Origin: an uncultured delta proteobacterium
Lineage (GTDB): Bacteria; Desulfobacterota; Syntrophia; Syntrophales; Fen-1087
Direction: 5' to 3'
Assembly (NCBI GenBank): GCA_963743175.1
Contig: CAVUOQ010000004.1
Span: 58,646 to 122,645, forward strand
Length of the DNA stretch: 64,000 bases
Shown piece after piece: positions 1 through 64,000 of this stretch (the stretch's first letter is position 1; each line of letters opens with the position of its first letter). The notes beneath the pieces are model-generated. The model was not told where the DNA came from. It worked only from the letters and a program-made list of their open reading frames with translations, and searched no databases. The translations under genes and the position numbers were made by a program.

Positions 1-1
1 G

Positions 2-214
2 GAACATTTTCAGGCCCGGTCCACGGCGAATTCGCAGCGATTTCCCTTTACCAATCCGCTGTACCGGGGCAAGATCGACTACGGCCGCCATCTGATTCCC
101 CAGGCCGAGGATATCCTGGGACGGACGCTGGTTATGGGGATTTCTGTAAAAATGTCGGAGGAGAGAATGGCCGGCATCAAAGCGGCGATTGAAAAGGCCG
201 CGGAACTAATATGA
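2..214 (+). CDS. 3' end of a DegT/DnrJ/EryC1/StrS-family aminotransferase (possibly KdnA-like), partial
   Basis: Hand translation EHFQARSTANSQRFPFTNPLYRGKIDYGRHLIPQAEDILGRTLVMGISVKMSEERMAGIKAAIEKAAELI* resembles the C-terminus of PLP sugar aminotransferases; lies directly upstream of hldD-kdsB. Confidence 0.5.
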   Translation, partial: EHFQARSTANSQRFPFTNPLYRGKIDYGRHLIPQAEDILGRTLVMGISVKMSEERMAGIKAAIEKAAELI

Positions 215-365
215 AACCGGCGAAAAAGGTTCGCAAGCGGCGAATCAAATGTTTTTCGCATTTGCAGAGATGACGTTAACGGATTGATATGTGTCATGAC
301 GACACAGAAGCATCGGGTCTGCGAAAAAGATTTTTGAGACGCGGCGAAGCCATTTTTCGCCGGTC
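215..365. repeat. Family B inverted-repeat element (MITE-like), copy 1
   Basis: Ends ACCGGCGAAAAAGGTTCGC...GCGAAGCCATTTTTCGCCGGT; both ends match 15067..15217 in inverted orientation. Confidence 0.75.
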
Positions 366-397
366 CTGTAACAATTTCAATCTCAGGAGATGATCCC

Positions 398-1369
398 ATG
401 ATCGTTGTGACCGGCGGGGCCGGGTTCATCGGCAGCGCCTTTGTCTGGAAGCTGAATCAGGAAGGGATTGACGATATCGTCATCGTCGATGACCTCGGCA
501 AGTCGGATAAATGGAAGAATCTGGTCAACCTGCGTTATGCCGACTATATCCACAAAGACGACTTCCTGCGCATGATCTGCGCCGACCAGCTGCCCTTCAA
601 GGTCCGGGCTGTCATCCACATGGGCGCCTGCTCCTCCACGACGGAGCGGGACGCCGATTATCTCTGGACGAACAACTATCTCTATACCTGCCGGGTCGCC
701 GACTGGGCCCTCAAGAATCAAATCCGCTTGATCTACGCCAGCTCGGCGGCCACATACGGCGACGGCTCCCGCGGGTTTTCCGATGACAACGCCCTGATCC
801 CGGCACTGCACCCCATCAATATGTACGGTTACTCCAAGCAGCTCTTCGACCTCTGGGTCCTGAAGCGGGGGCTGGAAAAGCGGATCGCGGGCGTCAAGTT
901 CTTCAACGTCTTCGGCCCCAACGAGTACCACAAGGGGGAGATGCGCAGCGTGGTCCACAAGGCCTTCGGTCAGATCCGGGAAACCGGCCGGGTCCGGCTC
1001 TTCAAGTCCTGCCGGCCGGAGTATGCAGACGGCGGGCAGATGCGGGATTTCGTCTATATCAAGGACTGCGTGGCGGTGCTCTGGTGGCTCCTGGAGCACG
1101 GCGATGTGAACGGGATCTTCAATCTCGGGACTGGTCAGGCGCGGAGCTGGAACGACCTGATCCGTGCCGTTTTTGCCGCCATGAAGCTTGAGACCGACAT
1201 CGAGTACATCGACATGCCGCCGGGACTGGACCGGCAGTATCAGTATTTTACCGAAGCAAAAATGGAAAAGCTCAGATCGACGGGCTGTCCCGTTGCCTTC
1301 CACGCGCTGGAAGATGCCGTCCGGGACTATATCGTGCAGCATATGCAGCAGGAAGATCCTTTCCTATGA
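398..1369 (+). CDS. hldD: ADP-L-glycero-D-manno-heptose 6-epimerase
   Basis: MIVVTGGAGFIGS, HMGACSSTTE, YASSAATYG, YGYSK, FFNVFGPNEYHKGEMRS, RDFVYIKD. Confidence 0.95.
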   Translation: MIVVTGGAGFIGSAFVWKLNQEGIDDIVIVDDLGKSDKWKNLVNLRYADYIHKDDFLRMICADQLPFKVRAVIHMGACSSTTERDADYLWTNNYLYTCRVADWALKNQIRLIYASSAATYGDGSRGFSDDNALIPALHPINMYGYSKQLFDLWVLKRGLEKRIAGVKFFNVFGPNEYHKGEMRSVVHKAFGQIRETGRVRLFKSCRPEYADGGQMRDFVYIKDCVAVLWWLLEHGDVNGIFNLGTGQARSWNDLIRAVFAAMKLETDIEYIDMPPGLDRQYQYFTEAKMEKLRSTGCPVAFHALEDAVRDYIVQHMQQEDPFL

Positions 1370-2106
1370 AGGTCGTCTGTATCATTCCGTCACGCTACGA
1401 ATCCTCAAGGTTTCCCGGGAAGCCCCTGGCGGATCTCTGCGGCAAACCCATGATTCAGCACGTCTACGAACGCGTCCTTAAGGCAAAGACCCTTTCCTAT
1501 GCCGCCGTGGCGACGGATCATGACGAAATTTTCAAGGCGGTTCTGAAGTTCGGCGGCCGGGCCGTCATGACCTCCCCCGATCACCGGTCCGGAACGGACC
1601 GGATTGCCGAGGCCGTCGCCGGCCTCAAGCTTGCGGCCGATGATATCGTGGTCAATATTCAGGGGGATCAGCCGCTGTTCGAACCGTCCCAGATCGACGA
1701 GGTGGTCCGGCCGCTGCTCGCTGATCCGACCGTCCCCATGTCCACGCTGATCTATAAAATCCGGCGGGATGAGGAAATCACGCATCCGAACGCCGTCAAG
1801 GTGGTTTTCGACAGGGACCATTTCGCCGTCTATTTCTCCCGCGCCACCATTCCCTATGTGAGAGATCCGGGACAAATGGTGAACTACTATAAGCATCACG
1901 GCATCTACGCCTATCGGAAAGATTTTCTGGAAAAGTTTACGCGCCTGCCCGAAGGAACGCTGGAGCGACTGGAGGCCCTGGAGCAGTTGCGCGCCATCGA
2001 ACATGGTTATAAAATCAAGGTGGTGGAAACGCCTTATGATTCCATAGAGGTGGATACCTGCGAGGAACTCGCGCGGGTAGCCCGGATTATCGAAGGAAGG
2101 GAGTAA
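1366..2106 (+). CDS. kdsB: 3-deoxy-manno-octulosonate cytidylyltransferase
   Basis: IIPSRYESSRFPGKPLADLCGKPMIQHV, SGTDRIAE, NIQGDQP, YFSR, HHGIYAY, LEALEQLRAIE. Confidence 0.95.
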   Translation: MKVVCIIPSRYESSRFPGKPLADLCGKPMIQHVYERVLKAKTLSYAAVATDHDEIFKAVLKFGGRAVMTSPDHRSGTDRIAEAVAGLKLAADDIVVNIQGDQPLFEPSQIDEVVRPLLADPTVPMSTLIYKIRRDEEITHPNAVKVVFDRDHFAVYFSRATIPYVRDPGQMVNYYKHHGIYAYRKDFLEKFTRLPEGTLERLEALEQLRAIEHGYKIKVVETPYDSIEVDTCEELARVARIIEGRE

Positions 2107-2115
2107 GTATCAAGC

Positions 2116-3051
2116 ATGGTTGACATTGAATATCTGGAGAACATCCATCTGGTTACCGACCCGCTGGGCCAGATGCTGATGGGCCACCTGTTTTTGGGTC
2201 CGAACTTCAATATTATTTCCAAGGTCGATATCCGGATCGAGAATGCGGAGCGGATCCCGCGCGGCGAAAATGTGATTTTTGCCATGAACCACACCGACCG
2301 TTTCAACTACTGGCCTTTCCAGTACAAGATGTGGCGCATGAAGGACCTGCCCTGGACGACGGTCTGGGTCAAAGGCAAATATTACCGCAACCGCCTTTTG
2401 GCCAAAGGCCTGGACTGGTGCAACCTGATCCCCGTTCCCTCCATGGGATACCTGATCGAGGAGTTCTTCATGAAAAAGGCCCGGCGGCGGATCGCCACAG
2501 ACGAGTACCGCGTGATACGAGACGTCCTTGATGGGAAATATGCTGCCAACGAACCTGTCCCCGAGTCGGCCGTGGAGACCATGCGGTTACTGGGAGAAAA
2601 CTTTGTCGAATATATCAGGGATTATTATGAGGCGGTGATGGAGCGAGTCGCTGCCCTGAGCCGTTACGCCCTGCTCGAAAAGAATCTCAATATAATCATT
2701 TTCCCGGAAGGAACACGGTCAACGCAATTGGGCGAGGGAAGAACCGGCACGGCCCAGCTGGCGCTGCATACCAGGGTCAAAGTCGTGCCCGTGGGCTGCA
2801 ATAACTCGGATCAGCTTTATCCGGGTTCGAGTCCGGTCGCCAAAAGCGGTCAGATCATCTACCGGATCGGAGAGCCCCTGTGTATCGATAACCAGTTTAA
2901 AGAATTCAGGATACCTGAAAAATTCAAGCTGCTTTCGAAGGAGTCGCAACTCCAATACAAGGACCAGTTTGAAGGTGCAACCCGGTTGATCATGCTCAGC
3001 ATCGGTGCCTTGCTGGATGAAAAATACCGCCGGGCCTTCAGCGGATCCTGA
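2116..3051 (+). CDS. Lysophospholipid/PlsC-family acyltransferase
   Basis: IFAMNHTDRFN, IIIFPEGTRS and VVPVG blocks. Confidence 0.8.
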   Translation: MVDIEYLENIHLVTDPLGQMLMGHLFLGPNFNIISKVDIRIENAERIPRGENVIFAMNHTDRFNYWPFQYKMWRMKDLPWTTVWVKGKYYRNRLLAKGLDWCNLIPVPSMGYLIEEFFMKKARRRIATDEYRVIRDVLDGKYAANEPVPESAVETMRLLGENFVEYIRDYYEAVMERVAALSRYALLEKNLNIIIFPEGTRSTQLGEGRTGTAQLALHTRVKVVPVGCNNSDQLYPGSSPVAKSGQIIYRIGEPLCIDNQFKEFRIPEKFKLLSKESQLQYKDQFEGATRLIMLSIGALLDEKYRRAFSGS

Positions 3052-3061
3052 AAATGTCCGT

Positions 3062-3487
3062 TTAGCCCGTCTTATCCTTGAAGAAGAACTCCACAACCTT
3101 GCCGTCTTCGGGTTGTCCGGCCGGTTTGTTCTCGTCCTGCTCGAAACGGTCCGCCTGAATCATGGATGATTGCCCGTGGAAGATTGCCCCCTCCGCAATG
3201 GACAGCCGGCTCGTGAAAATATCCCCGATCACCTGCGCGACGGCTCTGAGCTCAACCCGTTGATTCCCTTTCAGGCAACCGTCAATCTTCCCGCCTACGA
3301 TTATATTATTGGCATCAATATCGCCCTTTACGTATGCCCTTTCGCCGAGGATGACCTTTTCTCCCGTGATGTGACCGATAACCGTCCCGTCGACGATGAT
3401 CGTTCCGAGTGCCTCAATGTCGCCGGTGATTTTTGAGCCTTCCCCGAGGACCAGCTTCAGTCTGTCCGCTTTTCTGTTAAACATCAA
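3062..3487 (-). CDS. Bactofilin (polymer-forming cytoskeletal protein)
   Basis: Beta-helix repeats GSKITGDI / IVDGTVIGHI / AYVKGDI / IAEGAIFHG; downstream of M23 gene. Confidence 0.9.
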   Translation of the reverse strand: MMFNRKADRLKLVLGEGSKITGDIEALGTIIVDGTVIGHITGEKVILGERAYVKGDIDANNIIVGGKIDGCLKGNQRVELRAVAQVIGDIFTSRLSIAEGAIFHGQSSMIQADRFEQDENKPAGQPEDGKVVEFFFKDKTG

Positions 3488-4347
3488 GACCTCCCCTGAA
3501 TGAATTTCTTTGGATTGACAGCCCGGTCATCCTTCCAGATCTCATAATGCACATGGCTGCCCGTCGCATTACCGGTGGCGCCGGCATAACCGATGAGTTC
3601 GCCTCTTTTGACCCGCTGTCCGACCTGGACGGCATTCCTCTGATTATGGGCATAATAAGTCGAATACCCGTGGCCGTGTTCGACAACGATTACATTACCC
3701 CCGCCGCTGTTCCAGCCGGAAAAACTCACAATGCCGTCCGCCGTCGCCAGAATGGGGGTCCCTTGAGGGATGGAGAGATCGAGGCCCCGATGGAATTCCC
3801 CACGGCCGCTGATCGGGTTGACACGGTTGCCGTAGGCGGAAGAGATGCTTCCCGGCACGGGCAGCCCCTTGGGCGTGGCCATGTAGATGTCTTTCTGGGA
3901 ATGCAGATAATCCTGGATGGCGCCGATCGTCTGCATCGACAGGGCGATCTGCTGCTGTATCTGCTGAATGTCGACGGTTCCCATATCTGCCGCCCTCATG
4001 TCCGTTGGTTCGACATTTTCAAGAATCTTTTCACGGGAACCCAGAGACAGCAGCCGGTAAAGGTCCTTTTCCGCCTTTTTCAAGGACGTCAGGGTGGCAT
4101 TGAAGTCGGAAACTTTTGCTGAGTAATCCTGAAGCTGTCTCTCCATGCCCCGGTATTTGATGATGTCAAGCGTCGCCAGGGCCAGGTAAACTGCGCCACA
4201 ACCACACAGGATACCAAAAAGAAATACGCAGATGGCGGGAATACTCAGATGGAGGGATTTCGCGGTATTATGATGGGGGATGAACATGATCGTCACCGGT
4301 GCAAGCGCCCGCTTGACGATCGTTTTGATTGTCTGCATCTTGATCAT
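3484..4347 (-). CDS. M23 family metallopeptidase
   Basis: N-terminal TM segment and coiled coil, FHRGLDL and HVHYEI zinc motifs; ATG at 4347 follows GGAGG. Confidence 0.9.
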   Translation of the reverse strand: MIKMQTIKTIVKRALAPVTIMFIPHHNTAKSLHLSIPAICVFLFGILCGCGAVYLALATLDIIKYRGMERQLQDYSAKVSDFNATLTSLKKAEKDLYRLLSLGSREKILENVEPTDMRAADMGTVDIQQIQQQIALSMQTIGAIQDYLHSQKDIYMATPKGLPVPGSISSAYGNRVNPISGRGEFHRGLDLSIPQGTPILATADGIVSFSGWNSGGGNVIVVEHGHGYSTYYAHNQRNAVQVGQRVKRGELIGYAGATGNATGSHVHYEIWKDDRAVNPKKFIQGRS

Positions 4348-4753
4348 GCGTACCTCCTGCCGAAACATAGGTGCAACCATGTAAGAAAGCTTCAGGACAT
4401 TCAGCAGAGATCAACCGGCAAATCAGGCGAACCAGGGAGAGGCCATCAACAGAGCGGTTGCAGAAACATAACAATCCGAAGCCACACGGTGAAACAACAC
4501 GACGTTCCCCCAAGATTCCAAATGGGGGTTGTCTGCTCCAATCAACGTGTAATCAATTATACCAGGCTAAGCGTGCGAAAGATGGTTTCCGGATACGTAC
4601 TTGCAAAGAGCGGGGGTCTTATGCCACAAGAAAATACAAAATGCAAGCACAAAAATGCACTTTTTGTAATTTCATCTGCTTTATCAAGTACTTATAAATG
4701 AAAACCTGCGGGAATTCGGGGAGGATTCGCAGCGTGCAGACCGGCAGTGCGTT

Positions 4754-4802
4754 CCCTCCCTGTATCCCTCCCCCTTGATGGGGGAGGGAAGGGTGGCGGT
4801 GA
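4754..4802. repeat. REP-like palindrome (family C)
   Basis: CCCTCCCCCTTGATGGGGGAGGG hairpin; near-identical context at 8458..8509. Confidence 0.75.
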
Positions 4803-4830
4803 TTTTCATATGAACTTCGGCGTTCGTCCA

Positions 4831-6491
4831 TCAGTCCTTAAAGACCGCTCCCGTGCTGGCAGAGGTGACCAGCCGGGCGTAACGGGCCAGATAGCCGCTC
4901 CGGATCACCGGCGGCCTGGGTTTAAATGCCTTCCGGCGCTTTTTCATTTCTTCGGGGCTGATTTTGAGGGTGATCTTCTTGCCGGGAATGTCAATAGCAA
5001 TCGTATCGCCTTCCTTGATGAGACCGATCGGACCGCCTTCGGCTGCCTCCGGTGAAATGTGTCCGATGGCCGCACCCCGGGTGCCGCCGCTGAACCGGCC
5101 GTCCGTCAGCAGGGAAACCGTCGTGTCCAGTCCCATCCCGGCAATGACCGATGTCGGGGCCAGCATCTCGCGCATGCCCGGCCCGCCCTTGGGGCCTTCA
5201 TAGCGGATGACCACGATGTTACCGGGCTTGATCTTCCCGCCCAGAATCGCGGCAATGGCGTCATCTTCGGAGTCGAAGACGCGCGCCTTTCCTTCGTTGA
5301 CAAGCATCTTTTCGGCAACGGCCGACTGTTTGACCACCGCCCCGTCCGGCGCCAGATTTCCTCGCAGGATGGCGATGCCGCCCTCTTTGGTGTAAGGATT
5401 CCCGAGGGGACGGATGACCTCATCGTCCAGGATACTCGCCGATTTGAGATTTTCACCCACTGTTTTGCCCGTCACGGTCAATACCTTCTGATCAATGACG
5501 CCCAACGGGCTGATGCGCTTCATGACAGCCTGGATGCCGCCCGCCGCGTCGAGGTCCTCAATGTGATGGGTGCCTGCCGGGGACAGTTTGCAGACGTTGG
5601 GGGTTTTCTTGCTGATCTCGTTGAACAGGTCGAGATCCAGTCTGATTTGTGCCTCATGGGCAATGGCCGGAATGTGAAGCACCGTATTGGTGGAGCAGCC
5701 CAGTGCCATATCCACGGCAATGGCATTCTTGAAGGCCGCCAGCGTGGCAATATCCCTGGGTTTGATTGCTTTTTTCAGAAGCTCCATGATTTTTTCACCG
5801 GCCTCTTTGGCCAGACGCCGCCGGGCCGCGTGCACGGCCGGAATGGTGCCGTTGCCCGGCAGACCGAGCCCCAGCGCCTCGGTGACGCAGTTCATGGAAT
5901 TGGCCGTGTACATGCCGGAACAGGAGCCGCAGCCCGGACAGGCGCAATCCTCCAGAGCCTTGAGTTCCTTCTGGGACATTTTGCCGACCTTGACCTTTCC
6001 GACGCCCTCGAAGACGGTGATCAGGTCGACCGCCTTGCCTCGCAGCTTTCCGGCCAGCATGGGGCCGCCGCTCACGAAGATCGTCGGGATGTTCAGCCGC
6101 AACGCCGCCATGAGCATCCCCGGAATGATCTTGTCGCAGTTGGGAATCATGACGAGCGCGTCGAAGGGATGGGCCATGACCATCACCTCGACGGAATCGG
6201 CGATCAGCTCGCGGCTGGCCAGGGAATATTTCATGCCGGTATGGCCCATGGCGATGCCGTCGCAGACCCCGATGGCGGGAAATTCGATCGGCGTCCCGCC
6301 GGCCATGCGGATCCCGGCCTTGACGTCCTGGGCGATGATATCCAGGTGGATATGGCCGGGAATGATCTCATTGGCGGAATTCACCACGCCGATCAGGGGC
6401 CGGGCGATTTCCCGTCGGTATAGCCCATCGCCTTGAACAGGGAACGATGGGGTGCCCGCTCAAAACCTTTCTTCATCAAGTCGCTTCTCAT
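4831..6491 (-). CDS. ilvD: Dihydroxy-acid dehydratase (one apparent frameshift near 6412)
   Basis: [38 protein letters not shown]; the N-terminus [26 protein letters not shown] starts at 6491 in another frame. Confidence 0.93.
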
Positions 6492-6541
6492 GCTTTCACC
6501 TCCCTATTTCTTGATGGACTCGTAATAAACCTTGAATTCGG

Positions 6542-6668
6542 GACGACCTCGTAAAAAGTTCCGCAGGCAAGGCGCGCCAATCCTGAGGAATGAGGCGTAC
6601 TTTAGCGTACGCCGCAATGACGAAGGATGCAGCGCAACGCAGCATCCGGACTTTTTTCGAGGTCGTCA
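6542..6668. repeat. Family A MITE-like element with ~18-bp terminal inverted repeats
   Basis: GACGACCTCGTAAAAAGT...ACTTTTTTCGAGGTCGTCA; internal hairpins; terminal TCA is the ilvC stop codon. Confidence 0.8.
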
Positions 6669-7712
6669 CTTCTTCCGACGTTCCGGTCGCAAGGAGCGGA
6701 CGGCGGCGCCGGCCTGCCACATTTCGCTGTTTTTGATGACGTCGAGTTCGACCTGGAGTTTTTCCCGGTAATCCGGCGCGCTGTTGACCCGCAGGACGAT
6801 TTCCGTTTCCTTGCCGGTCGCGACCCGGTCATAGAGTTCCGTAAAGACCGGGGCCACCGCGTCGCGAAACCGGTTCTTCCAGTCCAGGGCACCGCGCTGG
6901 GCGGTGGTGCTGCAGTTGGCGTACATCCAGTCCATGCCGTTCTGGGCGACCAGAGGCATCAGGCTCTGGGTCAGTTCCTCCACGGTCTCGTTGAAGGCCT
7001 CGCTGGGGCTGTGGCCGTGCTTGCGCAGCTCGTTGTACTGGGCCTCCAGGACGCCGGCCAGGCACCCCATGAGCACGCCCCGCTCTCCCGTCAGATCGCT
7101 GTAGACTTCTTTTTCGAAGGTGGTGGGGAACAGATACCCCGACCCGATGGCGAGGCCCACGGCCAGCGTCCGTTCCAGGGCCCTGCCGGTATAATTCTGG
7201 AAAACGGCATAGCTGGAGTTGATGCCGCTGCCGTCCAGGAAATTGTCGCGCACCGTGCGTCCCGCACCCTTTGGGGCAACCAGGATCACGTCAATGTTCG
7301 GCGGAGGAATCACGCCGGTCTGTTCCTTGTAGACGATGGAAAATCCGTGGGAGAAATAAAGCGCCTTGCCCTTCGTCAGGGTGGACTTCAACTCCGCCCA
7401 CATGGCTTTCTGGCCCGCATCGGACTGGAGATACTGGATGATCGTTCCGCGCCGGGCCGCCTCCATGGGTGGAAACAGCGTTTCACCGGGAATAAATCCC
7501 TCATCAATGGCCTTCTGCCAGTTATAGTCCCCTTCCCCCACAATCACATGGATGCCGTTGTCTTTCATGTTCAGGGCCTGGCCCCGGCCCTGGACGCCGT
7601 AGCCGATAACGGCCACGATTTCATCCTTCAAGATTTTACGGGCTTTCTCAAGCGTAAACTCCTCGGACGTAATGACCTCCTCCATGATTCCGCCGATATT
7701 GATCTGTGACAT
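6666..7712 (-). CDS. ilvC: Ketol-acid reductoisomerase
   Basis: VAVIGYGVQGRGQALN, FSHGFSI, VAPKGAG, SDLTGERGVLMG. Confidence 0.95.
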   Translation of the reverse strand: MSQINIGGIMEEVITSEEFTLEKARKILKDEIVAVIGYGVQGRGQALNMKDNGIHVIVGEGDYNWQKAIDEGFIPGETLFPPMEAARRGTIIQYLQSDAGQKAMWAELKSTLTKGKALYFSHGFSIVYKEQTGVIPPPNIDVILVAPKGAGRTVRDNFLDGSGINSSYAVFQNYTGRALERTLAVGLAIGSGYLFPTTFEKEVYSDLTGERGVLMGCLAGVLEAQYNELRKHGHSPSEAFNETVEELTQSLMPLVAQNGMDWMYANCSTTAQRGALDWKNRFRDAVAPVFTELYDRVATGKETEIVLRVNSAPDYREKLQVELDVIKNSEMWQAGAAVRSLRPERRKK

Positions 7713-7770
7713 GATCTCCCCTCCTTAAATTTATAATCGTCCATCATAAAAAAATCCACCCTGATAACTT

Positions 7771-7926
7771 TGATGCCTTCGTCAAAAGTCTGTTTTTCCC
7801 CTCCCCTGGCGGGAGGGGATGAAGGGGAGGGAGAAAAGACATGATCGAATCCAACCATTTGCCACCCCCACCCGAACCCTCCCCCGTCGAGGGGGAGGGT
7901 TTTATTGACTTCCGACGGGTGAATCA
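7771..7926. repeat. Composite element: family A-type TIRs enclosing two family C REP hairpins
   Basis: TGATGCCTTCGTCAAAAGTC...GACTTCCGACGGGTGAATCA with CCCTCCCCTGGCGGGAGGGG and CCCTCCCCCGTCGAGGGGGAGGG inside; terminal TCA is the ilvN stop. Confidence 0.7.
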
Positions 7927-8418
7927 ATACTTACGTTCCAGCGCCGCCGCTCCGGTCCTGGCGATATCATCAATACCCAACGGTTTGAGCGCGACCAGCA
8001 CCCTGTCAACATCCTCCCGGCCGCCCGTGAACTGCAGGACACAGTGGTCTGTGTTGAAGGTCAGGATCTTGCAGTTCAGCATATCGATGATTTTCATCAG
8101 TTCCGGTTTTGTCTCCTTCATCAGATTCATCCGGATCAGAATCATCTCCCGCTTGATCGCTTCGACCTCCGAGAGATTGTCAACCTTGACGACATCCACC
8201 AGCTTGTTCAAGGCGTCGATAATCCTCCCGATCATGATTTTAGTGGCTCTGGTCGCCAGGATGATTTTCGAAATGTCCGGATTCATTGTAACATCTACGC
8301 ACAGGCTGTCGATGTTGTAACCTTTCCCGCCGAGTGTGCCGGCAATCCGGGCCAGCACATCGGGCCTGTTGTTCACCAACATGGAAAGAATGTATTCTTT
8401 TTTTTCCGCTTTTTCCAT
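7924..8418 (-). CDS. ilvN: Acetolactate synthase small subunit
   Basis: ACT domain LVNNRPDVLARIAG..GYNIDSL, LNKLVDVVKV, IARTGAAAL. Confidence 0.92.
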   Translation of the reverse strand: MEKAEKKEYILSMLVNNRPDVLARIAGTLGGKGYNIDSLCVDVTMNPDISKIILATRATKIMIGRIIDALNKLVDVVKVDNLSEVEAIKREMILIRMNLMKETKPELMKIIDMLNCKILTFNTDHCVLQFTGGREDVDRVLVALKPLGIDDIARTGAAALERKY

Positions 8419-8457
8419 GGCTTTTGTACCTTTCTTTAATAGATTTATATGAAAATG

Positions 8458-8509
8458 CCCCCCTCCCTTTATCCCTCCCCCTTGATGGGGGAGGGAGGGG
8501 TGGGGGTGA
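8458..8509. repeat. REP-like palindrome (family C)
   Basis: CCCTCCCCCTTGATGGGGGAGGG, same as 4754..4802. Confidence 0.75.
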
Positions 8510-8545
8510 TTTTATGCTTCGTTGTGACTGACACGGGCATGAGTG

Positions 8546-10249
8546 TTAGTTGATCATTTCCCTCGTTCCCAGCGTCATCTCGCAGATGGAACCGCCCGGG
8601 CGGACCATCGGATAGACGCACTCTTCGCGGGCGACCTGAAATTCCATCAGGACCGGTTTGGGCATGAACAGGCCTTTCTTGAGCATCGGTTCCACCTCTT
8701 CGGGCCGGGTCGCCCGCAGACCCACAAAACCATAGGCCTCCGCCACCTTCACAAAATCGGGGGTGACCATCATCTCCGTATGTGAATATCTCTTTTCATA
8801 GAACAGCTCCTGCCACTGGCGCACCATCCCGAGGTAGTTGTTGTTCAACAGCACGATTTTCACCGGCAGATTATACTGGACGGCCGTGGCCATTTCCTGA
8901 ATGTTCATCTGGATGCTGCCGTCTCCGGCGATATCCACGACCAGCGCGTCCGGAAAGGCGCACTGCACGCCGATGGCGGCCGGAAAGCCATATCCCATGG
9001 TGCCCAGTCCGCCCGATGAGATAAAGGTATGGGGATTATCGTACTGGTAGAACTGGGCCGCCCACATCTGATTCTGTCCGACTTCCGTCGTGATGATGGC
9101 CTTGCCTCGCGTCAGCTCAAAGAGTTTTTCGACGACAAACTGCGGTTTGATGATCTGGCCGTTCTGGCAGTAGGTCAGAGGCACCTCCTTTTTCCATGCG
9201 TCGATCTGGTCGAGCCATGCCTGCCGCTCGGCTTCGTTGCGATCAAACCGCTGTTCCGCCAGCATGTGGTTGATCTGCTGCAGGGCGGTTTTGATATCAC
9301 TGACGATCGGCAGGTCAACCACCACGTTTTTGTTGATGGACGACGGATCCACATCGATGTGAATGATCTTGGCCTTGTCCGCAAAGGTCTCGATTTTGCC
9401 GGTCACCCGGTCGGAGAACCGGGCCCCCATCGTGATGAGGAGATCGCAGTGGCTGATGGCCATGTTGGCGTAATAGGTGCCGTGCATGCCCAGCATGCCG
9501 AGCCACAGGGGGTGTGTCCCGGGAAAGCCGCTCAGCCCCATCAGGGTCGAAGTGACGGGAATGCGTGTTTTTTCGATAAAGGCCCGCAGTTCTTCTGTGG
9601 CCTTGCCCAGCAGAACCCCGCCGCCGATCAGGACCACCGGATTTCTGGCTTCCCTGAGGAGTTCCATCGCCTGGAGATATTTTTTCGACGAGGCCTTATG
9701 CAGGGGTTGGTCGGTCTTGATGACGATGGTGGAGGGATCATAATCCGTTGTTGAGGCCATGACATTTTTCGGCAAATCCACGAGTACCGGCCCGGGGCGC
9801 CCTGTCCGGGCGATGTGGAAGGCCTCCTTGATCGTCGGGGCCAGATCCTCAACGTTCCGGACCAGAAAATTATGCTTGGTGCAGGGCCGCGTGATTCCGG
9901 TGATATCGCTTTCCTGGAAGGCGTCGTTGCCGATCAGCGTGGTCGGCACCTGCCCTGTGAAAACGACGATCGGAATCGAGTCGGAATGGGCCGTGGCGAT
10001 GCCGGTGACGGTATTCGTCGCCCCCGGGCCGGAGGTCACGAGCGCCACCCCCACCTTGCCGGACGCCCGGGCATAGCCGTCCGCGGCGTGCACCGCCCCC
10101 TGTTCATGGCGAACCAGAATGTGCCTGATATCGCTGCGGTAAAGTTCATCATAGATATCGATAACGGAACCGCCTGGATAGCCAAAAATGGTGTCCACCT
10201 TTTCTTCTTTGAGCATCTGTAGTAATATTTGTGTTCCTTTGAGCTTCAC
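8546..10249 (-). CDS. ilvB: Acetolactate synthase large subunit
   Basis: FGYPGG, RHEQGAVHAADGYAR, TSGPGATN, GDGSIQMNIQE TPP motif, LGMVRQWQE. Confidence 0.95.
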   Translation of the reverse strand: MKLKGTQILLQMLKEEKVDTIFGYPGGSVIDIYDELYRSDIRHILVRHEQGAVHAADGYARASGKVGVALVTSGPGATNTVTGIATAHSDSIPIVVFTGQVPTTLIGNDAFQESDITGITRPCTKHNFLVRNVEDLAPTIKEAFHIARTGRPGPVLVDLPKNVMASTTDYDPSTIVIKTDQPLHKASSKKYLQAMELLREARNPVVLIGGGVLLGKATEELRAFIEKTRIPVTSTLMGLSGFPGTHPLWLGMLGMHGTYYANMAISHCDLLITMGARFSDRVTGKIETFADKAKIIHIDVDPSSINKNVVVDLPIVSDIKTALQQINHMLAEQRFDRNEAERQAWLDQIDAWKKEVPLTYCQNGQIIKPQFVVEKLFELTRGKAIITTEVGQNQMWAAQFYQYDNPHTFISSGGLGTMGYGFPAAIGVQCAFPDALVVDIAGDGSIQMNIQEMATAVQYNLPVKIVLLNNNYLGMVRQWQELFYEKRYSHTEMMVTPDFVKVAEAYGFVGLRATRPEEVEPMLKKGLFMPKPVLMEFQVAREECVYPMVRPGGSICEMTLGTREMIN

Positions 10250-10302
10250 TGCTTTATCCTCCTGTTCTGTCTTGAAATGTCATCTTTTCCCGGCCGGAAA
10301 AT

Positions 10303-10336
10303 AAAAAAGCCGCCATTTCCCGGAAATGCGGCTTTT
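10303..10336 (-). terminator. Second intrinsic terminator hairpin in ilv leader
   Basis: Minus strand AAAAGCCGCATTTCCGGGAAATGGCGGCTTTTTT. Confidence 0.7.
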
Positions 10337-10343
10337 AAATACG

Positions 10344-10379
10344 AAAAAAGCCGCGGCCTGTGCTGGGGTCCGCGGCTTT
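10344..10379 (-). terminator. Attenuator terminator of ilv leader
   Basis: Minus strand AAAGCCGCGG-loop-CCGCGGCTTTTTT, about 20 nt after the leader-peptide stop. Confidence 0.8.
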
Positions 10380-10398
10380 CAGTTTCTATGTCTGGGCA

Positions 10399-10494
10399 TC
10401 ATCGAAACCGAGCAGCAAACCCCCTGCGTACGATAACTACAGCTACGTTCTGTACGATCCGGATGCCGCTGCTGATTTTATTTTGATGATCCAT
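10399..10494 (-). CDS. ilv operon leader (attenuator) peptide, 31 aa
   Basis: MDHQNKISSGIRIVQNVAVVIVRRGFAARFR* with an Ile/Val run, upstream of the terminators and ilvB. Confidence 0.8.
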   Translation of the reverse strand: MDHQNKISSGIRIVQNVAVVIVRRGFAARFR

Positions 10495-10559
10495 GGCTGA
10501 CTCTCGTAAAAAATTTGCCACCCCATACGACGAAATAAAACTTTTGTCAAGATGATTTT

Positions 10560-12617
10560 TTAGTCGCTGCGGTTACCCGTGCTCTCCTGCCTCATGACGC
10601 CCGGAATCTCGCCGGCATCCACCGGCATGCCGTTGTCGGGGATGGTCCCCTCCAGAAAACATTCATAAATCGAATTCCTGGCGGATTTTTTCGCCGGGAG
10701 GCCCGTTTCGGAATCAATGCGGCTGAAGACAATGCCCGGGGGAACGGGAAAAACCTCCACCGGCGTGTTCTGAAGCGCCTTTTCCATAAAATACAACCAG
10801 ATCGGCGCCGCCGCCCGTCCGCCCACCTCCTGTTTACCCAGCGACTGTTCCTGGTCGAAGCCCACCCAGACACCCGTCACAAGGGACGGCGTATAGCCGA
10901 TGAACCAGGCGTCCCGCACATCGTCGGTGGTGCCGGTCTTGCCCGCCACGGGCCTGCCGATGCTCTTTACGCGTCTGCCCGTACCCACTTCCACGACATC
11001 CTGCATGACATAAGTGGTCATGAAGGCGATCCGCGGATCGATGACCTGCTCCACCCTCACCTGGCTTTCCTCAAAGGTGTGGCCGGTGCGGTCCACGATC
11101 CTCTTGATAAAGAAAGGGGTGGTTTTTCGCCCCTCGTTGGCCAGCACGCCGAAGGCCCGGACCATCTCCTGAACCGTCACCCCCGAGGTGCCCAGGGCCA
11201 GCGACAGGTTCCTTCCCAGGGGAGACGTAATCCCCAGATTGGAGGCATAGGCGATGGCGTAGTCAACCCCCAATTCCTGCAAGAGCTTGATCGTAATGAT
11301 ATTTCTGGAATGGGCGAGGGCGTACCGGAGTGTTGTGGGTCCCAGAAATTTTTCGTCAAAGTTGTTCGGTTTCCAGACCGTCCCCGCGCTGTCCTGAAAG
11401 ACCAGGGGCTCATCGACAAGCTTCGTCGCGGGCGTCATGCCCTTATCGAACGCGGCCGTGTAGATGAGAGGCTTGAAGGCCGAACCGGGCTGGCGTCTGG
11501 ACTGGGTGGCACGATTGAATTCGCTCTTGCTGAAATCCCGTCCGCCCACCATCGCCCGAATGGCGCCGGTCTTGACATCCATGCACAGCAGGGCGCCCTG
11601 TGATCGGCCGGATGTGTATCCTTGCCGGACATCCAGCTCCTGCAGGCCCCGTTCCACGGCATCCCGCGCATACTTCTGCATGGATAGATTCAGCGTGGTG
11701 TAAACCTCCAGACCCTCTTTATACAGAACGTCGCTGCCGTATTTTTCCTGGATATAGCGACGGACATTTTCAATGAAATAGGCGGCGACTTTGTCTTTCG
11801 GCCGCACGGAACGCAGGTGAACGGGCGTCGCCAGGGTTTTGTCCCGCTGCTGCGGGGTGATGTGACCATCTTCCAGCATGCGATCCAGAACATAAACCTG
11901 CCGCTGACGGGCCTTTTCCATGGACAGGAAGGGAGAATAGGTGCTCGGCGCCTTCGGCAGGCCGGCCAGCAGGGACGCCTCCGGCAGCGTCAGCTGTCGG
12001 GTGCTCTTGCCGAAATAACCCTGGGAGGCCGCCTCGATGCCATAGGTCCCGTGCCCCAGATAGATCTGGTTCAGGTAAAGCGTCAGAATTTCTTCCTTGG
12101 TCAGGTACCGGTCGATCTTGTAGGCCAGCACGGCTTCGCGGATTTTCCGCATGTAGCTGCGCTCCGGCGTCAGAAACATGGATTTGGCCACCTGCTGGGT
12201 GATGGTGCTTCCCCCCTGGACAATCCGCCCGGCGGCCAGATTCTTGAAAAAGGCCCGCGAAATGCTCTGCAGGTCGAAGCCCCTGTGCTGAAAGAACCGT
12301 GCATCCTCAGCCGCCACAAAGGCCTGGACAACCACCGTGGGAATATCCTCATAGCGGATGACTTTGCGGTCTTCGAGGAAAAATTCATCGATCAGTTCGT
12401 TGTTGTCGTCGTACACCCGGGTCGCAATGCTGGGGCGGTAATCCTTGAGGGCGGCCACGCTCGGCAGTTCCTTCAGCAGAACGTAATAAAGAAAACTGCT
12501 GGCGGCCACCGCCAGAAGGATAAAGCACAGGATCAGGACGATCATCACGGTCCCCAGACCCGTTTTTCCCAGACCCGTTCCTGTCATGTATTCGAAGCTT
12601 CTTTTCAAACCGTTCAT
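10560..12617 (-). CDS. mrcA: Class A penicillin-binding protein 1A
   Basis: AEDARFFQHRG, GGSTITQQVAK transglycosylase; PGSAFKP, SRN, KTGT transpeptidase motifs. Confidence 0.92.
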   Translation of the reverse strand: MNGLKRSFEYMTGTGLGKTGLGTVMIVLILCFILLAVAASSFLYYVLLKELPSVAALKDYRPSIATRVYDDNNELIDEFFLEDRKVIRYEDIPTVVVQAFVAAEDARFFQHRGFDLQSISRAFFKNLAAGRIVQGGSTITQQVAKSMFLTPERSYMRKIREAVLAYKIDRYLTKEEILTLYLNQIYLGHGTYGIEAASQGYFGKSTRQLTLPEASLLAGLPKAPSTYSPFLSMEKARQRQVYVLDRMLEDGHITPQQRDKTLATPVHLRSVRPKDKVAAYFIENVRRYIQEKYGSDVLYKEGLEVYTTLNLSMQKYARDAVERGLQELDVRQGYTSGRSQGALLCMDVKTGAIRAMVGGRDFSKSEFNRATQSRRQPGSAFKPLIYTAAFDKGMTPATKLVDEPLVFQDSAGTVWKPNNFDEKFLGPTTLRYALAHSRNIITIKLLQELGVDYAIAYASNLGITSPLGRNLSLALGTSGVTVQEMVRAFGVLANEGRKTTPFFIKRIVDRTGHTFEESQVRVEQVIDPRIAFMTTYVMQDVVEVGTGRRVKSIGRPVAGKTGTTDDVRDAWFIGYTPSLVTGVWVGFDQEQSLGKQEVGGRAAAPIWLYFMEKALQNTPVEVFPVPPGIVFSRIDSETGLPAKKSARNSIYECFLEGTIPDNGMPVDAGEIPGVMRQESTGNRSD

Positions 12618-13375
12618 GCCGCTTGCTCACCTGCCTCGGCTTCTTTTTTCTTTTTTTCCACAAATTTTGCGATGAAAATACTTATTTCATAAAGAACAAT
12701 CAAGGGAATCGCCATGATGATCTGCGTAAAGGCATCGGGCGAAGGCGTCAGGAAGGCCGCCGCGATAAAAATGATCAGAATCGCATAGCGCCGCTGTTTT
12801 GCAAGCAGCCGGCTGTTGACAATCCCCAGTTTGGTCATGAAAAAAATGAAGACCGGCAATTGAAAAGACACGCCGAACGCCAGCAGCAGCTTGAGGGCAA
12901 AGGAAAGATATTCCCGCATGGTGAACATGGGCCGTAGCGAATCGGATGAGAATTCAACGAAAAACCCGAATGCGGGGGGCAGGGCCAGAAAATAGGCGAA
13001 CAGGATCCCGCCGACAAAAAGCAGCGAGGAGGTCAGGACGAAGGGAACCACATATTTCTTTTCCCGGGGATAAAGCCCGGGGGAGATGAATTTCCAGATC
13101 TGGTAGAGGGTAAACGGGGCGGTCAGAAACAGCGAGGCAAAAAAAGCGACTTTCATGTAGGTGAAAAACGCCTCCGGCAGGCTTGTGTAAATCATATAGC
13201 TGTTTTTCGGCATGACCTCGAGGAGGGGTTTTGTGATGATCTTGAATAACCCGTCCTTGAAATAATAACAGGCGACGAAGCCGATACCAATGGCGATCAG
13301 GCTGCGGACCAGCCGTTTTTTCAAGTCTTCCAGATGCGCGGTCAGGGGCAGTTTGTCTTCGGCGGGCTCACCCAT
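12614..13375 (-). CDS. tatC: Twin-arginine translocase subunit TatC
   Basis: HLEDLKKRL, YQIWKFISPGLY, FQLPV, TPSPDA. Confidence 0.95.
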   Translation of the reverse strand: MGEPAEDKLPLTAHLEDLKKRLVRSLIAIGIGFVACYYFKDGLFKIITKPLLEVMPKNSYMIYTSLPEAFFTYMKVAFFASLFLTAPFTLYQIWKFISPGLYPREKKYVVPFVLTSSLLFVGGILFAYFLALPPAFGFFVEFSSDSLRPMFTMREYLSFALKLLLAFGVSFQLPVFIFFMTKLGIVNSRLLAKQRRYAILIIFIAAAFLTPSPDAFTQIIMAIPLIVLYEISIFIAKFVEKKKKEAEAGEQAA

Positions 13376-13430
13376 TTGCAACGATGGTTTCCTTTTTTAT
13401 ATGATGACTTTCGATTTTTGAATCGACCGG

Positions 13431-13718
13431 TTAAGATGAAGTTTTGGAAGAGTCATCCTTGGGGGGCGAAGCTGCCTTGACCTCATCTTCGTCCTTTTTG
13501 CCGTAGAGGAGGGAGTCCTTGAAATGATCCATTTCCTCTTTGAGATCATCGGGCTTCAGTGTTTCCTTGATGCTTTCGGTGACCCCCTCCGATGCCTTTT
13601 TGAATTCCTGCAATCCTTTGCCCAGCGATTTCGCCAGATCGGGGAGCTTTTTCGGGCCGATCACCAGCAGCGCAACCACGGCAATCACAATAAGTTCGGG
13701 CATGCCAATGCCAAACAT
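13431..13718 (-). CDS. TatA/TatB family translocase subunit
   Basis: MFGIGMPELIVIAVVALLVIGPKKLPDLAKSLGKGLQEFKKA. Confidence 0.92.
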   Translation of the reverse strand: MFGIGMPELIVIAVVALLVIGPKKLPDLAKSLGKGLQEFKKASEGVTESIKETLKPDDLKEEMDHFKDSLLYGKKDEDEVKAASPPKDDSSKTSS

Positions 13719-13816
13719 GATTCCACCCACGCTTTCTTTCTGCTGAAATATAACTGTCACGGACATTTGTCAATCATTTTCGGCAGGATGCCCATGACAA
13801 TGGGAACGCTAAACAA

Positions 13817-13883
13817 TGACGCCTCCGTAAAAAATTCCTTTCCCCCTCCCCTTGCGGGAGGGGATGAAGGGGAGGGGGGAGGG
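13817..13883. repeat. Partial composite element (family A end plus family C REP)
   Basis: TGACGCCTCCGTAAAAAA followed by CCCCTTGCGGGAGGGGATGAAGGGGAGGG, as at 7798..7832. Confidence 0.6.
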
Positions 13884-13996
13884 AATTCCGGGCTTTTTTT
13901 CGCGCCTGTCATCCTTAATTTTTTTGATTTTAACGGGGGGGTATGGTAGAGGTTACGCCGTTGACCCGAAGGGGAAAGGAAAGGATAGGCAAGCAC

Positions 13997-15061
13997 TTGA
14001 GAAGAACAGGCATTGTCAAGGACCGGCGTTACCTGGATCATGGTTCGGAATATACTCAACCGGAGAGTCCCGCCAGGCTGGAGGCCATCTATGCCATGCT
14101 TGAACAGCCGGACATGGAGGGGCATTTTATCGAGATCGAACCACGCCATGCCGATCGCGGGGAACTTGCGCTGGTCCATGACCCGGACCATATCAGTCTC
14201 GTGGCCGGCACCGCCGGGAAGGCGCATGCTTACCTGGATCCGGATACGGAGACCACCCCTGAGTCCTTTGAGACGGCCCGCCTGGCCGTCGGAGGGCTGT
14301 TCAATGCCATCGACCAAGTCATGACCGGCCAGGTGGATAACGCCTTTGCGCTGATCCGGCCCCCGGGACATCATGCCAGAAGGCGTGACTCCGCCGGGTT
14401 CTGTCTGTTCAACAACATCGCCCTGGGCGCCATGCATGCAATAAATCGCCACCACCTGACCCGCATTCTGATTGTGGACTGGGATCTCCACCACGGCGAC
14501 GGGACCGCCCAAACTTTTTACAATGATAATCGTGTGTTGTACTTCTCCACACATCAGTATCCGGCCTATCCCGGAACCGGCGCCGTCGAAGAGATCGGCC
14601 GGGGGGACGGAATCGGCTATACAATCAATGTCCCCCTGCGACCCGGCGCGGGCAACGCGCAGTATGTCAAGATTTACCGAAGACTGCTCGAGCCGGTGGC
14701 TCTGGCTTTCAAACCGCAACTGGTCCTGGTCTCGGCCGGATTTGATATTTACGCCCAGGATCCCCTCGGCGGCATGAGGGTGACGTCCCGCGGCTTTGCC
14801 TATCTGACGCGCATCCTGATGAACATCGCCGACGCCTGCTGCCAGGGGCGCCTGGTGCTGACCCTGGAGGGGGGGTATCATATCGACGGACTGACGGCGT
14901 CCGCCAAGGCCGTCCTGAAAGAGCTTCGCGATGAGACACAAGTGTCTCAGGAGGAGCTGTTCCGGATCGAAAATGAGGCCGAGGAGCGATTCAACCCGGT
15001 TGAACCGTTGATCAACCGCGTGATCAATCAGATCGAGCCCCTCTGGCGGGCGTTTAAATGA
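13997..15061 (+). CDS. Histone deacetylase family (class II-like) hydrolase
   Basis: PESPARL, RPPGHHA, GFCLFNN, DWDLHHGDGT, SAGFD, LEGGY; TTG start inferred (open frame extends to 13943). Confidence 0.92.
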   Translation: MRRTGIVKDRRYLDHGSEYTQPESPARLEAIYAMLEQPDMEGHFIEIEPRHADRGELALVHDPDHISLVAGTAGKAHAYLDPDTETTPESFETARLAVGGLFNAIDQVMTGQVDNAFALIRPPGHHARRRDSAGFCLFNNIALGAMHAINRHHLTRILIVDWDLHHGDGTAQTFYNDNRVLYFSTHQYPAYPGTGAVEEIGRGDGIGYTINVPLRPGAGNAQYVKIYRRLLEPVALAFKPQLVLVSAGFDIYAQDPLGGMRVTSRGFAYLTRILMNIADACCQGRLVLTLEGGYHIDGLTASAKAVLKELRDETQVSQEELFRIENEAEERFNPVEPLINRVINQIEPLWRAFK

Positions 15062-15066
15062 ATAGA

Positions 15067-15217
15067 GACCGATGAAAAATGGCTTCGCCGCGGCTCTAAA
15101 TCTTTTTCGCATAAAATATTGTAAGATCAAAATATTTTTGAAATCACTAAATTAGTCTAATTCATGGAAATGCGAAAAATCTTTCAATCGCCGCTTGCGA
15201 ACCATTTTCATCGGTTC
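15067..15217. repeat. Family B inverted-repeat element, copy 2
   Basis: GACCGATGAAAAATGGCTTCGCCGC...GCTTGCGAACCATTTTCATCGGTTC. Confidence 0.75.
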
Positions 15218-15255
15218 TGTAAAGTTTTCGAATCTTTTTAAGGAGTTTGTAACCA

Positions 15256-15543
15256 TTGAAAATCACAAAAGACGAAGTCACCCATGTGGCCCATCTGGCG
15301 CGTCTGGAGTTTACGGAAGCCGAGGCCGAAAAATTTACCTCTCAGCTCAACAATATCCTTATGTACATGGACATGCTCAATCGGGTCGATACGACCGGCG
15401 TGGCGCCCATGACGCATGCCATCGCCCAGCAAAACGCCTTCCGGGAAGATATTGTAAAACCGTCGTTCAGTCGCGACAACACGCTTGCCAACGCCCCCGA
15501 CGCCCGGGGTGATTTTTTCCGGGTACCCAAGGTGATTGAATGA
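15256..15543 (+). CDS. gatC: Asp/Glu-tRNA amidotransferase subunit C
   Basis: [10 protein letters not shown]...[17 protein letters not shown]. Confidence 0.95.
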
Positions 15544-17000
15544 TGGAACTGAATCAACTGACCATTCACGCGTTGCAGAAAAAAATCAGGTCGGGAGAAA
15601 CCACCGCCACGGAAATTATCCGGTCGGTCTTTCGAAGAATCGATGCCGTGGAAAAGGCAATTCACGCCTATATTCTGCTGACAAGGGAAACCGCCCTGGA
15701 AGAAGCGGGCCGGGCCGATGAGGCCATCAGGAAAGGCGACATCAGGACACTCACCGGCATTCCGATCGCCCTTAAAGACCTCCTGTGTACCCGTGGAGTA
15801 ACCACGACCTGCGCCTCCCATATCCTCCATAACTTTGTGCCGGCCTACGACGCCACGGTGGTGGAAAAGCTGCGGGACGCCGGCGCCGTGTTCACGGGCA
15901 AGACCAATATGGACGAGTTTGCCATGGGGTCTTCCACGGAGACATCCCGGTTCGGCATTACGCGCAACCCCTGGGACCTGGAACGCATTCCCGGCGGTTC
16001 CAGCGGCGGCTCGGCGGCGGCGACGGCGGCCGACGACTGTATCGCCGCCATCGGCTCGGACACGGGCGGCTCCATCCGGCAGCCGGCGGCCCTTTGCGGC
16101 GTCGTGGGCATGAAGCCCACCTATGGACGCGTTTCCCGATACGGCCTGGTGGCCTTTGCCTCCTCGCTGGACCAGATCGGACCCTTTACGAAGGACGTGG
16201 AAGACTGCGCCATCCTGATGAACGTCATCGCGGGTTACGACCCCCGTGAATCCACGTCGGTTCCCGCCGAGGTGCCCGATTACCGGCAATATCTGGCGCG
16301 CGGTATCGACGGCTGGACCGTAGGGATTCCGAAGGAATACTTTATTGAAGGGATCGATCCCGAGGTCATGACGGCCGTTCGAAAGGCCATCGCGGTCATC
16401 GAGGGCCTGGGGGCCAGATGCATCGAGATATCGCTGCCCCATACGGCGTACTGCCTGGCCGTTTATTATATCGTCGCCCCGGCGGAAGCCAGTTCCAACC
16501 TGGCCCGCTACGACGGCGTGAAATACGGCTTTCGCTCTCCGGATGGCCGCGATCTTCTGGATATGTACAAGAAGTCCCGATCAGCCGGATTCGGCGCTGA
16601 AGTCAAAAGGCGAATCATGCTCGGAACTTATGTGCTTTCATCGGGATACTACGATGCCTATTATAAAAAGGCGTCCCAGGTGCGGGCCTTGATCAAGCGG
16701 GATTTCGACGAGGCGTTCCAGCGTTGCGACGTCATCCTGACCCCGACGACCCCCACACCGGCATTCCGGATCGGCGAGAAAACAGACGATCCGCTGCAAA
16801 TGTATCTCTCCGATATTTTGACCATTTCCACGAATCTGGCCGGCATCCCGGGGATCTCCGTTCCGTGCGGCTTCACCCGGAACGGCCTGCCCATCGGCGT
16901 ACAGTTCCTGGCCGGACACTTCGATGAGGCAAAATTGTTTCAGATCGCCGCGGCCTATGAGAAGAACGCGAATTTAGAGAAAAGGAGACCGACGCTTTAA
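15540..17000 (+). CDS. gatA: Asp/Glu-tRNA amidotransferase subunit A
   Basis: [44 protein letters not shown]. Confidence 0.97.
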
Positions 17001-18433
17001 TGGAATTCGAACCGGTCATCGGGCTGGAGGTTCATGCCCAACTGCTCACAGATTCAAAGATATTCTGCGGCTGCTCCACGAAATTCGGGGCATCGCCCAA
17101 CAGCCACACCTGTCCAGATCTGCCTCGGCATGCCGGGGGTATTGCCCGTTCTGAACAGGAAAGTCGTCGAATATACGATGAAGATGGGACTGGCGACCCA
17201 CTGCCGGATCAATGAGGCGTGCAATTTCGCCCGGAAAAACTATTTCTACCCCGACCTGCCCAAGGGCTACCAGATTTCCCAGTACGCCAATCCGCTGGCC
17301 GAGCACGGTTATGTGGATATCGAGCTGGAAAACGGCAGGAAACGAATCGGCATCACGCGCATCCACATGGAGGAGGACGCGGGCAAACTGATGCACGACG
17401 AACACAATCCCTCCAGTTATGTCGACCTGAACCGCACCGGCGTCCCGCTGATCGAGATCGTCAGCGAGCCGGACATCCGCAGCGCCGAGGAGGCGTCGGC
17501 CTACCTGCGGCGGCTGCATGAAATTCTGGTTTATCTGGAGATCTGCGACGGCAACATGGAGGAGGGCAGTTTCCGCTGCGACGCCAACGTCTCGCTCCGG
17601 CCGAAAGGGCAGGAGGCCTTCGGCACCCGCGCGGAACTCAAGAACATGAATTCCTTCCGGAACGTCCAGCGCGCCCTGGAATATGAAATCAAGCGCCAGC
17701 AGTACGTCCTGGAAGGCGGCGGGACGGTGGTCCAGGAAACCCGGCTCTGGGACGATACGGGCGGCGTGACCCATTCCATGCGCAGCAAGGAAGAAGCCCA
17801 TGATTACCGGTACTTTCCCGATCCGGATCTGGTACTGGGTGGCCATCGGCCCGGACTGGATCGAAGCGATCCGCAAAGACCAGCCCGAACTGCCCCTTGA
17901 AAAGCGCGAGCGCTTCGTCCGGGATTATCAGATTCCCGCCTACGATGCGGGCGTCCTGACGCAAAGCCGCGCGCTGGCCGACTATTACGAAGCGGTCGTC
18001 CGGTTGACGGGCAAGCCCAAGATCGCCAGCAACTGGGTCATGGGCGACATCCTGCGGTTCCTTAACGAGGAAAAACGAGATATTGCGGACTGCCCGATCA
18101 CGCCTGAGGCGCTGGCGGAAATGATCCGGCTCATCGAGGAGGGCACGATCAGCGGCAAGATGGCCAAAGAGGTCATCGAGGAGATGTACAAAACCGGCAA
18201 GCCGGCCGCAGACCATCATCGCAGAAAAGGGTCTCGTCCAGATTACCGATGAAGGCGCTCTGGTTCAGGCCATTAATGAGGTCATCGCGGCCAATCCCAA
18301 ACAGCTGGAACAGTACCGCAGCGGCAAGGACAAGCTCTTCGGGTTCTTTGTCGGCCAGGTCATGAAGGCCACCCAGGGCAAGGCCAATCCGCAGATGATC
18401 AACGACCTGCTAAAGAAAATGCTGGCGGGGTAA
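17000..18433 (+). CDS. gatB: Asp/Glu-tRNA amidotransferase subunit B (three apparent +1 frameshifts near 17115, 17837, 18205)
   Basis: [36 protein letters not shown] and the C-terminal [17 protein letters not shown] are spread over shifting frames. Confidence 0.93.
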
Positions 18434-18503
18434 AGAACGGTGAGGCAAACCGCAGAATCTGCATAATCTGAATGATATCAAACGAATGCGGAACATCCAT
18501 GCT

Positions 18504-18574
18504 ATGAATCAGATCCGAACCCTGTACTGGCAAGATAATGCGGTCGTCATGATCGACCAGAAGGCCCTGCCGCT
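18504..18574 (+). pseudogene. Truncated 5' fragment of mtnA (left junction of island)
   Basis: Encodes [24 protein letters not shown]; 65/71 nt identical to 36991..37061. Confidence 0.9.
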
Positions 18575-18613
18575 TGTTGATTTTACTGAATCTATAGCTT
18601 GCAGGCTTGAATA

Positions 18614-19891
18614 TCAATCAGCAGTTACCTGTACCAGGCCTTTTTCTATTGCCTGCGGAAAATCATTCAGGATACTTGCCACATCAAATGTGCTGTGTTG
18701 CACCAGGTTGATGCCTGAAGATACCAACATGATTCTATCACGGCCGGCCTGCTTGGCCTCGTAAACACCGGCATCAGCGAGACGGAGTACCTGCTCCCAG
18801 TTCAAAAGATCCGGCCTGTTAGGATTAAACGGAAATTGAGCATAGCCGATGGAGCAGGTCATTTTAATAGACTCCCCTGAAGGCAGTATGAATTTGTTTT
18901 GACGGAAATTGTCCTGTATGCGTTTAGCAATCTCTCTGGCTCCATCGGGTTGGTCATCGCGTGACACAATAACAAATTCTTCTCCACCCCAGCGGACAAT
19001 GATATCTGATTTTCTCACTGCTTGGTGGAGAATATCAGCAACCTGCTTTAATACTGCATCACCCGCGGCATGGCCATAAGTGTCATTCACATCTTTGAAG
19101 TGGTCAATATCAAGCATAAAAACAAACATGTTGTTTTCCGGGGACATGAGCGTTAATATTTGTTGATCATTCGTCCGGCTTCGGAGGATTTTATCCACCT
19201 CTTTATCCATAAAAGCTGATAAGAACCAGCGATTGGATAGCTTTGTCAGGCCGTCATTAAAAGCCATTTCATTCAATTCGAGAGACATCAAGACAGATTC
19301 ACTGCGTGATTTATATTGCTGTTTGATCATGATGATAAGCGTAACAGAATAGGAAATGATAAGCAGGAGCAATATCCAGGAACCCCATTCACGGCTGTCA
19401 ACGGCTGAGAGAATCCCCAGAGATAGGAGGTTAGGAACAACATACAAGGCATAGCAAAGCCTGCTTGATCCTGTACTGACCAGTGCAGCAGACATAATGC
19501 CGGCCTGGAAAACGATCAGGAGGCTGACTTTGGGCAGGGTCAGGGTTGGATAGGCTATAATATTCAATGCAGCAAGCCCGCTGCCTGTAAGAAGCGTGCC
19601 TGCGGCAAAGGACCAGTATCGTAAGTTGACAGATGCCCAGATGCCCTTAGCGCGCCACCCATACCACGCGGCAATGAGACGTGCGATGGTTATGATAATC
19701 AATGTGTAAAAGGTAATTTGCAGGACTGTATTGTTGTCAAATATTTCATCAATAATAATACGGAAAATAATTAAGGCGCTGAGCGTGGCAAAAATTGCCA
19801 TCCGGCTGCGGCGGTAAATATCTTTTAACAATTCGTCGCTAAGTTCGGCCTGATGCTTTTTATACAACTCTTGAAAGTGAACTTTGTCCAT
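18614..19891 (-). CDS. Membrane-anchored diguanylate cyclase (GGDEF)
   Basis: Multiple TM helices, DGLTKLSNR, DIDHFKDVNDTYGHAAGD, RWGGEEF. Confidence 0.92.
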   Translation of the reverse strand: MDKVHFQELYKKHQAELSDELLKDIYRRSRMAIFATLSALIIFRIIIDEIFDNNTVLQITFYTLIIITIARLIAAWYGWRAKGIWASVNLRYWSFAAGTLLTGSGLAALNIIAYPTLTLPKVSLLIVFQAGIMSAALVSTGSSRLCYALYVVPNLLSLGILSAVDSREWGSWILLLLIISYSVTLIIMIKQQYKSRSESVLMSLELNEMAFNDGLTKLSNRWFLSAFMDKEVDKILRSRTNDQQILTLMSPENNMFVFMLDIDHFKDVNDTYGHAAGDAVLKQVADILHQAVRKSDIIVRWGGEEFVIVSRDDQPDGAREIAKRIQDNFRQNKFILPSGESIKMTCSIGYAQFPFNPNRPDLLNWEQVLRLADAGVYEAKQAGRDRIMLVSSGINLVQHSTFDVASILNDFPQAIEKGLVQVTAD

Positions 19892-19932
19892 CTGTCACCG
19901 ACGGTTAGATAGCATAACCGTTTTTTATAGTT

Positions 19933-20215
19933 GAAGCATCCCACCTCGGCAATGCCGCCTGAAATATCCTGAGCAATCCCTAAAATACTGGACTGGGTCA
20001 TAAGGCGCGTGTCGGGTTGCCAAAAAATAATAGGTCTCGGAGGGAGTTATGGCAAACTACATGCACGGTTATGCCCCTATCCAGTTTTTGGGAGTATTAT
20101 TAAAACTATTTCCCCGCTTCTTCAGGCCTCAAATCTACGCAGTATTTCTATTTCTGAACGACTTCTTTCTTTGGCGGTTGCGTCATCAAACTAACAATGA
20201 TGAAAAATATGAACC
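19933..20215. repeat. Direct repeat copy 1 (palindromic intergenic element plus degenerate SSS 3' remnant)
   Basis: Matches 21802..22086; remnant reads FIFFIIVSLMTQPPKKEVVQK*KYCVDLRPEEAGK on the minus strand. Confidence 0.9.
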
Positions 20216-20290
20216 GCAAATGGCTGCTTAACGGCTTGTTGATTTTACTGAGTCTATCTCGTCTCACGTTTAAAAAAAGAAGGAAATTGC

Positions 20291-21622
20291 TTACTTTTTT
20301 TCCTTCTTTTTCCACTCATTTTTTCCTTCAATGACGCTGACTCCTTCATCAATCAGCTCCTGTACGTCTTTTCTCGTGTACCCGAGATATTTGTTCAGGA
20401 CCTCAAATGTTTCATGTCCGATGGGCTGGGCCAGCCATTTGATTCTACCGGGAGTACGGGAAAGTCTCGGTTGGGGCTGAGTTACCATCTGCTTGCCATA
20501 ATGCGGACAATCAAACTCAAAGAGGGTTTTCCTATCTTTATAGTTTTCGTCATTGACACAATCCCAAGGTGTCAAGATGCGACTGCAGGGGACACCGTGC
20601 CCCATGAACATTTTTTCCGCTTCGATTACTGTCATTTTCTTGGTCACGTCTTCGATGGCTCCGTAAATCTTTTCCTGAACCTCCATCGGCCCGAGGTCGA
20701 ACATCGATTTCAAACCCAGTTCATCAATAAGATCGCTTCGTTTCACAGCCTTCATGACATCCGTAAATAATCTCCATGCCGCCATTCCGACCCACAGCAT
20801 ACCGTCCTTGCAATGAACAAATCCGTATGGGGCTATACAGAATTCCCACGGCCCCTCAGCTAAAGGTTCATGATCTCTTTGAAGGATATGGGCCTCCATG
20901 AACCTGTAATCCAGCATGCGCATTCCGGCCTCGTTCTGAGTGACCTCGAGCATCTGTCCCTCACCTGTTTTTTTCTTGTGCCACAATGCCATCATGACAC
21001 CAATAACTCCATGATATGCTCCCGCATGGTCACAAAGCCAGAAACCAGCTTTGGTTGGCTCTCCTCCCAACTTATTACTTGTAATGGCTGCTATACCACT
21101 GGCACACTGACCGACAGGATCATACGATGGCCTATCTTTATACTTACCCCACTGGCCCCACCCACCTTCCCAGACATAGATCAGGGCAGGGTTGATTTTC
21201 TTCAAATCCCTATATCCGATACCGAGTTTTTCGAAGGTACCGGGTCTAAAGTTTTCTACAAGGATATCCACTTTCGCGACCAGTTTCTTTATGATTTCCC
21301 GAGCTTTCTCCGAATGGAGATCAAGCGAGATGTGGTGTTTATTGGTGGCGTGGTCAAGATAAGTCAGACCCGTTTCAATGCCTTGAACCGATTTGACTTT
21401 CGCGCAACCATAAGGTCCGATGTATCTGAACGCCTCTCCTCTCGGCCACTCGACCTTGATCACCTCGGCACCAAACAGGGCAAGATACTGCGGTACCTCA
21501 GGTCCCAGAATGTAGTTGGTGATGTCCAGCACCTTGATGTCATCCAATGCTTCAGGTTTTTCAAAGTGTTTTTCGGGATCAAATAGTTCTCTGCAGTACG
21601 CATCATACGGTTTATCTGGCAT
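20291..21622 (-). CDS. Family III (CaiB/BaiF) CoA-transferase
   Basis: ALDDIKVLD, FGAEVIKVE, DILVENFRPG, candidate catalytic Asp in WLCDHAG. Confidence 0.9.
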   Translation of the reverse strand: MPDKPYDAYCRELFDPEKHFEKPEALDDIKVLDITNYILGPEVPQYLALFGAEVIKVEWPRGEAFRYIGPYGCAKVKSVQGIETGLTYLDHATNKHHISLDLHSEKAREIIKKLVAKVDILVENFRPGTFEKLGIGYRDLKKINPALIYVWEGGWGQWGKYKDRPSYDPVGQCASGIAAITSNKLGGEPTKAGFWLCDHAGAYHGVIGVMMALWHKKKTGEGQMLEVTQNEAGMRMLDYRFMEAHILQRDHEPLAEGPWEFCIAPYGFVHCKDGMLWVGMAAWRLFTDVMKAVKRSDLIDELGLKSMFDLGPMEVQEKIYGAIEDVTKKMTVIEAEKMFMGHGVPCSRILTPWDCVNDENYKDRKTLFEFDCPHYGKQMVTQPQPRLSRTPGRIKWLAQPIGHETFEVLNKYLGYTRKDVQELIDEGVSVIEGKNEWKKKEKK

Positions 21623-21801
21623 ATGTATGCCCTCCTTCTCATGCAGATTAAGATTTTGTTGAGTTGATCCTTAAATGCCTATTCTGCTGCTTCCGATCAA
21701 AGCGCCAGTATCTTTATTGTAAAAAAGCCTAAAGTATTTCCCAAAATCAAGACAAAAAGAAAATTATTTGTCTCCTTTTTTTGATGTCCTTATTAGGAAG
21801 G

Positions 21802-22086
21802 GAAGCATACCGTCTCGGCAATGCCGCCTGAAATGCCCTGAACAATCCCTAAAATACTGGACAGGGTCATAAGGCGCGTGTCGGGTTGCCAAAAAATAAT
21901 AGGTCTCGGAGGGAGTTATGGCAAACTACATGCACGGTTATGCCCCTATCCAGTTTTTGGGAGTATTATTAAAACTATTTCCCTACTTCTTCACTTCTTC
22001 AGGCCATAGGTCTATGCAGTATTTCTGAACGACATCTTTTTTCGGAGGTTGCGTCAGCAGGCTCACAATAATGAAAAAAATAAACC
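21802..22086. repeat. Direct repeat copy 2 (palindromic intergenic element plus SSS 3' end)
   Basis: Matches 19933..20215. Confidence 0.9.
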
Positions 22087-23590
22087 CTATCGGTATCCAA
22101 TAGACCTGATGAGGCGTAGGAATCTTATTGGCCGGATCGCTAAGAAAGAACCAGTGCGCGCTTTTAAGAACGGCGTTTGCATAGAGCCATGCGAAGCTTG
22201 AACAGACTGTCATCACGAAAATGGTGGCGTATGCCGCCGCTTTCGTTGCTTTTTCCCACCAAATGCCCAGAATAAGTGGCGGTCCGATGGAGCAAAGGAT
22301 GACAAGGAAGGCCGCCCCGGAAATGTCGAGGACGAGAGCAGGCGGATTGATGGCTACGAGCCCACAGATAACAAGTACAACGGTAGTCATAACTTTTGTT
22401 ACCTGAACGGGCTTATTTTCCGCCCATTTGTTTCCGAACACTTTACCCATCAGATCGCGTCCCAACGTGACGTTGAGGACCATGGTCCAGCCGGCCACCG
22501 TTGACATCGAGATGGACAGACCGCCTGCAACAATGATTGCCATGAGCCACGGTGACCTAAGTGACTCAACGACTGCAAACATGGAATAGTCCGTGACCGA
22601 CGCGGCGCCGACGGCGTATGTCTTCTTCATATGCAGCAGGACACCGACGGCGTTTTTGATGCCTTCTGTTCCCATGAGCGGATGCGAGGCTTCAATCAGA
22701 GCCTTTGCAGCCGTTCCAATGATGAAAAGCCCCAGATACATGCCGCCACCGATGATAACTGCCCATGTCACGCTTCTGCGGGCCGCTTTAACATCCTGTG
22801 CGGTAAAAAAGCGCACAACGGTATACGGCATGGCTGCGAAACCATAGTGCCAGATAAAATAAAAACCGACCATCCCTGTCCACATTGCCATGAGTGGATG
22901 GGATACCTTGCCGCCGGCATGAGGTGTGTTGAAAAAGTTGGGGTTACTGGCCAGCGCCGCCTGCGTGAGTTCGTTTAAACCACCGTAATGGGTGATAATA
23001 ACGATGGCTGCAGCCAACGTCGCCACTGTCATGACCACACCCTGCAAAGCCGTTGAAAATGTCGTCGATACCATGCCGCCCCAGTAAATGTATATGAAAC
23101 AAACGCCTGCACCGATGAAAACGGCCAGTATATAGTTGATCTTGAGGATCGCAACCATGCACAGAGCCGTTCCGACGATTGATAGAATAACATAGGCAAA
23201 TCCCCCGATAATGGTCGGAATGGCCGCCGCCAGCCTCATCATCTTCGTATCATACCGGTCGGCATAGTAGTCGGTGAATGACGTGGGCGCATACTTGCGC
23301 ATGGGCGCTGCTGTCAGCAGTGTCGCGACCGGCAATCCGGCGATAACTCCGCACAATGCCCACCAGAAAGGATATGAAATCATAAAAATAAAGGCGGGCA
23401 AACCTAAAAAGGTGGCAGGGCTGAAATAAGTGGCCGCAAGCGCCGAACCGTTGATGAACGGCCCGACTTTTCGGCCGGCAACATAGTAATCAGAGGCATT
23501 CAAGCCGGCTTTTCTCGAAAACCAACCGATAGCCATGACTGCCACAAAATATAAGACCGCTCCCAATATGACAATTGGATCTGCTCCCAT
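21983..23590 (-). CDS. Sodium:solute symporter (ActP/MctC-like)
   Basis: DYYVAGRKV, AATYFSPATFLG, DYYADRY, many TM helices. Confidence 0.9.
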   Translation of the reverse strand: MGADPIVILGAVLYFVAVMAIGWFSRKAGLNASDYYVAGRKVGPFINGSALAATYFSPATFLGLPAFIFMISYPFWWALCGVIAGLPVATLLTAAPMRKYAPTSFTDYYADRYDTKMMRLAAAIPTIIGGFAYVILSIVGTALCMVAILKINYILAVFIGAGVCFIYIYWGGMVSTTFSTALQGVVMTVATLAAAIVIITHYGGLNELTQAALASNPNFFNTPHAGGKVSHPLMAMWTGMVGFYFIWHYGFAAMPYTVVRFFTAQDVKAARRSVTWAVIIGGGMYLGLFIIGTAAKALIEASHPLMGTEGIKNAVGVLLHMKKTYAVGAASVTDYSMFAVVESLRSPWLMAIIVAGGLSISMSTVAGWTMVLNVTLGRDLMGKVFGNKWAENKPVQVTKVMTTVVLVICGLVAINPPALVLDISGAAFLVILCSIGPPLILGIWWEKATKAAAYATIFVMTVCSSFAWLYANAVLKSAHWFFLSDPANKIPTPHQVYWIPIGFIFFIIVSLLTQPPKKDVVQKYCIDLWPEEVKK

Positions 23591-23611
23591 TTGAAATTCC
23601 TCCTTGCTGTA

Positions 23612-23854
23612 TCAGGATTTTTTTTCTAATTTTGCTTCTCTCTTTTCCTCCGAATAGGCATACAACCAGGCAACAAAGATAACTATCACGTAGCACGTCA
23701 TTAATGCATTGTAGATGTAGCAGGCTGGAATGCCCAGGAACATCCTCAGGGGAAAGCCCGGAATGTTCCATTCCAACATCATGAATACGAACACCCATCC
23801 ATAGGTTAACAATAATCCAACCCAAAAAACTTTTGGCATCCCTTTGAACATCAT
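23612..23854 (-). CDS. Small two-TM protein, probable SSS accessory subunit
   Basis: 80 aa with two hydrophobic segments, strong RBS, directly upstream of SSS. Confidence 0.7.
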   Translation of the reverse strand: MMFKGMPKVFWVGLLLTYGWVFVFMMLEWNIPGFPLRMFLGIPACYIYNALMTCYVIVIFVAWLYAYSEEKREAKLEKKS

Positions 23855-24057
23855 AATTACACCTCCTTACCTTAGAATCACTTTTTTCGGCTGACCGGCA
23901 TTTCCGGCGACCCGGTTTAAAGGTTGAAAACCTGCAACTCCTTTTTATTACCCATCCCGGCACCACCCCCTTTACTTTGAACTTCAAGCAGTCACGACGA
24001 ACTGCCTCTATCTTTTTTAAGAATTCTAAATCCGGGCGCAACTGCGGTGATCAATTC

Positions 24058-25215
24058 TTACTTGAGACTGTTCATGATATCTCTCGCAATGATCACTCTC
24101 TGAATCTGATTGGTCCCTTCATAAATGGAGGTGATTCTTACGTCTCTCGCGTATCTTTCTATGGGAAATTCTGCGGTGTAACCGTATCCGCCTAACATCT
24201 GGAGCGCCCGGTAGCAGGCCCTTTCTGCCGCCTCTGTTGCGTAATATTTTGCCATAGATGCCGCTCGGGCAAATTGTGTTCCCATCTCCTTTTTAAAAGC
24301 GGCGTTCATGAGAAGAAGTCTTGCGGCCTCCAGTTCCGTGTAGGATTCGGCGATCATCCACTGGATGGCTTGAAAGTTGGTAATGGCCTGATCAAACTGG
24401 ACTCTGTTTATGGCATACCGTGTAGCATAATCTATCGCAGCAAGCCCGATTCCAAGTCCGATGGATCCCACACCGATCCGGCCTCCCGCCAGCTCGCCTA
24501 CGGCTACCCTGAACCCGTCATTGAGCTTTCCCATCAGCGCATCCTTGGGAATGCGGCAATCTTCAAAATGTAGCTCATTAGTCACCGATGCATGCTGCCC
24601 CATCTTATGCTCGGCCCTGCCCACGTTCAGGCCTTGTGTGCCGTTCTCCACCAGAAAGCAGCTTATTCCTTTTCCTTTTGGCACAGTCTTGTCGGTGACG
24701 GCCCAGACGACAAATACCCCGGCATATTCGGCACTCGAGATAAATAACTTTGACCCGTTCAAAATCCATGAGTTTCCATCCAGGACCGCCTGGGTGCGCA
24801 ACGATGCCGGATCGGACCCCGCCATCGTCTCGGTCAGAGCAAATCCACCGGCATAATATTCTCCCGAACATATCTTGGGGATATATCTATTTCTTTGTTC
24901 CTCCGAGCCCACCGCCTGGATCACTTCGTTCACCATGTTATTGACGGACATGGTCACGGCCGTAGAGGCGCAGGCCCTGGCTATTTCTATCACGGCGACA
25001 CTGAAGGCCACGACGCCCGCTTCCGACCCGCCGTATTCCGCCCTGACGTTGATTCCCATCAGACCGAGCTCTGCCAGCTTGCGGAGATTTTTCAGATAGG
25101 TTTCCCTGTCACCGACCTGATCCAGTTTCGCCGCCACGGGTTCCAGTTCCGACCTGGCGAAATTCCGCGCCGTGTCCTGTATCATTCGTTGATCTTCCGT
25201 TAAATCCAGATGCAT
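24058..25215 (-). CDS. Acyl-CoA dehydrogenase
   Basis: FALTETMAGSD, LNGSKLFIS, FQAIQWMIA, QMLGGYGY, IYEGTNQIQR. Confidence 0.95.
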   Translation of the reverse strand: MHLDLTEDQRMIQDTARNFARSELEPVAAKLDQVGDRETYLKNLRKLAELGLMGINVRAEYGGSEAGVVAFSVAVIEIARACASTAVTMSVNNMVNEVIQAVGSEEQRNRYIPKICSGEYYAGGFALTETMAGSDPASLRTQAVLDGNSWILNGSKLFISSAEYAGVFVVWAVTDKTVPKGKGISCFLVENGTQGLNVGRAEHKMGQHASVTNELHFEDCRIPKDALMGKLNDGFRVAVGELAGGRIGVGSIGLGIGLAAIDYATRYAINRVQFDQAITNFQAIQWMIAESYTELEAARLLLMNAAFKKEMGTQFARAASMAKYYATEAAERACYRALQMLGGYGYTAEFPIERYARDVRITSIYEGTNQIQRVIIARDIMNSLK

Positions 25216-25236
25216 ATTATCTTCCTACCTGTCTGC

Positions 25237-26577
25237 TCAGCTTTTGGCCTGCATATAAAAATTTCGTTTCAATGCCGCTCGAAGTTCTTCTCGAACATCC
25301 GGATGGGCAATGTTAATCAGGGCCTCCGCCCTCTGACGCCTTGATTTATATCTCAAGTGCGCAACGCCGTACTCCGTCACCACATAGTCCGCGTAATGCC
25401 GGGGGATCGTTACCGGTGAACCGAGGGGCAATTCGGCAACGATGGAGGAAATGAATTTCCCTTCCTTGGATTTCCTTGACGAGTACATCAGGCTGATTCC
25501 CTTTCCCCCTTTCGAATGAAAAGCGCCCAGTTGGAAATCTAACTGTCCGCCGCTACCGCTCACCATCCGGTGACCAACGCCCTCAGAGCAGACCTGGCCG
25601 CTCAGATCGATGATGAGGCCCATATTCATGGCCACCATGTTCGGATGTTGCGCAATAAAGGCGGGACTGTTTGTGTATGAACAGGGATAAAACTCGCAGG
25701 TCGGATTCTCGTGGACATACTCATACATGCCCTGATCGCCGATACAGAAGGTGGCGGTGGTGACGCCCTTATGAAAAGGCTTCCTGGCATTTGTTACGAT
25801 TCCTTTTTCCACCAGTTGCGGAAGTCCGATGGGAAACATTTCCGTGTGGATGCCAAGATCGCGTATTCCCTCGAGCCCCGAAATCACCGCTTCGGGGATC
25901 TGCCCGATGCCCATCTGGATCGTGTCGCCGTCCTTGATCAGTTCGAGGACGTATTCCCCGACCTTCTTTTCTCTCTCGCCCGGCGCTGCCCTGCCGACAG
26001 CCGGGATTTTGGATGAGTTCTCCACAAAGAAATCAAATTCGGTAACGTGCAGCCAGTTGTTGCCGAAGATGACCGGCAGCTGGTCGTTCACTTCCCCGAT
26101 CGCGACACGCAGCTTACCGGATGCTCTGCCCTGACGCATGACCTCCATGGAATAAAAATTCGTCAGGCCGAGGTTCACCCATCCCTGTTCATTGGGCGGC
26201 GTGATCATGCAGATGTAAACATCGGACCATCTGGCGTAACGATCCCCCAAGTCATGGCTCTGCTCCACATAGAAATCAGGGAATCGGGTTTCAAGAATCT
26301 TCCGGGTCAGAGGCATGCCGAAGCAGGGGTGGTAGTTGATGTGGCCGTCCAGTTTTAACATAAAATCCGGATCGTAGAGCTTGGATGGGCGGACTTGAAC
26401 AGAATCATTGATGGTCACTTCCTTGAGCTCCGGCCATCGGTCCAGGATGCCATCGAACATCGCGGGCGAGCAGGCGCCGATGCCCAGACCAATGCCCACC
26501 ATTTCTCCGGATCTGATCTGTTTGGCTGCTTCCTCAAATGAAACCAGTTTTTTCTTATAATCCTCTTTCCAATTCAT
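25237..26577 (-). CDS. Acetyl-CoA hydrolase/4-hydroxybutyrate CoA-transferase family
   Basis: DGDTIQMGIGQIP, LGIHTEM, SGSGGQLDF, DYVVTEYGVA. Confidence 0.9.
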   Translation of the reverse strand: MNWKEDYKKKLVSFEEAAKQIRSGEMVGIGLGIGACSPAMFDGILDRWPELKEVTINDSVQVRPSKLYDPDFMLKLDGHINYHPCFGMPLTRKILETRFPDFYVEQSHDLGDRYARWSDVYICMITPPNEQGWVNLGLTNFYSMEVMRQGRASGKLRVAIGEVNDQLPVIFGNNWLHVTEFDFFVENSSKIPAVGRAAPGEREKKVGEYVLELIKDGDTIQMGIGQIPEAVISGLEGIRDLGIHTEMFPIGLPQLVEKGIVTNARKPFHKGVTTATFCIGDQGMYEYVHENPTCEFYPCSYTNSPAFIAQHPNMVAMNMGLIIDLSGQVCSEGVGHRMVSGSGGQLDFQLGAFHSKGGKGISLMYSSRKSKEGKFISSIVAELPLGSPVTIPRHYADYVVTEYGVAHLRYKSRRQRAEALINIAHPDVREELRAALKRNFYMQAKS

Positions 26578-26814
26578 CGTTGCCTCCTTGCCGGTTAAAA
26601 TAAAGGGTGAGGTCGTCTTGACTCTGTAGATCGAAAAATAGAATCGCCCCCCTGATGGAATACAATCTTCCTCCGGGCATGGTCATTCCGTCGCTAAATC
26701 TTTAATCTGGACTCGCGAGTCGCTTCCGGTAAGCTGTATGGGCCGTTAATAGGGAAAACAAGATGGAAAGACAATATTAATAGTCTTTTAATAATTATTA
26801 AGATAAAATTAATA

Positions 26815-28566
26815 TCAGGCGAGGGACGAAAGGTAGGCGTGAAGGTTGTGCTTCTTGGTCAGCCCGAGTTTGCGGCGTATGTTGTATCTGTGAATATTGA
26901 TGGCGCTTTCTGAAATATTAAGCATCTCAGCAATTTCCTTGGTGATTCTCCCCTCTTTGATAAGTCCTGCGATCTGAACCTCCCTGTTGGTCAGGTCCAC
27001 ATATTTTGAAGAGATGCGATGGGCAAACGGCGCGATAATATCCTTGAGGTTCGACTCCAGGGTGCTGAGATAGGCCGCTGTCTTTACACATCTTGACTCA
27101 TTTTTCAGCTTGTCCAGATAGGGCATGATGAGTTTCTTGATGTTTGCCAGAACCTTTTCCTCAAGATCATTCTTGTCCTGTTCTCTCTGCTTCAGCAGAA
27201 CACGCAGCGCCGCATTGAGGTCTTGCAGTTGAATGTTATTCGCCTCGAGTTCCTGTTCTCTGTATTTCAAGCTTTCTTCAACTTGTTTGCGGTCGGTGAT
27301 GTCCCGGATGGACTCGATGGCGCCCACGATGTTTCCCCTGTTGTCGAATGAAGGACTGGCTTTGCCCCACAGGTAGGCCCTTTTCCCCTTGAGGTTCGAA
27401 ATATCAACCTCCGCGAAGATCATATCTCCCTCTTTCGCGAAGACGGTGTAACGCTGCGCAACTTTCTTGTCCTGTTTGAGCATGAGATCGATAAGCAAAG
27501 GCCGGCGTTTTTTGTAAAAAGGAATGGCGTACTCGTAATTTCCCTTTCCCACCATATCTTCGGCTTTCACCCCCGTCATATCCTCTATGGCGCGGTTCCA
27601 GGCGATGACTTTTCCCGACAGATCAATAGCAAGGGTTGCGTCCGGTAGGAAATTGATGATATCCGCAAGGCGTCTCTCAGATTCGCGGAGGGCCTCCTTT
27701 GCCCTTTGCGCTCGGTGATGTCCCGTATAGATTCGATAGCCCCGATGATATCACCCTTGCTGTTATACAGGGGTTTTGCCTTACCCCACAGCACGAGTTT
27801 CTCCCCTTTGATTGGGACATCGGCCTCAGCAAGAAGAACATCGCCTTCTTTCCTGACAAAGAAATATTTCTTCTGAATCTTCTTGTCGTCTTTAAAAACC
27901 AAATCGATCAGGATCGGTCTTCTGGTCCCGTAAAAAGGAATAGCGTGTTCGTAATTTCCCTTTCCCACCATATCTTCGGCTTTCACCCCCGTCATATCCT
28001 CTATGGCACGGTTCCAGGCGATCACTTTTCCCGACAGGTCAATGGCAAAGGTTGCATCAGGCAGGAAATCTATAATGTCCGCAAGACGCTGTTCCGATTC
28101 CCGCAATTGCTCTTCGGCGATCTTGCGTTTCGTAATGTCCATCGAATTCCCGAGAATGGCCGGCTTGCCTTCATAAAAGATGGGTGCAACGAGTTCCAGG
28201 ATCCAACGAACATGCCCCGCTTTTGTCAGGATTCTGAATTCATGAGGCGATATGTGTTCACCTATCAACATCGCCCTTGCGTTTTTGCTCACCATATCCC
28301 TGTCGTCGGGATGCACGATCATATTCGCTTTCGTTCCAACCAGTTCTTCAACCCGGTACCCCGCGTATGAGGCGGCATTCGAATTCAAAAAGCGGAATCG
28401 CCCGCCCTGAACAACATAAATTCCGGCAATGGACTTTTCGGTGAGCGTTCGCAAAAACTGTTCACTCTCACCTGCGGACACTGCTTGCCCGACGGACGGA
28501 TGACAGATCTTTTTCCAGCGCTTTGTTTTTCTTTTGTAATACTTCCTCGATCGGTTTTTCAGGCAT
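26815..28566 (-). CDS. Multi-PAS, LuxR-type HTH transcriptional regulator (apparent frameshifts near 27702 and 28510)
   Basis: Three PAS/PAC domains and C-terminal LTNREVQIAGLIKEG..KEIA..HRYNIRRKLG; split over ORFs 26815..27579 and 27585..28481; the 5' start at 28566 is tentative. Confidence 0.8.
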
Positions 28567-28645
28567 ATGGATGCTCCACCGTCATGATGACTGATTTTTT
28601 TCGTGATATTTATATATATTTACATACCCATAAATGATCGTTGCG

Positions 28646-30415
28646 TTAAAGCGGATTCAATGCCCTGATATCGTACTTCTGTTTTTTACGCACCAGCGTC
28701 GAGGTGTCGATGCCGAGACTCCTCGCTGCGTCCTTCAACGTCGGCGATTCCACAAGCCGTGCCCGGATCACGGCCGCTTCGTGATATTCCATTTGCTCTC
28801 TCAAGGTTCCTTTGCCCAGACGCAGCTCGCCAAGGTCTTGCCGCTCCTTTGTGATTTCGTGCAGCATCTTGCGCTCGAACAGATTGGTGTATTCATAACT
28901 GCTGATGATCTGTTCCGGGACCGTGTCAAGCTCGATACACTCCTGACCCGACATAATCACCAGGCGTTCAATGACGTTTTTCATCTCACGGATATTGCCC
29001 GGCCAATGATAGTTCATGAAAAATTTGAGAAGCTTCGGCGCAAAATAACTGGACTTGTGGTATTTGCGATTGAAGTCATCGAGAAATAAAATGGCCAGGG
29101 GAATGATGTCGTCCTTGCGCTCACGAAGCGGCGGAATGGCGATATTGATCACATTGAGCCGATAATAGAGATCGCTGCGAAATCGCCCTTCGTTGATCAG
29201 CTTTTCCAGATTCGAATTGGTCGCCGCTATAATCCTGGCGTTGGTTTTGATGATCTTCGTGCCGCCCACACGGTAGAAAGTCTTGTCCTGGATAACGTCG
29301 AGGAGTTTCACCTGAAGATTGAGCGGCATGTCGCCGATTTCATCAAGAAACATCGTGCCGTTGTTCGCCAGTTCGAACAGGCCGACTTTGCCCTGTTTGC
29401 TGGCGTCCGTAAACGCACCGGCCTCATAACCGAACAACTCCGACTCCAGCAGGCTTCCCGGTATAGCCCCGCAATTGACTTTGATGAAAAACTGCTCGTT
29501 GCCGTCCTTGCAGACATTGTGCATGAATCGGACCAGGACGTCCTTTCCCACGCCCGTTTCGCCCAGCACCAGAACCGGCGTATCTAACGAGGCGATCTTA
29601 ATGGCCTTGTCGTATATGTTTTTCATGACCTTGCTTCGCGTCTCGGCCACATATTTATTGGACTGCTGAAATTCGATTTCCCTGAGCTGGTGTTTCAGGC
29701 TGATCGACAGCGATGTCACGTTGGCCAGTTTGTCCTTCATCGCCAACAGCTCCGTCATGTCGCGGCTCGTGCAGATGACCCGTTCGAGTTTTCCTTCGAT
29801 ATATACCGGGGCGCCGGTGATCAGGCAGCTTTTCCCTTTGTAATAATCGATGATCATAGACGCCGGTTTGCCCGTTTCGATAACCTTCATGGTACAGGAC
29901 TTTGGAATATTTCCCTTCACAACGAGTTCCCGCACCGATTTCCCCATGACTTCTTCACGTTTCATGCCGGACATTTCGAGAAAGGCATCGTTGACATACA
30001 GCGTCACCCCGTCGCCATCAGTGATGTAGCAGCCGTCATAAAGGCAATCCAGCATTCTGTCGTTGATGATCTTCTTCTTCGAGGAAATGGCGATCTGCTC
30101 CAGGATGTGATCATATTTCGAGTGATCCTGGCAGAACAGCAGATAATTCCGGGTTTTCCCGTCGTTTATCTTTATGATATCGAGAGACAGCATCTGTCCG
30201 TTTTCCATATTGACATATTGAGATGCATGGTTTCCATCATGCGGTATCTTGGGAATCGCCGGAATCAATTGATTTATGTCTTTTCCGATGAGCCAATCTT
30301 GCGATCGCTGAAGGGTGGCCGCGAGATTCTTGCCGATGGCCTTCACTGAAAATCTTTCATCGAGAACGGCGAAGCCAAAGGATAAATTATCAAGATATCC
30401 TGCTTCTATTCTCAT
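28646..30415 (-). CDS. PAS-containing sigma-54 enhancer-binding protein
   Basis: GETGVGK, ESELFGYEAGAFTDA, FLDEIG, FRSDLYYRLN, WPGNIRE, C-terminal HTH. Confidence 0.95.
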   Translation of the reverse strand: MRIEAGYLDNLSFGFAVLDERFSVKAIGKNLAATLQRSQDWLIGKDINQLIPAIPKIPHDGNHASQYVNMENGQMLSLDIIKINDGKTRNYLLFCQDHSKYDHILEQIAISSKKKIINDRMLDCLYDGCYITDGDGVTLYVNDAFLEMSGMKREEVMGKSVRELVVKGNIPKSCTMKVIETGKPASMIIDYYKGKSCLITGAPVYIEGKLERVICTSRDMTELLAMKDKLANVTSLSISLKHQLREIEFQQSNKYVAETRSKVMKNIYDKAIKIASLDTPVLVLGETGVGKDVLVRFMHNVCKDGNEQFFIKVNCGAIPGSLLESELFGYEAGAFTDASKQGKVGLFELANNGTMFLDEIGDMPLNLQVKLLDVIQDKTFYRVGGTKIIKTNARIIAATNSNLEKLINEGRFRSDLYYRLNVINIAIPPLRERKDDIIPLAILFLDDFNRKYHKSSYFAPKLLKFFMNYHWPGNIREMKNVIERLVIMSGQECIELDTVPEQIISSYEYTNLFERKMLHEITKERQDLGELRLGKGTLREQMEYHEAAVIRARLVESPTLKDAARSLGIDTSTLVRKKQKYDIRALNPL

Positions 30416-30832
30416 GGCTCTTCTCCTTGCTGTGTTGTAGTTCCAAGCATGTCATAGAGACTAAATTATCAATTTCGCCGTTTTTGAGCCTTTTCTGCTT
30501 TGAGCTGCTTTCATACCATCAAACATGCATGTTTGCAACGAGCAACATTTGTGATATGCATGCATGCAAATTGCGCTATATATTTAGTGATATCAATCTG
30601 ATAATGTCATTTCAGCGAATCCTGATCGCTGTTTGATATGCAAATCCGCATGTCTTGCAGCGTCCCCGGTCGAACTTCCCTTTCCCGATACGTTGCCGAC
30701 CAGCGATCTCCCATCCGGCGCCCCTGTGTCAATTAATATTCTTTATATTCGATAGGTTGTCAATCTGCTTGCGCCTTTTCAAAGGGCTGATTCATGGCGG
30801 CGTCATCACTGCCTGAAAAGGCTGAAAAGTAA

Positions 30833-30848
30833 TGGCATATAAACTGCA
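30833..30848 (+). promoter_or_regulatory. Sigma-54 (-24/-12) promoter of the TRAP operon
   Basis: TGGCATATAAACTGCA = GG-N10-GC, divergent from a sigma-54 activator. Confidence 0.75.
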
Positions 30849-30996
30849 AACCGTAGGTTGAGTCCTGAATTTCCACATCCCTGTCAGGGCGATCAGCAAA
30901 AGGAGGACGTTGAGGCAGGAGAATCTTCCTTCACGGGAAAAGTCGAAGGCGGTTTGGGGGCATTTTTCGTAAAATCAAACACATTGGAGGTGAGGT

Positions 30997-32094
30997 ATGA
31001 AAAGAAAACTCGGTTTGTTTGCATTGATGTCAGCGTTGGTTTTTTTCCTGGTTTTATTCATGCAAGCCGCGGCGTCGGCCGAGACGATCCGGTGGCGCAT
31101 GGCGACGGGGCGGACCCCCGCATTGACGCCCTATCATGAAGCCGACTTGAACCTGGCTAAAATGATCAATGACATGAGCGGCGGTCGGCTGGTCATTACC
31201 GTTCACCCTGCAGGCGAGCTCATGCCGGCATTCGAGGTTTTCGACGCCACAAGAAACGGTACGATTCAGATGGCGTCGGCATGGTCCACATACTGGACGA
31301 CGAAAAATACCGCTTTCGATCTTTTCTGCTCAATGGGATTCATGATGACGGCCTCCGACTGGATGACATGGCTCTACAATGGTGGCGGGCTCGCGCTGGG
31401 GCAGGAATTGTACGCAAAATACAATATGAAGTTCTTCCCGATGGCTGTTACCGGACCGGAATCAGGGTTCCGACTCAGGAAACCCATCCACACCATTGCT
31501 GATTTCAAGGGGCGGAAGCTCCGGACGGGCGTGCTCCAGACGATCTGGATCCTGCAGCAGTTGGGCGCCAGCCCGGTCAGGATACCGGGAGGCGAGGTGT
31601 ACATGGCGTTAAAGCTTGGAACCATCGATGGGGGGGAGTACGGTGTTCCCTCAACGGACTGGAATATGAAGTTTCAGGAAACAACCAAGTATTGGATGAC
31701 GCCGGCCGGCTGGCATCAGGTCGGAACGGTTTCCGATTTGATGATCAACATGGATGCCTGGAATAAACTGCCCGTTGACCTCAAGGCCATCGTCGAAACG
31801 GCCGCCCGGGCGAATATGTCATGGTCCTACGCAAAAGCCAACTGGGATGCTATTGCAGCGGTGAAAAACTTCCAGAAAGCGGGGATCAAGGAAAGCAAAC
31901 TCGATAAAGCAGCACAGGAAAAGATAGAAAGCCTCGCCATGCAGTTCATGGAGAATGAATCCGCCAAAAATCCCGACTACGCGAAGATCGCCAAGTCCAT
32001 GGTCAAATATCTTAAGGAATTTGACAGCGTCCGCAATCTCGAAGGCCGCTTTGCAGCGGGAACAAGTCTCAAGAAATATCCCAACATCAAGTAA
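30997..32094 (+). CDS. dctP: TRAP transporter substrate-binding protein
   Basis: Signal peptide, MSGGRL..HPAGEL, DFKGRKLR, GGEVYMAL..GTIDG. Confidence 0.9.
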   Translation: MKRKLGLFALMSALVFFLVLFMQAAASAETIRWRMATGRTPALTPYHEADLNLAKMINDMSGGRLVITVHPAGELMPAFEVFDATRNGTIQMASAWSTYWTTKNTAFDLFCSMGFMMTASDWMTWLYNGGGLALGQELYAKYNMKFFPMAVTGPESGFRLRKPIHTIADFKGRKLRTGVLQTIWILQQLGASPVRIPGGEVYMALKLGTIDGGEYGVPSTDWNMKFQETTKYWMTPAGWHQVGTVSDLMINMDAWNKLPVDLKAIVETAARANMSWSYAKANWDAIAAVKNFQKAGIKESKLDKAAQEKIESLAMQFMENESAKNPDYAKIAKSMVKYLKEFDSVRNLEGRFAAGTSLKKYPNIK

Positions 32095-32107
32095 AGTATT
32101 GCACGAA

Positions 32108-32153
32108 TCATGAGGCCCCGCTCCGGGTTTCCCCGGCAAGCGGGCCTCATGAT
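32108..32153 (+). terminator. Stem-loop after dctP (mRNA stabiliser or partial terminator)
   Basis: TCATGAGGCCCCGC...GCGGGCCTCATGA inverted repeat. Confidence 0.55.
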
Positions 32154-32193
32154 GACCGCAATGACAAAACCTGATTTGCACAAGGGGGGTCTT

Positions 32194-32709
32194 ATGATGT
32201 TGCAGCAACTGATGAAGGTTTGTGACGGCATCAATGAATGGACCGGTCGAACGGTGGCCTGGTTGGTATGGATCGTGATGATCCTGTGCGTATTTGAAGT
32301 GATCACGCGGCGTATCTTCAACGCTCCCCACATCTGGTCCTACGACGTGATCAATGTCTTCTACGCCGTCAACTTCATGCTTCTGGGGGGCTATACGCTG
32401 CTGAAACACGGACATGTATCTGTTGATATTTTTTCCGTGCGTCTTTCGAAAAAATTACAGTCTCTGCTACAAATCATCACCTATCTCATTTTTTTCTTTC
32501 CCTTTGTCATCGTGATTTTTTATGTGGGATGGAAGACCGCCATGGTATCCTGGATGGATTTCGAACGGACATCCATCGGATTGCCCCTCATCATGCCCGT
32601 CATGAAGACGGCCATACCGGTCGCTGCATTGTTGCTTTTCATCCAGGGCATTCCTGAACTGACAAGATCCCTCATTTCTTTCATGAAGGAGGATCAGCCT
32701 GATGTTTAA
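32194..32709 (+). CDS. dctQ: TRAP transporter small permease
   Basis: EVITRRIFNAPHIWS, HGHVSVDI, four TM helices. Confidence 0.9.
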   Translation: MMLQQLMKVCDGINEWTGRTVAWLVWIVMILCVFEVITRRIFNAPHIWSYDVINVFYAVNFMLLGGYTLLKHGHVSVDIFSVRLSKKLQSLLQIITYLIFFFPFVIVIFYVGWKTAMVSWMDFERTSIGLPLIMPVMKTAIPVAALLLFIQGIPELTRSLISFMKEDQPDV

Positions 32710-34029
32710 TATTGATCCCATCACAATCACGTTCCTGATGTTTGGCGGACTCCTCTTAGGCCTGTTTCTCGGCCATTCTCTTGCTTTTGTATTCGGCGGG
32801 CTCGCGGTGATCTTCGGATACATCACGTGGGGGCCGGTCTGTTTTTCTCTTTTCTCCAGTCGCATCATCGGCTTAATGGATAATTTCATCCTGGTGGCGA
32901 TTCCCATGTTCATTCTGATGGCAAACCTGCTCAATAGCTCCGGCGTCGCGGACAATCTTTTCGATTCACTGCGGTACCTGATGGGCCCGATACGCGGAGG
33001 CATCGCGCTGGCCGTGGTGATCGTCTGTACGCTCTTTGCCGCCTGCACGGGCGTGATTGCCGCTTCCATCGTCTCCATGGGGCTGCTGGGGCTTCCGATC
33101 ATGATCAAATACGGCTATGATAAAGAACTGGCCTGCGGGACCATTTGCGCGGGAGGGTCGCTGGGCATCCTCATTCCACCCAGCATCATGCTCGTTGTCA
33201 TGGCCGACATGACCGGGCTTTCGGTGGGCAAACTCTTTGTCGGCAGCCTTGTCCCCGGCCTCTTGCTTGCCTTTTTATACGCCCTTTATATTCTGGTTTT
33301 GTGCGGGTTCAAGCCGGAGCTGGGACCGCCCCTGTCAAAAGAAGAGAGAGACAAGGTGTCCATGCCCCAGGTCCTCAAGATGGCGCTGGTATCCCTGGTC
33401 CCGCCTGTCATTCTCATCCTGGGCGTTCTGGGCTCGATATTCACCGGGGTAGCCACAGCGACTGAAGCTTCTGCCGTCGGGGCGTTCCTGGCGCTGCTGA
33501 TGACCATAGCATACGGGCGTTTCAGCTGGAAGATGCTGGAAGAAGTGACTTTTTCTACGGCAAAGACCGTCGCCATGGTCATGTTTATCCTGGTGGGCGC
33601 CACCTGCTTTACCGGTGTATTTATGGGTAGCGGAGGAGGCAATGCAGTGTCAACTTTCATCATGGGACTCGGTCTCGGAAAATGGGGCACCCTTTTCATT
33701 ATGCATTTTGTCATTTTTATTTTGGGATGTTCATCGACTGGATCGGCATCGTCTATCTGACTTTTCCCATATTTATCCCGATTGCGGCGGAGCTCGGTTT
33801 TGATCCGCTCTGGTTTGTGGTGCTTACAGCCGTCAATCTCCAGTCTTCCTTTCTGACGCCGCCTTTCGGATATGCCCTTTTTTTCATGAAAGGCATTGCG
33901 GCCAAGGATCTCACAACGGCGCAGATCTACCGCAGCGTCGTTCCTTTTGTCATTATCATTCTCGTCGGAGTACTGCTGTGCGTCTTGTTCCCAGAGTTGA
34001 TAACAACGCCCGCTGAATGGATAGAATAG
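32702..34029 (+). CDS. dctM: TRAP transporter large permease (apparent frameshift near 33726)
   Basis: LVAIPMFILM, GSLGILIPPSI, ATATEA; continues as GMFIDW..FLTPPFG in the next frame. Confidence 0.9.
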
Positions 34030-34056
34030 GTTAGACTCAATGAAAGGGCAAATGAA

Positions 34057-34683
34057 ATGGAAAGGAAACGGATCGGCATCGTGTTATTTGAGAATGTTGA
34101 AGTTCTCGATTTTTGCGGCCCTTTTGAAGTCTTCTCCTCCACCCGTCTCAATGAGGAAAGGAGACTTGAAGAACCATCGCCATTTGAAGTGCTGTTGGTC
34201 GCAGAGAAAAACGACACTGTGCTCACAACGGGAGGTATGAAAGTTATTCCAGACCATACATTTGAGAGTTGCCCAAAGTTGGATATTCTTGTCGTTCCCG
34301 GTGGTTGGGGTATTCGCAAAGAACTAAAAAACCCTGCAATGCTCAATTGGTTGCGTCATCGCGCCTCGGAGGTCGAAACCCTGACATCGGTTTGTACGGG
34401 TTCAATGCTTCTCGGGTTTGCTGGCTTACTTGAAGGGTGCCACGCAACAACCCACTGGCGCTCGCTCGATTGGATGCGTGAATCGTTTCCATCGGTAACG
34501 GTTGAGTATGACAAGCATGTTGTCGAAGATGGGCGGATATTCACCTCCGCAGGCATTTCTGCAGGGATCGATATGGCGCTCATGGTTGTCGCTCGCTATT
34601 GCGGTGAAGTCATTGCGCGAAGCACAGCCAAGCGCATGGAATACCCGTATCCTGAAAATAATGCCCGCAGAATTGAGTTCTAG
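34057..34683 (+). CDS. DJ-1/PfpI family protein
   Basis: EVLDFCGPFEVF, LVVPGG, SVCTGS, TSAGISAGIDM. Confidence 0.92.
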   Translation: MERKRIGIVLFENVEVLDFCGPFEVFSSTRLNEERRLEEPSPFEVLLVAEKNDTVLTTGGMKVIPDHTFESCPKLDILVVPGGWGIRKELKNPAMLNWLRHRASEVETLTSVCTGSMLLGFAGLLEGCHATTHWRSLDWMRESFPSVTVEYDKHVVEDGRIFTSAGISAGIDMALMVVARYCGEVIARSTAKRMEYPYPENNARRIEF

Positions 34684-34743
34684 CCTAACCATCTAATACA
34701 TATGGACCCGTGGTGCCGCGGGCCGGTGATCGTTTCGATATGA
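34683..34743 (+). other. Degenerate attC-like site
   Basis: GCCTAAC overlapping the stop codon, central stem CCCGTGG/CCGCGGG, GGTGAT, degenerate R' GATATGA; GTTAGAC core at 34030..34036. Confidence 0.45.
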
Positions 34744-34874
34744 ACCGGCCTGAGTGCACATGCCGTTAAACAATGAAGCATCTCGAAACGATGATTCGCC
34801 GTAGAAAATAAAGGTATCTGCCAAAGCAAGAAAAATGAACTCGCAAGATCACAATATCATTCTCAACAGGAGGT

Positions 34875-36794
34875 ATGCCGGTCATGAGAAAGAATAAAAT
34901 TGTAACCCCCGCCGAAGCAATGGCTGAGATCAAGGATGGCGATGTCCTGGCCGTTGAAGGCTTCCTCGGAAGCGGTACGGCGGAAGAACTCTGCCTGGCC
35001 CTCGAGAAAAGATACCTGGAGACGAAGGCCCCAAAAAATCTGACCTTGATTCATTCCTCTGGGCCGGGGGATGCGGCAACACGCGGCATCAATCATCTCG
35101 CCCACAAGGGATTGTTCAAACGCGTGATCTCCGGCCACTTCGGCCTGGTTCCAAAAATCGGAAGGCTTGTCCTCGAAAACGAATTTGATACATACAACTT
35201 TCCGCAGGGCATTCTCACAAACTTCTATCGGGCCGTGGCCGGAAATCGTCCCGGATTTTTTTCCAAGGTCGGTCTGGGGACATTCGTTGATCCACGTATC
35301 GAGGGTGGCAAAATCAACGAAAAAGCCAGGGAGGATCTGATCCGCATCATCGAAATCGACGGACAGGAGTGGCTCTTCATGAAGTCATTCCCCATCGACG
35401 TGTGTTTTGTCCGCGGGACGACGGCGGATATCACCGGCAATGTTTCGATGGAAAGGGAGGTGCTGACCGTGGACGCCCTGTCGACGGCCATGGCGACACA
35501 CAACAGTGGCGGCATCGTCATCGCACAGGTGGAGCGAATCGCCAACAGGGGTTCGTTGCGCCCGAAGGACGTGAAGATACCGGGTATTCTGGTCGACTAT
35601 GTGGTAGTCGCCGCACCGGCCAACCACATGCAGACCTTCGCGACACAGTACAGCCCGTCTTTTGCAGGGGAAGTCCGTATACCCATGAAATCAGGACAGA
35701 AGCTCGCCCTTGACGAGCGTAAAATCATCGCGCGCCGGGCGAACTTGGAACTGCGGCCCTACGACATCATCAACCTGGGCATCGGAGTGCCTGAGGGCGT
35801 CTCCGTGGTTGCCAACGAGGAAAAGATCCTGGATTATCTGACGATGACCGTGGAGCCCGGCATTATCGGCGGCATGCCGACGGGAGGCCTCGATTTCGGC
35901 GCTGCCGTAAACCCTGAAGCGATCATCGACATGCCCGACCAGTTCGATTTCTATGACGGCGGTGGACTGGACCTCGCCTGTCTGGGCATGGCGCAGTGCG
36001 ACGCGCAGGGCAACGTCAATTCCAGCAAATTCGGCCCTCGCCTGGCCGGCTGCGGCGGTTTTATTGACATCAGCCAGAATGCGAAAAAGACCCTATTTGT
36101 GGGCACATTTACGGCGGGGGGGTTGGAGATCGCGATTGAAAACGGCAGGCTTAAAATTATCCACGAAGGCAAAACCAAGAAATTTATCAAGCAGGTCGAT
36201 CAGATCACGTTCAGCGGTAGAATAGGCAGCACGAGCGGCCAGGATATCTTTTATATGACCGAACGGTGCATTTTGAAGCTGATAAACGGAAAGGTGGAAT
36301 TAATCGAAGTCGCACCCGGCATCGATATCGAAACAGACATCCTGGCGCATATGGATTTTCGTCCTGTCATGAATGACGTCAAGATCATGGATGCAAGAAT
36401 TTTCAAACCCTCTGCGATGGGCATTCGTAAGGAATTCCTCAAATACGATATTCAGAAACGCAGTGACTTGTTAACTGATCAAAACACATTGTTCCTCAAC
36501 CTCAAAGGACTGGAAGCTGAAAATATCCAGGATATCGAGATCGTCAAAGAGGTGATCGAACAGAAGTGTGCCGAAGGAGGAGGAAAAATCAAGGCAGTCG
36601 CGACGTACGCCTTCGACATCGATGAAGAGCTGATGGACGCTTACGTGGAAATGGGTGCGTATATAGCCAAAAATTATCACGCCACCGTCTCACAATTTGG
36701 AAATCGTGAAGAAATGAAAGAGAAACTCGGCGACGAATTTGTGAAGCGCGCACTTGAATCTAAAATACACAAACCCCGGACATGTAAATATTGA
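34875..36794 (+). CDS. Acyl-CoA:acetate/propionate CoA-transferase (YdiF/Pct family) with C-terminal extension
   Basis: GLGTFVDPR, INLGIGVPE, catalytic EPGIIGG, FYDGGGLD, GCGGFIDISQNA. Confidence 0.93.
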   Translation: MPVMRKNKIVTPAEAMAEIKDGDVLAVEGFLGSGTAEELCLALEKRYLETKAPKNLTLIHSSGPGDAATRGINHLAHKGLFKRVISGHFGLVPKIGRLVLENEFDTYNFPQGILTNFYRAVAGNRPGFFSKVGLGTFVDPRIEGGKINEKAREDLIRIIEIDGQEWLFMKSFPIDVCFVRGTTADITGNVSMEREVLTVDALSTAMATHNSGGIVIAQVERIANRGSLRPKDVKIPGILVDYVVVAAPANHMQTFATQYSPSFAGEVRIPMKSGQKLALDERKIIARRANLELRPYDIINLGIGVPEGVSVVANEEKILDYLTMTVEPGIIGGMPTGGLDFGAAVNPEAIIDMPDQFDFYDGGGLDLACLGMAQCDAQGNVNSSKFGPRLAGCGGFIDISQNAKKTLFVGTFTAGGLEIAIENGRLKIIHEGKTKKFIKQVDQITFSGRIGSTSGQDIFYMTERCILKLINGKVELIEVAPGIDIETDILAHMDFRPVMNDVKIMDARIFKPSAMGIRKEFLKYDIQKRSDLLTDQNTLFLNLKGLEAENIQDIEIVKEVIEQKCAEGGGKIKAVATYAFDIDEELMDAYVEMGAYIAKNYHATVSQFGNREEMKEKLGDEFVKRALESKIHKPRTCKY

Positions 36795-36864
36795 CGGCAG
36801 CGAAAAGAAGTTCATCTGCCTCGTTGTGTTTCATCTTTCGTCGTTGCGGCGTGCGCCCAAATAC
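36792..36864. repeat. Partial family A element
   Basis: TGACGGCAGCGAAAAGAAGTTCATCTGC...CTTTCGTCGTTGCGGCGT resembles the reverse complement of 6600..6668; starts at the upstream gene's TGA. Confidence 0.65.
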
Positions 36865-36952
36865 GTTTGGCGGTTCTATCAGTCTTAACGAAAGCGCGCG
36901 TACGCAGTTTATATTCCGCACAAAGTTGCTATCGCGCCATACCATTATTTCT

Positions 36953-36981
36953 TTGACACATATCTATGATCATCTTATACT
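36953..36981 (+). promoter_or_regulatory. Sigma-70 promoter for mtnA
   Basis: TTGACA-N17-TATACT, 9 nt before the ATG; no Shine-Dalgarno. Confidence 0.7.
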
Positions 36982-36990
36982 CTCCTCCAA

Positions 36991-38040
36991 ATGAATCAGA
37001 TCCGAACCCTGTTCTGGGAAGACAATAAAGTCGTCATGATCGACCAGAAGGCCCTGCCGCTGGAGGAACGCACGCTTGTCTGCACGCGATACGAAGAAGT
37101 CATCGCGGCCATCAACGATCTGACCGTCCGGGGCGCCCCGGCCATCGGCGTGGCCGCCGCCATGGGCATCGCTCTGGGTGCGCGACAGATTCAGGCGGCA
37201 AACCCCGAGGCGTTTCAAAGGGATTTCATGGCGATCTGCGACACATTCGCCCGGACCCGCCCGACGGCCCGCAACCTCTTCTGGGCCATCGAACGCATGA
37301 AACGATGCTTCGAAAAGACGCTGGCATCAGACACATCCATAATCCCCTCTGACATCAGCCAAGCCCTCGTCGCCGAGGCCATCGGGATTTGCGAAGAGGA
37401 CATCGCCATCAACCGGAAGATGGGCGCCAACGGCCGGTCCCTGATCAAGGACGGCGACCGCATTCTGACCCACTGCAATGCCGGCGCGCTGGCTACGGCC
37501 GGATATGGCACGGCCCTCGGCGTCATGCGCGCGGCCTGTGAGGAAGGGAAAAAAATCCACGTCTTCGTGGATGAGACGCGGCCGGTTCTGCAGGGGGCGC
37601 GGCTGACGGCCTGGGAGCTCATGAAGGAAAACATTCCCGCCACGCTTATTACCGACAATATGGCCGGGTTTCTCATGCAGCGCGGGAAAATCGATCTGGT
37701 CATCACGGGAGCGGATCGCATCGCCGCAAACGGCGACACGGCCAACAAGATCGGTACCTATGCCCTGGCGGTTCTGGCAAAGGAGAACAACATCCCTTTC
37801 TATATCGCGGCGCCTATCTCGACGATCGACCTGTCCCTGAAAACCGGCGACGAGATCCCTATTGAAGAACGCAGCAGCGAAGAAGTCGTTGCTTTTCAAG
37901 GCGCTCGGAGCGCCCCCGTCGGTATGCCGGTCTATAACCCGGCCTTCGACGTGACCCCGCACCGCTACATCACGGCCATCATCACCGAGACCGGCGTCAT
38001 CCGGCCTCCTTTTGCGACAAATCTGTCCGGTATTTTTTAA
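36991..38040 (+). CDS. mtnA: Methylthioribose-1-phosphate isomerase
   Basis: [52 protein letters not shown]. Confidence 0.95.
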
Positions 38041-38160
38041 AAGGCCTCTTGTGTTTTGCCTGTGTCAGATTTTCCGACCGGCGGGATGACTCTTAAGGGA
38101 GGTCGTTTGAGGGAAACAAGCAGCTTTATTTCTTTCCTGCAATCTTCCTGTATGACGCTG

Positions 38161-38877
38161 TCACGGTTTCGCTGCCGGTTTCACTTTCGATTCCGGCAGG
38201 GGTCCCGTCCTGTTATTCAGGGCGGACCGGGCGATGCGCGTTACATAAACCGTCACCGCGACCGTTGCAATAAAACCGGCGATGTATAGAACCCATTCGG
38301 CGTTGGTTCTGGTCCGACCGTCGGCGCCGAGCCGCGCCAGATCACCGATCAGCGAGCCGATATAGACATACATGACGGTTCCGGGCAGCATGCCGATCCA
38401 GGAGGCAAAAAAGTAGTCTCTGAGCGACACCTTGGTCAGGCCATAAGCGTAATTCAGCAGGTTGAAGGGAAATGCCGGCGACAGGCGGGTCAGACCGACG
38501 ATTTTCCAGCCCTCTCTGGCAACGGCATCATCGATGGCCCTGAACCGGGGATGCCCTTCAATTCTTCTTGCTACCCAATCTCTGGCAACGTATCTGCCGA
38601 CGAGAAAGGCGGCAGTGGCGCCGAGCGTAGCCGATATGGAAACAATGATGGACCCCGCGACGAGACCGAACAGGACGCCTGCCCCCAGCGTCAGAATCGA
38701 TCCGGGAAGAAACAGGACACAGGCGAGGATATAGATGACCATGAAAATGAGCGGCCCCCACGACCCCAGGCCTGCAATCCAGTCAAGGGCGCGCACCAAT
38801 AATTCCTGGGCGTTGAAGTATTGCGCGGCAGCGAGCAGAACGATAATGCCCGCGGCGGCAAATGCCAGCTTTTTCAT
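38161..38877 (-). CDS. TVP38/TMEM64 (DedA/SNARE-associated) membrane protein
   Basis: LFLPGSILTLGAG, LTRLSPAFPFNLLNY. Confidence 0.9.
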   Translation of the reverse strand: MKKLAFAAAGIIVLLAAAQYFNAQELLVRALDWIAGLGSWGPLIFMVIYILACVLFLPGSILTLGAGVLFGLVAGSIIVSISATLGATAAFLVGRYVARDWVARRIEGHPRFRAIDDAVAREGWKIVGLTRLSPAFPFNLLNYAYGLTKVSLRDYFFASWIGMLPGTVMYVYIGSLIGDLARLGADGRTRTNAEWVLYIAGFIATVAVTVYVTRIARSALNNRTGPLPESKVKPAAKP

Positions 38878-38909
38878 GGGGCTTCAACCTCCTTTTTCCC
38901 GTTTAAACA

Positions 38910-40377
38910 TTACACCTCGGGCAGCGTGCAGGCCCTTCCTTTCAGGTTGAACAGAAACTTGAGAATCCCTTTTGTCCGGTCGCTGAATATCTTGTCCGCA
39001 AAGACCCGGCCCGAAACACGCTTCGAGATTTCAGACAGGGTCGGATAGACATGAACGGCCCCGGCCAATGTCGAAAGCTTCACCCCGCCATTTACAGCAA
39101 CGATCCATTCGTGAATCAATTCCCCCGCGTGAGCACCGACGATCTGACAGCCCAGCAGTTTGTCCTTTCCGTCCAGAAGAATCTTGATCTTACCGATGGG
39201 TTCTCCTTCGGCCAGGGCGCGGTCGTTATCCGCAAAGCGCTCCTCGATGATCCTGTAGTCCAACCCTTCCTTGCGGGCCCGCTTTTCATTGCAGCCGATG
39301 CTGGCCACCTCCGGGTCCGTATACGTGCACCAGCCGATTTTGCCGTAGTCCGCCTTGCGGGGGAGATGCAGGATCGCATTCGTCAGGGCAATGCCCGCTT
39401 CGTATCCGGCCACATGTGTAAAGGGCAATCGGCCATTGACATCGCCGCAGGCGTAGATGTGCGAGACATTGGTCCTCATCCTGGCATCGGTCGGAATGCC
39501 CCGGTTTGTGAAGGATATGCCGGCAGCATCCAGTCCCAACCCATCGATATTGGGCTTCCGGCCTGTAGCGATGAAGATGGCATCCCCTTCGATCGTGGTC
39601 GTTTCCCCGTCGCCGTCGGCCGGGGCGACGGTCAGTGCAATGGCGTCGCCGCGCATTCGAGCCCGGACGGCCTTTGTCGCGGTGTGAATCTCAACGCCTT
39701 CCGTTTCCAGGCGGGCCTTCAGGATATCCGCCATATCGGCGTCTTCCGGACCCAGGATCTGATCCATGAACTCAATGATCACGACCTGAGAACCCAGGCG
39801 GGCAAAGGCCTGGGCGATTTCCAGGCCGATGGGGCCGCCCCCCAGAACGATCAGGCGGGACGGCAGCGTCCTCTGGGAAAAAACCGTCTCGTTCGTCCAG
39901 TAAGGCACCCCGGAAAGCCCCTCCAAGGGCGGCGTCGCCGGGCTGGACCCCGTGGCAATGATCCAGTTGCTTCGCAGAAATTCGCCTGCTGTCCACTTCG
40001 ACGACATGATCATCCTTAAATGCGGCATTTCCGAATCGAATCTCCGCACCCAGTCCGCAGAACCGCTCCGGAGAATCATGAGGCTGGATCTTTTCGATGA
40101 CGGCCTTGACGCGATCCATGACGGCCCCCAGATCCACAGGCGGCAGCGATACCGCCGGCAGGCCGAACGCTTTGAGACGCCTTGCCAGGGACCATACCCC
40201 GGCCGTACGGATCAGAGTTTTTGACGGCACACATCCGAAGTGCAGGCAATCACCCCCCAGCTTATCCGTTTTTTCAATCAGAATGGTTTTGGCGCCGAAC
40301 TGGGCGCCGCCTGCTGCAGCCGTCAGGCCCGCGGCGCCGCCGCCGATGATTCCCAAATCATAGTCATAACTTGGCAT
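38910..40377 (-). CDS. Pyridine nucleotide-disulfide oxidoreductase (MerA/LpdA-like; apparent frameshift near 39970)
   Basis: IIGGGAAG, GGDCLHFGCVPSK, GGGPIGLE, HVYPTLSE; lacks the MerA C-terminal Cys-Cys pair. Confidence 0.88.
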
Positions 40378-40398
40378 AGGTACCTCCATTGTCCGATA

Positions 40399-41199
40399 TC
40401 ATCTCATAAAAGGCATGATCAACAGGGACGTCAGGCTGGAAGACCTGTCGTCATGATAACCATTAAGACCGATTCTCATGCGGTCATGACCCTCCGCGGG
40501 CTGGTCCCGGTAGGTGTCGAACAGGCGGTCCCACCAAGGCACACTGAAACCATAGTTGCTGTTGGTTTCCCCGACAATCACCGAATGGTGCACCCGGTGC
40601 ATATCCGGCGTCACCAGAAACATCCTGATTGTCCGGTCCCAAGGCAAGGGTATCCGCACATTGCCATGGTTGAACATGGAGGCGCCGTTCAGCAGGATTT
40701 CAAAGATCAGCACAGCCACGGCAGGCGCTCCGATGGCGGCCACGACGGCAAGCTTGATCATCAATGACAAGATGATCTCCACGGGATGAAAGCGCAGGCC
40801 CGACGTCACATCAATGTCCTGATCGGTATGATGCACCTTGTGCAGGCGCCACAAGAGCGGCGTCCGATGAAACAGGACATGCTGAAGGTAAATAGCCAGA
40901 TCCAGCGCCAGGACGCCGATCACAACCGCCGGGCCCGGGGCAATATAAAAGATATTCAGCAATCCCCAGCCCCGGTCGGCCATCAACACCGCCAGTCCCA
41001 TAGGAAGCACGGGAAAAATGAGGCGCGGGACAGAGGCGTCGATTGCCTGCATTGCGATATTTGCGAACCAGCGCCGGGGCTTCGATACGGACAGTCTTCG
41101 CCTGGGTGCGACGGCTTCCACAATCGCCACACAGCAGAATATGACCGCAAAGCATCCGATCCGGATCAGGGTTTCCCGGGAAATGAAATCAACGCCCAT
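40399..41199 (-). CDS. Sterol desaturase/fatty acid hydroxylase family protein
   Basis: His boxes HVLFH, HKVHH, RFHP, HRVHH; NSNYG..WDRLF. Confidence 0.9.
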   Translation of the reverse strand: MGVDFISRETLIRIGCFAVIFCCVAIVEAVAPRRRLSVSKPRRWFANIAMQAIDASVPRLIFPVLPMGLAVLMADRGWGLLNIFYIAPGPAVVIGVLALDLAIYLQHVLFHRTPLLWRLHKVHHTDQDIDVTSGLRFHPVEIILSLMIKLAVVAAIGAPAVAVLIFEILLNGASMFNHGNVRIPLPWDRTIRMFLVTPDMHRVHHSVIVGETNSNYGFSVPWWDRLFDTYRDQPAEGHDRMRIGLNGYHDDRSSSLTSLLIMPFMR

Positions 41200-41426
41200 A
41201 GGCCCTCATGAATCCGTTTTCCTCGAATGACAACCGGTCTGTTTCAGGAATCTCAATCCACAATGTTATCGATGCGAATAAGCTACCACGGTTCGCGCCG
41301 GAAATCCATTATGATTCACCAGTTAACGCTGGGATCGGTGAGGGAAAATTCCTCAATTACGGCGGGGACTTTACAAAACCGCCGGAGATTCCAATTGTCC
41401 TGTCTCCCCGATGCACCGTACGGGCT

Positions 41427-42344
41427 TTAGTCCCAGCAGAACGGTTTCTCCTGCCCGAAATCGGGCGAGAGGTGGCGGTCGTTGACTTCCTGGAGGTAGA
41501 GGTTTTCAAAACCCAGCGCCAGGGCGTGATCGACGACGACCTGATATTCCCGGCGGGCGACCCGCCGCCCCAGGAGGGGGTGATGTTTCACGGCCGGGAT
41601 GGGCGTGTACTGGGACATGATGCTCAGGGAAACCTCCGGGGAAAGATGGGAACGGATCAGATCGAGGGCCGCGATGCTGTTTTCAACAAGGCCCGGCAGG
41701 ACGAGATGGCGGATCAGGAGGCCGCCCGTGGCAATCTCGTCGTCCAGGTGGAGGCCGTCCCCGACCTGGCGGGCCATCTCCTCGAGGGCGGCGACGGCAA
41801 ATGCGACATAATCGCCCACGCCCGACAACAGATGGGCCGTTTCATCGGAACCGTACTTGAAATCGGGCAGATAGATATCCACAGCACCGGCCAGACGCCG
41901 GATGATATCGGGATCTTCGTAGCCGCCGCAATTATAAACGAAGGGAATGGCAAGGCCCTGCTTGCGGGCCAGACGCAGGCCTTCGAGGATAAGGGGAATC
42001 TGGGGCGTCGGCGTGACCACGTTGATGTTGTGGCATCGTTCATCCTGGAGAGCGAGCATCATGCGGGCGAGCCCGGCGGAGGTCATAGTTTTCCCCGCTG
42101 TGCTGTGGCTGATCTGATAGTTCTGGCAGAAGACACACCGCAGATTGCAGGACGAAAAAAAGATGGTCCCCGATCCATAGCGACCCGACAGGGGCGGCTC
42201 TTCGCCGAGATGCGGAAGGGCGCAATCCACGACAAGATGGCCCGGAAGCCCGCAGAATCCCGTTTCCCCTGCCGTTCGATCCGCTCCGCACCGCCTGGGA
42301 CAAAGGACGCAATGTTTCAGGATGTCCAGCATCGGCGCCGACAA
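41427..42344 (-). CDS. Radical SAM protein (PflX-like)
   Basis: CVLCPRRC, GEEPPL, CNLRCVFCQN, DIYLPDFKY, RHLVLPG. Confidence 0.88.
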   Translation of the reverse strand: MSAPMLDILKHCVLCPRRCGADRTAGETGFCGLPGHLVVDCALPHLGEEPPLSGRYGSGTIFFSSCNLRCVFCQNYQISHSTAGKTMTSAGLARMMLALQDERCHNINVVTPTPQIPLILEGLRLARKQGLAIPFVYNCGGYEDPDIIRRLAGAVDIYLPDFKYGSDETAHLLSGVGDYVAFAVAALEEMARQVGDGLHLDDEIATGGLLIRHLVLPGLVENSIAALDLIRSHLSPEVSLSIMSQYTPIPAVKHHPLLGRRVARREYQVVVDHALALGFENLYLQEVNDRHLSPDFGQEKPFCWD

Positions 42345-42352
42345 CCCCCTGT

Positions 42353-44284
42353 TCAGATTTTCGTTCCGACGGCAAAGCCTTCCTCGATGGCCTCTTTGAT
42401 CATGCGGGGCTCAACGCAGTCGCCGATAGAGAAAACTTCGGGAGCCGCCGACCGGAATTTTTCCGGCAGCGACGGGTCGGATTTAAGGCCGACGGCCAAG
42501 ACAACGAAATCGCCTTCGATGAACGCAGGGTCTCCCTTCCGGTTCACCTTCACGCCTTTTTCGGTGATTTCCTCGACGACGGTGTGCGTTTCCATGCGGA
42601 TGCCCATCTGCTTCAACCGTGCCAGAAAGAAGGGCCGGTAGGTCGGCGAGATGGTCGCCGCCATGCGATCCAGCATTTCGACCACCGTGACCGTGGCGAC
42701 GCCTTCGCCCTTTTCTACAAGGAATTCCGCCGTTTCACAGCCCACCAGGCCGCCGCCGATCACAATGACGGACCCGCTGACCGTCTTTTTCCCTGTCAGC
42801 ACGTCCTCGGCCAAAACGCAATGGGCCGCCTCGACACCTGGAATGGACGGGACAAGGGGAGCAGCGCCCACAGCCAGGACAAGCACATCCGGCTTTCCGG
42901 CCGCAACGGTTTGCGGATCAGCCTCGCAATGGAGGCGGATTTCTGCCCCCGCCTTTTTCGCCCGGACGGCGAGGCTCTCGGCCAGCGTTCGGATTTCCTC
43001 CTTGTGGGGAGGCAGACAACCGACCCGCAGCCAGCCGCCCGTCTCCGCCTCTTTCTCGAAGAGCGTGACCTTGTGGCCCCGCGCCGCGGCCGTCCTTGCC
43101 GCCTCCAGGCCTGCGGGGCCGCCGCCGACAATGAAGACCTTCTTCGGTATCGCGGCGGGCTTGAGTCGATACGGGCCTTCCCGGCCCGCCAGGGGATTGA
43201 CGGTGCAGAAGGTGCCGGCACCAACGCCCCAAGTCTTGTAGATGGACAGAATCTCGCCGAGGCACCGCGAACAGGCGATGCAGGGAACGATTTCATCCAC
43301 CCGGCCCGCTTTCGCCTTTGCGGGCAGCTCGGGATCGGCAAGCAGGGCCCGCCCCATGCCGACGAGGTCGGCCTGGCCTGCCGCCAGGATCTTCTCGGCA
43401 ATGAACGGGTCGTTGATGCGGTTGGCGGCGATGACCGGGATGTCCACGGCGCTGCGGATCGCTGCGGCAAGATGGGCAAATGCCCCTTTTGGCAGGGAGG
43501 GGGCGACCGTGGGGATGGTCGACTCGTGCCAGCCGGTGTAACAGTTGATGAGCCGCACGCCGGCTTTTTCGAGGAACCAGGCCACGATTTTCGAATCTTC
43601 GATGGTGTGCCCGCCCGGCATTTGTTCCTCCACATTCAGGCGGACCCCGATCGGAAAGTCGTCGCCGACGGCCTTCTGCATGCTTGCGATGATTTCCATC
43701 AGAATCCGCATCCTGTTTTCCAGGCTGCCGCCGTATTTATCGTCCCGCAGGTTGCCCGTGGGTGACAGAAAACGGTTCAGCAGGTAGCCGCCGCCCACGA
43801 GGATCTCCACGGCGTCGAAGCCGCCCTCGCGCACGCGACGGGCTGCTTTGCCATATTCCGCGACGATGAACCGGATTTCATCGGTTGTAACGACCCGGGG
43901 CACGGTGCGCAGGATCTGGTTCAAAATCGGAGAGGGGCCCACGACTTCGGGCAGATTGTCCCGGAAGATGACATGGTAGGATGTGATGAGCTGGCAGGCG
44001 GATTTTGCCCCGTGGGCGCGGATCGCCGCCGTCAGCCTTTTTGCGCCCGGCAGAAAACGGTCGTCGAACATGCCGGGCTCCACCGGCGCTCCGGCGGGGA
44101 TGGGCGAAAAAGGGATGATGATCAGGCCGGCGCCTCCTTTTGCGCGTTCGGCGAAGAAATCGATGAAGCGGTCTCCCACGGTTTCGTCGGTCTCGCAATA
44201 ACCGGTGGTCATCGGAAGCATCACAATGCGGTTGGGAAGTTCCATGTTTCCGATTTTCAGCGGGGTGAACAGGTGCTTGAACAT
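42353..44284 (-). CDS. NADH:flavin oxidoreductase (OYE-like) with FAD/Fe-S domains
   Basis: LPNRIVMLPM, GFDAVEI, YGGSLENR, CIACSRC, GGGPAG. Confidence 0.92.
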   Translation of the reverse strand: MFKHLFTPLKIGNMELPNRIVMLPMTTGYCETDETVGDRFIDFFAERAKGGAGLIIIPFSPIPAGAPVEPGMFDDRFLPGAKRLTAAIRAHGAKSACQLITSYHVIFRDNLPEVVGPSPILNQILRTVPRVVTTDEIRFIVAEYGKAARRVREGGFDAVEILVGGGYLLNRFLSPTGNLRDDKYGGSLENRMRILMEIIASMQKAVGDDFPIGVRLNVEEQMPGGHTIEDSKIVAWFLEKAGVRLINCYTGWHESTIPTVAPSLPKGAFAHLAAAIRSAVDIPVIAANRINDPFIAEKILAAGQADLVGMGRALLADPELPAKAKAGRVDEIVPCIACSRCLGEILSIYKTWGVGAGTFCTVNPLAGREGPYRLKPAAIPKKVFIVGGGPAGLEAARTAAARGHKVTLFEKEAETGGWLRVGCLPPHKEEIRTLAESLAVRAKKAGAEIRLHCEADPQTVAAGKPDVLVLAVGAAPLVPSIPGVEAAHCVLAEDVLTGKKTVSGSVIVIGGGLVGCETAEFLVEKGEGVATVTVVEMLDRMAATISPTYRPFFLARLKQMGIRMETHTVVEEITEKGVKVNRKGDPAFIEGDFVVLAVGLKSDPSLPEKFRSAAPEVFSIGDCVEPRMIKEAIEEGFAVGTKI

Positions 44285-44300
44285 AACATCTCCTCCCGAT

Positions 44301-44858
44301 CTATTTTTTTAATTTTGTTCCGACGCTCCACGCCTTGCCGATGTCATCGCCGACACTCCAGTAATGATTGTCGGGCATGGTCAGCGTAAAGGGATTGATC
44401 TTTTTTATGTCCGGCTTGCCGTCGGTCATGCAGGCCTCATCACAGTAGGCTTCCACGATCTCTCCGATAAAAAGCGTGTTGACCGGCAATTTTACGGTCT
44501 CATGAAGCCTGCATGCCATCGAGACCGGACACTCGCCGATCAGCGGAGCCCCCGGCAAAGAGCCATAGAACACGTCGAATATGGATGATTTATCCACCTT
44601 CCTGCCGGAAAACAGCCCGCAGTAATCCGTTTTCTCCATCAGGGAAAGGTCGGGGATATTGATGCTGAAGGCCTTTTTTTCCACGATTCCCTGATTGGTC
44701 AGGTGCGGGCCGAGGGAAATGGCAATCATCGGCGGCTGATAATTCACGCGACTGACCCAACCCACGGTCATAAAGTTCGGTTTTTCGTTCACGATGCTGC
44801 CGGCCAGAACCACCGGCATGGGATACAAGAAGGCATTGTTGTCGATTCTGTTTTTCAT
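44301..44858 (-). CDS. Flavin reductase-like (flavoredoxin) protein
   Basis: YPMPVVL, NFMTVGW, DYCGLFSGRKVDK, FIGEI. Confidence 0.9.
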   Translation of the reverse strand: MKNRIDNNAFLYPMPVVLAGSIVNEKPNFMTVGWVSRVNYQPPMIAISLGPHLTNQGIVEKKAFSINIPDLSLMEKTDYCGLFSGRKVDKSSIFDVFYGSLPGAPLIGECPVSMACRLHETVKLPVNTLFIGEIVEAYCDEACMTDGKPDIKKINPFTLTMPDNHYWSVGDDIGKAWSVGTKLKK

Positions 44859-44915
44859 CAGCAGCTCCTTTCTGAGCCCATAGACCTATCTCCTCTGTCC
44901 GCTTGGGGAAATTAG

Positions 44916-45218
44916 TTATGCCGCCCTTACCCTGATGCGGGGTTCCACGCTTGGCCAGATGGTCCGGCGTGCGATCCGCATGTCGTAATCGACCTGCAGA
45001 TTCAGCCAGATTTCAGGCGATACACCGAAATACTTGCCGAGGCGAAGGGCTGTATCTGCGGTAATGGTACGTTTTCCATTGACGATCTCGCTGATCCGTC
45101 CCGGCGGCACATCGATGTCGCGGGCCAGTTGATTGGCGCTTAAGCCAAAGGGCTTCATAAATTCTTCACAAAGAATTTCTCCCGGCGGAATAGGATCCAA
45201 TAATTTTGATTCTTTCAT
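44916..45218 (-). CDS. higA: HigA family antitoxin
   Basis: PPGEIL.EEF, RISEIVNGKRTITADTALRL, WLNLQ. Confidence 0.92.
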   Translation of the reverse strand: MKESKLLDPIPPGEILCEEFMKPFGLSANQLARDIDVPPGRISEIVNGKRTITADTALRLGKYFGVSPEIWLNLQVDYDMRIARRTIWPSVEPRIRVRAA

Positions 45219-45229
45219 CTCATTCGCTC

Positions 45230-45508
45230 CTAATGATAATCTGCGTTTTCAACATCATATGCATCGCCATTCTTCCATTTAAAACAAACCCGCCACTGAT
45301 CGTTAATACGAATGCTGTATTGCCCCTGCCGGTCACCTTTCAGCGCTTCCAGTTGATTGCCGGGTGGTTGCCTCAGGTCCTGAAGATTTCGGGCACGGTG
45401 CAAATATAAGAGTTTTCTTCTCGCCTGCCGTTCAATAGCCTGAAAACGAAGCACCGGTCTATCGTCGAAAAGCGCGTCCGTATCTTTGCAGTGACAAGTC
45501 TTGATCAT
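45230..45508 (-). CDS. higB: HigB (RelE/ParE-like) toxin
   Basis: DLRQPPGNQLEALKGDRQGQYSIRINDQWRVCF. Confidence 0.93.
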   Translation of the reverse strand: MIKTCHCKDTDALFDDRPVLRFQAIERQARRKLLYLHRARNLQDLRQPPGNQLEALKGDRQGQYSIRINDQWRVCFKWKNGDAYDVENADYH

Positions 45509-45516
45509 GATGTCAT

Positions 45517-45539
45517 CATATTACGCATTGCGTAATATG
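45517..45539. promoter_or_regulatory. Palindromic operator upstream of higBA
   Basis: Perfect 11-bp inverted repeat CATATTACGCA-T-TGCGTAATATG just upstream of the higB start. Confidence 0.7.
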
Positions 45540-45834
45540 TAAAGCATATTTTCCACAATTTATCCCATTCAGATGCTTGGTAGATCCGAATCATGAGGTG
45601 ATGTCTTTGTCTCTCTATGACGGATTTCTTTACGTTTTAATAGCATTTATCACGGTGAGGTGTCGTTGACTATTTATTGAAGTCGAGATTTTCGGGAAAA
45701 GCGATTTTGTAGCAGATTTCAACCGGAACTATTCAGGCGGGATAGCAGAAATAATCAAGGCTGCCGGTTATTGGCGATCTACAAACAAAGCATTGACAAC
45801 ATCTAAAACGATTGATGATTAACGATCGAAACGT

Positions 45835-48246
45835 TCACTGCAATTTATAAATCGGGCTGTCTTTCCCGAAGTTAATGATCAGCGGCGTTTGTTCATGCCC
45901 GATCTGTTTGGAGATGTTCGTCGTCATCTTCTTGGAATATTCACCCAGCCCCACAATCGTAACCTTGCCGTCTTTGTTCCTGTCGGCCTGCCTGTTGTTG
46001 TTCAGTCCATCCAGCAGAGTGTAAGTGAAAAGCCCGTTGCCCTTGTATCCGTCCATCGCCGCCTGCTTGTCGCTTGCCGATGCGTAGATATGTAAACCCA
46101 TCTTCTTGGCCAGCACTGACATCCTTGCATCATAAAGACCGCTGATGATGGTGTCCACACCCCCGGCATGGCAGGTGTCGAAGATGAACAACTGGCTCAA
46201 GGATTTGATCTTCTTGGACATCTCCACAATCTCGTTGGAACTGATCACGCTGTTTTCACTTACGTTGCCATTATAGTCATGGGTGAGCAGATAGTACTGA
46301 TTCTGCAAAAGCACCCCGTGGCCTGCGACAAAGAGGATAAAACTGTCTTGAGGTTTGACCTTCCGGGTCAGTTCATTGATTTTGCTTGTGATGTTTGCCT
46401 TGGTGGATTCCCTGTCCGTCAGAAGCTCATAGTGGATGTTCCGGGGGTTGTATAGCGTGGCGGCCTGGACCTTTATCTTCTCTTCTATGTCCCGGGCATC
46501 CTTTACCGCATAGTTCAGATTGACATTGCTATCCTTATGCTGATCGATACCGATGGCCAGGATATAAAGATGAGAGTCTTCGGCTTTAAGCTTTGAGCTG
46601 AAGCTGGTGGTCTTCATATAGCTCTGGACGGTGTTGCTGCTGTTAAAGGCGGCCACACTGACCTCGTTCTCTCCGGGGATGGCTTCCACTTCCCTGCAGT
46701 CTTCAAAGACCTCTCCTTTGGATTTGCTGACTATAGGAGTCGTGTCAACTTTACCCTTGATCAACACACTGCGCATATCCTCATAAATGGCATTGCTATT
46801 TAAGGATGCGAGTTGCGTTTTGTCGGAACCTGACCTTGACATTTCTTTATAATATCCGTCTGACTGAATGAGCTTGCCGTTGTGGAAGAGACGAACCTCA
46901 CCGATGCCGCCACCGGTGCTCTTGGCTTGATAACAGACTTTAACTTTATGCTGGTCGGTGTCTCTTATCTTTGAAGTAAATTCAACCACAGGAGGTGGAC
47001 TTTTTATGGCATCCTGCATGGTAATTGTCACTAAGCCACTTATATCTTCGCCGCGAAGCTTTGCAGCAACAATGTCAGGACGGTAGAAGACGTCGTAAAA
47101 CTGATCAACAGAGTATTCATTATCAGCCACTTTAATACTCAGGTATTGTTCAGCACCCCTTGCAGATGCGTTGTAATAACCTTCCTGTGTAATGACAATC
47201 CATTCTCCATCCTTAAACGCAATCATTGAAGCAACTTCTTCCCCGGTAGAGACATCCCATATTCGTGTAGATGCATCTCCTGCAGATATGACATATTTGC
47301 TATTGGGGAAAAATTTTGCAGCCGAGTAGCTCTTTATACTCGAATGCCCCGTAAGGGTTTTATATTCAGTGCCAGATGCTATATTCCATATCTTTATGTC
47401 ATCTTTCCACGTCGCCGATACGGCATATTTCCCATCCGGAGAAAAAGCTACGGACCAAATTTGGGCAGTGCCTTTGTGACCGACAAATCTCTTTATCTCA
47501 GTTAAACTTTTGGCATCCCAAAATATTAGCTCATGGTTACCTCCACCCGACAAGGCATATCCCCCATTCGCAGAGAAGGAAACAGCGTGTACCATAGGAT
47601 CATCGATAATATATTCTTCTGTTTTTATAGGCTTCCCGCTTGATACATCCCATAGATCTATTCTGCCACCATATCTATAAGCACCGCCTGACAAGGCATA
47701 TTTTCCATCTGGAGAATATGCAACAGACCAAATTACTCCAACTGGATCAAAATCTTTTACTTCTTGTCCTGTTGCTACATCATAGATTTGCATATTAGAA
47801 GGAATTTTAGAACCAGCCGGAGGACCTCCGCTTAAAAGATATTTTCCGTCAGGAGAAAAAGCTAGCGAGCTCGTTCTAATATTGCCATCAAATGTAATTA
47901 TTTCTTGCATGTTGGATAGATCCCAGAGTTTTATTCCTTTGCTGCCGGAAGCGATATATTTTCCATCAGGCGAAAAAGCAACCGCAGTTGTGTCATTCAC
48001 GTAAGCTCTGGGATGATCAAATGTTTGTATTTTCTTGCCTTGAAGAATATCCCAGAGGATAAAATAATCAAGGCTTCCAGATAAGGCATATCTTCCATCC
48101 GGAGAAATATCGACCCTAGCTACAAGAGGAGCTTCGTGCTTAATTTCTCTGGATATATCACCATATCTAGTAAGAACGGGTGTTGCGGCGCAGGAACAAA
48201 GGAGAATGGCAAGACATAATGTCGAGATTGTTCTATAGGGAAACAT
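45835..48246 (-). CDS. Lipoprotein with WD40 repeats and C-terminal caspase-like (peptidase C14) domain
   Basis: Lipobox LLCSC; repeated VAFSPDGKY..SG..LWD; catalytic AGHG and DTCHAG. Confidence 0.88.
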   Translation of the reverse strand: MFPYRTISTLCLAILLCSCAATPVLTRYGDISREIKHEAPLVARVDISPDGRYALSGSLDYFILWDILQGKKIQTFDHPRAYVNDTTAVAFSPDGKYIASGSKGIKLWDLSNMQEIITFDGNIRTSSLAFSPDGKYLLSGGPPAGSKIPSNMQIYDVATGQEVKDFDPVGVIWSVAYSPDGKYALSGGAYRYGGRIDLWDVSSGKPIKTEEYIIDDPMVHAVSFSANGGYALSGGGNHELIFWDAKSLTEIKRFVGHKGTAQIWSVAFSPDGKYAVSATWKDDIKIWNIASGTEYKTLTGHSSIKSYSAAKFFPNSKYVISAGDASTRIWDVSTGEEVASMIAFKDGEWIVITQEGYYNASARGAEQYLSIKVADNEYSVDQFYDVFYRPDIVAAKLRGEDISGLVTITMQDAIKSPPPVVEFTSKIRDTDQHKVKVCYQAKSTGGGIGEVRLFHNGKLIQSDGYYKEMSRSGSDKTQLASLNSNAIYEDMRSVLIKGKVDTTPIVSKSKGEVFEDCREVEAIPGENEVSVAAFNSSNTVQSYMKTTSFSSKLKAEDSHLYILAIGIDQHKDSNVNLNYAVKDARDIEEKIKVQAATLYNPRNIHYELLTDRESTKANITSKINELTRKVKPQDSFILFVAGHGVLLQNQYYLLTHDYNGNVSENSVISSNEIVEMSKKIKSLSQLFIFDTCHAGGVDTIISGLYDARMSVLAKKMGLHIYASASDKQAAMDGYKGNGLFTYTLLDGLNNNRQADRNKDGKVTIVGLGEYSKKMTTNISKQIGHEQTPLIINFGKDSPIYKLQ

Positions 48247-48655
48247 GCTTTAAATGAAACCCCACATTATATTGAATTGATATTGGTAAGAATTTGCTTT
48301 TACGAGGAAGGAATATAGGGAAAACGATTTTGTATGTCAATGAAAAGCTGTGTGATTGATAGGGCATTGCCTATGATGCTCGGAGTATAGGGATGCTGTT
48401 CTTTCATGTTAAGAGCTATTCCCCAGTGATATTCTCCAGTGTGGTCACGAATAATCGTTTGAAACAAAGTATAACTATTAAAATTATTCAACGCATAACT
48501 TCAGGAAGACACAAATGAAACTGAGGGCAAGAAATATTGGCTGTCGGTGTATCTGCATTTCAATCCGTATTCAATCGTTTGTCCAGATCAACCCGCCTCT
48601 TGCTTTGTATTTGAACATCTTCAAAAAGATCCCAAAGTGTCTAGCATCCCATATA

Positions 48656-49144
48656 TTAGGGGCAACGCCAGAAGGCATCCATTTCCGAGCTCATTGACTG
48701 CCAATGGGTGCCTTGCCAGTAGAGGCGGTGGCAGACGGGACATTCGGCAAAATGATCCTGAGTGAGATACACGTAGGCTGGAACACGGTCCTTGACCGCT
48801 TCCTTAGCGCATTCCTCAAGCCGCCTGTTGCATTCCAAACAGGTGGTAAAGGGATGGAATCTGCTTTTATCCAATTTCAGGGTGCTGAGGATCTGCTGCA
48901 CTTGCGTCTTGATGTGGTCACTCTCGATGAGGATAGCTTTAATACGGCCGCTGACGATTACACGGCGCTTCATAATCCGCCGATCACGGGTCAGCAGAAT
49001 GCGGTTTTCGACCAAGGCAGCGGCGATTATCGCGTTATCGTCGGCACCCATAAAGAGGCTGGCATCAAAGCCTGCCATGCGCAGCCACTTTGCTATTTTT
49101 CCTACATTATGGTCAACAATAAATTTAAACTCGGCATCAATCAT
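48656..49144 (-). CDS. Mut7-C RNase domain protein (PIN-like plus zinc ribbon)
   Basis: FIVDHNVGKIAKWLRMAGFD, RILLTRD, CLECN, CPVCHRLYWQGTH. Confidence 0.88.
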   Translation of the reverse strand: MIDAEFKFIVDHNVGKIAKWLRMAGFDASLFMGADDNAIIAAALVENRILLTRDRRIMKRRVIVSGRIKAILIESDHIKTQVQQILSTLKLDKSRFHPFTTCLECNRRLEECAKEAVKDRVPAYVYLTQDHFAECPVCHRLYWQGTHWQSMSSEMDAFWRCP

Positions 49145-49302
49145 CTTAGTGGTAGCGGCGGAATCTGCACCTTTTAAACCCTATTCAACGATCTGGTCCG
49201 ATCAATCAGAATGCACATTGTATTTGTTGTCAGTAAGGCTGATCTTGATGAAACTATTGCTTTTCTAAGCCCTTAAATCTCTTCTCTGTCCGCTTGTGGA
49301 AG

Positions 49303-49443
49303 TTATGCCGCCCTTACCCTGATGCGGGGTTCCACGCTTGGCCAGATGGTCCGGCGTGCGATCCGCATGTCGTAATCAACCTGCAGATTCAGCCAGATCT
49401 CAGGGGATACACCGAAATACTTGCCGAAGCGAAAGGCGGCGTC
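49303..49443 (-). pseudogene. Duplicated 3' half of higA
   Basis: DAAFRFGKYFGVSPEIWLNLQVDYDMRIARRTIWPSVEPRIRVRAA*, nearly identical to 44916..45056. Confidence 0.9.
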
Positions 49444-49476
49444 AAGTGTGGTTTGATCCCGCGCAGGCGGGCGGCA

Positions 49477-49962
49477 TCACGCCTCGCTGACCAAAACGCG
49501 TTCCATGCGGTCGCCCGGACAGATGGCGTCCACGACGTCCTGACCCGCCACAACCTTTCCGAAGACCGTGTGCTTGCCGTTGAGATGCGGCTGCGGCGAG
49601 TGGGTGATGAAAAACTGGCTTCCGTTCGTGCCCGGTCCGGCGTTTGCCATTGAAATCACCTTTGCCTCATGGATCAATGGGTTGCCCCTCAACTCGTCCT
49701 CGAACTGGTATCCGGGGCCGCCCCGGCCTGTTCCGGTCGGATCGCCACCCTGAATGACAAAATCGCCGATCACGCGGTGAAACGTCACGCCGTCGTAGAA
49801 ACCCTCCCGCGCGAGAAAGACAAAGTTGTTGACGGTTTTGGGGGCATGCTGCGGGTAGAACTCCAGTTCAATGTTGCCCCGGTTGGTTTCCATCGTGACG
49901 CGATAAAGCTTCTTTGGATCGATCTGCATTTCGGGTGGACAATCCCACTGTTTTGCTGCCAT
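49477..49962 (-). CDS. Cyclophilin-type peptidyl-prolyl isomerase
   Basis: [44 protein letters not shown]. Confidence 0.95.
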
Positions 49963-50014
49963 ATTGATTCCTCCTGTGTTTGATTGTGATTGACGGCCTG
50001 TTTATGGGTATTGT

Positions 50015-50536
50015 TCAGAGCGACCCGTCGAGTCCATCCGCCAGCGGTGTTTTGCAGGACCGGCACTGCTGCGCGCCCCGGAAAACCGCTTTGCCGCAGG
50101 ACGGGCAATGATAGCGCTCACATTCCGACCGCGCCCATTCGACGCTGCCCGCCTCATCGCCGTGCTCGGCGACCTTGGCCCGCCAGACGGGAATCGCCCT
50201 TTTCATGACCTGAATACCCGTGGCAAAACCAAAATTATTGATGCGGTCACACGGCCATTCGCTGCACTGATGGCAGGAGTAGAATCCTTTGGACAGAACG
50301 CAGTCCCGGATATGGCATATCTTGCAATAGCCGTACATTTTTTTCGGCGGATCGGCCTGCATGCACCCGCAACATTCCGTATCCTCCGGCCTTGTCCCGT
50401 ACAGTTTTCCCAGTATGGCCTTGAACTTGTCGTTGCCGTCCCGCGTCGCGATATAAACGCCACAGGCGCCGCAGTACAGACCGCAGGGGGCCATCAGATC
50501 CTTGTTGCTGACTTCCTGTTCGCTCCATCCTTCCAT
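50015..50536 (-). CDS. DUF3795-type Cys-rich protein
   Basis: APCGLYCGAC, CCGC, CHIRDC..CHQC, C-terminal CPSC..CRSC. Confidence 0.8.
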   Translation of the reverse strand: MEGWSEQEVSNKDLMAPCGLYCGACGVYIATRDGNDKFKAILGKLYGTRPEDTECCGCMQADPPKKMYGYCKICHIRDCVLSKGFYSCHQCSEWPCDRINNFGFATGIQVMKRAIPVWRAKVAEHGDEAGSVEWARSECERYHCPSCGKAVFRGAQQCRSCKTPLADGLDGSL

Positions 50537-50580
50537 ATCAATACCTCCTGAAAATATTAGAATTGCATTGAAACCCCCGA

Positions 50581-50626
50581 GACCTTCGAAAAATGGCTTC
50601 GCCGCCTGCGTACCATTTTTCAGCGG
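50581..50626. repeat. Internally deleted family B element
   Basis: GACCTTCGAAAAATGGCTTCGCCGC joined to CTGCGTACCATTTTTCAGCGG. Confidence 0.6.
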
Positions 50627-50646
50627 GAATTCATAGCTCTTAACCC

Positions 50647-50712
50647 TGACGAACTTAAAAAAAGTCCAGATGCATTGTTGCGCTGCATCCGGACTTTTTT
50701 ACGAAGTTGTCA
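50647..50712. repeat. Mini family A element
   Basis: TGACGAACTTAAAAAAAGTCC...GGACTTTTTTACGAAGTTGTCA with the GTTGCGCTGCATCC core also present (inverted) at 6626..6640. Confidence 0.7.
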
Positions 50713-50746
50713 ATTTTAGTGGCCCCTCCGGCAACGCTTTCGGCGC

Positions 50747-51889
50747 TCAGATTGTTTCCAGCGCCGCCCGGATCTCCTTATTGGCCTGGGCACTGCTCTC
50801 CCGCGGCAGGCTCGCCTCCAAGGCTTGCCTCGCCCTGGCACCGCCCAACTGTCCGAGCGCCCACGCGGCGTGCGCCCGCACCAGTTCCTCCGGGTCCTCC
50901 ATGGCCTGCGCGAGGTGCGGCGCCATCGCCTGGTCGCCGCTATTGCCGAGCGCTACCGCGGCGTTTCGCTGGAAGTACTTGCGATCCTGCATGTATGTGT
51001 GCAGGAGCGGCGCGACGGCCTTCGTCTCAAACTCCTGTCCCATTCTCAGAAGGCTTGTCAGGCTGAAATGCTTGGCCGTTTCCTCCAGGAAGGCGCTCGC
51101 GGGCAGCTCCGCCTTGAGTTTCGCCTGGTTGTGCGGGCAGGCCTCCTGGCACACGTCGCAGCCGTGGATCCAACTCGCCATCTTCGGCCGCAGCTCAGGA
51201 TCGATATACGGCGAGGTGTTCCGGAAGCCATGGACGTTGACGACGTGGTTGAATGTGATGCACCGGCGCGGATTCAGGCGAAAGTCGGCGACGATCGCCC
51301 CCGTCGGGCAGGCTTCGATGCAGAGCCGGCAGGCGGGCGGGCAGTGCATCCATTTTGCGGGTGTGTCGTACTCCAGTTCGGCGTCCACGATGAACGTGTG
51401 GATGATCACGAAGGTGCCGATGCCCGGGGAGCAGATGAAGGTGTTCCGACCGAACTCGCCGACCCCGGCACGGACGGCAGCGAGGCGGTCCGGGACCCCG
51501 GAGGAGATCAAAAACCAGCGCCCGACCTGCATCCCCTTCTTTTCCAGGAACTGCCGCATGAGCTGCACCCGCGCGCCCCCAAGGCGCGTCGGCGGCTCGA
51601 TATAGGAGCGCGATTGGTAGAGGCGTCCGATCTTGCCCACCAGATTCTCCGGGAAGCGCTCCCGGACGTAGTCGTACACGGCGACAACGATGGACCTTGC
51701 GCCCGGCAGGCGGTCCTGCGGATTGGCCGCGCGCTCGAGGCGAAGGCCCGACTCGATCGCCCAGTCGTAGTCCTGTGAGCGTTCCTCCAGCGCCTGGGCA
51801 TACAGGGGGAACGGATCCGCCGTCGTGATCCCCACGCGGCTGTAGCCGAGATCGAGGGCGTAGCTCTTGATCTCCTCCGTCAATGACAT
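50747..51889 (-). CDS. QueG-like 4Fe-4S reductase with C-terminal HEAT repeats
   Basis: CPPACRLCIEACPTGA, RRCIT, GCDVCQEACP, RNAAVALGN, VRAHAAWALG. Confidence 0.8.
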   Translation of the reverse strand: MSLTEEIKSYALDLGYSRVGITTADPFPLYAQALEERSQDYDWAIESGLRLERAANPQDRLPGARSIVVAVYDYVRERFPENLVGKIGRLYQSRSYIEPPTRLGGARVQLMRQFLEKKGMQVGRWFLISSGVPDRLAAVRAGVGEFGRNTFICSPGIGTFVIIHTFIVDAELEYDTPAKWMHCPPACRLCIEACPTGAIVADFRLNPRRCITFNHVVNVHGFRNTSPYIDPELRPKMASWIHGCDVCQEACPHNQAKLKAELPASAFLEETAKHFSLTSLLRMGQEFETKAVAPLLHTYMQDRKYFQRNAAVALGNSGDQAMAPHLAQAMEDPEELVRAHAAWALGQLGGARARQALEASLPRESSAQANKEIRAALETI

Positions 51890-51938
51890 GAGACGCCTCC
51901 GGCTGTTAAAAGGCAACGACGGTCATGATCGTAAATCT

Positions 51939-52370
51939 TCATCGCTGACGGTCTTCTGCCTTGCATTCCATAACGATGCGGCCCCAGCCGCCACATTTCA
52001 CGCCCACATCGAAACAGCCCGTTCTTTTGAAGCGCATCTCGTTCGGATCGATACCGGCCATGAGGAGCTCGCCTGCAGCGAAGATGAGACCGGATGCGGC
52101 AGTTAGGGCATAGATACAAATCCTGTCCGGAGACCGTTTGGTGAGGAGGTTGCCCGCCCCGTCGAAGCAGAGTTTATCGCCCTTTTTATGCTGGCTGTTG
52201 CAGCCGTGAGAATCCACCACTTCGAAGACGATCGTTTTGTTCGCGAACAGGGGAGCTTTCGCGAGAACATCCAGATTCCTCGGATTTTCCATGAATACCT
52301 TCATTTCCTCATCGGTATAATCAAAATGCTTCTGGATCGCTTTCCACGCAGCTTCATCAACTTTCATCAT
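51939..52370 (-). CDS. Conserved hypothetical protein (TIGR04076-like Cys pattern)
   Basis: EVVDSHGCNSQHKKGD, ICIYAL, GCFDVG; strong RBS. Confidence 0.6.
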   Translation of the reverse strand: MMKVDEAAWKAIQKHFDYTDEEMKVFMENPRNLDVLAKAPLFANKTIVFEVVDSHGCNSQHKKGDKLCFDGAGNLLTKRSPDRICIYALTAASGLIFAAGELLMAGIDPNEMRFKRTGCFDVGVKCGGWGRIVMECKAEDRQR

Positions 52371-52387
52371 AGACCTCCTTTTCATTA

Positions 52388-53251
52388 TTACCCAAGAAGC
52401 TGGAATGTTCCTGAGTCAATCACACGTTTCATATATTTCACAAATACCCCTGGAGCGGCGTAGTCGGGATGATTGCGAATCAGCATGGCCGCGCGCGTCA
52501 TTTGATTCAGTTCCTTCAGGAGATCCTCTCCATTGCTGTCCCGCCGGGGATGACGGGGATGGGTGGCAAAAAGCATGCTCTCCGGGTCGATGTGCCTTTT
52601 CTTCACATGAAGCGCTGCCAGTTTCTTGCAGTGACAGGGGTTGTTCGGATCGACGAGGCCGCATTTCTGGACCAGAAAATCTGTGAGTTGTTTTTTTCCA
52701 CGGTAAAGCCGCTGGCGATAAGCCGCCGGCGTGAGGCCCAGGATCCTGGCGCCCTCCGCACTTTTTACACCGAAGATCTCTCCCAGAATAACAGCCAGGC
52801 GGACCTCCCGCTTCAGACAGAGCAGCAGATAGTGAACGCAGGCGAGTTTTGTCTCTTCCACAATGAGGTTCTGCTCAGCCTCAATGAAGTCATCATCTCC
52901 CTTGTCCAGGATCCCATCCTCGATCATGTGCACGCACTTGTCGAAGGTCATTTGCCAGCGCTCGGCCCTGCATTTACGTGTGGTCAGCAGGTGGTTGGAG
53001 GCGATGCTGTAGACCCAGGTCTCGAAGCGGCTCTCCCCTTTGAACGTGCCGAGGTTGATGATGACCTTTACAAGAATCTCCTGAGTGGCGTCTTCCGCAT
53101 CGGCGGGGATATAGAGCATCCGGATCGCCAGCCCGTAAATTTTATCCTGAATCCTCTTGATGATCTCTTCGAGCACATCCTTGTCGCCGGTTTTGGCCCG
53201 TTCAACGAGATGCTCAAGGGGTGTTGCTACGGCATTTGCAATCTTTGACAT
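52388..53251 (-). CDS. ECF sigma factor with Cys-containing C-terminal extension
   Basis: DAEDATQEIL, SRFETWVYSIA, region 4 HTH, then CGLVDPNNPCHC. Confidence 0.9.
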   Translation of the reverse strand: MSKIANAVATPLEHLVERAKTGDKDVLEEIIKRIQDKIYGLAIRMLYIPADAEDATQEILVKVIINLGTFKGESRFETWVYSIASNHLLTTRKCRAERWQMTFDKCVHMIEDGILDKGDDDFIEAEQNLIVEETKLACVHYLLLCLKREVRLAVILGEIFGVKSAEGARILGLTPAAYRQRLYRGKKQLTDFLVQKCGLVDPNNPCHCKKLAALHVKKRHIDPESMLFATHPRHPRRDSNGEDLLKELNQMTRAAMLIRNHPDYAAPGVFVKYMKRVIDSGTFQLLG

Positions 53252-53270
53252 CTGTTTCACCTTTTTTTGT

Positions 53271-53299
53271 TAGACTATTTTGGATGCCGTTTTGTGACA
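53271..53299 (-). promoter_or_regulatory. Putative ECF autoregulatory promoter
   Basis: Minus strand TGTCACA-N17-GTCTA just upstream of the ECF gene. Confidence 0.6.
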
Positions 53300-53388
53300 T
53301 AAAAAATAGCGGGGCACTACGGAGGGGCTGCCTGTTTCTGTGGGCTCTTGGCATCTATTTGATAAGACTATCCGGGTAAAAATCAGAC

Positions 53389-53763
53389 TTAAATCACCAG
53401 CATATAAATGGTCACCGCCAGTTGAACGACGGATACGACCAGTATCGCTGCAAGGATGTATTTTGAAACGGGTTGATTAAATTCCATTCGTCCTTTTCTG
53501 AGAAAATACGTATGGATAGAAAAAGCGAACAGGCCGCCGAAACACAGGACCAATGAAAAAATGAGGCCCACCGGGGACTGGTTGGAAACGAGCTTCAATC
53601 CGTAAAGAATAAAAAACAGCAGCGGAAAGTGGAGCAGCAAAAATCCGGCAATGCCGCCTGGAAGTTTAAATAATTCCCATTCTTTCCAGTATGCCGAGTC
53701 GATTTCATGGTTTATCAATAATACGGCATTGACCAAATACAGCCACAACAGCAAGTCAGCCAT
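53389..53763 (-). CDS. Membrane protein (DUF6713-like)
   Basis: LLINHEIDSAYWKEWELFKLPGG, four TM helices. Confidence 0.7.
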   Translation of the reverse strand: MADLLLWLYLVNAVLLINHEIDSAYWKEWELFKLPGGIAGFLLLHFPLLFFILYGLKLVSNQSPVGLIFSLVLCFGGLFAFSIHTYFLRKGRMEFNQPVSKYILAAILVVSVVQLAVTIYMLVI

Positions 53764-53773
53764 CCTCGATACC

Positions 53774-54229
53774 TCATGACGCCTCATCCGGATTCATCTG
53801 CTTGGGCTGCTTGGACTGCATCGCCCTGAAGATTCCCGCCAAGCCGATGATCAGAAAGATCCCGCCCGTGATCAGGCCCGTAATTTCCGTCTCGATATTC
53901 TGGGACGCGATATAATTCAGCACGGCCTTTCCGATACGGACGAGGCCAAATATCAGAAAGAAGGCGGGAACCACAAACCCGAGCAGGCGTTTGGCGTCGA
54001 CGTTGACCTGGGGCATGTTCCGCAGATCCGGCGCTTTTCCGGGCGCGGGTCTTTCCGGCTTTGGCCGGCCTGGCGCAGACCTGGGCAGCGGTACGTCCGG
54101 ATTGGCGCTGCGAAACACAGTTTCTTCCTGGCCGGCGAGCGCCCAGATGATTCTGTCCCGCTCCCGGGGATCTCTGACCTTCTTGAGCTTATTAATGAGC
54201 TCCTGGCGATCCTTTTCCGTAAACCGCAT
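53774..54229 (-). CDS. Hypothetical protein with two C-terminal TM helices
   Basis: RBS AGGAGG, charged N-terminus, Pro-rich linker, two hydrophobic segments. Confidence 0.6.
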   Translation of the reverse strand: MRFTEKDRQELINKLKKVRDPRERDRIIWALAGQEETVFRSANPDVPLPRSAPGRPKPERPAPGKAPDLRNMPQVNVDAKRLLGFVVPAFFLIFGLVRIGKAVLNYIASQNIETEITGLITGGIFLIIGLAGIFRAMQSKQPKQMNPDEAS

Positions 54230-54302
54230 GGATGAACCTCCTGACGATGGCGTCCAGTATAATGAAGCAAAAAATATTTGTCAAAACAAACTAAAATGCC
54301 GA

Positions 54303-55007
54303 TCAGTCCACGGCGTTCTGAAAGGCCGGATGGACGCTCCAGTTTCCCCTCAATGTCTCCTGCTTCAGGGCTTTCTTCATCTGAACCATAAATTCGCTGC
54401 GCGGGATGTGGCGCCCACCGAGGCTCTCCAGATGGGCCGTATAGACCTGGCAGTCAATCATTGAAAAATAAAGAGTTTTCAACCGGCGGACCAGATCGAC
54501 CAGAGCCGCCTTGGAGGCGTTGCTGACGGTGGAAAACATGGATTCGCCGAAAAAGCAGCGCCCCAACGAAACGCCGTACAGACCTCCGACCAGAACATCT
54601 TCTTGCCATGCCTCCACCGAATGGGCAAATCCCAACTCGTGGAGGCGGATATAGGCATCCTGCATTTCCGGGGTGATCCAGGTGGCTTTCTGCTGCGGCC
54701 GGGGCTTCTGGCAGGCGGCGATGACGGCGGGAAAGTTCCGGTCATAGGTAATCCTCATTGTGTCCTTTTTCAGAAATTGCCTCATGCTCCGGGTGATTTC
54801 GAGTTCTTCCGGAAAAAGAACGAATCGGGGATCGGGGGCCCACCAGAGAATCGGCTCCGCCTCCGAATACCAAGGGAAAATGCCCTGCCGGTAGGCCTCC
54901 AGCAGCCGCCGGGGCGACAGGTCGCCGCCCACGGCCAGCAGGCCGCTCTTCGATGCCCAATGGACCGGCGGAAAAACAGAATCTTGCGTCAATTGAAAAA
55001 CCGGCAT
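54303..55007 (-). CDS. aat: Leucyl/phenylalanyl-tRNA-protein transferase
   Basis: [44 protein letters not shown]. Confidence 0.95.
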
Positions 55008-55206
55008 GGTCGGTGTCTTTTTCGCAATCAGGATTTTTTCGATGCCTTGTTTTAAAATTTTCCGGGCTATCCGGATCGGCCAGGATGCCCGAAGCAGTCC
55101 CATGATAGAGGACGCTCGCGTGCGAGTCAATTCTTTAATTATTCTTGAAAATGGCCCGATAAAATGTTTATCATCAGAAAATTTTAGATAAAAAAAGGGA
55201 GGCGCG

Positions 55207-55872
55207 ATGAAATTTGTAAAAGACATCTATGTTTATGAATGGACGGACTGTTATGACAACAACTGCAACAGCTTCTACATCGGGGGCGGCGTGCAGGCCC
55301 TGATCGATCCCGGCCTGACACGCTATGTCCCGTCGCTTTTGGAGAGCATGAAACTCGACGGGATTCAGGAGACCGACATCCGGTATGTCATCAACACCCA
55401 TTCCCACCCGGATCACTTTGAAGGCTCGGCGTATTTCGCACCCGATAAGGTGAAAATCGCCATGCATGACGATGAAATCGCGTTTCTCAACGGGGAGGGC
55501 GGCGGCCTGTACGGCCTGTTCGGGATGAGTGCGCCCGCAGTCGATATCAACATGAGCCTGAAGGAGGGCAACCTCGTGCTGGGGGATGAATCCTTTGAAA
55601 TCATTCATATCCCGGGTCATTCGCCGGGTTCCGTCGGCCTGTACTGGCCGGCCCGGAAAGCGCTGTTCTGCGGCGATGTGATCTTCGATCAAAGCGTGGG
55701 ACGGACGGATTTCCCCGGCGGCAGCGGCGCCCAGCTCAAGGAGAGCATCCGGAATCTTGCCAAACTCGACATTGAATGCCTTTTTCCGGGCCACATGGGA
55801 ATGGTGGAAGGGGCGGAAAACGTCCAGAGAAACTTCAAGGTCGTGATCCAGCAGATCTTTCCGTATATTTAG
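55207..55872 (+). CDS. Metallo-beta-lactamase-fold hydrolase
   Basis: [30 protein letters not shown]. Confidence 0.92.
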
Positions 55873-55911
55873 CAGCTTTGTAATCAAGTCCGGATACTGC
55901 GTCGCGCTGTG

Positions 55912-56373
55912 TCATTCCAGGCTCGGGATAGGAATGAAATCGTCTTTCCTTAAAATCATGTAGGTTGCCAGCCCCTTGGCGATCAGCGTCCCGTCGCCGT
56001 TTCTGACCTCCACATCACCCAGGGCGGTCTTGGTGCCCTTGTGGACGATCCGCGCCTCGGCCATAATGTCTCCCCCGTCGAAGGGCTTGAGAAAATTGAT
56101 CTTCATCTCCACTGTGGTGAAGGTCTCGTCCCTGTCCACGAGGCCGATCAGGGCCATCGCAACAGCCGAATCGGCGGCGGAAAAAATGGCCCCGCCGTGG
56201 GCAATCCCCAGCGGATGGACGAGTTTCCTGGCAAAGGGCAGCCTCACCTTCGCCCAGCCTTTTTTCACATCGGCCAGCTCCAGACCAAGCAGCTCCCAAA
56301 AGGGCGATTCCTGCTGCATTTTGGTCAGCAGGGACTCCCTGAATTTCGGCGCAAGGTCTTCATAATGGGTCAT
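55912..56373 (-). CDS. PaaI family thioesterase
   Basis: HPLGIAHGGAIFSAADS, TVEMKINFLKP. Confidence 0.9.
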   Translation of the reverse strand: MTHYEDLAPKFRESLLTKMQQESPFWELLGLELADVKKGWAKVRLPFARKLVHPLGIAHGGAIFSAADSAVAMALIGLVDRDETFTTVEMKINFLKPFDGGDIMAEARIVHKGTKTALGDVEVRNGDGTLIAKGLATYMILRKDDFIPIPSLE

Positions 56374-56392
56374 CCATCCATCTCCTGTTGTC

Positions 56393-58045
56393 TCAATCGC
56401 CGGTCATGTTCTCGATCACGTCATTGCCGGTTTCCCGGTAGGGCAGGGACTCACGGATCGGCGCGGGGATGCGACCGTATTTGCCCTCAAAGGCTTCGAG
56501 GTACTGCCTGCGTCCGCTCAGAAAATCCGCCACTCTTTTCTTCATGAGATTCCGGTCCGTAAATAACCGGTAGGCACGCATCTGATCGAGGTTCGCCCGG
56601 TCACACTTGATGGGGTAATGATGGCCCAGACAGTCTGTCTCCACACTGAAACGGAGCTGCTTGCGGACGAGGTCGTTGTAAGCCGCCAGGGACTGCCGGA
56701 GCGTCACCTTTTCATCCAGGGGGCCGATGGTCCCCGTATTGGCCAGATAACAGGGAATCTTGTTTCGTCTGACAATATCGTGGAAAATCATGGCGTGTTC
56801 CAGGCGGTCACCCGCCACAAAGGGATCGAGAAAGAACTCTCGCTTGAACTTGCCCGCCTCCTCGGGATTGCCGCCGCTGCTCTCGATGGATTCACCATAG
56901 ATGAACAGCATCGTGGCCTGCTCGGCGGTCAGCCGGCTGATGACGTTCACGAGCGGGTTCCGGGTCAGAATGATGATATGGTGGAGCCGTCCCGCCCGCA
57001 GGCTTTTAGAGGCAATCTCCAGATTGTCGCGCGTCACAACGGCGCGGGCGTTTCCGGTTTTGACGAGATCCTTGAAATCGGGCATGTACGGGTATTTGGT
57101 GATGGCCACATTTTCCAGGAAGGCATCTCTGGATTCGGCTGCGCGCAGGATTTCCGGCTGGCTCTCGTCGAGCCCCTCCGTTTTGACATAGAGCCCGCCG
57201 ATTTCGAAGGCCGCGTAACTGCCGTCAAAGCCGATCGTGCCGCCGTCGTCGCCGATCATTTCGGAGCTTTCACGCGGCAGCTTGGCAAATTTGCGGCACA
57301 GCGTCGTTGTTTTCCCGGTGGCCGTGAGTCCCGAAACGGCCATGACGACTTCCCGCAATTCCGGCCGCTCGGTATTTTCATCATAAATCCAGAGATAATC
57401 CCGCCTGGCGCCTGCGTGCAGGAAGATCCCCGTTTTGTCGATGGCCTTGATCCGCCAGTCCTCGAACTGGAAAACACCCTTCTTCCCCTCGCCAAGATAG
57501 ATCGTGTTGCGGCAGATCTTCACCTGATCGCCGCGACGGTCTCCCATGAAGAGGCGGATCGTGATGTCCTTATCCTTGAGTTTCTTTGTTTTGTTGGCTT
57601 CAAAGTGTTCATCGGTAAAATAAATAATCGTATAGGTGGGATCATCGACAACGCGGGCCTCCGGCCCGTCAAGGAGCAGTTTCAGGCCGTAGGCAACCTG
57701 CGCATAGGTCTCGGGAAGCAGGAAACGGACGGTCACCCCGTCCAGGCCGTCGCCGACAATCGTATCCAGGGAAACGACGCGCTCCTTGCTGAGGACTTCA
57801 ACGGCCTGCCTTGCCAGCCTTTCTTCGGGCTCTCCGAAGGGATGATCGACGCTGTTTCGGGTATGGGGGGCCGAGCGGTTCATCGGTTCGGAGTCGGCCG
57901 CCACGGAGCCGAACTGGGTCTGAATGACTCCGTCCTGCCTCAGAGCAACGCATTTTAACGCTTCCAGAGACAGGCCTTCGATGAGGCGATTGTCCCGCCG
58001 GGCCTCTTCATAGATCCGCTTTGCGGTCGATTTGAAAATACTCAT
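56393..58045 (-). CDS. Divergent phosphoenolpyruvate carboxykinase (ATP)-like protein
   Basis: YLGEGKKG, LHAG, GLTATGKTT P-loop, IGDDG, FE.GG.YVK, LENV, GNAR, NTG. Confidence 0.72.
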   Translation of the reverse strand: MSIFKSTAKRIYEEARRDNRLIEGLSLEALKCVALRQDGVIQTQFGSVAADSEPMNRSAPHTRNSVDHPFGEPEERLARQAVEVLSKERVVSLDTIVGDGLDGVTVRFLLPETYAQVAYGLKLLLDGPEARVVDDPTYTIIYFTDEHFEANKTKKLKDKDITIRLFMGDRRGDQVKICRNTIYLGEGKKGVFQFEDWRIKAIDKTGIFLHAGARRDYLWIYDENTERPELREVVMAVSGLTATGKTTTLCRKFAKLPRESSEMIGDDGGTIGFDGSYAAFEIGGLYVKTEGLDESQPEILRAAESRDAFLENVAITKYPYMPDFKDLVKTGNARAVVTRDNLEIASKSLRAGRLHHIIILTRNPLVNVISRLTAEQATMLFIYGESIESSGGNPEEAGKFKREFFLDPFVAGDRLEHAMIFHDIVRRNKIPCYLANTGTIGPLDEKVTLRQSLAAYNDLVRKQLRFSVETDCLGHHYPIKCDRANLDQMRAYRLFTDRNLMKKRVADFLSGRRQYLEAFEGKYGRIPAPIRESLPYRETGNDVIENMTGD

Positions 58046-58095
58046 GCTTTTTGTCCTCGAAAAACAGTAAATTTATAAATATGGCCGCGCGGGAC

Positions 58096-58719
58096 TTATG
58101 GCAATAAAATCCTGATCAGCGCCAGAATGATCGAGCGGAAAAAGGCAATCAGCGGATTCAGGGCCCCCAAAAAAAGCAGGCCGATGATGATAAAGAATCC
58201 ATAGGGTTCAACCTGGGAAAAGGAATATCGCAGTCTCTCCGGCAGAAACCCCATCAGGATTTTCGACCCGTCCAGGGGCGGGATCGGGATCAGATTGAAG
58301 GCGGCCAGGATGATGTTGATCTGGGCCAGATAGCTGAGCAGCGTTGCCATCACCTCTCCCGGAGCAGGCGTGAGCAGCCGGTACAGAAAAAAAGCCAGGA
58401 AGGCCAGCAGCATGTTCGTAATGATGCCCGCTGATGAAACGAGGATGAGTCCTTTCTTGGTATCCCGGATGTAGTTGAAGTTGACCGGCACCGGCTTGGC
58501 CCAGCCAAAGCCAAAGATAAACAGCATGATCGTCCCGATGGGGTCGAGGTGCCTCAGAGGATTGAGGCTCAGGCGACCCTGCATTTTGGCCGTTGGGTCG
58601 CCCATGCGCCAGGCCACCCATCCATGGGCCAGTTCATGCAGGACAACAGAGTACATCAGCGGAATGGCCAGCAGGATAAACGCCAGCGGATCGTTGATCA
58701 GCAGGTTGAGCAGCCCCAT
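58096..58719 (-). CDS. Site-2 protease (M50) family
   Basis: [24 protein letters not shown]. Confidence 0.93.
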
Positions 58720-58782
58720 ATAGATACTCTTTCCCTCTTCTTGGTTTTATAAATGGCAGTTTCGCAGAGCCCTGCGCTTCTG

Positions 58783-59229
58783 TCAATTTTCTTCAACGGT
58801 TGCGAAGCTGGCCTCCGCGACCCCTTCCAGCAGTTGCAGCGACTTGATCCGGACGGTGAAAAACTCGGCGTCGGGATCCTCAGCCAGGACATCCAGGTGC
58901 GGATGCCGTTCCAGGAGCAGGGCCCTGATCATGTTCCGTTTTTTCTGATCTTTCACTTCCTCAAACAGGCCATTGACCGTCAGGGCCCTGACCTGATGCC
59001 GCTTTTCTCCGCGATCCTCCTCGCGCGTGTCAATGAGGAGACTAACCGCGGGGTTGTCCGTCAGATTCCGGTATTTTTTTGTTTTCCTGAACGTGACCAT
59101 GTACATCTCGCGGCAATCCGCATCCGTAGCATAAGACATGAGCGAACAGTGGGGCTGATCGCCCGAAACCGTCGCCAGGACACAGACATTCTGGGATCTG
59201 ACCAGATCTTTCATCTTTTCCAGCATCAT
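58783..59229 (-). CDS. Pyridoxamine 5'-phosphate oxidase family protein
   Basis: CVLATV..QPHCSLM, KYRNLTDNPAVSLLID. Confidence 0.85.
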   Translation of the reverse strand: MMLEKMKDLVRSQNVCVLATVSGDQPHCSLMSYATDADCREMYMVTFRKTKKYRNLTDNPAVSLLIDTREEDRGEKRHQVRALTVNGLFEEVKDQKKRNMIRALLLERHPHLDVLAEDPDAEFFTVRIKSLQLLEGVAEASFATVEEN

Positions 59230-59366
59230 TCCGTCTCCTTGGAAGCCTCCGCTCCTCTCGTGGGATAGGACCGGGGTAATGGAAATCTATCTGTATCATA
59301 CACCATAATCGCACATTTTGGCAATATAGTTTGAACTTTTCCGGCGGCCCGTGTAAACATCTCCCC

Positions 59367-60444
59367 ATGAAAAAAACGGACATCCTGATCAAGAAAGCGC
59401 TGCTCGCCTGGTACGGCCGGCACCGGCGCTATCCTGCCCTGGCGAGAGCATCCCGATCCCTACCGGGTCTGGATCTCGGAAATCATGCTGCAGCAAACGC
59501 AGGTGGATACGGCCATCCCCTATTACCACCGCTTTCTGAAACGGTTTCCCGACGTGGCTGCACTGGCCGCGGCGCCGCTGGACGACGTGCTTAAGACCTG
59601 GGAAAATCTTGGCTATTATGCCCGGGCGCGGCATCTGCACCAGACCGCACGGATTTTGGTGGAAAAATTCAACGGAAAGCTTCCGGATACCTGGGAGGCG
59701 ATCATCACGCTGCCCGGCATCGGCAACTACACGGCCGGCGCCATCTTGAGCATCGCCTTCGGAAAGCCCGTGCCCGCTGTGGACGGCAATGTACGCCGCG
59801 TCCTGAGCCGGCTCTACGCCGTCCGTGAACCTGTGGACCGGCGGGAAACGCAAAAAAGGCTCCATGCCCTGGCCGCGTCCCTGATCCCGGAAACTGCACC
59901 GGGATCGTTCAATCAGGCCGTGATGGATCTGGGCGCCATGATCTGCACCCCGAAATCGCCCGCTTGTGCGGACTGCCCCCTGCGGATACCATGCAAGGCC
60001 CGGCGGGACGGCCTGCAGGATCTGCTTCCGATGTCTGAAAAGAAACCGGCAACGCCACATGAGCGCGTCACCGCCGCCGTTCTTCTCAACCGGCAGGGGC
60101 AGGTGCTGATTGTCCGACGACCCGCCCGGGGGCTGCTGGGGTCGCTCTGGAAATTCCCCGGCGGCATCGTGAGAAAAAAAGAACTGCTCGAAGAGGGACT
60201 CACGCGCACGGTTCGGGAAGAGTTGGGCATCCGGATCCGGGTCGGAAAGCCGCTTGCTTCCGTCAATCATGCCTACACGCATTTCCGGATCACCCTCACC
60301 GCCTTCCGCTGTTTCCGCCACTCCGGACGGCCCCGCGCGCTCGCCTGTCAGGAGTGGCGTTGGGCATCGCAGGATGATCTGGAAAAGCTGACGTTCTCCA
60401 AAGCCGATCGCACCGTGATCTCGATGATTAAATTGTTTTCCTGA
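59367..60444 (+). CDS. mutY: A/G-specific adenine glycosylase (apparent frameshift near 59430)
   Basis: LPWR..DPYRVWISEIMLQQT, LGYYARAR, HhH-GPD, C-X6-C-X2-C-X5-C, NUDIX-like C-terminus. Confidence 0.93.
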
Positions 60445-60472
60445 AGTAAGGTGGAGGAATGGCAATGCTGTA

Positions 60473-60802
60473 TCAAGAGAAAAGGATCGTAATCGCTCCG
60501 GACAGGTGGTCATTCTTGTCATCGATGCGGAAGTTATAAGGATTGTCCGCCCGCAGGTTCCGCAATCCTTCTCTGTTCGCCGATGCCTTTTTGACCTGAA
60601 GGAACTTTTCCACGTCTATTTTAAACTTCCTGAAAATGTCAAAAAGGGTATCGCTCCTTTTGACGACTCCATTGATATCACTGATTTTTTCCGTCAGGGG
60701 CAGAACCGCGGCTGTTTTCAGCCCGGCAGGGGCATGCAGATAGCTTCCTACCAGCATCATGGATACCAGCGAGATCACAACGGCAACATATAACAGACGC
60801 AT
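60473..60802 (-). pseudogene. Probable N-terminal remnant of a membrane-anchored M23/LysM-type protein
   Basis: TM segment then GVVKRSDTLFDIF..LRADNPYNF; ends without any catalytic domain. Confidence 0.4.
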
Positions 60803-61014
60803 GAAAAATCCTTTCTGCAAAGTCCACAAGGTGTTTCATTTTGCAAGGGTTGACTATAGGAAAGAACCTTTTGTATGTCAACCTTATTATTTTATTTCAC
60901 GCCGGGTCAACATTCACGCCACCGTCTTCCAAAGCACTGAATGCTTTTCTTTTTCACCAAATTCGGCTATATTTCCGCCATCGAGAGATCGTTATCCTAA
61001 AAAAGGAGTCTGAT

Positions 61015-61503
61015 ATGTCCCGGGAAAAAATTCCTGTCACGACGGCCCTGCTGGCTCTGAAAAAACATCAGGTAACCTTCATCCTCCGACCCTATAAATA
61101 TGAAGAGCGCGGCGGGACCCGGGTGTCAGCGCGGGAACTGGGCGTTGACGAACATGAAGTCATCAAGACGCTGGTCATGGAAGACGAGCACAAGTCGCCG
61201 CTCATCATCCTGATGCACGGCGACAGGGAAGTCTCCACCAAGACCCTGGCCCGCATTCTCGGGGTAAAGGCTGTAAATCCCTGTGATCCCAGTACCGCAG
61301 AGAAGCATACCGGTTTCAAGGTCGGGGGAACATCGCCTTTTGGTACAAAAAAGACTTTGCCCCTCTACATGGAAGAAACCATTGCCGATCTGCCCCGCAT
61401 CCTGATCAATGCGGGCGCCCGTGGGCTCCTGGCGGAGATGTCGCCGTCCGAACTGATCCGGGTTCTGCAGCCGACTCCCGTGAAATGCGGGATGGCTTCG
61501 TAA
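61015..61503 (+). CDS. ybaK: Cys-tRNA(Pro) deacylase
   Basis: VIKTLV, HTGFKVGGTSPFG, INAGARG. Confidence 0.9.
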   Translation: MSREKIPVTTALLALKKHQVTFILRPYKYEERGGTRVSARELGVDEHEVIKTLVMEDEHKSPLIILMHGDREVSTKTLARILGVKAVNPCDPSTAEKHTGFKVGGTSPFGTKKTLPLYMEETIADLPRILINAGARGLLAEMSPSELIRVLQPTPVKCGMAS

Positions 61504-61630
61504 AAAACAAATCTCGTATGCGCACTTGACGTTATTCTCATTCGTCATTATAATTAATCCAAAGGTTTAAAGGCCATTTATCCGGATCGAGACTTTGAAA
61601 AAGACTCGCCGGGCCCTTTTGGGTGTGACC

Positions 61631-62191
61631 ATGAGCTCCGAGCAAATGATTATCCGCTGTCTCAACTGCGGAACGAAAAATCGCATCCCCAAGCAGCGCC
61701 TGCAGGACAGGCCTACCTGCGGCCACTGCAAAGCCCCTCTGGATGAAATGATCATCCGTTGCCTTCATTGCGGGACTAAAAACCGCATGCCCGAGGATCG
61801 GATCAATGACAGCCCCAAATGTGGTAAATGCGCCACCCCGCTGGTCAACAGAAGTGATCCGGGACGCCCTGTCGATGTGACGGACGCAACCTTTTCCAAG
61901 GAAGTCATTTCCTCCTCCAGCTCTGTCCTCGTGGATTGCTGGGCGCCATGGTGCGCACCCTGCCGGGCGGTGGCCCCCATTCTCGACGAGCTGGCCCATA
62001 AATACGCCGGCGGGGTCAAGATTGCGAAACTCAACGTGGATGAAAATCCCATGATCGCTTCCCAATATACGATCCAGAGCATTCCCACCATGCTGCTGTT
62101 CAAGGATGGTAAAATGGTCAACAGGCTGGTCGGGGCACTTCCCAAAGAAGAAATCGAGCGACACCTGCTGGCGATCATGAAAACAAATTGA
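61631..62191 (+). CDS. trxC: Thioredoxin 2-like protein with two tandem N-terminal zinc fingers
   Basis: Two copies of C-X2-C-GTKNR..P-X-C-X2-C; WAPWCAPC; SIPT. Confidence 0.88.
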   Translation: MSSEQMIIRCLNCGTKNRIPKQRLQDRPTCGHCKAPLDEMIIRCLHCGTKNRMPEDRINDSPKCGKCATPLVNRSDPGRPVDVTDATFSKEVISSSSSVLVDCWAPWCAPCRAVAPILDELAHKYAGGVKIAKLNVDENPMIASQYTIQSIPTMLLFKDGKMVNRLVGALPKEEIERHLLAIMKTN

Positions 62192-62433
62192 GAGCTTTGC
62201 AGCCTCGATGAAAAAGAGGGCTTTGCATATTTGAGCCGCGGTGAGGCCATTTTTCAAAGGTCTCAAAAAGTGATGGTCAACGATGAGTGAAACCGGGCCA
62301 CAGGCGCCTGCCCCGGAATCCGACGAGGATTTTGAAAACTGCAAGGGCCAGTGCGGATATACGCAATGGTGCCGGGCCTGCATGGAAGAAAGAAAAAAAT
62401 TGCTCGACGAGGCCGAACGAAAGGAGGCAAATC

Positions 62434-62619
62434 ATGTCGACGATCAGTACGCCGAAAATACCGGATAACACCTGGAAGTGCAGCAATTGCGGAAACACCA
62501 TCCAGACCCAGATCCCCCCTCAGACCTGCCCGGTCTGTTCCCAGAAATGCGAATTCCTGAATGTGACCTGCTATCAGCCGGACTGCGGGTTCACGGGAAT
62601 GGACAACCGGCTCAAATGA
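62434..62619 (+). CDS. Small rubredoxin-like Cys-rich protein
   Basis: AAGGAGG RBS; WKCSNCG..CPVC..CEF..TCY..DCG. Confidence 0.75.
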   Translation: MSTISTPKIPDNTWKCSNCGNTIQTQIPPQTCPVCSQKCEFLNVTCYQPDCGFTGMDNRLK

Positions 62620-62696
62620 GCCCGGCAAGCCGAAATCTCCCCTGAAATCCCTCACATCCGGAAGCGGGGAACAAGCTGACAGCGAGGAGACGCTTC

Positions 62697-64000
62697 ATGC
62701 AAATCTTTGAGAATGCCGAATTCATCTCCTGCGAGGATCAGAACCGGGTCTTCCGGATTATGGTGGAAGATCGCGGCCGCATCCTTTTTACGGGTGATCA
62801 TCTGCCTGAGATCTACAGGTCCGTCCCGATGCGCATCGACCTTCAGGGGCAATGCATTCTGCCCGCCTTCGCCGATACGCACATGCATTTTGAATCCTTC
62901 GCTTTTTTCCGCTCCACGCTGGATGTCCGCCATGTGAAAAACTTTGCTCAACTGGGCGATTCTGTTCACGAATACGAAGCGAATCATCCCCGGGACAAGG
63001 TCATTCTGGGGTTCGGCGTTTCAGCCCATACGGTTGAAGAAGGGCAGTTGCCGGACCGGACCCGACTCGACCAGATCACGACCAAACCGATTTGTCTTGT
63101 TAAATACGATGGCCACGCCGCCGTGGCCAATACGGCCCTGCTCGAAAAATTGCCCCGTTCCATCGCGGCTCAGGCCGGCTTTGACAGGGCAACCGGCGGC
63201 CTTTATCAGCAGGCCTACTATGACGCCGTCAACCATCTGACCCGATCCATTTCGCTCTATCAGGTGCTGAAAAATATGCTCGGCGCATCGGATGAGTTGG
63301 CCCGGCGCGGATTCGGTCTGATCCACACCGTCGAAGGACTGGGGTTTCCGCTGGACGCCGATATCGATCTGATGCGGTTTGCCGCCCGGGGGCTGCCGCT
63401 TCAATATCGCATCTATTTTCAGACCATGGACGTCCGGAAAGTGATCCGGCGCAACCTGCCCCGGATCGGCGGATGCTTCGCCACGGCCCTGGACGGCTGC
63501 TTCGGCACGGAAGACGCCGCCCTGAGCGAACCTTACTCGAATAATCCCGCCAATCGGGGGTTCCTGGCCTATTCGCAGCAACAGGTGAGCGCGTTCGCGA
63601 AAAAGGCAAACCGCATGGGCCTGCAGGTGTCCCTGCACGCCATCGGAGACGCCGCCGTTGCGCAGGCGATCATCGCCTATGAAGACGCCCTGATCGATTT
63701 CCCCCGGCAGGACCATCGCCACGTGATTATCCACGCGAACCTGATGCCGCCCCCCCTGCTGGAGCGCGCGGCCAGGATGGGCATTCATATCGCCCTCCAG
63801 CCGCCTCTGCTCCACTGGGAGCAGGAGCCCCTGAGTTATCTGACCCATATCCTGGGCGACCGGGTTCACCGTCTGATGCCGCTAAAAAACATGCTCGATT
63901 ACGGGTTGACCATTGCCGGCGGCTCCGACGCCCCCTGCTCTTACCCCGATGCGATCCGGGGAATCCATGCGGCCTGCAACCACCCCGCTCCGGATCAGCG
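62697..64000 (+). CDS. Amidohydrolase 3 (YtcJ-like), partial at window end
   Basis: Hand translation MQIFENAEFISCED..LPAFADTHMH, YDGHAAVAN, LHAIGDAA, IIHA, GGSDAP; open to the window edge. Confidence 0.9.
   Translation, partial: MQIFENAEFISCEDQNRVFRIMVEDRGRILFTGDHLPEIYRSVPMRIDLQGQCILPAFADTHMHFESFAFFRSTLDVRHVKNFAQLGDSVHEYEANHPRDKVILGFGVSAHTVEEGQLPDRTRLDQITTKPICLVKYDGHAAVANTALLEKLPRSIAAQAGFDRATGGLYQQAYYDAVNHLTRSISLYQVLKNMLGASDELARRGFGLIHTVEGLGFPLDADIDLMRFAARGLPLQYRIYFQTMDVRKVIRRNLPRIGGCFATALDGCFGTEDAALSEPYSNNPANRGFLAYSQQQVSAFAKKANRMGLQVSLHAIGDAAVAQAIIAYEDALIDFPRQDHRHVIIHANLMPPPLLERAARMGIHIALQPPLLHWEQEPLSYLTHILGDRVHRLMPLKNMLDYGLTIAGGSDAPCSYPDAIRGIHAACNHPAPDQ

Follow-up and report, generated by a model that had tools for sequence, protein, structure and literature searches.

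Here, we report that in an uncultured deltaproteobacterium a block of ~18.4 kb has inserted inside mtnA, the foreign DNA lying within the first 76 nt of the gene. Both this insertion and the rebuilding of the gene from a second 5′ end had been described in the original prediction; the rebuilt gene also has a promoter of its own. The analysis covered a stretch of 64,000 nt from one contig, hereafter the window. Ordinary host recombination, acting a single time, seems to have produced the block, which does not look like a new kind of mobile element, and we hold it to be somewhat more probable than the contrary that it was inserted independently of any integrase, by the host's own recombination and at a hot spot that has no mobile elements.

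The block is bracketed by a direct repeat of 71 nt (18504-18574 and 36991-37061), the two copies of which are 92% identical and lie 18,487 nt apart from start to start. The six mismatches fall at repeat positions 23, 28, 33, 37, 38 and 39, the final 32 nt are identical, and a search of the window finds this 32-nt core at exactly two places, versus 0.00 expected from 100 shuffles; sequence comparison thus reproduced the repeat placement, the six mismatches and the identical last 32 nt that had been noted earlier. The left copy lies in mtnA′, a leftover comprising the first 73 nt (24 codons) of mtnA (18504-18576, plus strand), which is separated from the gatB stop codon (18433) by a 70-nt spacer. 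While the truncation of this copy had been correctly recognized, its endpoint had been set at 18574, and the match to the mtnA of relatives runs through 18576, two bases farther, since most relatives read CCGCTTG followed by AGG. The right copy forms the first 71 nt of an intact mtnA (36991-38040, plus strand) encoding S-methyl-5-thioribose-1-phosphate isomerase, and the identification of the full gene at the far end of the block is secured by its 349-aa ORF, which passes the equivalog model TIGR00512 with 446.7 bits (cut-off 279).

The leftover allele is near those of the relatives G001, G003 and G004 and of the contigs L108 and L109. At positions 28-39, the intact gene carries an allele elsewhere seen in G006, and its remainder is closest to G004 and G003; this allele switch is a short tract and at most a tentative sign of homologous recombination in the flanking core gene. 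The right copy has 8 differences from L108 in 76 nt, against 6.5% overall, and both 5′ copies have in common a private C at position 13. This comparison of alleles weakly suggests that the 5′ end of the right copy could be foreign. The 29-nt core of mtnA is present in 42 of the 121 genomes of the order, as a single copy in 41 and as two copies only here, and because coding constraint keeps it across the order, the identity between the two copies says little.

On the left, the core flank is gatB (17000-18433, plus strand), which reads as four frame pieces because of three assembly-specific single-base insertions (17113, 17834 and 18210). gatB and mtnA are conserved core genes that flank the site and are neighbours across the order; in 26 of the 29 loci of relatives, no more than 1.5 kb separates mtnA from an upstream gatB. 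The native gatB-mtnA spacer (18434-18503, plus strand) is common to the metagenome contig L109 and partly to G004, G001 and G006; a DUF486 (PF04342) gene, present in this spacer in G001 and G006, is deleted in the present genome. Contig L109 gives one unbroken match to window positions 16064-18576 and then continues into a full mtnA, while in L108, which has the specific downstream genes of the present genome, gatB abuts mtnA. The original prediction had pointed to empty gatB-mtnA sites in relatives as the means of checking it, and these 26 loci together with L108 and L109 provide them. Comparison with L109 further shows that the recipient spacer and mtnA nt 1-76 were fully retained, with no deletion of recipient DNA.

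The two borders of the block differ in kind. At the left joint (18572-18595, plus strand), mtnA and a 24-nt island sequence have GCTTG (18572-18576) in common; the 24-nt sequence recurs at 20234-20257 and is there preceded by AACG, not by mtnA. Relatives read CCGCTTG followed by AGGAAC, and the island-internal copy reads CGGCTTG followed by TTGATTTT, so that GCTTG is a putative shared microhomology of 5 nt, as read from the island-internal 24-nt copy and not from the donor. Microhomology of 3-10 bp is given as the usual mark of illegitimate joints in the account of PMC3240628. We also considered whether the 24-nt repeat marks an integron-like cassette and dropped this idea, as just two copies exist in the 11 family genomes, both in the island. 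At the right border, an island-borne promoter-like site, TTGACA-17-TATACT (36953-36981, plus strand, 11/12 matches), ends 9 nt ahead of the mtnA ATG and is also present in G003, and from this distance a leaderless or near-leaderless mtnA transcript is predicted. We rejected a local tandem duplication in which the start of mtnA was copied and other DNA later inserted between the two copies, because the sequence upstream of the right copy is this promoter shared with G003 and not a copy of the native spacer. Foreign sequence meets mtnA at ~2 nt or less from the ATG in G003/G000 and in G004.

Within the block, G+C is 0.44-0.57, compared with 0.57-0.61 in the flanks, and a catabolic operon makes up its left ~10 kb. 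Next to the leftover, and convergent on it, lies a gene for a membrane-anchored GGDEF diguanylate cyclase (18614-19891, minus strand), of which no relatives were found in the metagenome search. There follow on the minus strand a family III CoA-transferase (20291-21622), a sodium:solute symporter of the monocarboxylate/acetate type (21983-23590), an acyl-CoA dehydrogenase (24058-25215), a CoA-transferase of the acetyl-CoA hydrolase/transferase family (25237-26577), a LuxR-type HTH protein (26815-27579) and a PAS sensor (27585-28481), the latter two being one fused regulator of 590 aa in G017, and a sigma-54 activator (28646-30415); a search for sigma-54 promoters gave 0 matches at ≤1 mismatch to the consensus. 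The right part encodes a TRAP transporter, DctP/Q/M (30997-34029, plus strand), with DctM split near 33726, a DJ-1/PfpI gene (34057-34683) that is missing from G003, and a 639-aa CoA-transferase (34875-36794, plus strand), and it also contains a degenerate copy (36786-36865, plus strand) of a dispersed, structured repeat of ~80 nt that has 24 matches in the genome. The family III CoA-transferase is 94% identical in amino acids and 92% in nucleotides to a gene of G017, which belongs to another family of the order, and the best identity in four congeners is ≤38% in amino acids; the symporter is 83% identical in amino acids to a paralogue elsewhere in the genome. The foreign CoA-transferase is itself bracketed by a nested partial duplication, wherein 19933-20215 (minus strand) copies 21802-22086 and comprises a 181-nt spacer and ~100 nt from the 3′ end of the symporter gene. 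This nested duplication is of the same style as that of mtnA and was counted for the reading as host recombination.

These affinities are not uniform along the block. G003 has a counterpart of the right part (~8 kb) at the same chromosomal place, namely 28668-34033 and 34737-36761 at 90-91% identity, and its left border differs, consisting of a remnant (3′ part) of the DUF486 gene without mtnA′ and cutting off the final codons of the sigma-54 activator. The other 10 genomes of the family all lack 18575-28667 as a block. The homologous operon of G017 lies in an ordinary chromosomal context, and near-identity to it is confined to the CoA-transferase. In G004, the spacer is common with the present genome for ~34 nt beyond the gatB stop codon (to about window position 18467), after which other CoA genes follow. 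Six arrangements are hence seen between gatB and mtnA: the DUF486 gene only (G001 and G006), a bare spacer (L109), no spacer (L108), a 7.6-kb block (G003), other CoA genes (G004) and the 18.4 kb of the present genome. Soil metagenomes of two studies contain island segments at 95-99% identity, and one soil contig joins 28599 to 28651, which places both halves of the island side by side in another population. Judging from these comparisons, the block is a mosaic of catabolic modules that differ in origin.

It is quite unlikely, in our estimate, that the island-bearing state is old in the clade and that the empty L109 and L108 and the G004 variant are later deletions, for example between the 71-nt repeats, with the G003 form as a deletion derivative. 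Direct repeats of 71 nt are able to mediate precise deletion, the G003 border that clips the end of the sigma-54 activator resembles a deletion end, and the soil contig linking 28599 to 28651 with both halves in another population would agree with an old island. However, adjacency of gatB and mtnA is the order-wide state (26/29 loci), the 3′ remnant of DUF486 is kept in G003 and missing from the present genome, and the DUF486 deletion joint of the present genome is also found in the island-free L109 and in G004. By this distribution of remnant and joint, neither the G003 form nor the present one derives from the other by deletion alone, and the same initial insertion event would still be required.

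That the junctions were created by a chimeric contig during assembly of this metagenome-assembled genome is highly improbable. The assembly has 19 contigs and is 85.8% complete, single-base indels disrupt gatB and DctM, and probably also the PAS-LuxR regulator, and the best public run contains 0.10 of the sampled words and so gives no independent read support. Four public runs hold short contigs of relatives only, among which no listed contig bridges 18576/18577, and their joints that skip the island have sides of <30 nt and thus neither support nor refute the junctions. Against a chimera, however, the left joint ties mtnA nt 76 to unrelated sequence and therefore offers no shared repeat that could mislead an assembler, and the stray fragment and the gene at the other end of the island, 18.4 kb away, are both mtnA, which a random chimera would not be expected to give. 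The right junction of promoter and ATG is moreover found independently in G003, and the island segments at 95-99% identity come from soil metagenomes of two separate studies.

The absence of a recombinase between the repeats, already noted in the original prediction, is borne out by the searches. The 16 island ORFs have no match to recombinase or transposase families of Pfam or to the integration category of PHROGs, and no integrase or transposase family was matched in the Pfam scan of 64 of the 66 window ORFs of ≥90 aa, the two omitted ones both being gatB pieces. In six-frame searches, there is no PF00589 match anywhere on the contig (C4), and none to PF00239 in the genome; the PF00589 matches of the genome, two ORFs of ~320 aa, one broken copy and one fragment, are all on other contigs. 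Rfam gave no match at E ≤1 in 14000-42000, and neither a tRNA nor a tmRNA was found in the window, hence the site is not an RNA-gene target. No report of mtnA as an attachment site was found in a limited literature search, and such reports may exist.

A site-specific integrative island, with an attP carrying the promoter and the first 71-76 nt of mtnA and with a tyrosine or serine recombinase that was lost or acted in trans, is accordingly an unlikely explanation, although it would account for the direct repeats with their 32 identical nt, the truncated target, the regenerated gene with an island-borne promoter, the G+C of the block below that of its flanks, the relatives with empty sites, and the joining of foreign DNA to mtnA at the ATG in the G003 and G004 island types as well. 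Neither a recombinase nor a remnant of one exists on the contig, the PF00589 matches being elsewhere; the mtnA duplicate occurs in no other genome of the 121 searched; in G003, which has part of the island, the left border differs and no attL is present; ordinary catabolic modules make up the mosaic cargo; and the 29-nt core is kept across the order by coding constraint, so that its identity between the copies carries little weight. The proposal that a discrete integrative element or satellite used mtnA as an attB-type target is not supported, given the mosaic block, the differing left border in G003, the other cargo in G004 and the putative microhomology at the left joint. The duplicated mtnA 5′ ends that it proposed to look for did not recur, two core copies existing only here among the 121 genomes. 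Among the three origins that had been offered, the evidence favours homologous recombination. We consider it very unlikely that a family of integrase-less cargo islands, moved in trans, uses the first 40-76 nt of mtnA as a true attachment site. If it did, each island would supply its own promoter and replacement 5′ end, with the recombinase encoded elsewhere, the three different cargos at the mtnA ATG in G000/G003 and G004 would be alternative passengers of one system, and the present genome would be the sole one still keeping attL.

We therefore return to integrase-independent insertion by host recombination, and propose the following course for it. The gatB-mtnA spacer of this genus would be a hot spot of gene turnover without mobile-element genes, into which foreign or congeneric DNA with genes for acyl-CoA and organic-acid catabolism could enter without a site-specific recombinase. 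The incoming DNA would terminate in its own promoter and mtnA start, and the donor would carry AACGGCTTGTTGATTTT to the left of the GGDEF gene, with the block adjoining mtnA. First, the fragment may have been circularized, or one of its ends joined, by illegitimate joining at the GCTTG microhomology, a site common to mtnA nt 72-76 and to the far end of the island. Subsequently, a single RecA-type crossover with the resident mtnA, somewhere in its first 76 nt, could have integrated it. The resident promoter-proximal 73 nt would thereby be left dead behind gatB (18504-18576), and the full mtnA would be rebuilt 18.4 kb downstream behind the island-borne TTGACA/TATACT promoter, a rebuilding that would uncouple mtnA from the gatCAB operon. 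The circular intermediate, the host RecA as the enzyme and the order of these events are what we infer from the structure of the locus.

This course has experimental parallels. In the E. coli experiments described in PMC3240628, 56 of 60 recombinants had a partial duplication of the homologous locus, the duplications in the 14 that were sequenced spanned 109-950 bp, and they were attributed to a single crossover with a re-circularized, truncated molecule. Many hot spots in the survey of PMC5635113 are described as being without mobile elements, with recombination seen in the flanking core genes. Several points count against host recombination. A site-specific integrase would leave an equal topology, and sequence alone cannot name the enzyme. 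The 76 nt are a short homology for RecA, below the 109-950 bp of the E. coli duplications, and in classical homology-facilitated illegitimate recombination, as summarized in PMC3240628, recipient DNA is usually deleted and not duplicated. Random insertion leaves unexplained the foreign/mtnA junctions at ~2 nt from the ATG, which would fit islands that each carry a replacement 5′ end.

The locus is a readable natural fossil of a metabolic block entering a chromosome without mobile-element machinery, in an uncultured soil deltaproteobacterial lineage, where comparable insertion events are usually inferred just statistically, from hot-spot surveys. It has shifted mtnA, a housekeeping gene of methionine salvage, from the gatCAB operon to an island promoter. 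It also calls for caution in island prediction, namely that direct repeats, a truncated target and low G+C are insufficient proof of an integrase-driven element.

Compared with known systems, the block resembles attP-type islands, prophages and ICEs in its end repeats, truncated target, regenerated gene and empty site in relatives. However, neither the element and its surroundings nor the rest of the contig encodes an integrase, G003 as the other carrier does not share the borders, the 121 genomes show no second case, and the replaced part is the 5′ end plus promoter. With the orphan arrays of Rhs, CDI and T6SS loci, as they are described in PMC5361080, it has in common that a homology-anchored incoming module displaces a gene end and an orphan remains. 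In those arrays, 3′ ends and immunity genes are displaced and selection is thought to keep the orphans, whereas here it is the 5′ end of a housekeeping gene, and the orphan is without evident use.

Homology-facilitated illegitimate recombination, or the re-circularized single crossover of PMC3240628, offers the likeness of one-sided homology with a putative microhomology at the other joint and of a homologous locus that is partly duplicated, with the copies bracketing the insert. The experiments reported there involved inserts of ~1 kb and duplications of 109-950 bp, compared with 18.4 kb and 71-76 nt here, and the present case arose naturally, in a soil bacterium that is uncultured. The classical linear form would moreover be expected to delete recipient DNA, and none is deleted here. 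Finally, the locus resembles the hot spots free of mobile elements (Oliveira, Touchon and Rocha 2017, PMC5635113) in its core flanks, at least four content states, lack of integrase and transposase and strain-specific metabolic cargo. Double homologous recombination in the flanks would leave no scar of the mtnA type, while here a readable scar is retained within the flanking core gene itself.

In the genome under study, gatA (15540-17000) and gatB (17000-18433) precede a 70-nt spacer, after which the first 24 codons of mtnA begin at 18504. This start (18504-18574) recurs as a 71-nt direct repeat at 36991-37061, where the right copy opens an intact mtnA of 349 residues scoring above the TIGR00512 equivalog cut-off (446.7 bits vs 279). 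The mismatches between the copies fall at positions 23, 28, 33, 37, 38 and 39; the last 32 nt match throughout and form a core that occurs twice in the window against 0.00 copies expected by shuffling. Repeat and intact gene bear out the original prediction that the start of mtnA is broken off and then regenerated with a second 5′ end. The truncation stands, but its end, first placed at 18574, lies two bases further right, because most relatives read CCGCTTG followed by AGGAAC and the left copy is thus counted as mtnA through 18576.

Among 40 related genomes searched, 29 mtnA orthologue loci were found, and the gatB end lies inside the 1.5-kb flank upstream of mtnA in 26 of them, the exceptions being the congeners G003 and G004, and G027. 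The congeners G001 and G006 have the order gatB, a 123-aa DUF486/DMT_6 gene (PF04342), a ~70-nt spacer and mtnA. The metagenome contig L109 matches window 16064-18576 in a single block (89.5%) that continues directly into full mtnA, which is the arrangement expected before insertion, and in the metagenome contig L108, the closest relative found (93.5% over 36991-39463, with the specific downstream genes of G000, the genome under study, also present), gatB abuts the mtnA ATG, its stop overlapping the mtnA start. The contiguous gatB-mtnA pair by which an insertion was to be checked is therefore found in relatives, and these empty sites indicate that the ancestral arrangement, gatB-spacer-mtnA, received a DNA insertion. 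That the island is instead old, with the empty sites arising by later deletions, is improbable, because an identical DUF486 gene deletion joint is common to G000 and the island-free L109, while G003 keeps a DUF486 remnant.

Three distinct small deletions occur between gatB and mtnA (L108 291-310; L034 2905-2995; window 18434-18470), every one at a short repeat: the spacer loss in L108 at ATGCT, the DUF486 gene loss in G000, G004 and L109 at CAAACC, and an internal DUF486 deletion in G003. A second variable stretch directly downstream of mtnA (38053-41430) encodes a VTT/DedA-type membrane protein, an N-terminally short pyridine nucleotide-disulphide oxidoreductase and a fatty acid hydroxylase; it is common to L108 up to at least 39463 and absent in G001 and G006, and in G003 and L109 ~1.9 kb of other DNA takes its place. 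Elsewhere in the window, a HigB-like toxin with an HTH antitoxin-type partner (44916-45508) adjoins an 803-aa protein with WD40 repeats and a caspase (Peptidase_C14) domain (45835-48246).

The ~18.4-kb island, with a G+C of 0.44-0.57 vs 0.57-0.61 in its flanks, encodes on the minus strand a membrane GGDEF cyclase (18614-19891), a family III CoA-transferase (20291-21622), a sodium:solute symporter (21983-23590), an acyl-CoA dehydrogenase (24058-25215), an acetyl-CoA hydrolase/transferase-family enzyme (25237-26577), a LuxR HTH and PAS sensor (26815-28481) and a sigma-54 activator (28646-30415), and on the plus strand a TRAP transporter (30997-34029), a DJ-1/PfpI protein (34057-34683) and a 639-aa CoA-transferase (34875-36794). 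No Pfam match to an integrase or transposase was found in 64 of the 66 window ORFs of at least 90 aa (the two omitted are gatB pieces), the PHROGs integration/excision category was empty for the 16 island ORFs, and six-frame searches of the genome gave four matches to PF00589, none on contig C4, which carries the window at 58646-122645, and zero to PF00239; the predicted lack of a recombinase between the repeats is thereby confirmed. Neither a tRNA gene nor an Rfam match was found at the insertion site.

In G003, 28668-34033 and 34737-36761 are present at 90-91% identity, the core DNA flanking the block is 84-90% identical, and the same 47 nt precede the mtnA ATG; its left border is the stop codon of a DUF486 gene 3′ remnant, with no mtnA leftover. 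G004 shares the spacer for ~34 nt past the gatB stop, continues with a CoA-binding/ligase-type gene, and carries upstream of mtnA a different acetyl-CoA hydrolase/transferase gene, similarity to the window beginning 2 nt before the ATG. The left 10.1 kb (18575-28667) is absent as a block from all 10 other family genomes, which hold paralogous pieces only (64-81%). A homologous operon is present in the genome G017, which belongs to another family of the order, and comprises a PAS-LuxR regulator, two CoA-transferase types, an acyl-CoA dehydrogenase and a GGDEF protein; the operon is ~1.26 Mb away from the gatB-mtnA pair of G017, and its 11 scanned ORFs include no recombinase. Its DNA is 70-73% identical to the island except for the family III CoA-transferase, at 92% (94% for the protein), which suggests that a gene-sized piece was transferred between families recently (20284-21662; L190). 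In four congeners, no match to this CoA-transferase exceeds 38% amino acid identity. Soil metagenome contigs match several island segments at 95-99% identity, and soil metagenomes also contain a G003-like form that lacks the DJ-1 gene. All this makes the block a mosaic of catabolic modules at a spot whose content varies between close relatives.

The foreign CoA-transferase is flanked by a 283-nt duplicate, 19933-20215 copying the symporter 3′ end and a 181-nt spacer at 21802-22086. The 181-nt non-coding part, with only two copies in the genome, is better conserved (95-100% identical) than the coding part, ~100 nt of symporter 3′ end at ~82%. A dispersed ~80-nt repeat (36786-36865; loci L059-L081) has 24 matches in G000, the island copy being the most degenerate, and many in congeners; it is predicted to form nested hairpins and then a terminal hairpin (22 pairs, three with compensatory changes) and has no Rfam match.

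The proposal that mtnA is an attB-type target is not supported. The 29-nt conserved repeat core, sought with up to three mismatches in 121 genomes of the order, is present in 42, once in 41 of them and twice in G000 only, so that the intended search for duplicated mtnA 5′ ends returned this one genome; likewise, a protein search of 40 related genomes found an extra N-terminal mtnA fragment only in G000. The core encodes 10 residues of the mtnA product, which explains its conservation across families, and its identity in the two copies therefore does not indicate a recombinase core site. No account of mtnA serving as an attachment site turned up in the literature searched.

At the left joint, relatives read CTGCCGCTTG followed by AGGAAC, whereas G000 reads CTGCCGCTTG followed by TTGATTTTACTGAATCTAT. 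A 24-nt sequence of this joint occurs again at 20234-20257, there after TTAACG, with two copies in total across 11 family genomes. If the internal copy mirrors the incoming DNA, the joint would fall in the 5-nt stretch of microhomology GCTTG; illegitimate joints are described as usually marked by 3-10 bp of microhomology (PMC3240628). On the right, a promoter-like TTGACA-17-TATACT (11/12 matches), common to G003, ends 9 nt before the mtnA ATG. At positions 28, 30 and 36-39 the right copy has the allele otherwise found in G006, and mtnA from ~nt 86 on is closest to G004 and G003 (nt 151-300: 96-97% vs 83-84% for G006). Parentage may thus change somewhere between nt 39 and nt 86, although the tract is short and a private C at position 13 is common to both copies.

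The assembly (2.51 Mb, 19 contigs, 85.8% complete) looks like an unpolished long-read one. Its sole gatB is in four frame pieces, with assembly-specific single-base insertions at 17113, 17834 and 18210 that are absent from G003, G004 and L109 and sum to 3 nt, which restores the original frame in the last piece; the breaks are probably assembly error, a real pseudogene being the alternative. Further signs of assembly indels are the split DctM, where relatives' soil contigs have one base more behind 33726, in the overlap of two ORFs (33682-33760), and the PAS and LuxR ORFs (26815-28481), which form one 590-aa protein in G017. The structure itself is very unlikely to be a chimeric join, since the left joint has no shared sequence that could mislead an assembler, the stray fragment comes from the very gene that ends the island, and the right junction is independently present in G003. 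Public read runs each held at most 0.10 of the sampled words, and none of the listed contigs bridged 18576/18577.

The locus has the topology of a Campbell-type single crossover, in which a circular molecule bearing the cargo, the promoter and mtnA nt 1-76 would recombine with the resident mtnA, and both an integrase and host recombination can give it. In the E. coli experiments described in PMC3240628, linear DNA homologous at one end mostly integrated after re-circularisation, through a single crossover that depended on recA, with partial duplication of the homologous locus in 56 of 60 recombinants (109-950 bp in the 14 sequenced). We somewhat favour an integrase-free route by host recombination because of the missing recombinase, the unique event, the differing borders, the microhomology joint and the second partial duplication, taken together. 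Against it, 76 nt of homology is a short stretch for RecA, homology-facilitated illegitimate recombination in its classical linear form causes deletions and not duplications, the donor DNA would be represented here only by the internal 24-nt copy, and in two island types the foreign sequence joins mtnA no more than ~2 nt from the ATG, as would fit islands bringing their own 5′ end. An integrative element with a site-specific recombinase therefore keeps a small share of probability, but is unlikely in view of the absent recombinase, the single occurrence and the borders that vary between carriers.

In relatives, mtnA lies close behind gatB (overlapping it in L108) and is therefore probably co-transcribed with gatCAB; in G000 and G003 it stands behind the predicted island promoter, whose 9-nt spacing predicts a leaderless or near-leaderless mtnA transcript. 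The orphaned native spacer is now directed into the 3′ end of the GGDEF gene. The gatB-mtnA spot fits the description of transfer hot spots without mobile elements given in PMC5635113, and the locus is best placed among kinds already known, as a further example of such a hot spot and of a recombination scar, rather than in a new class of element.
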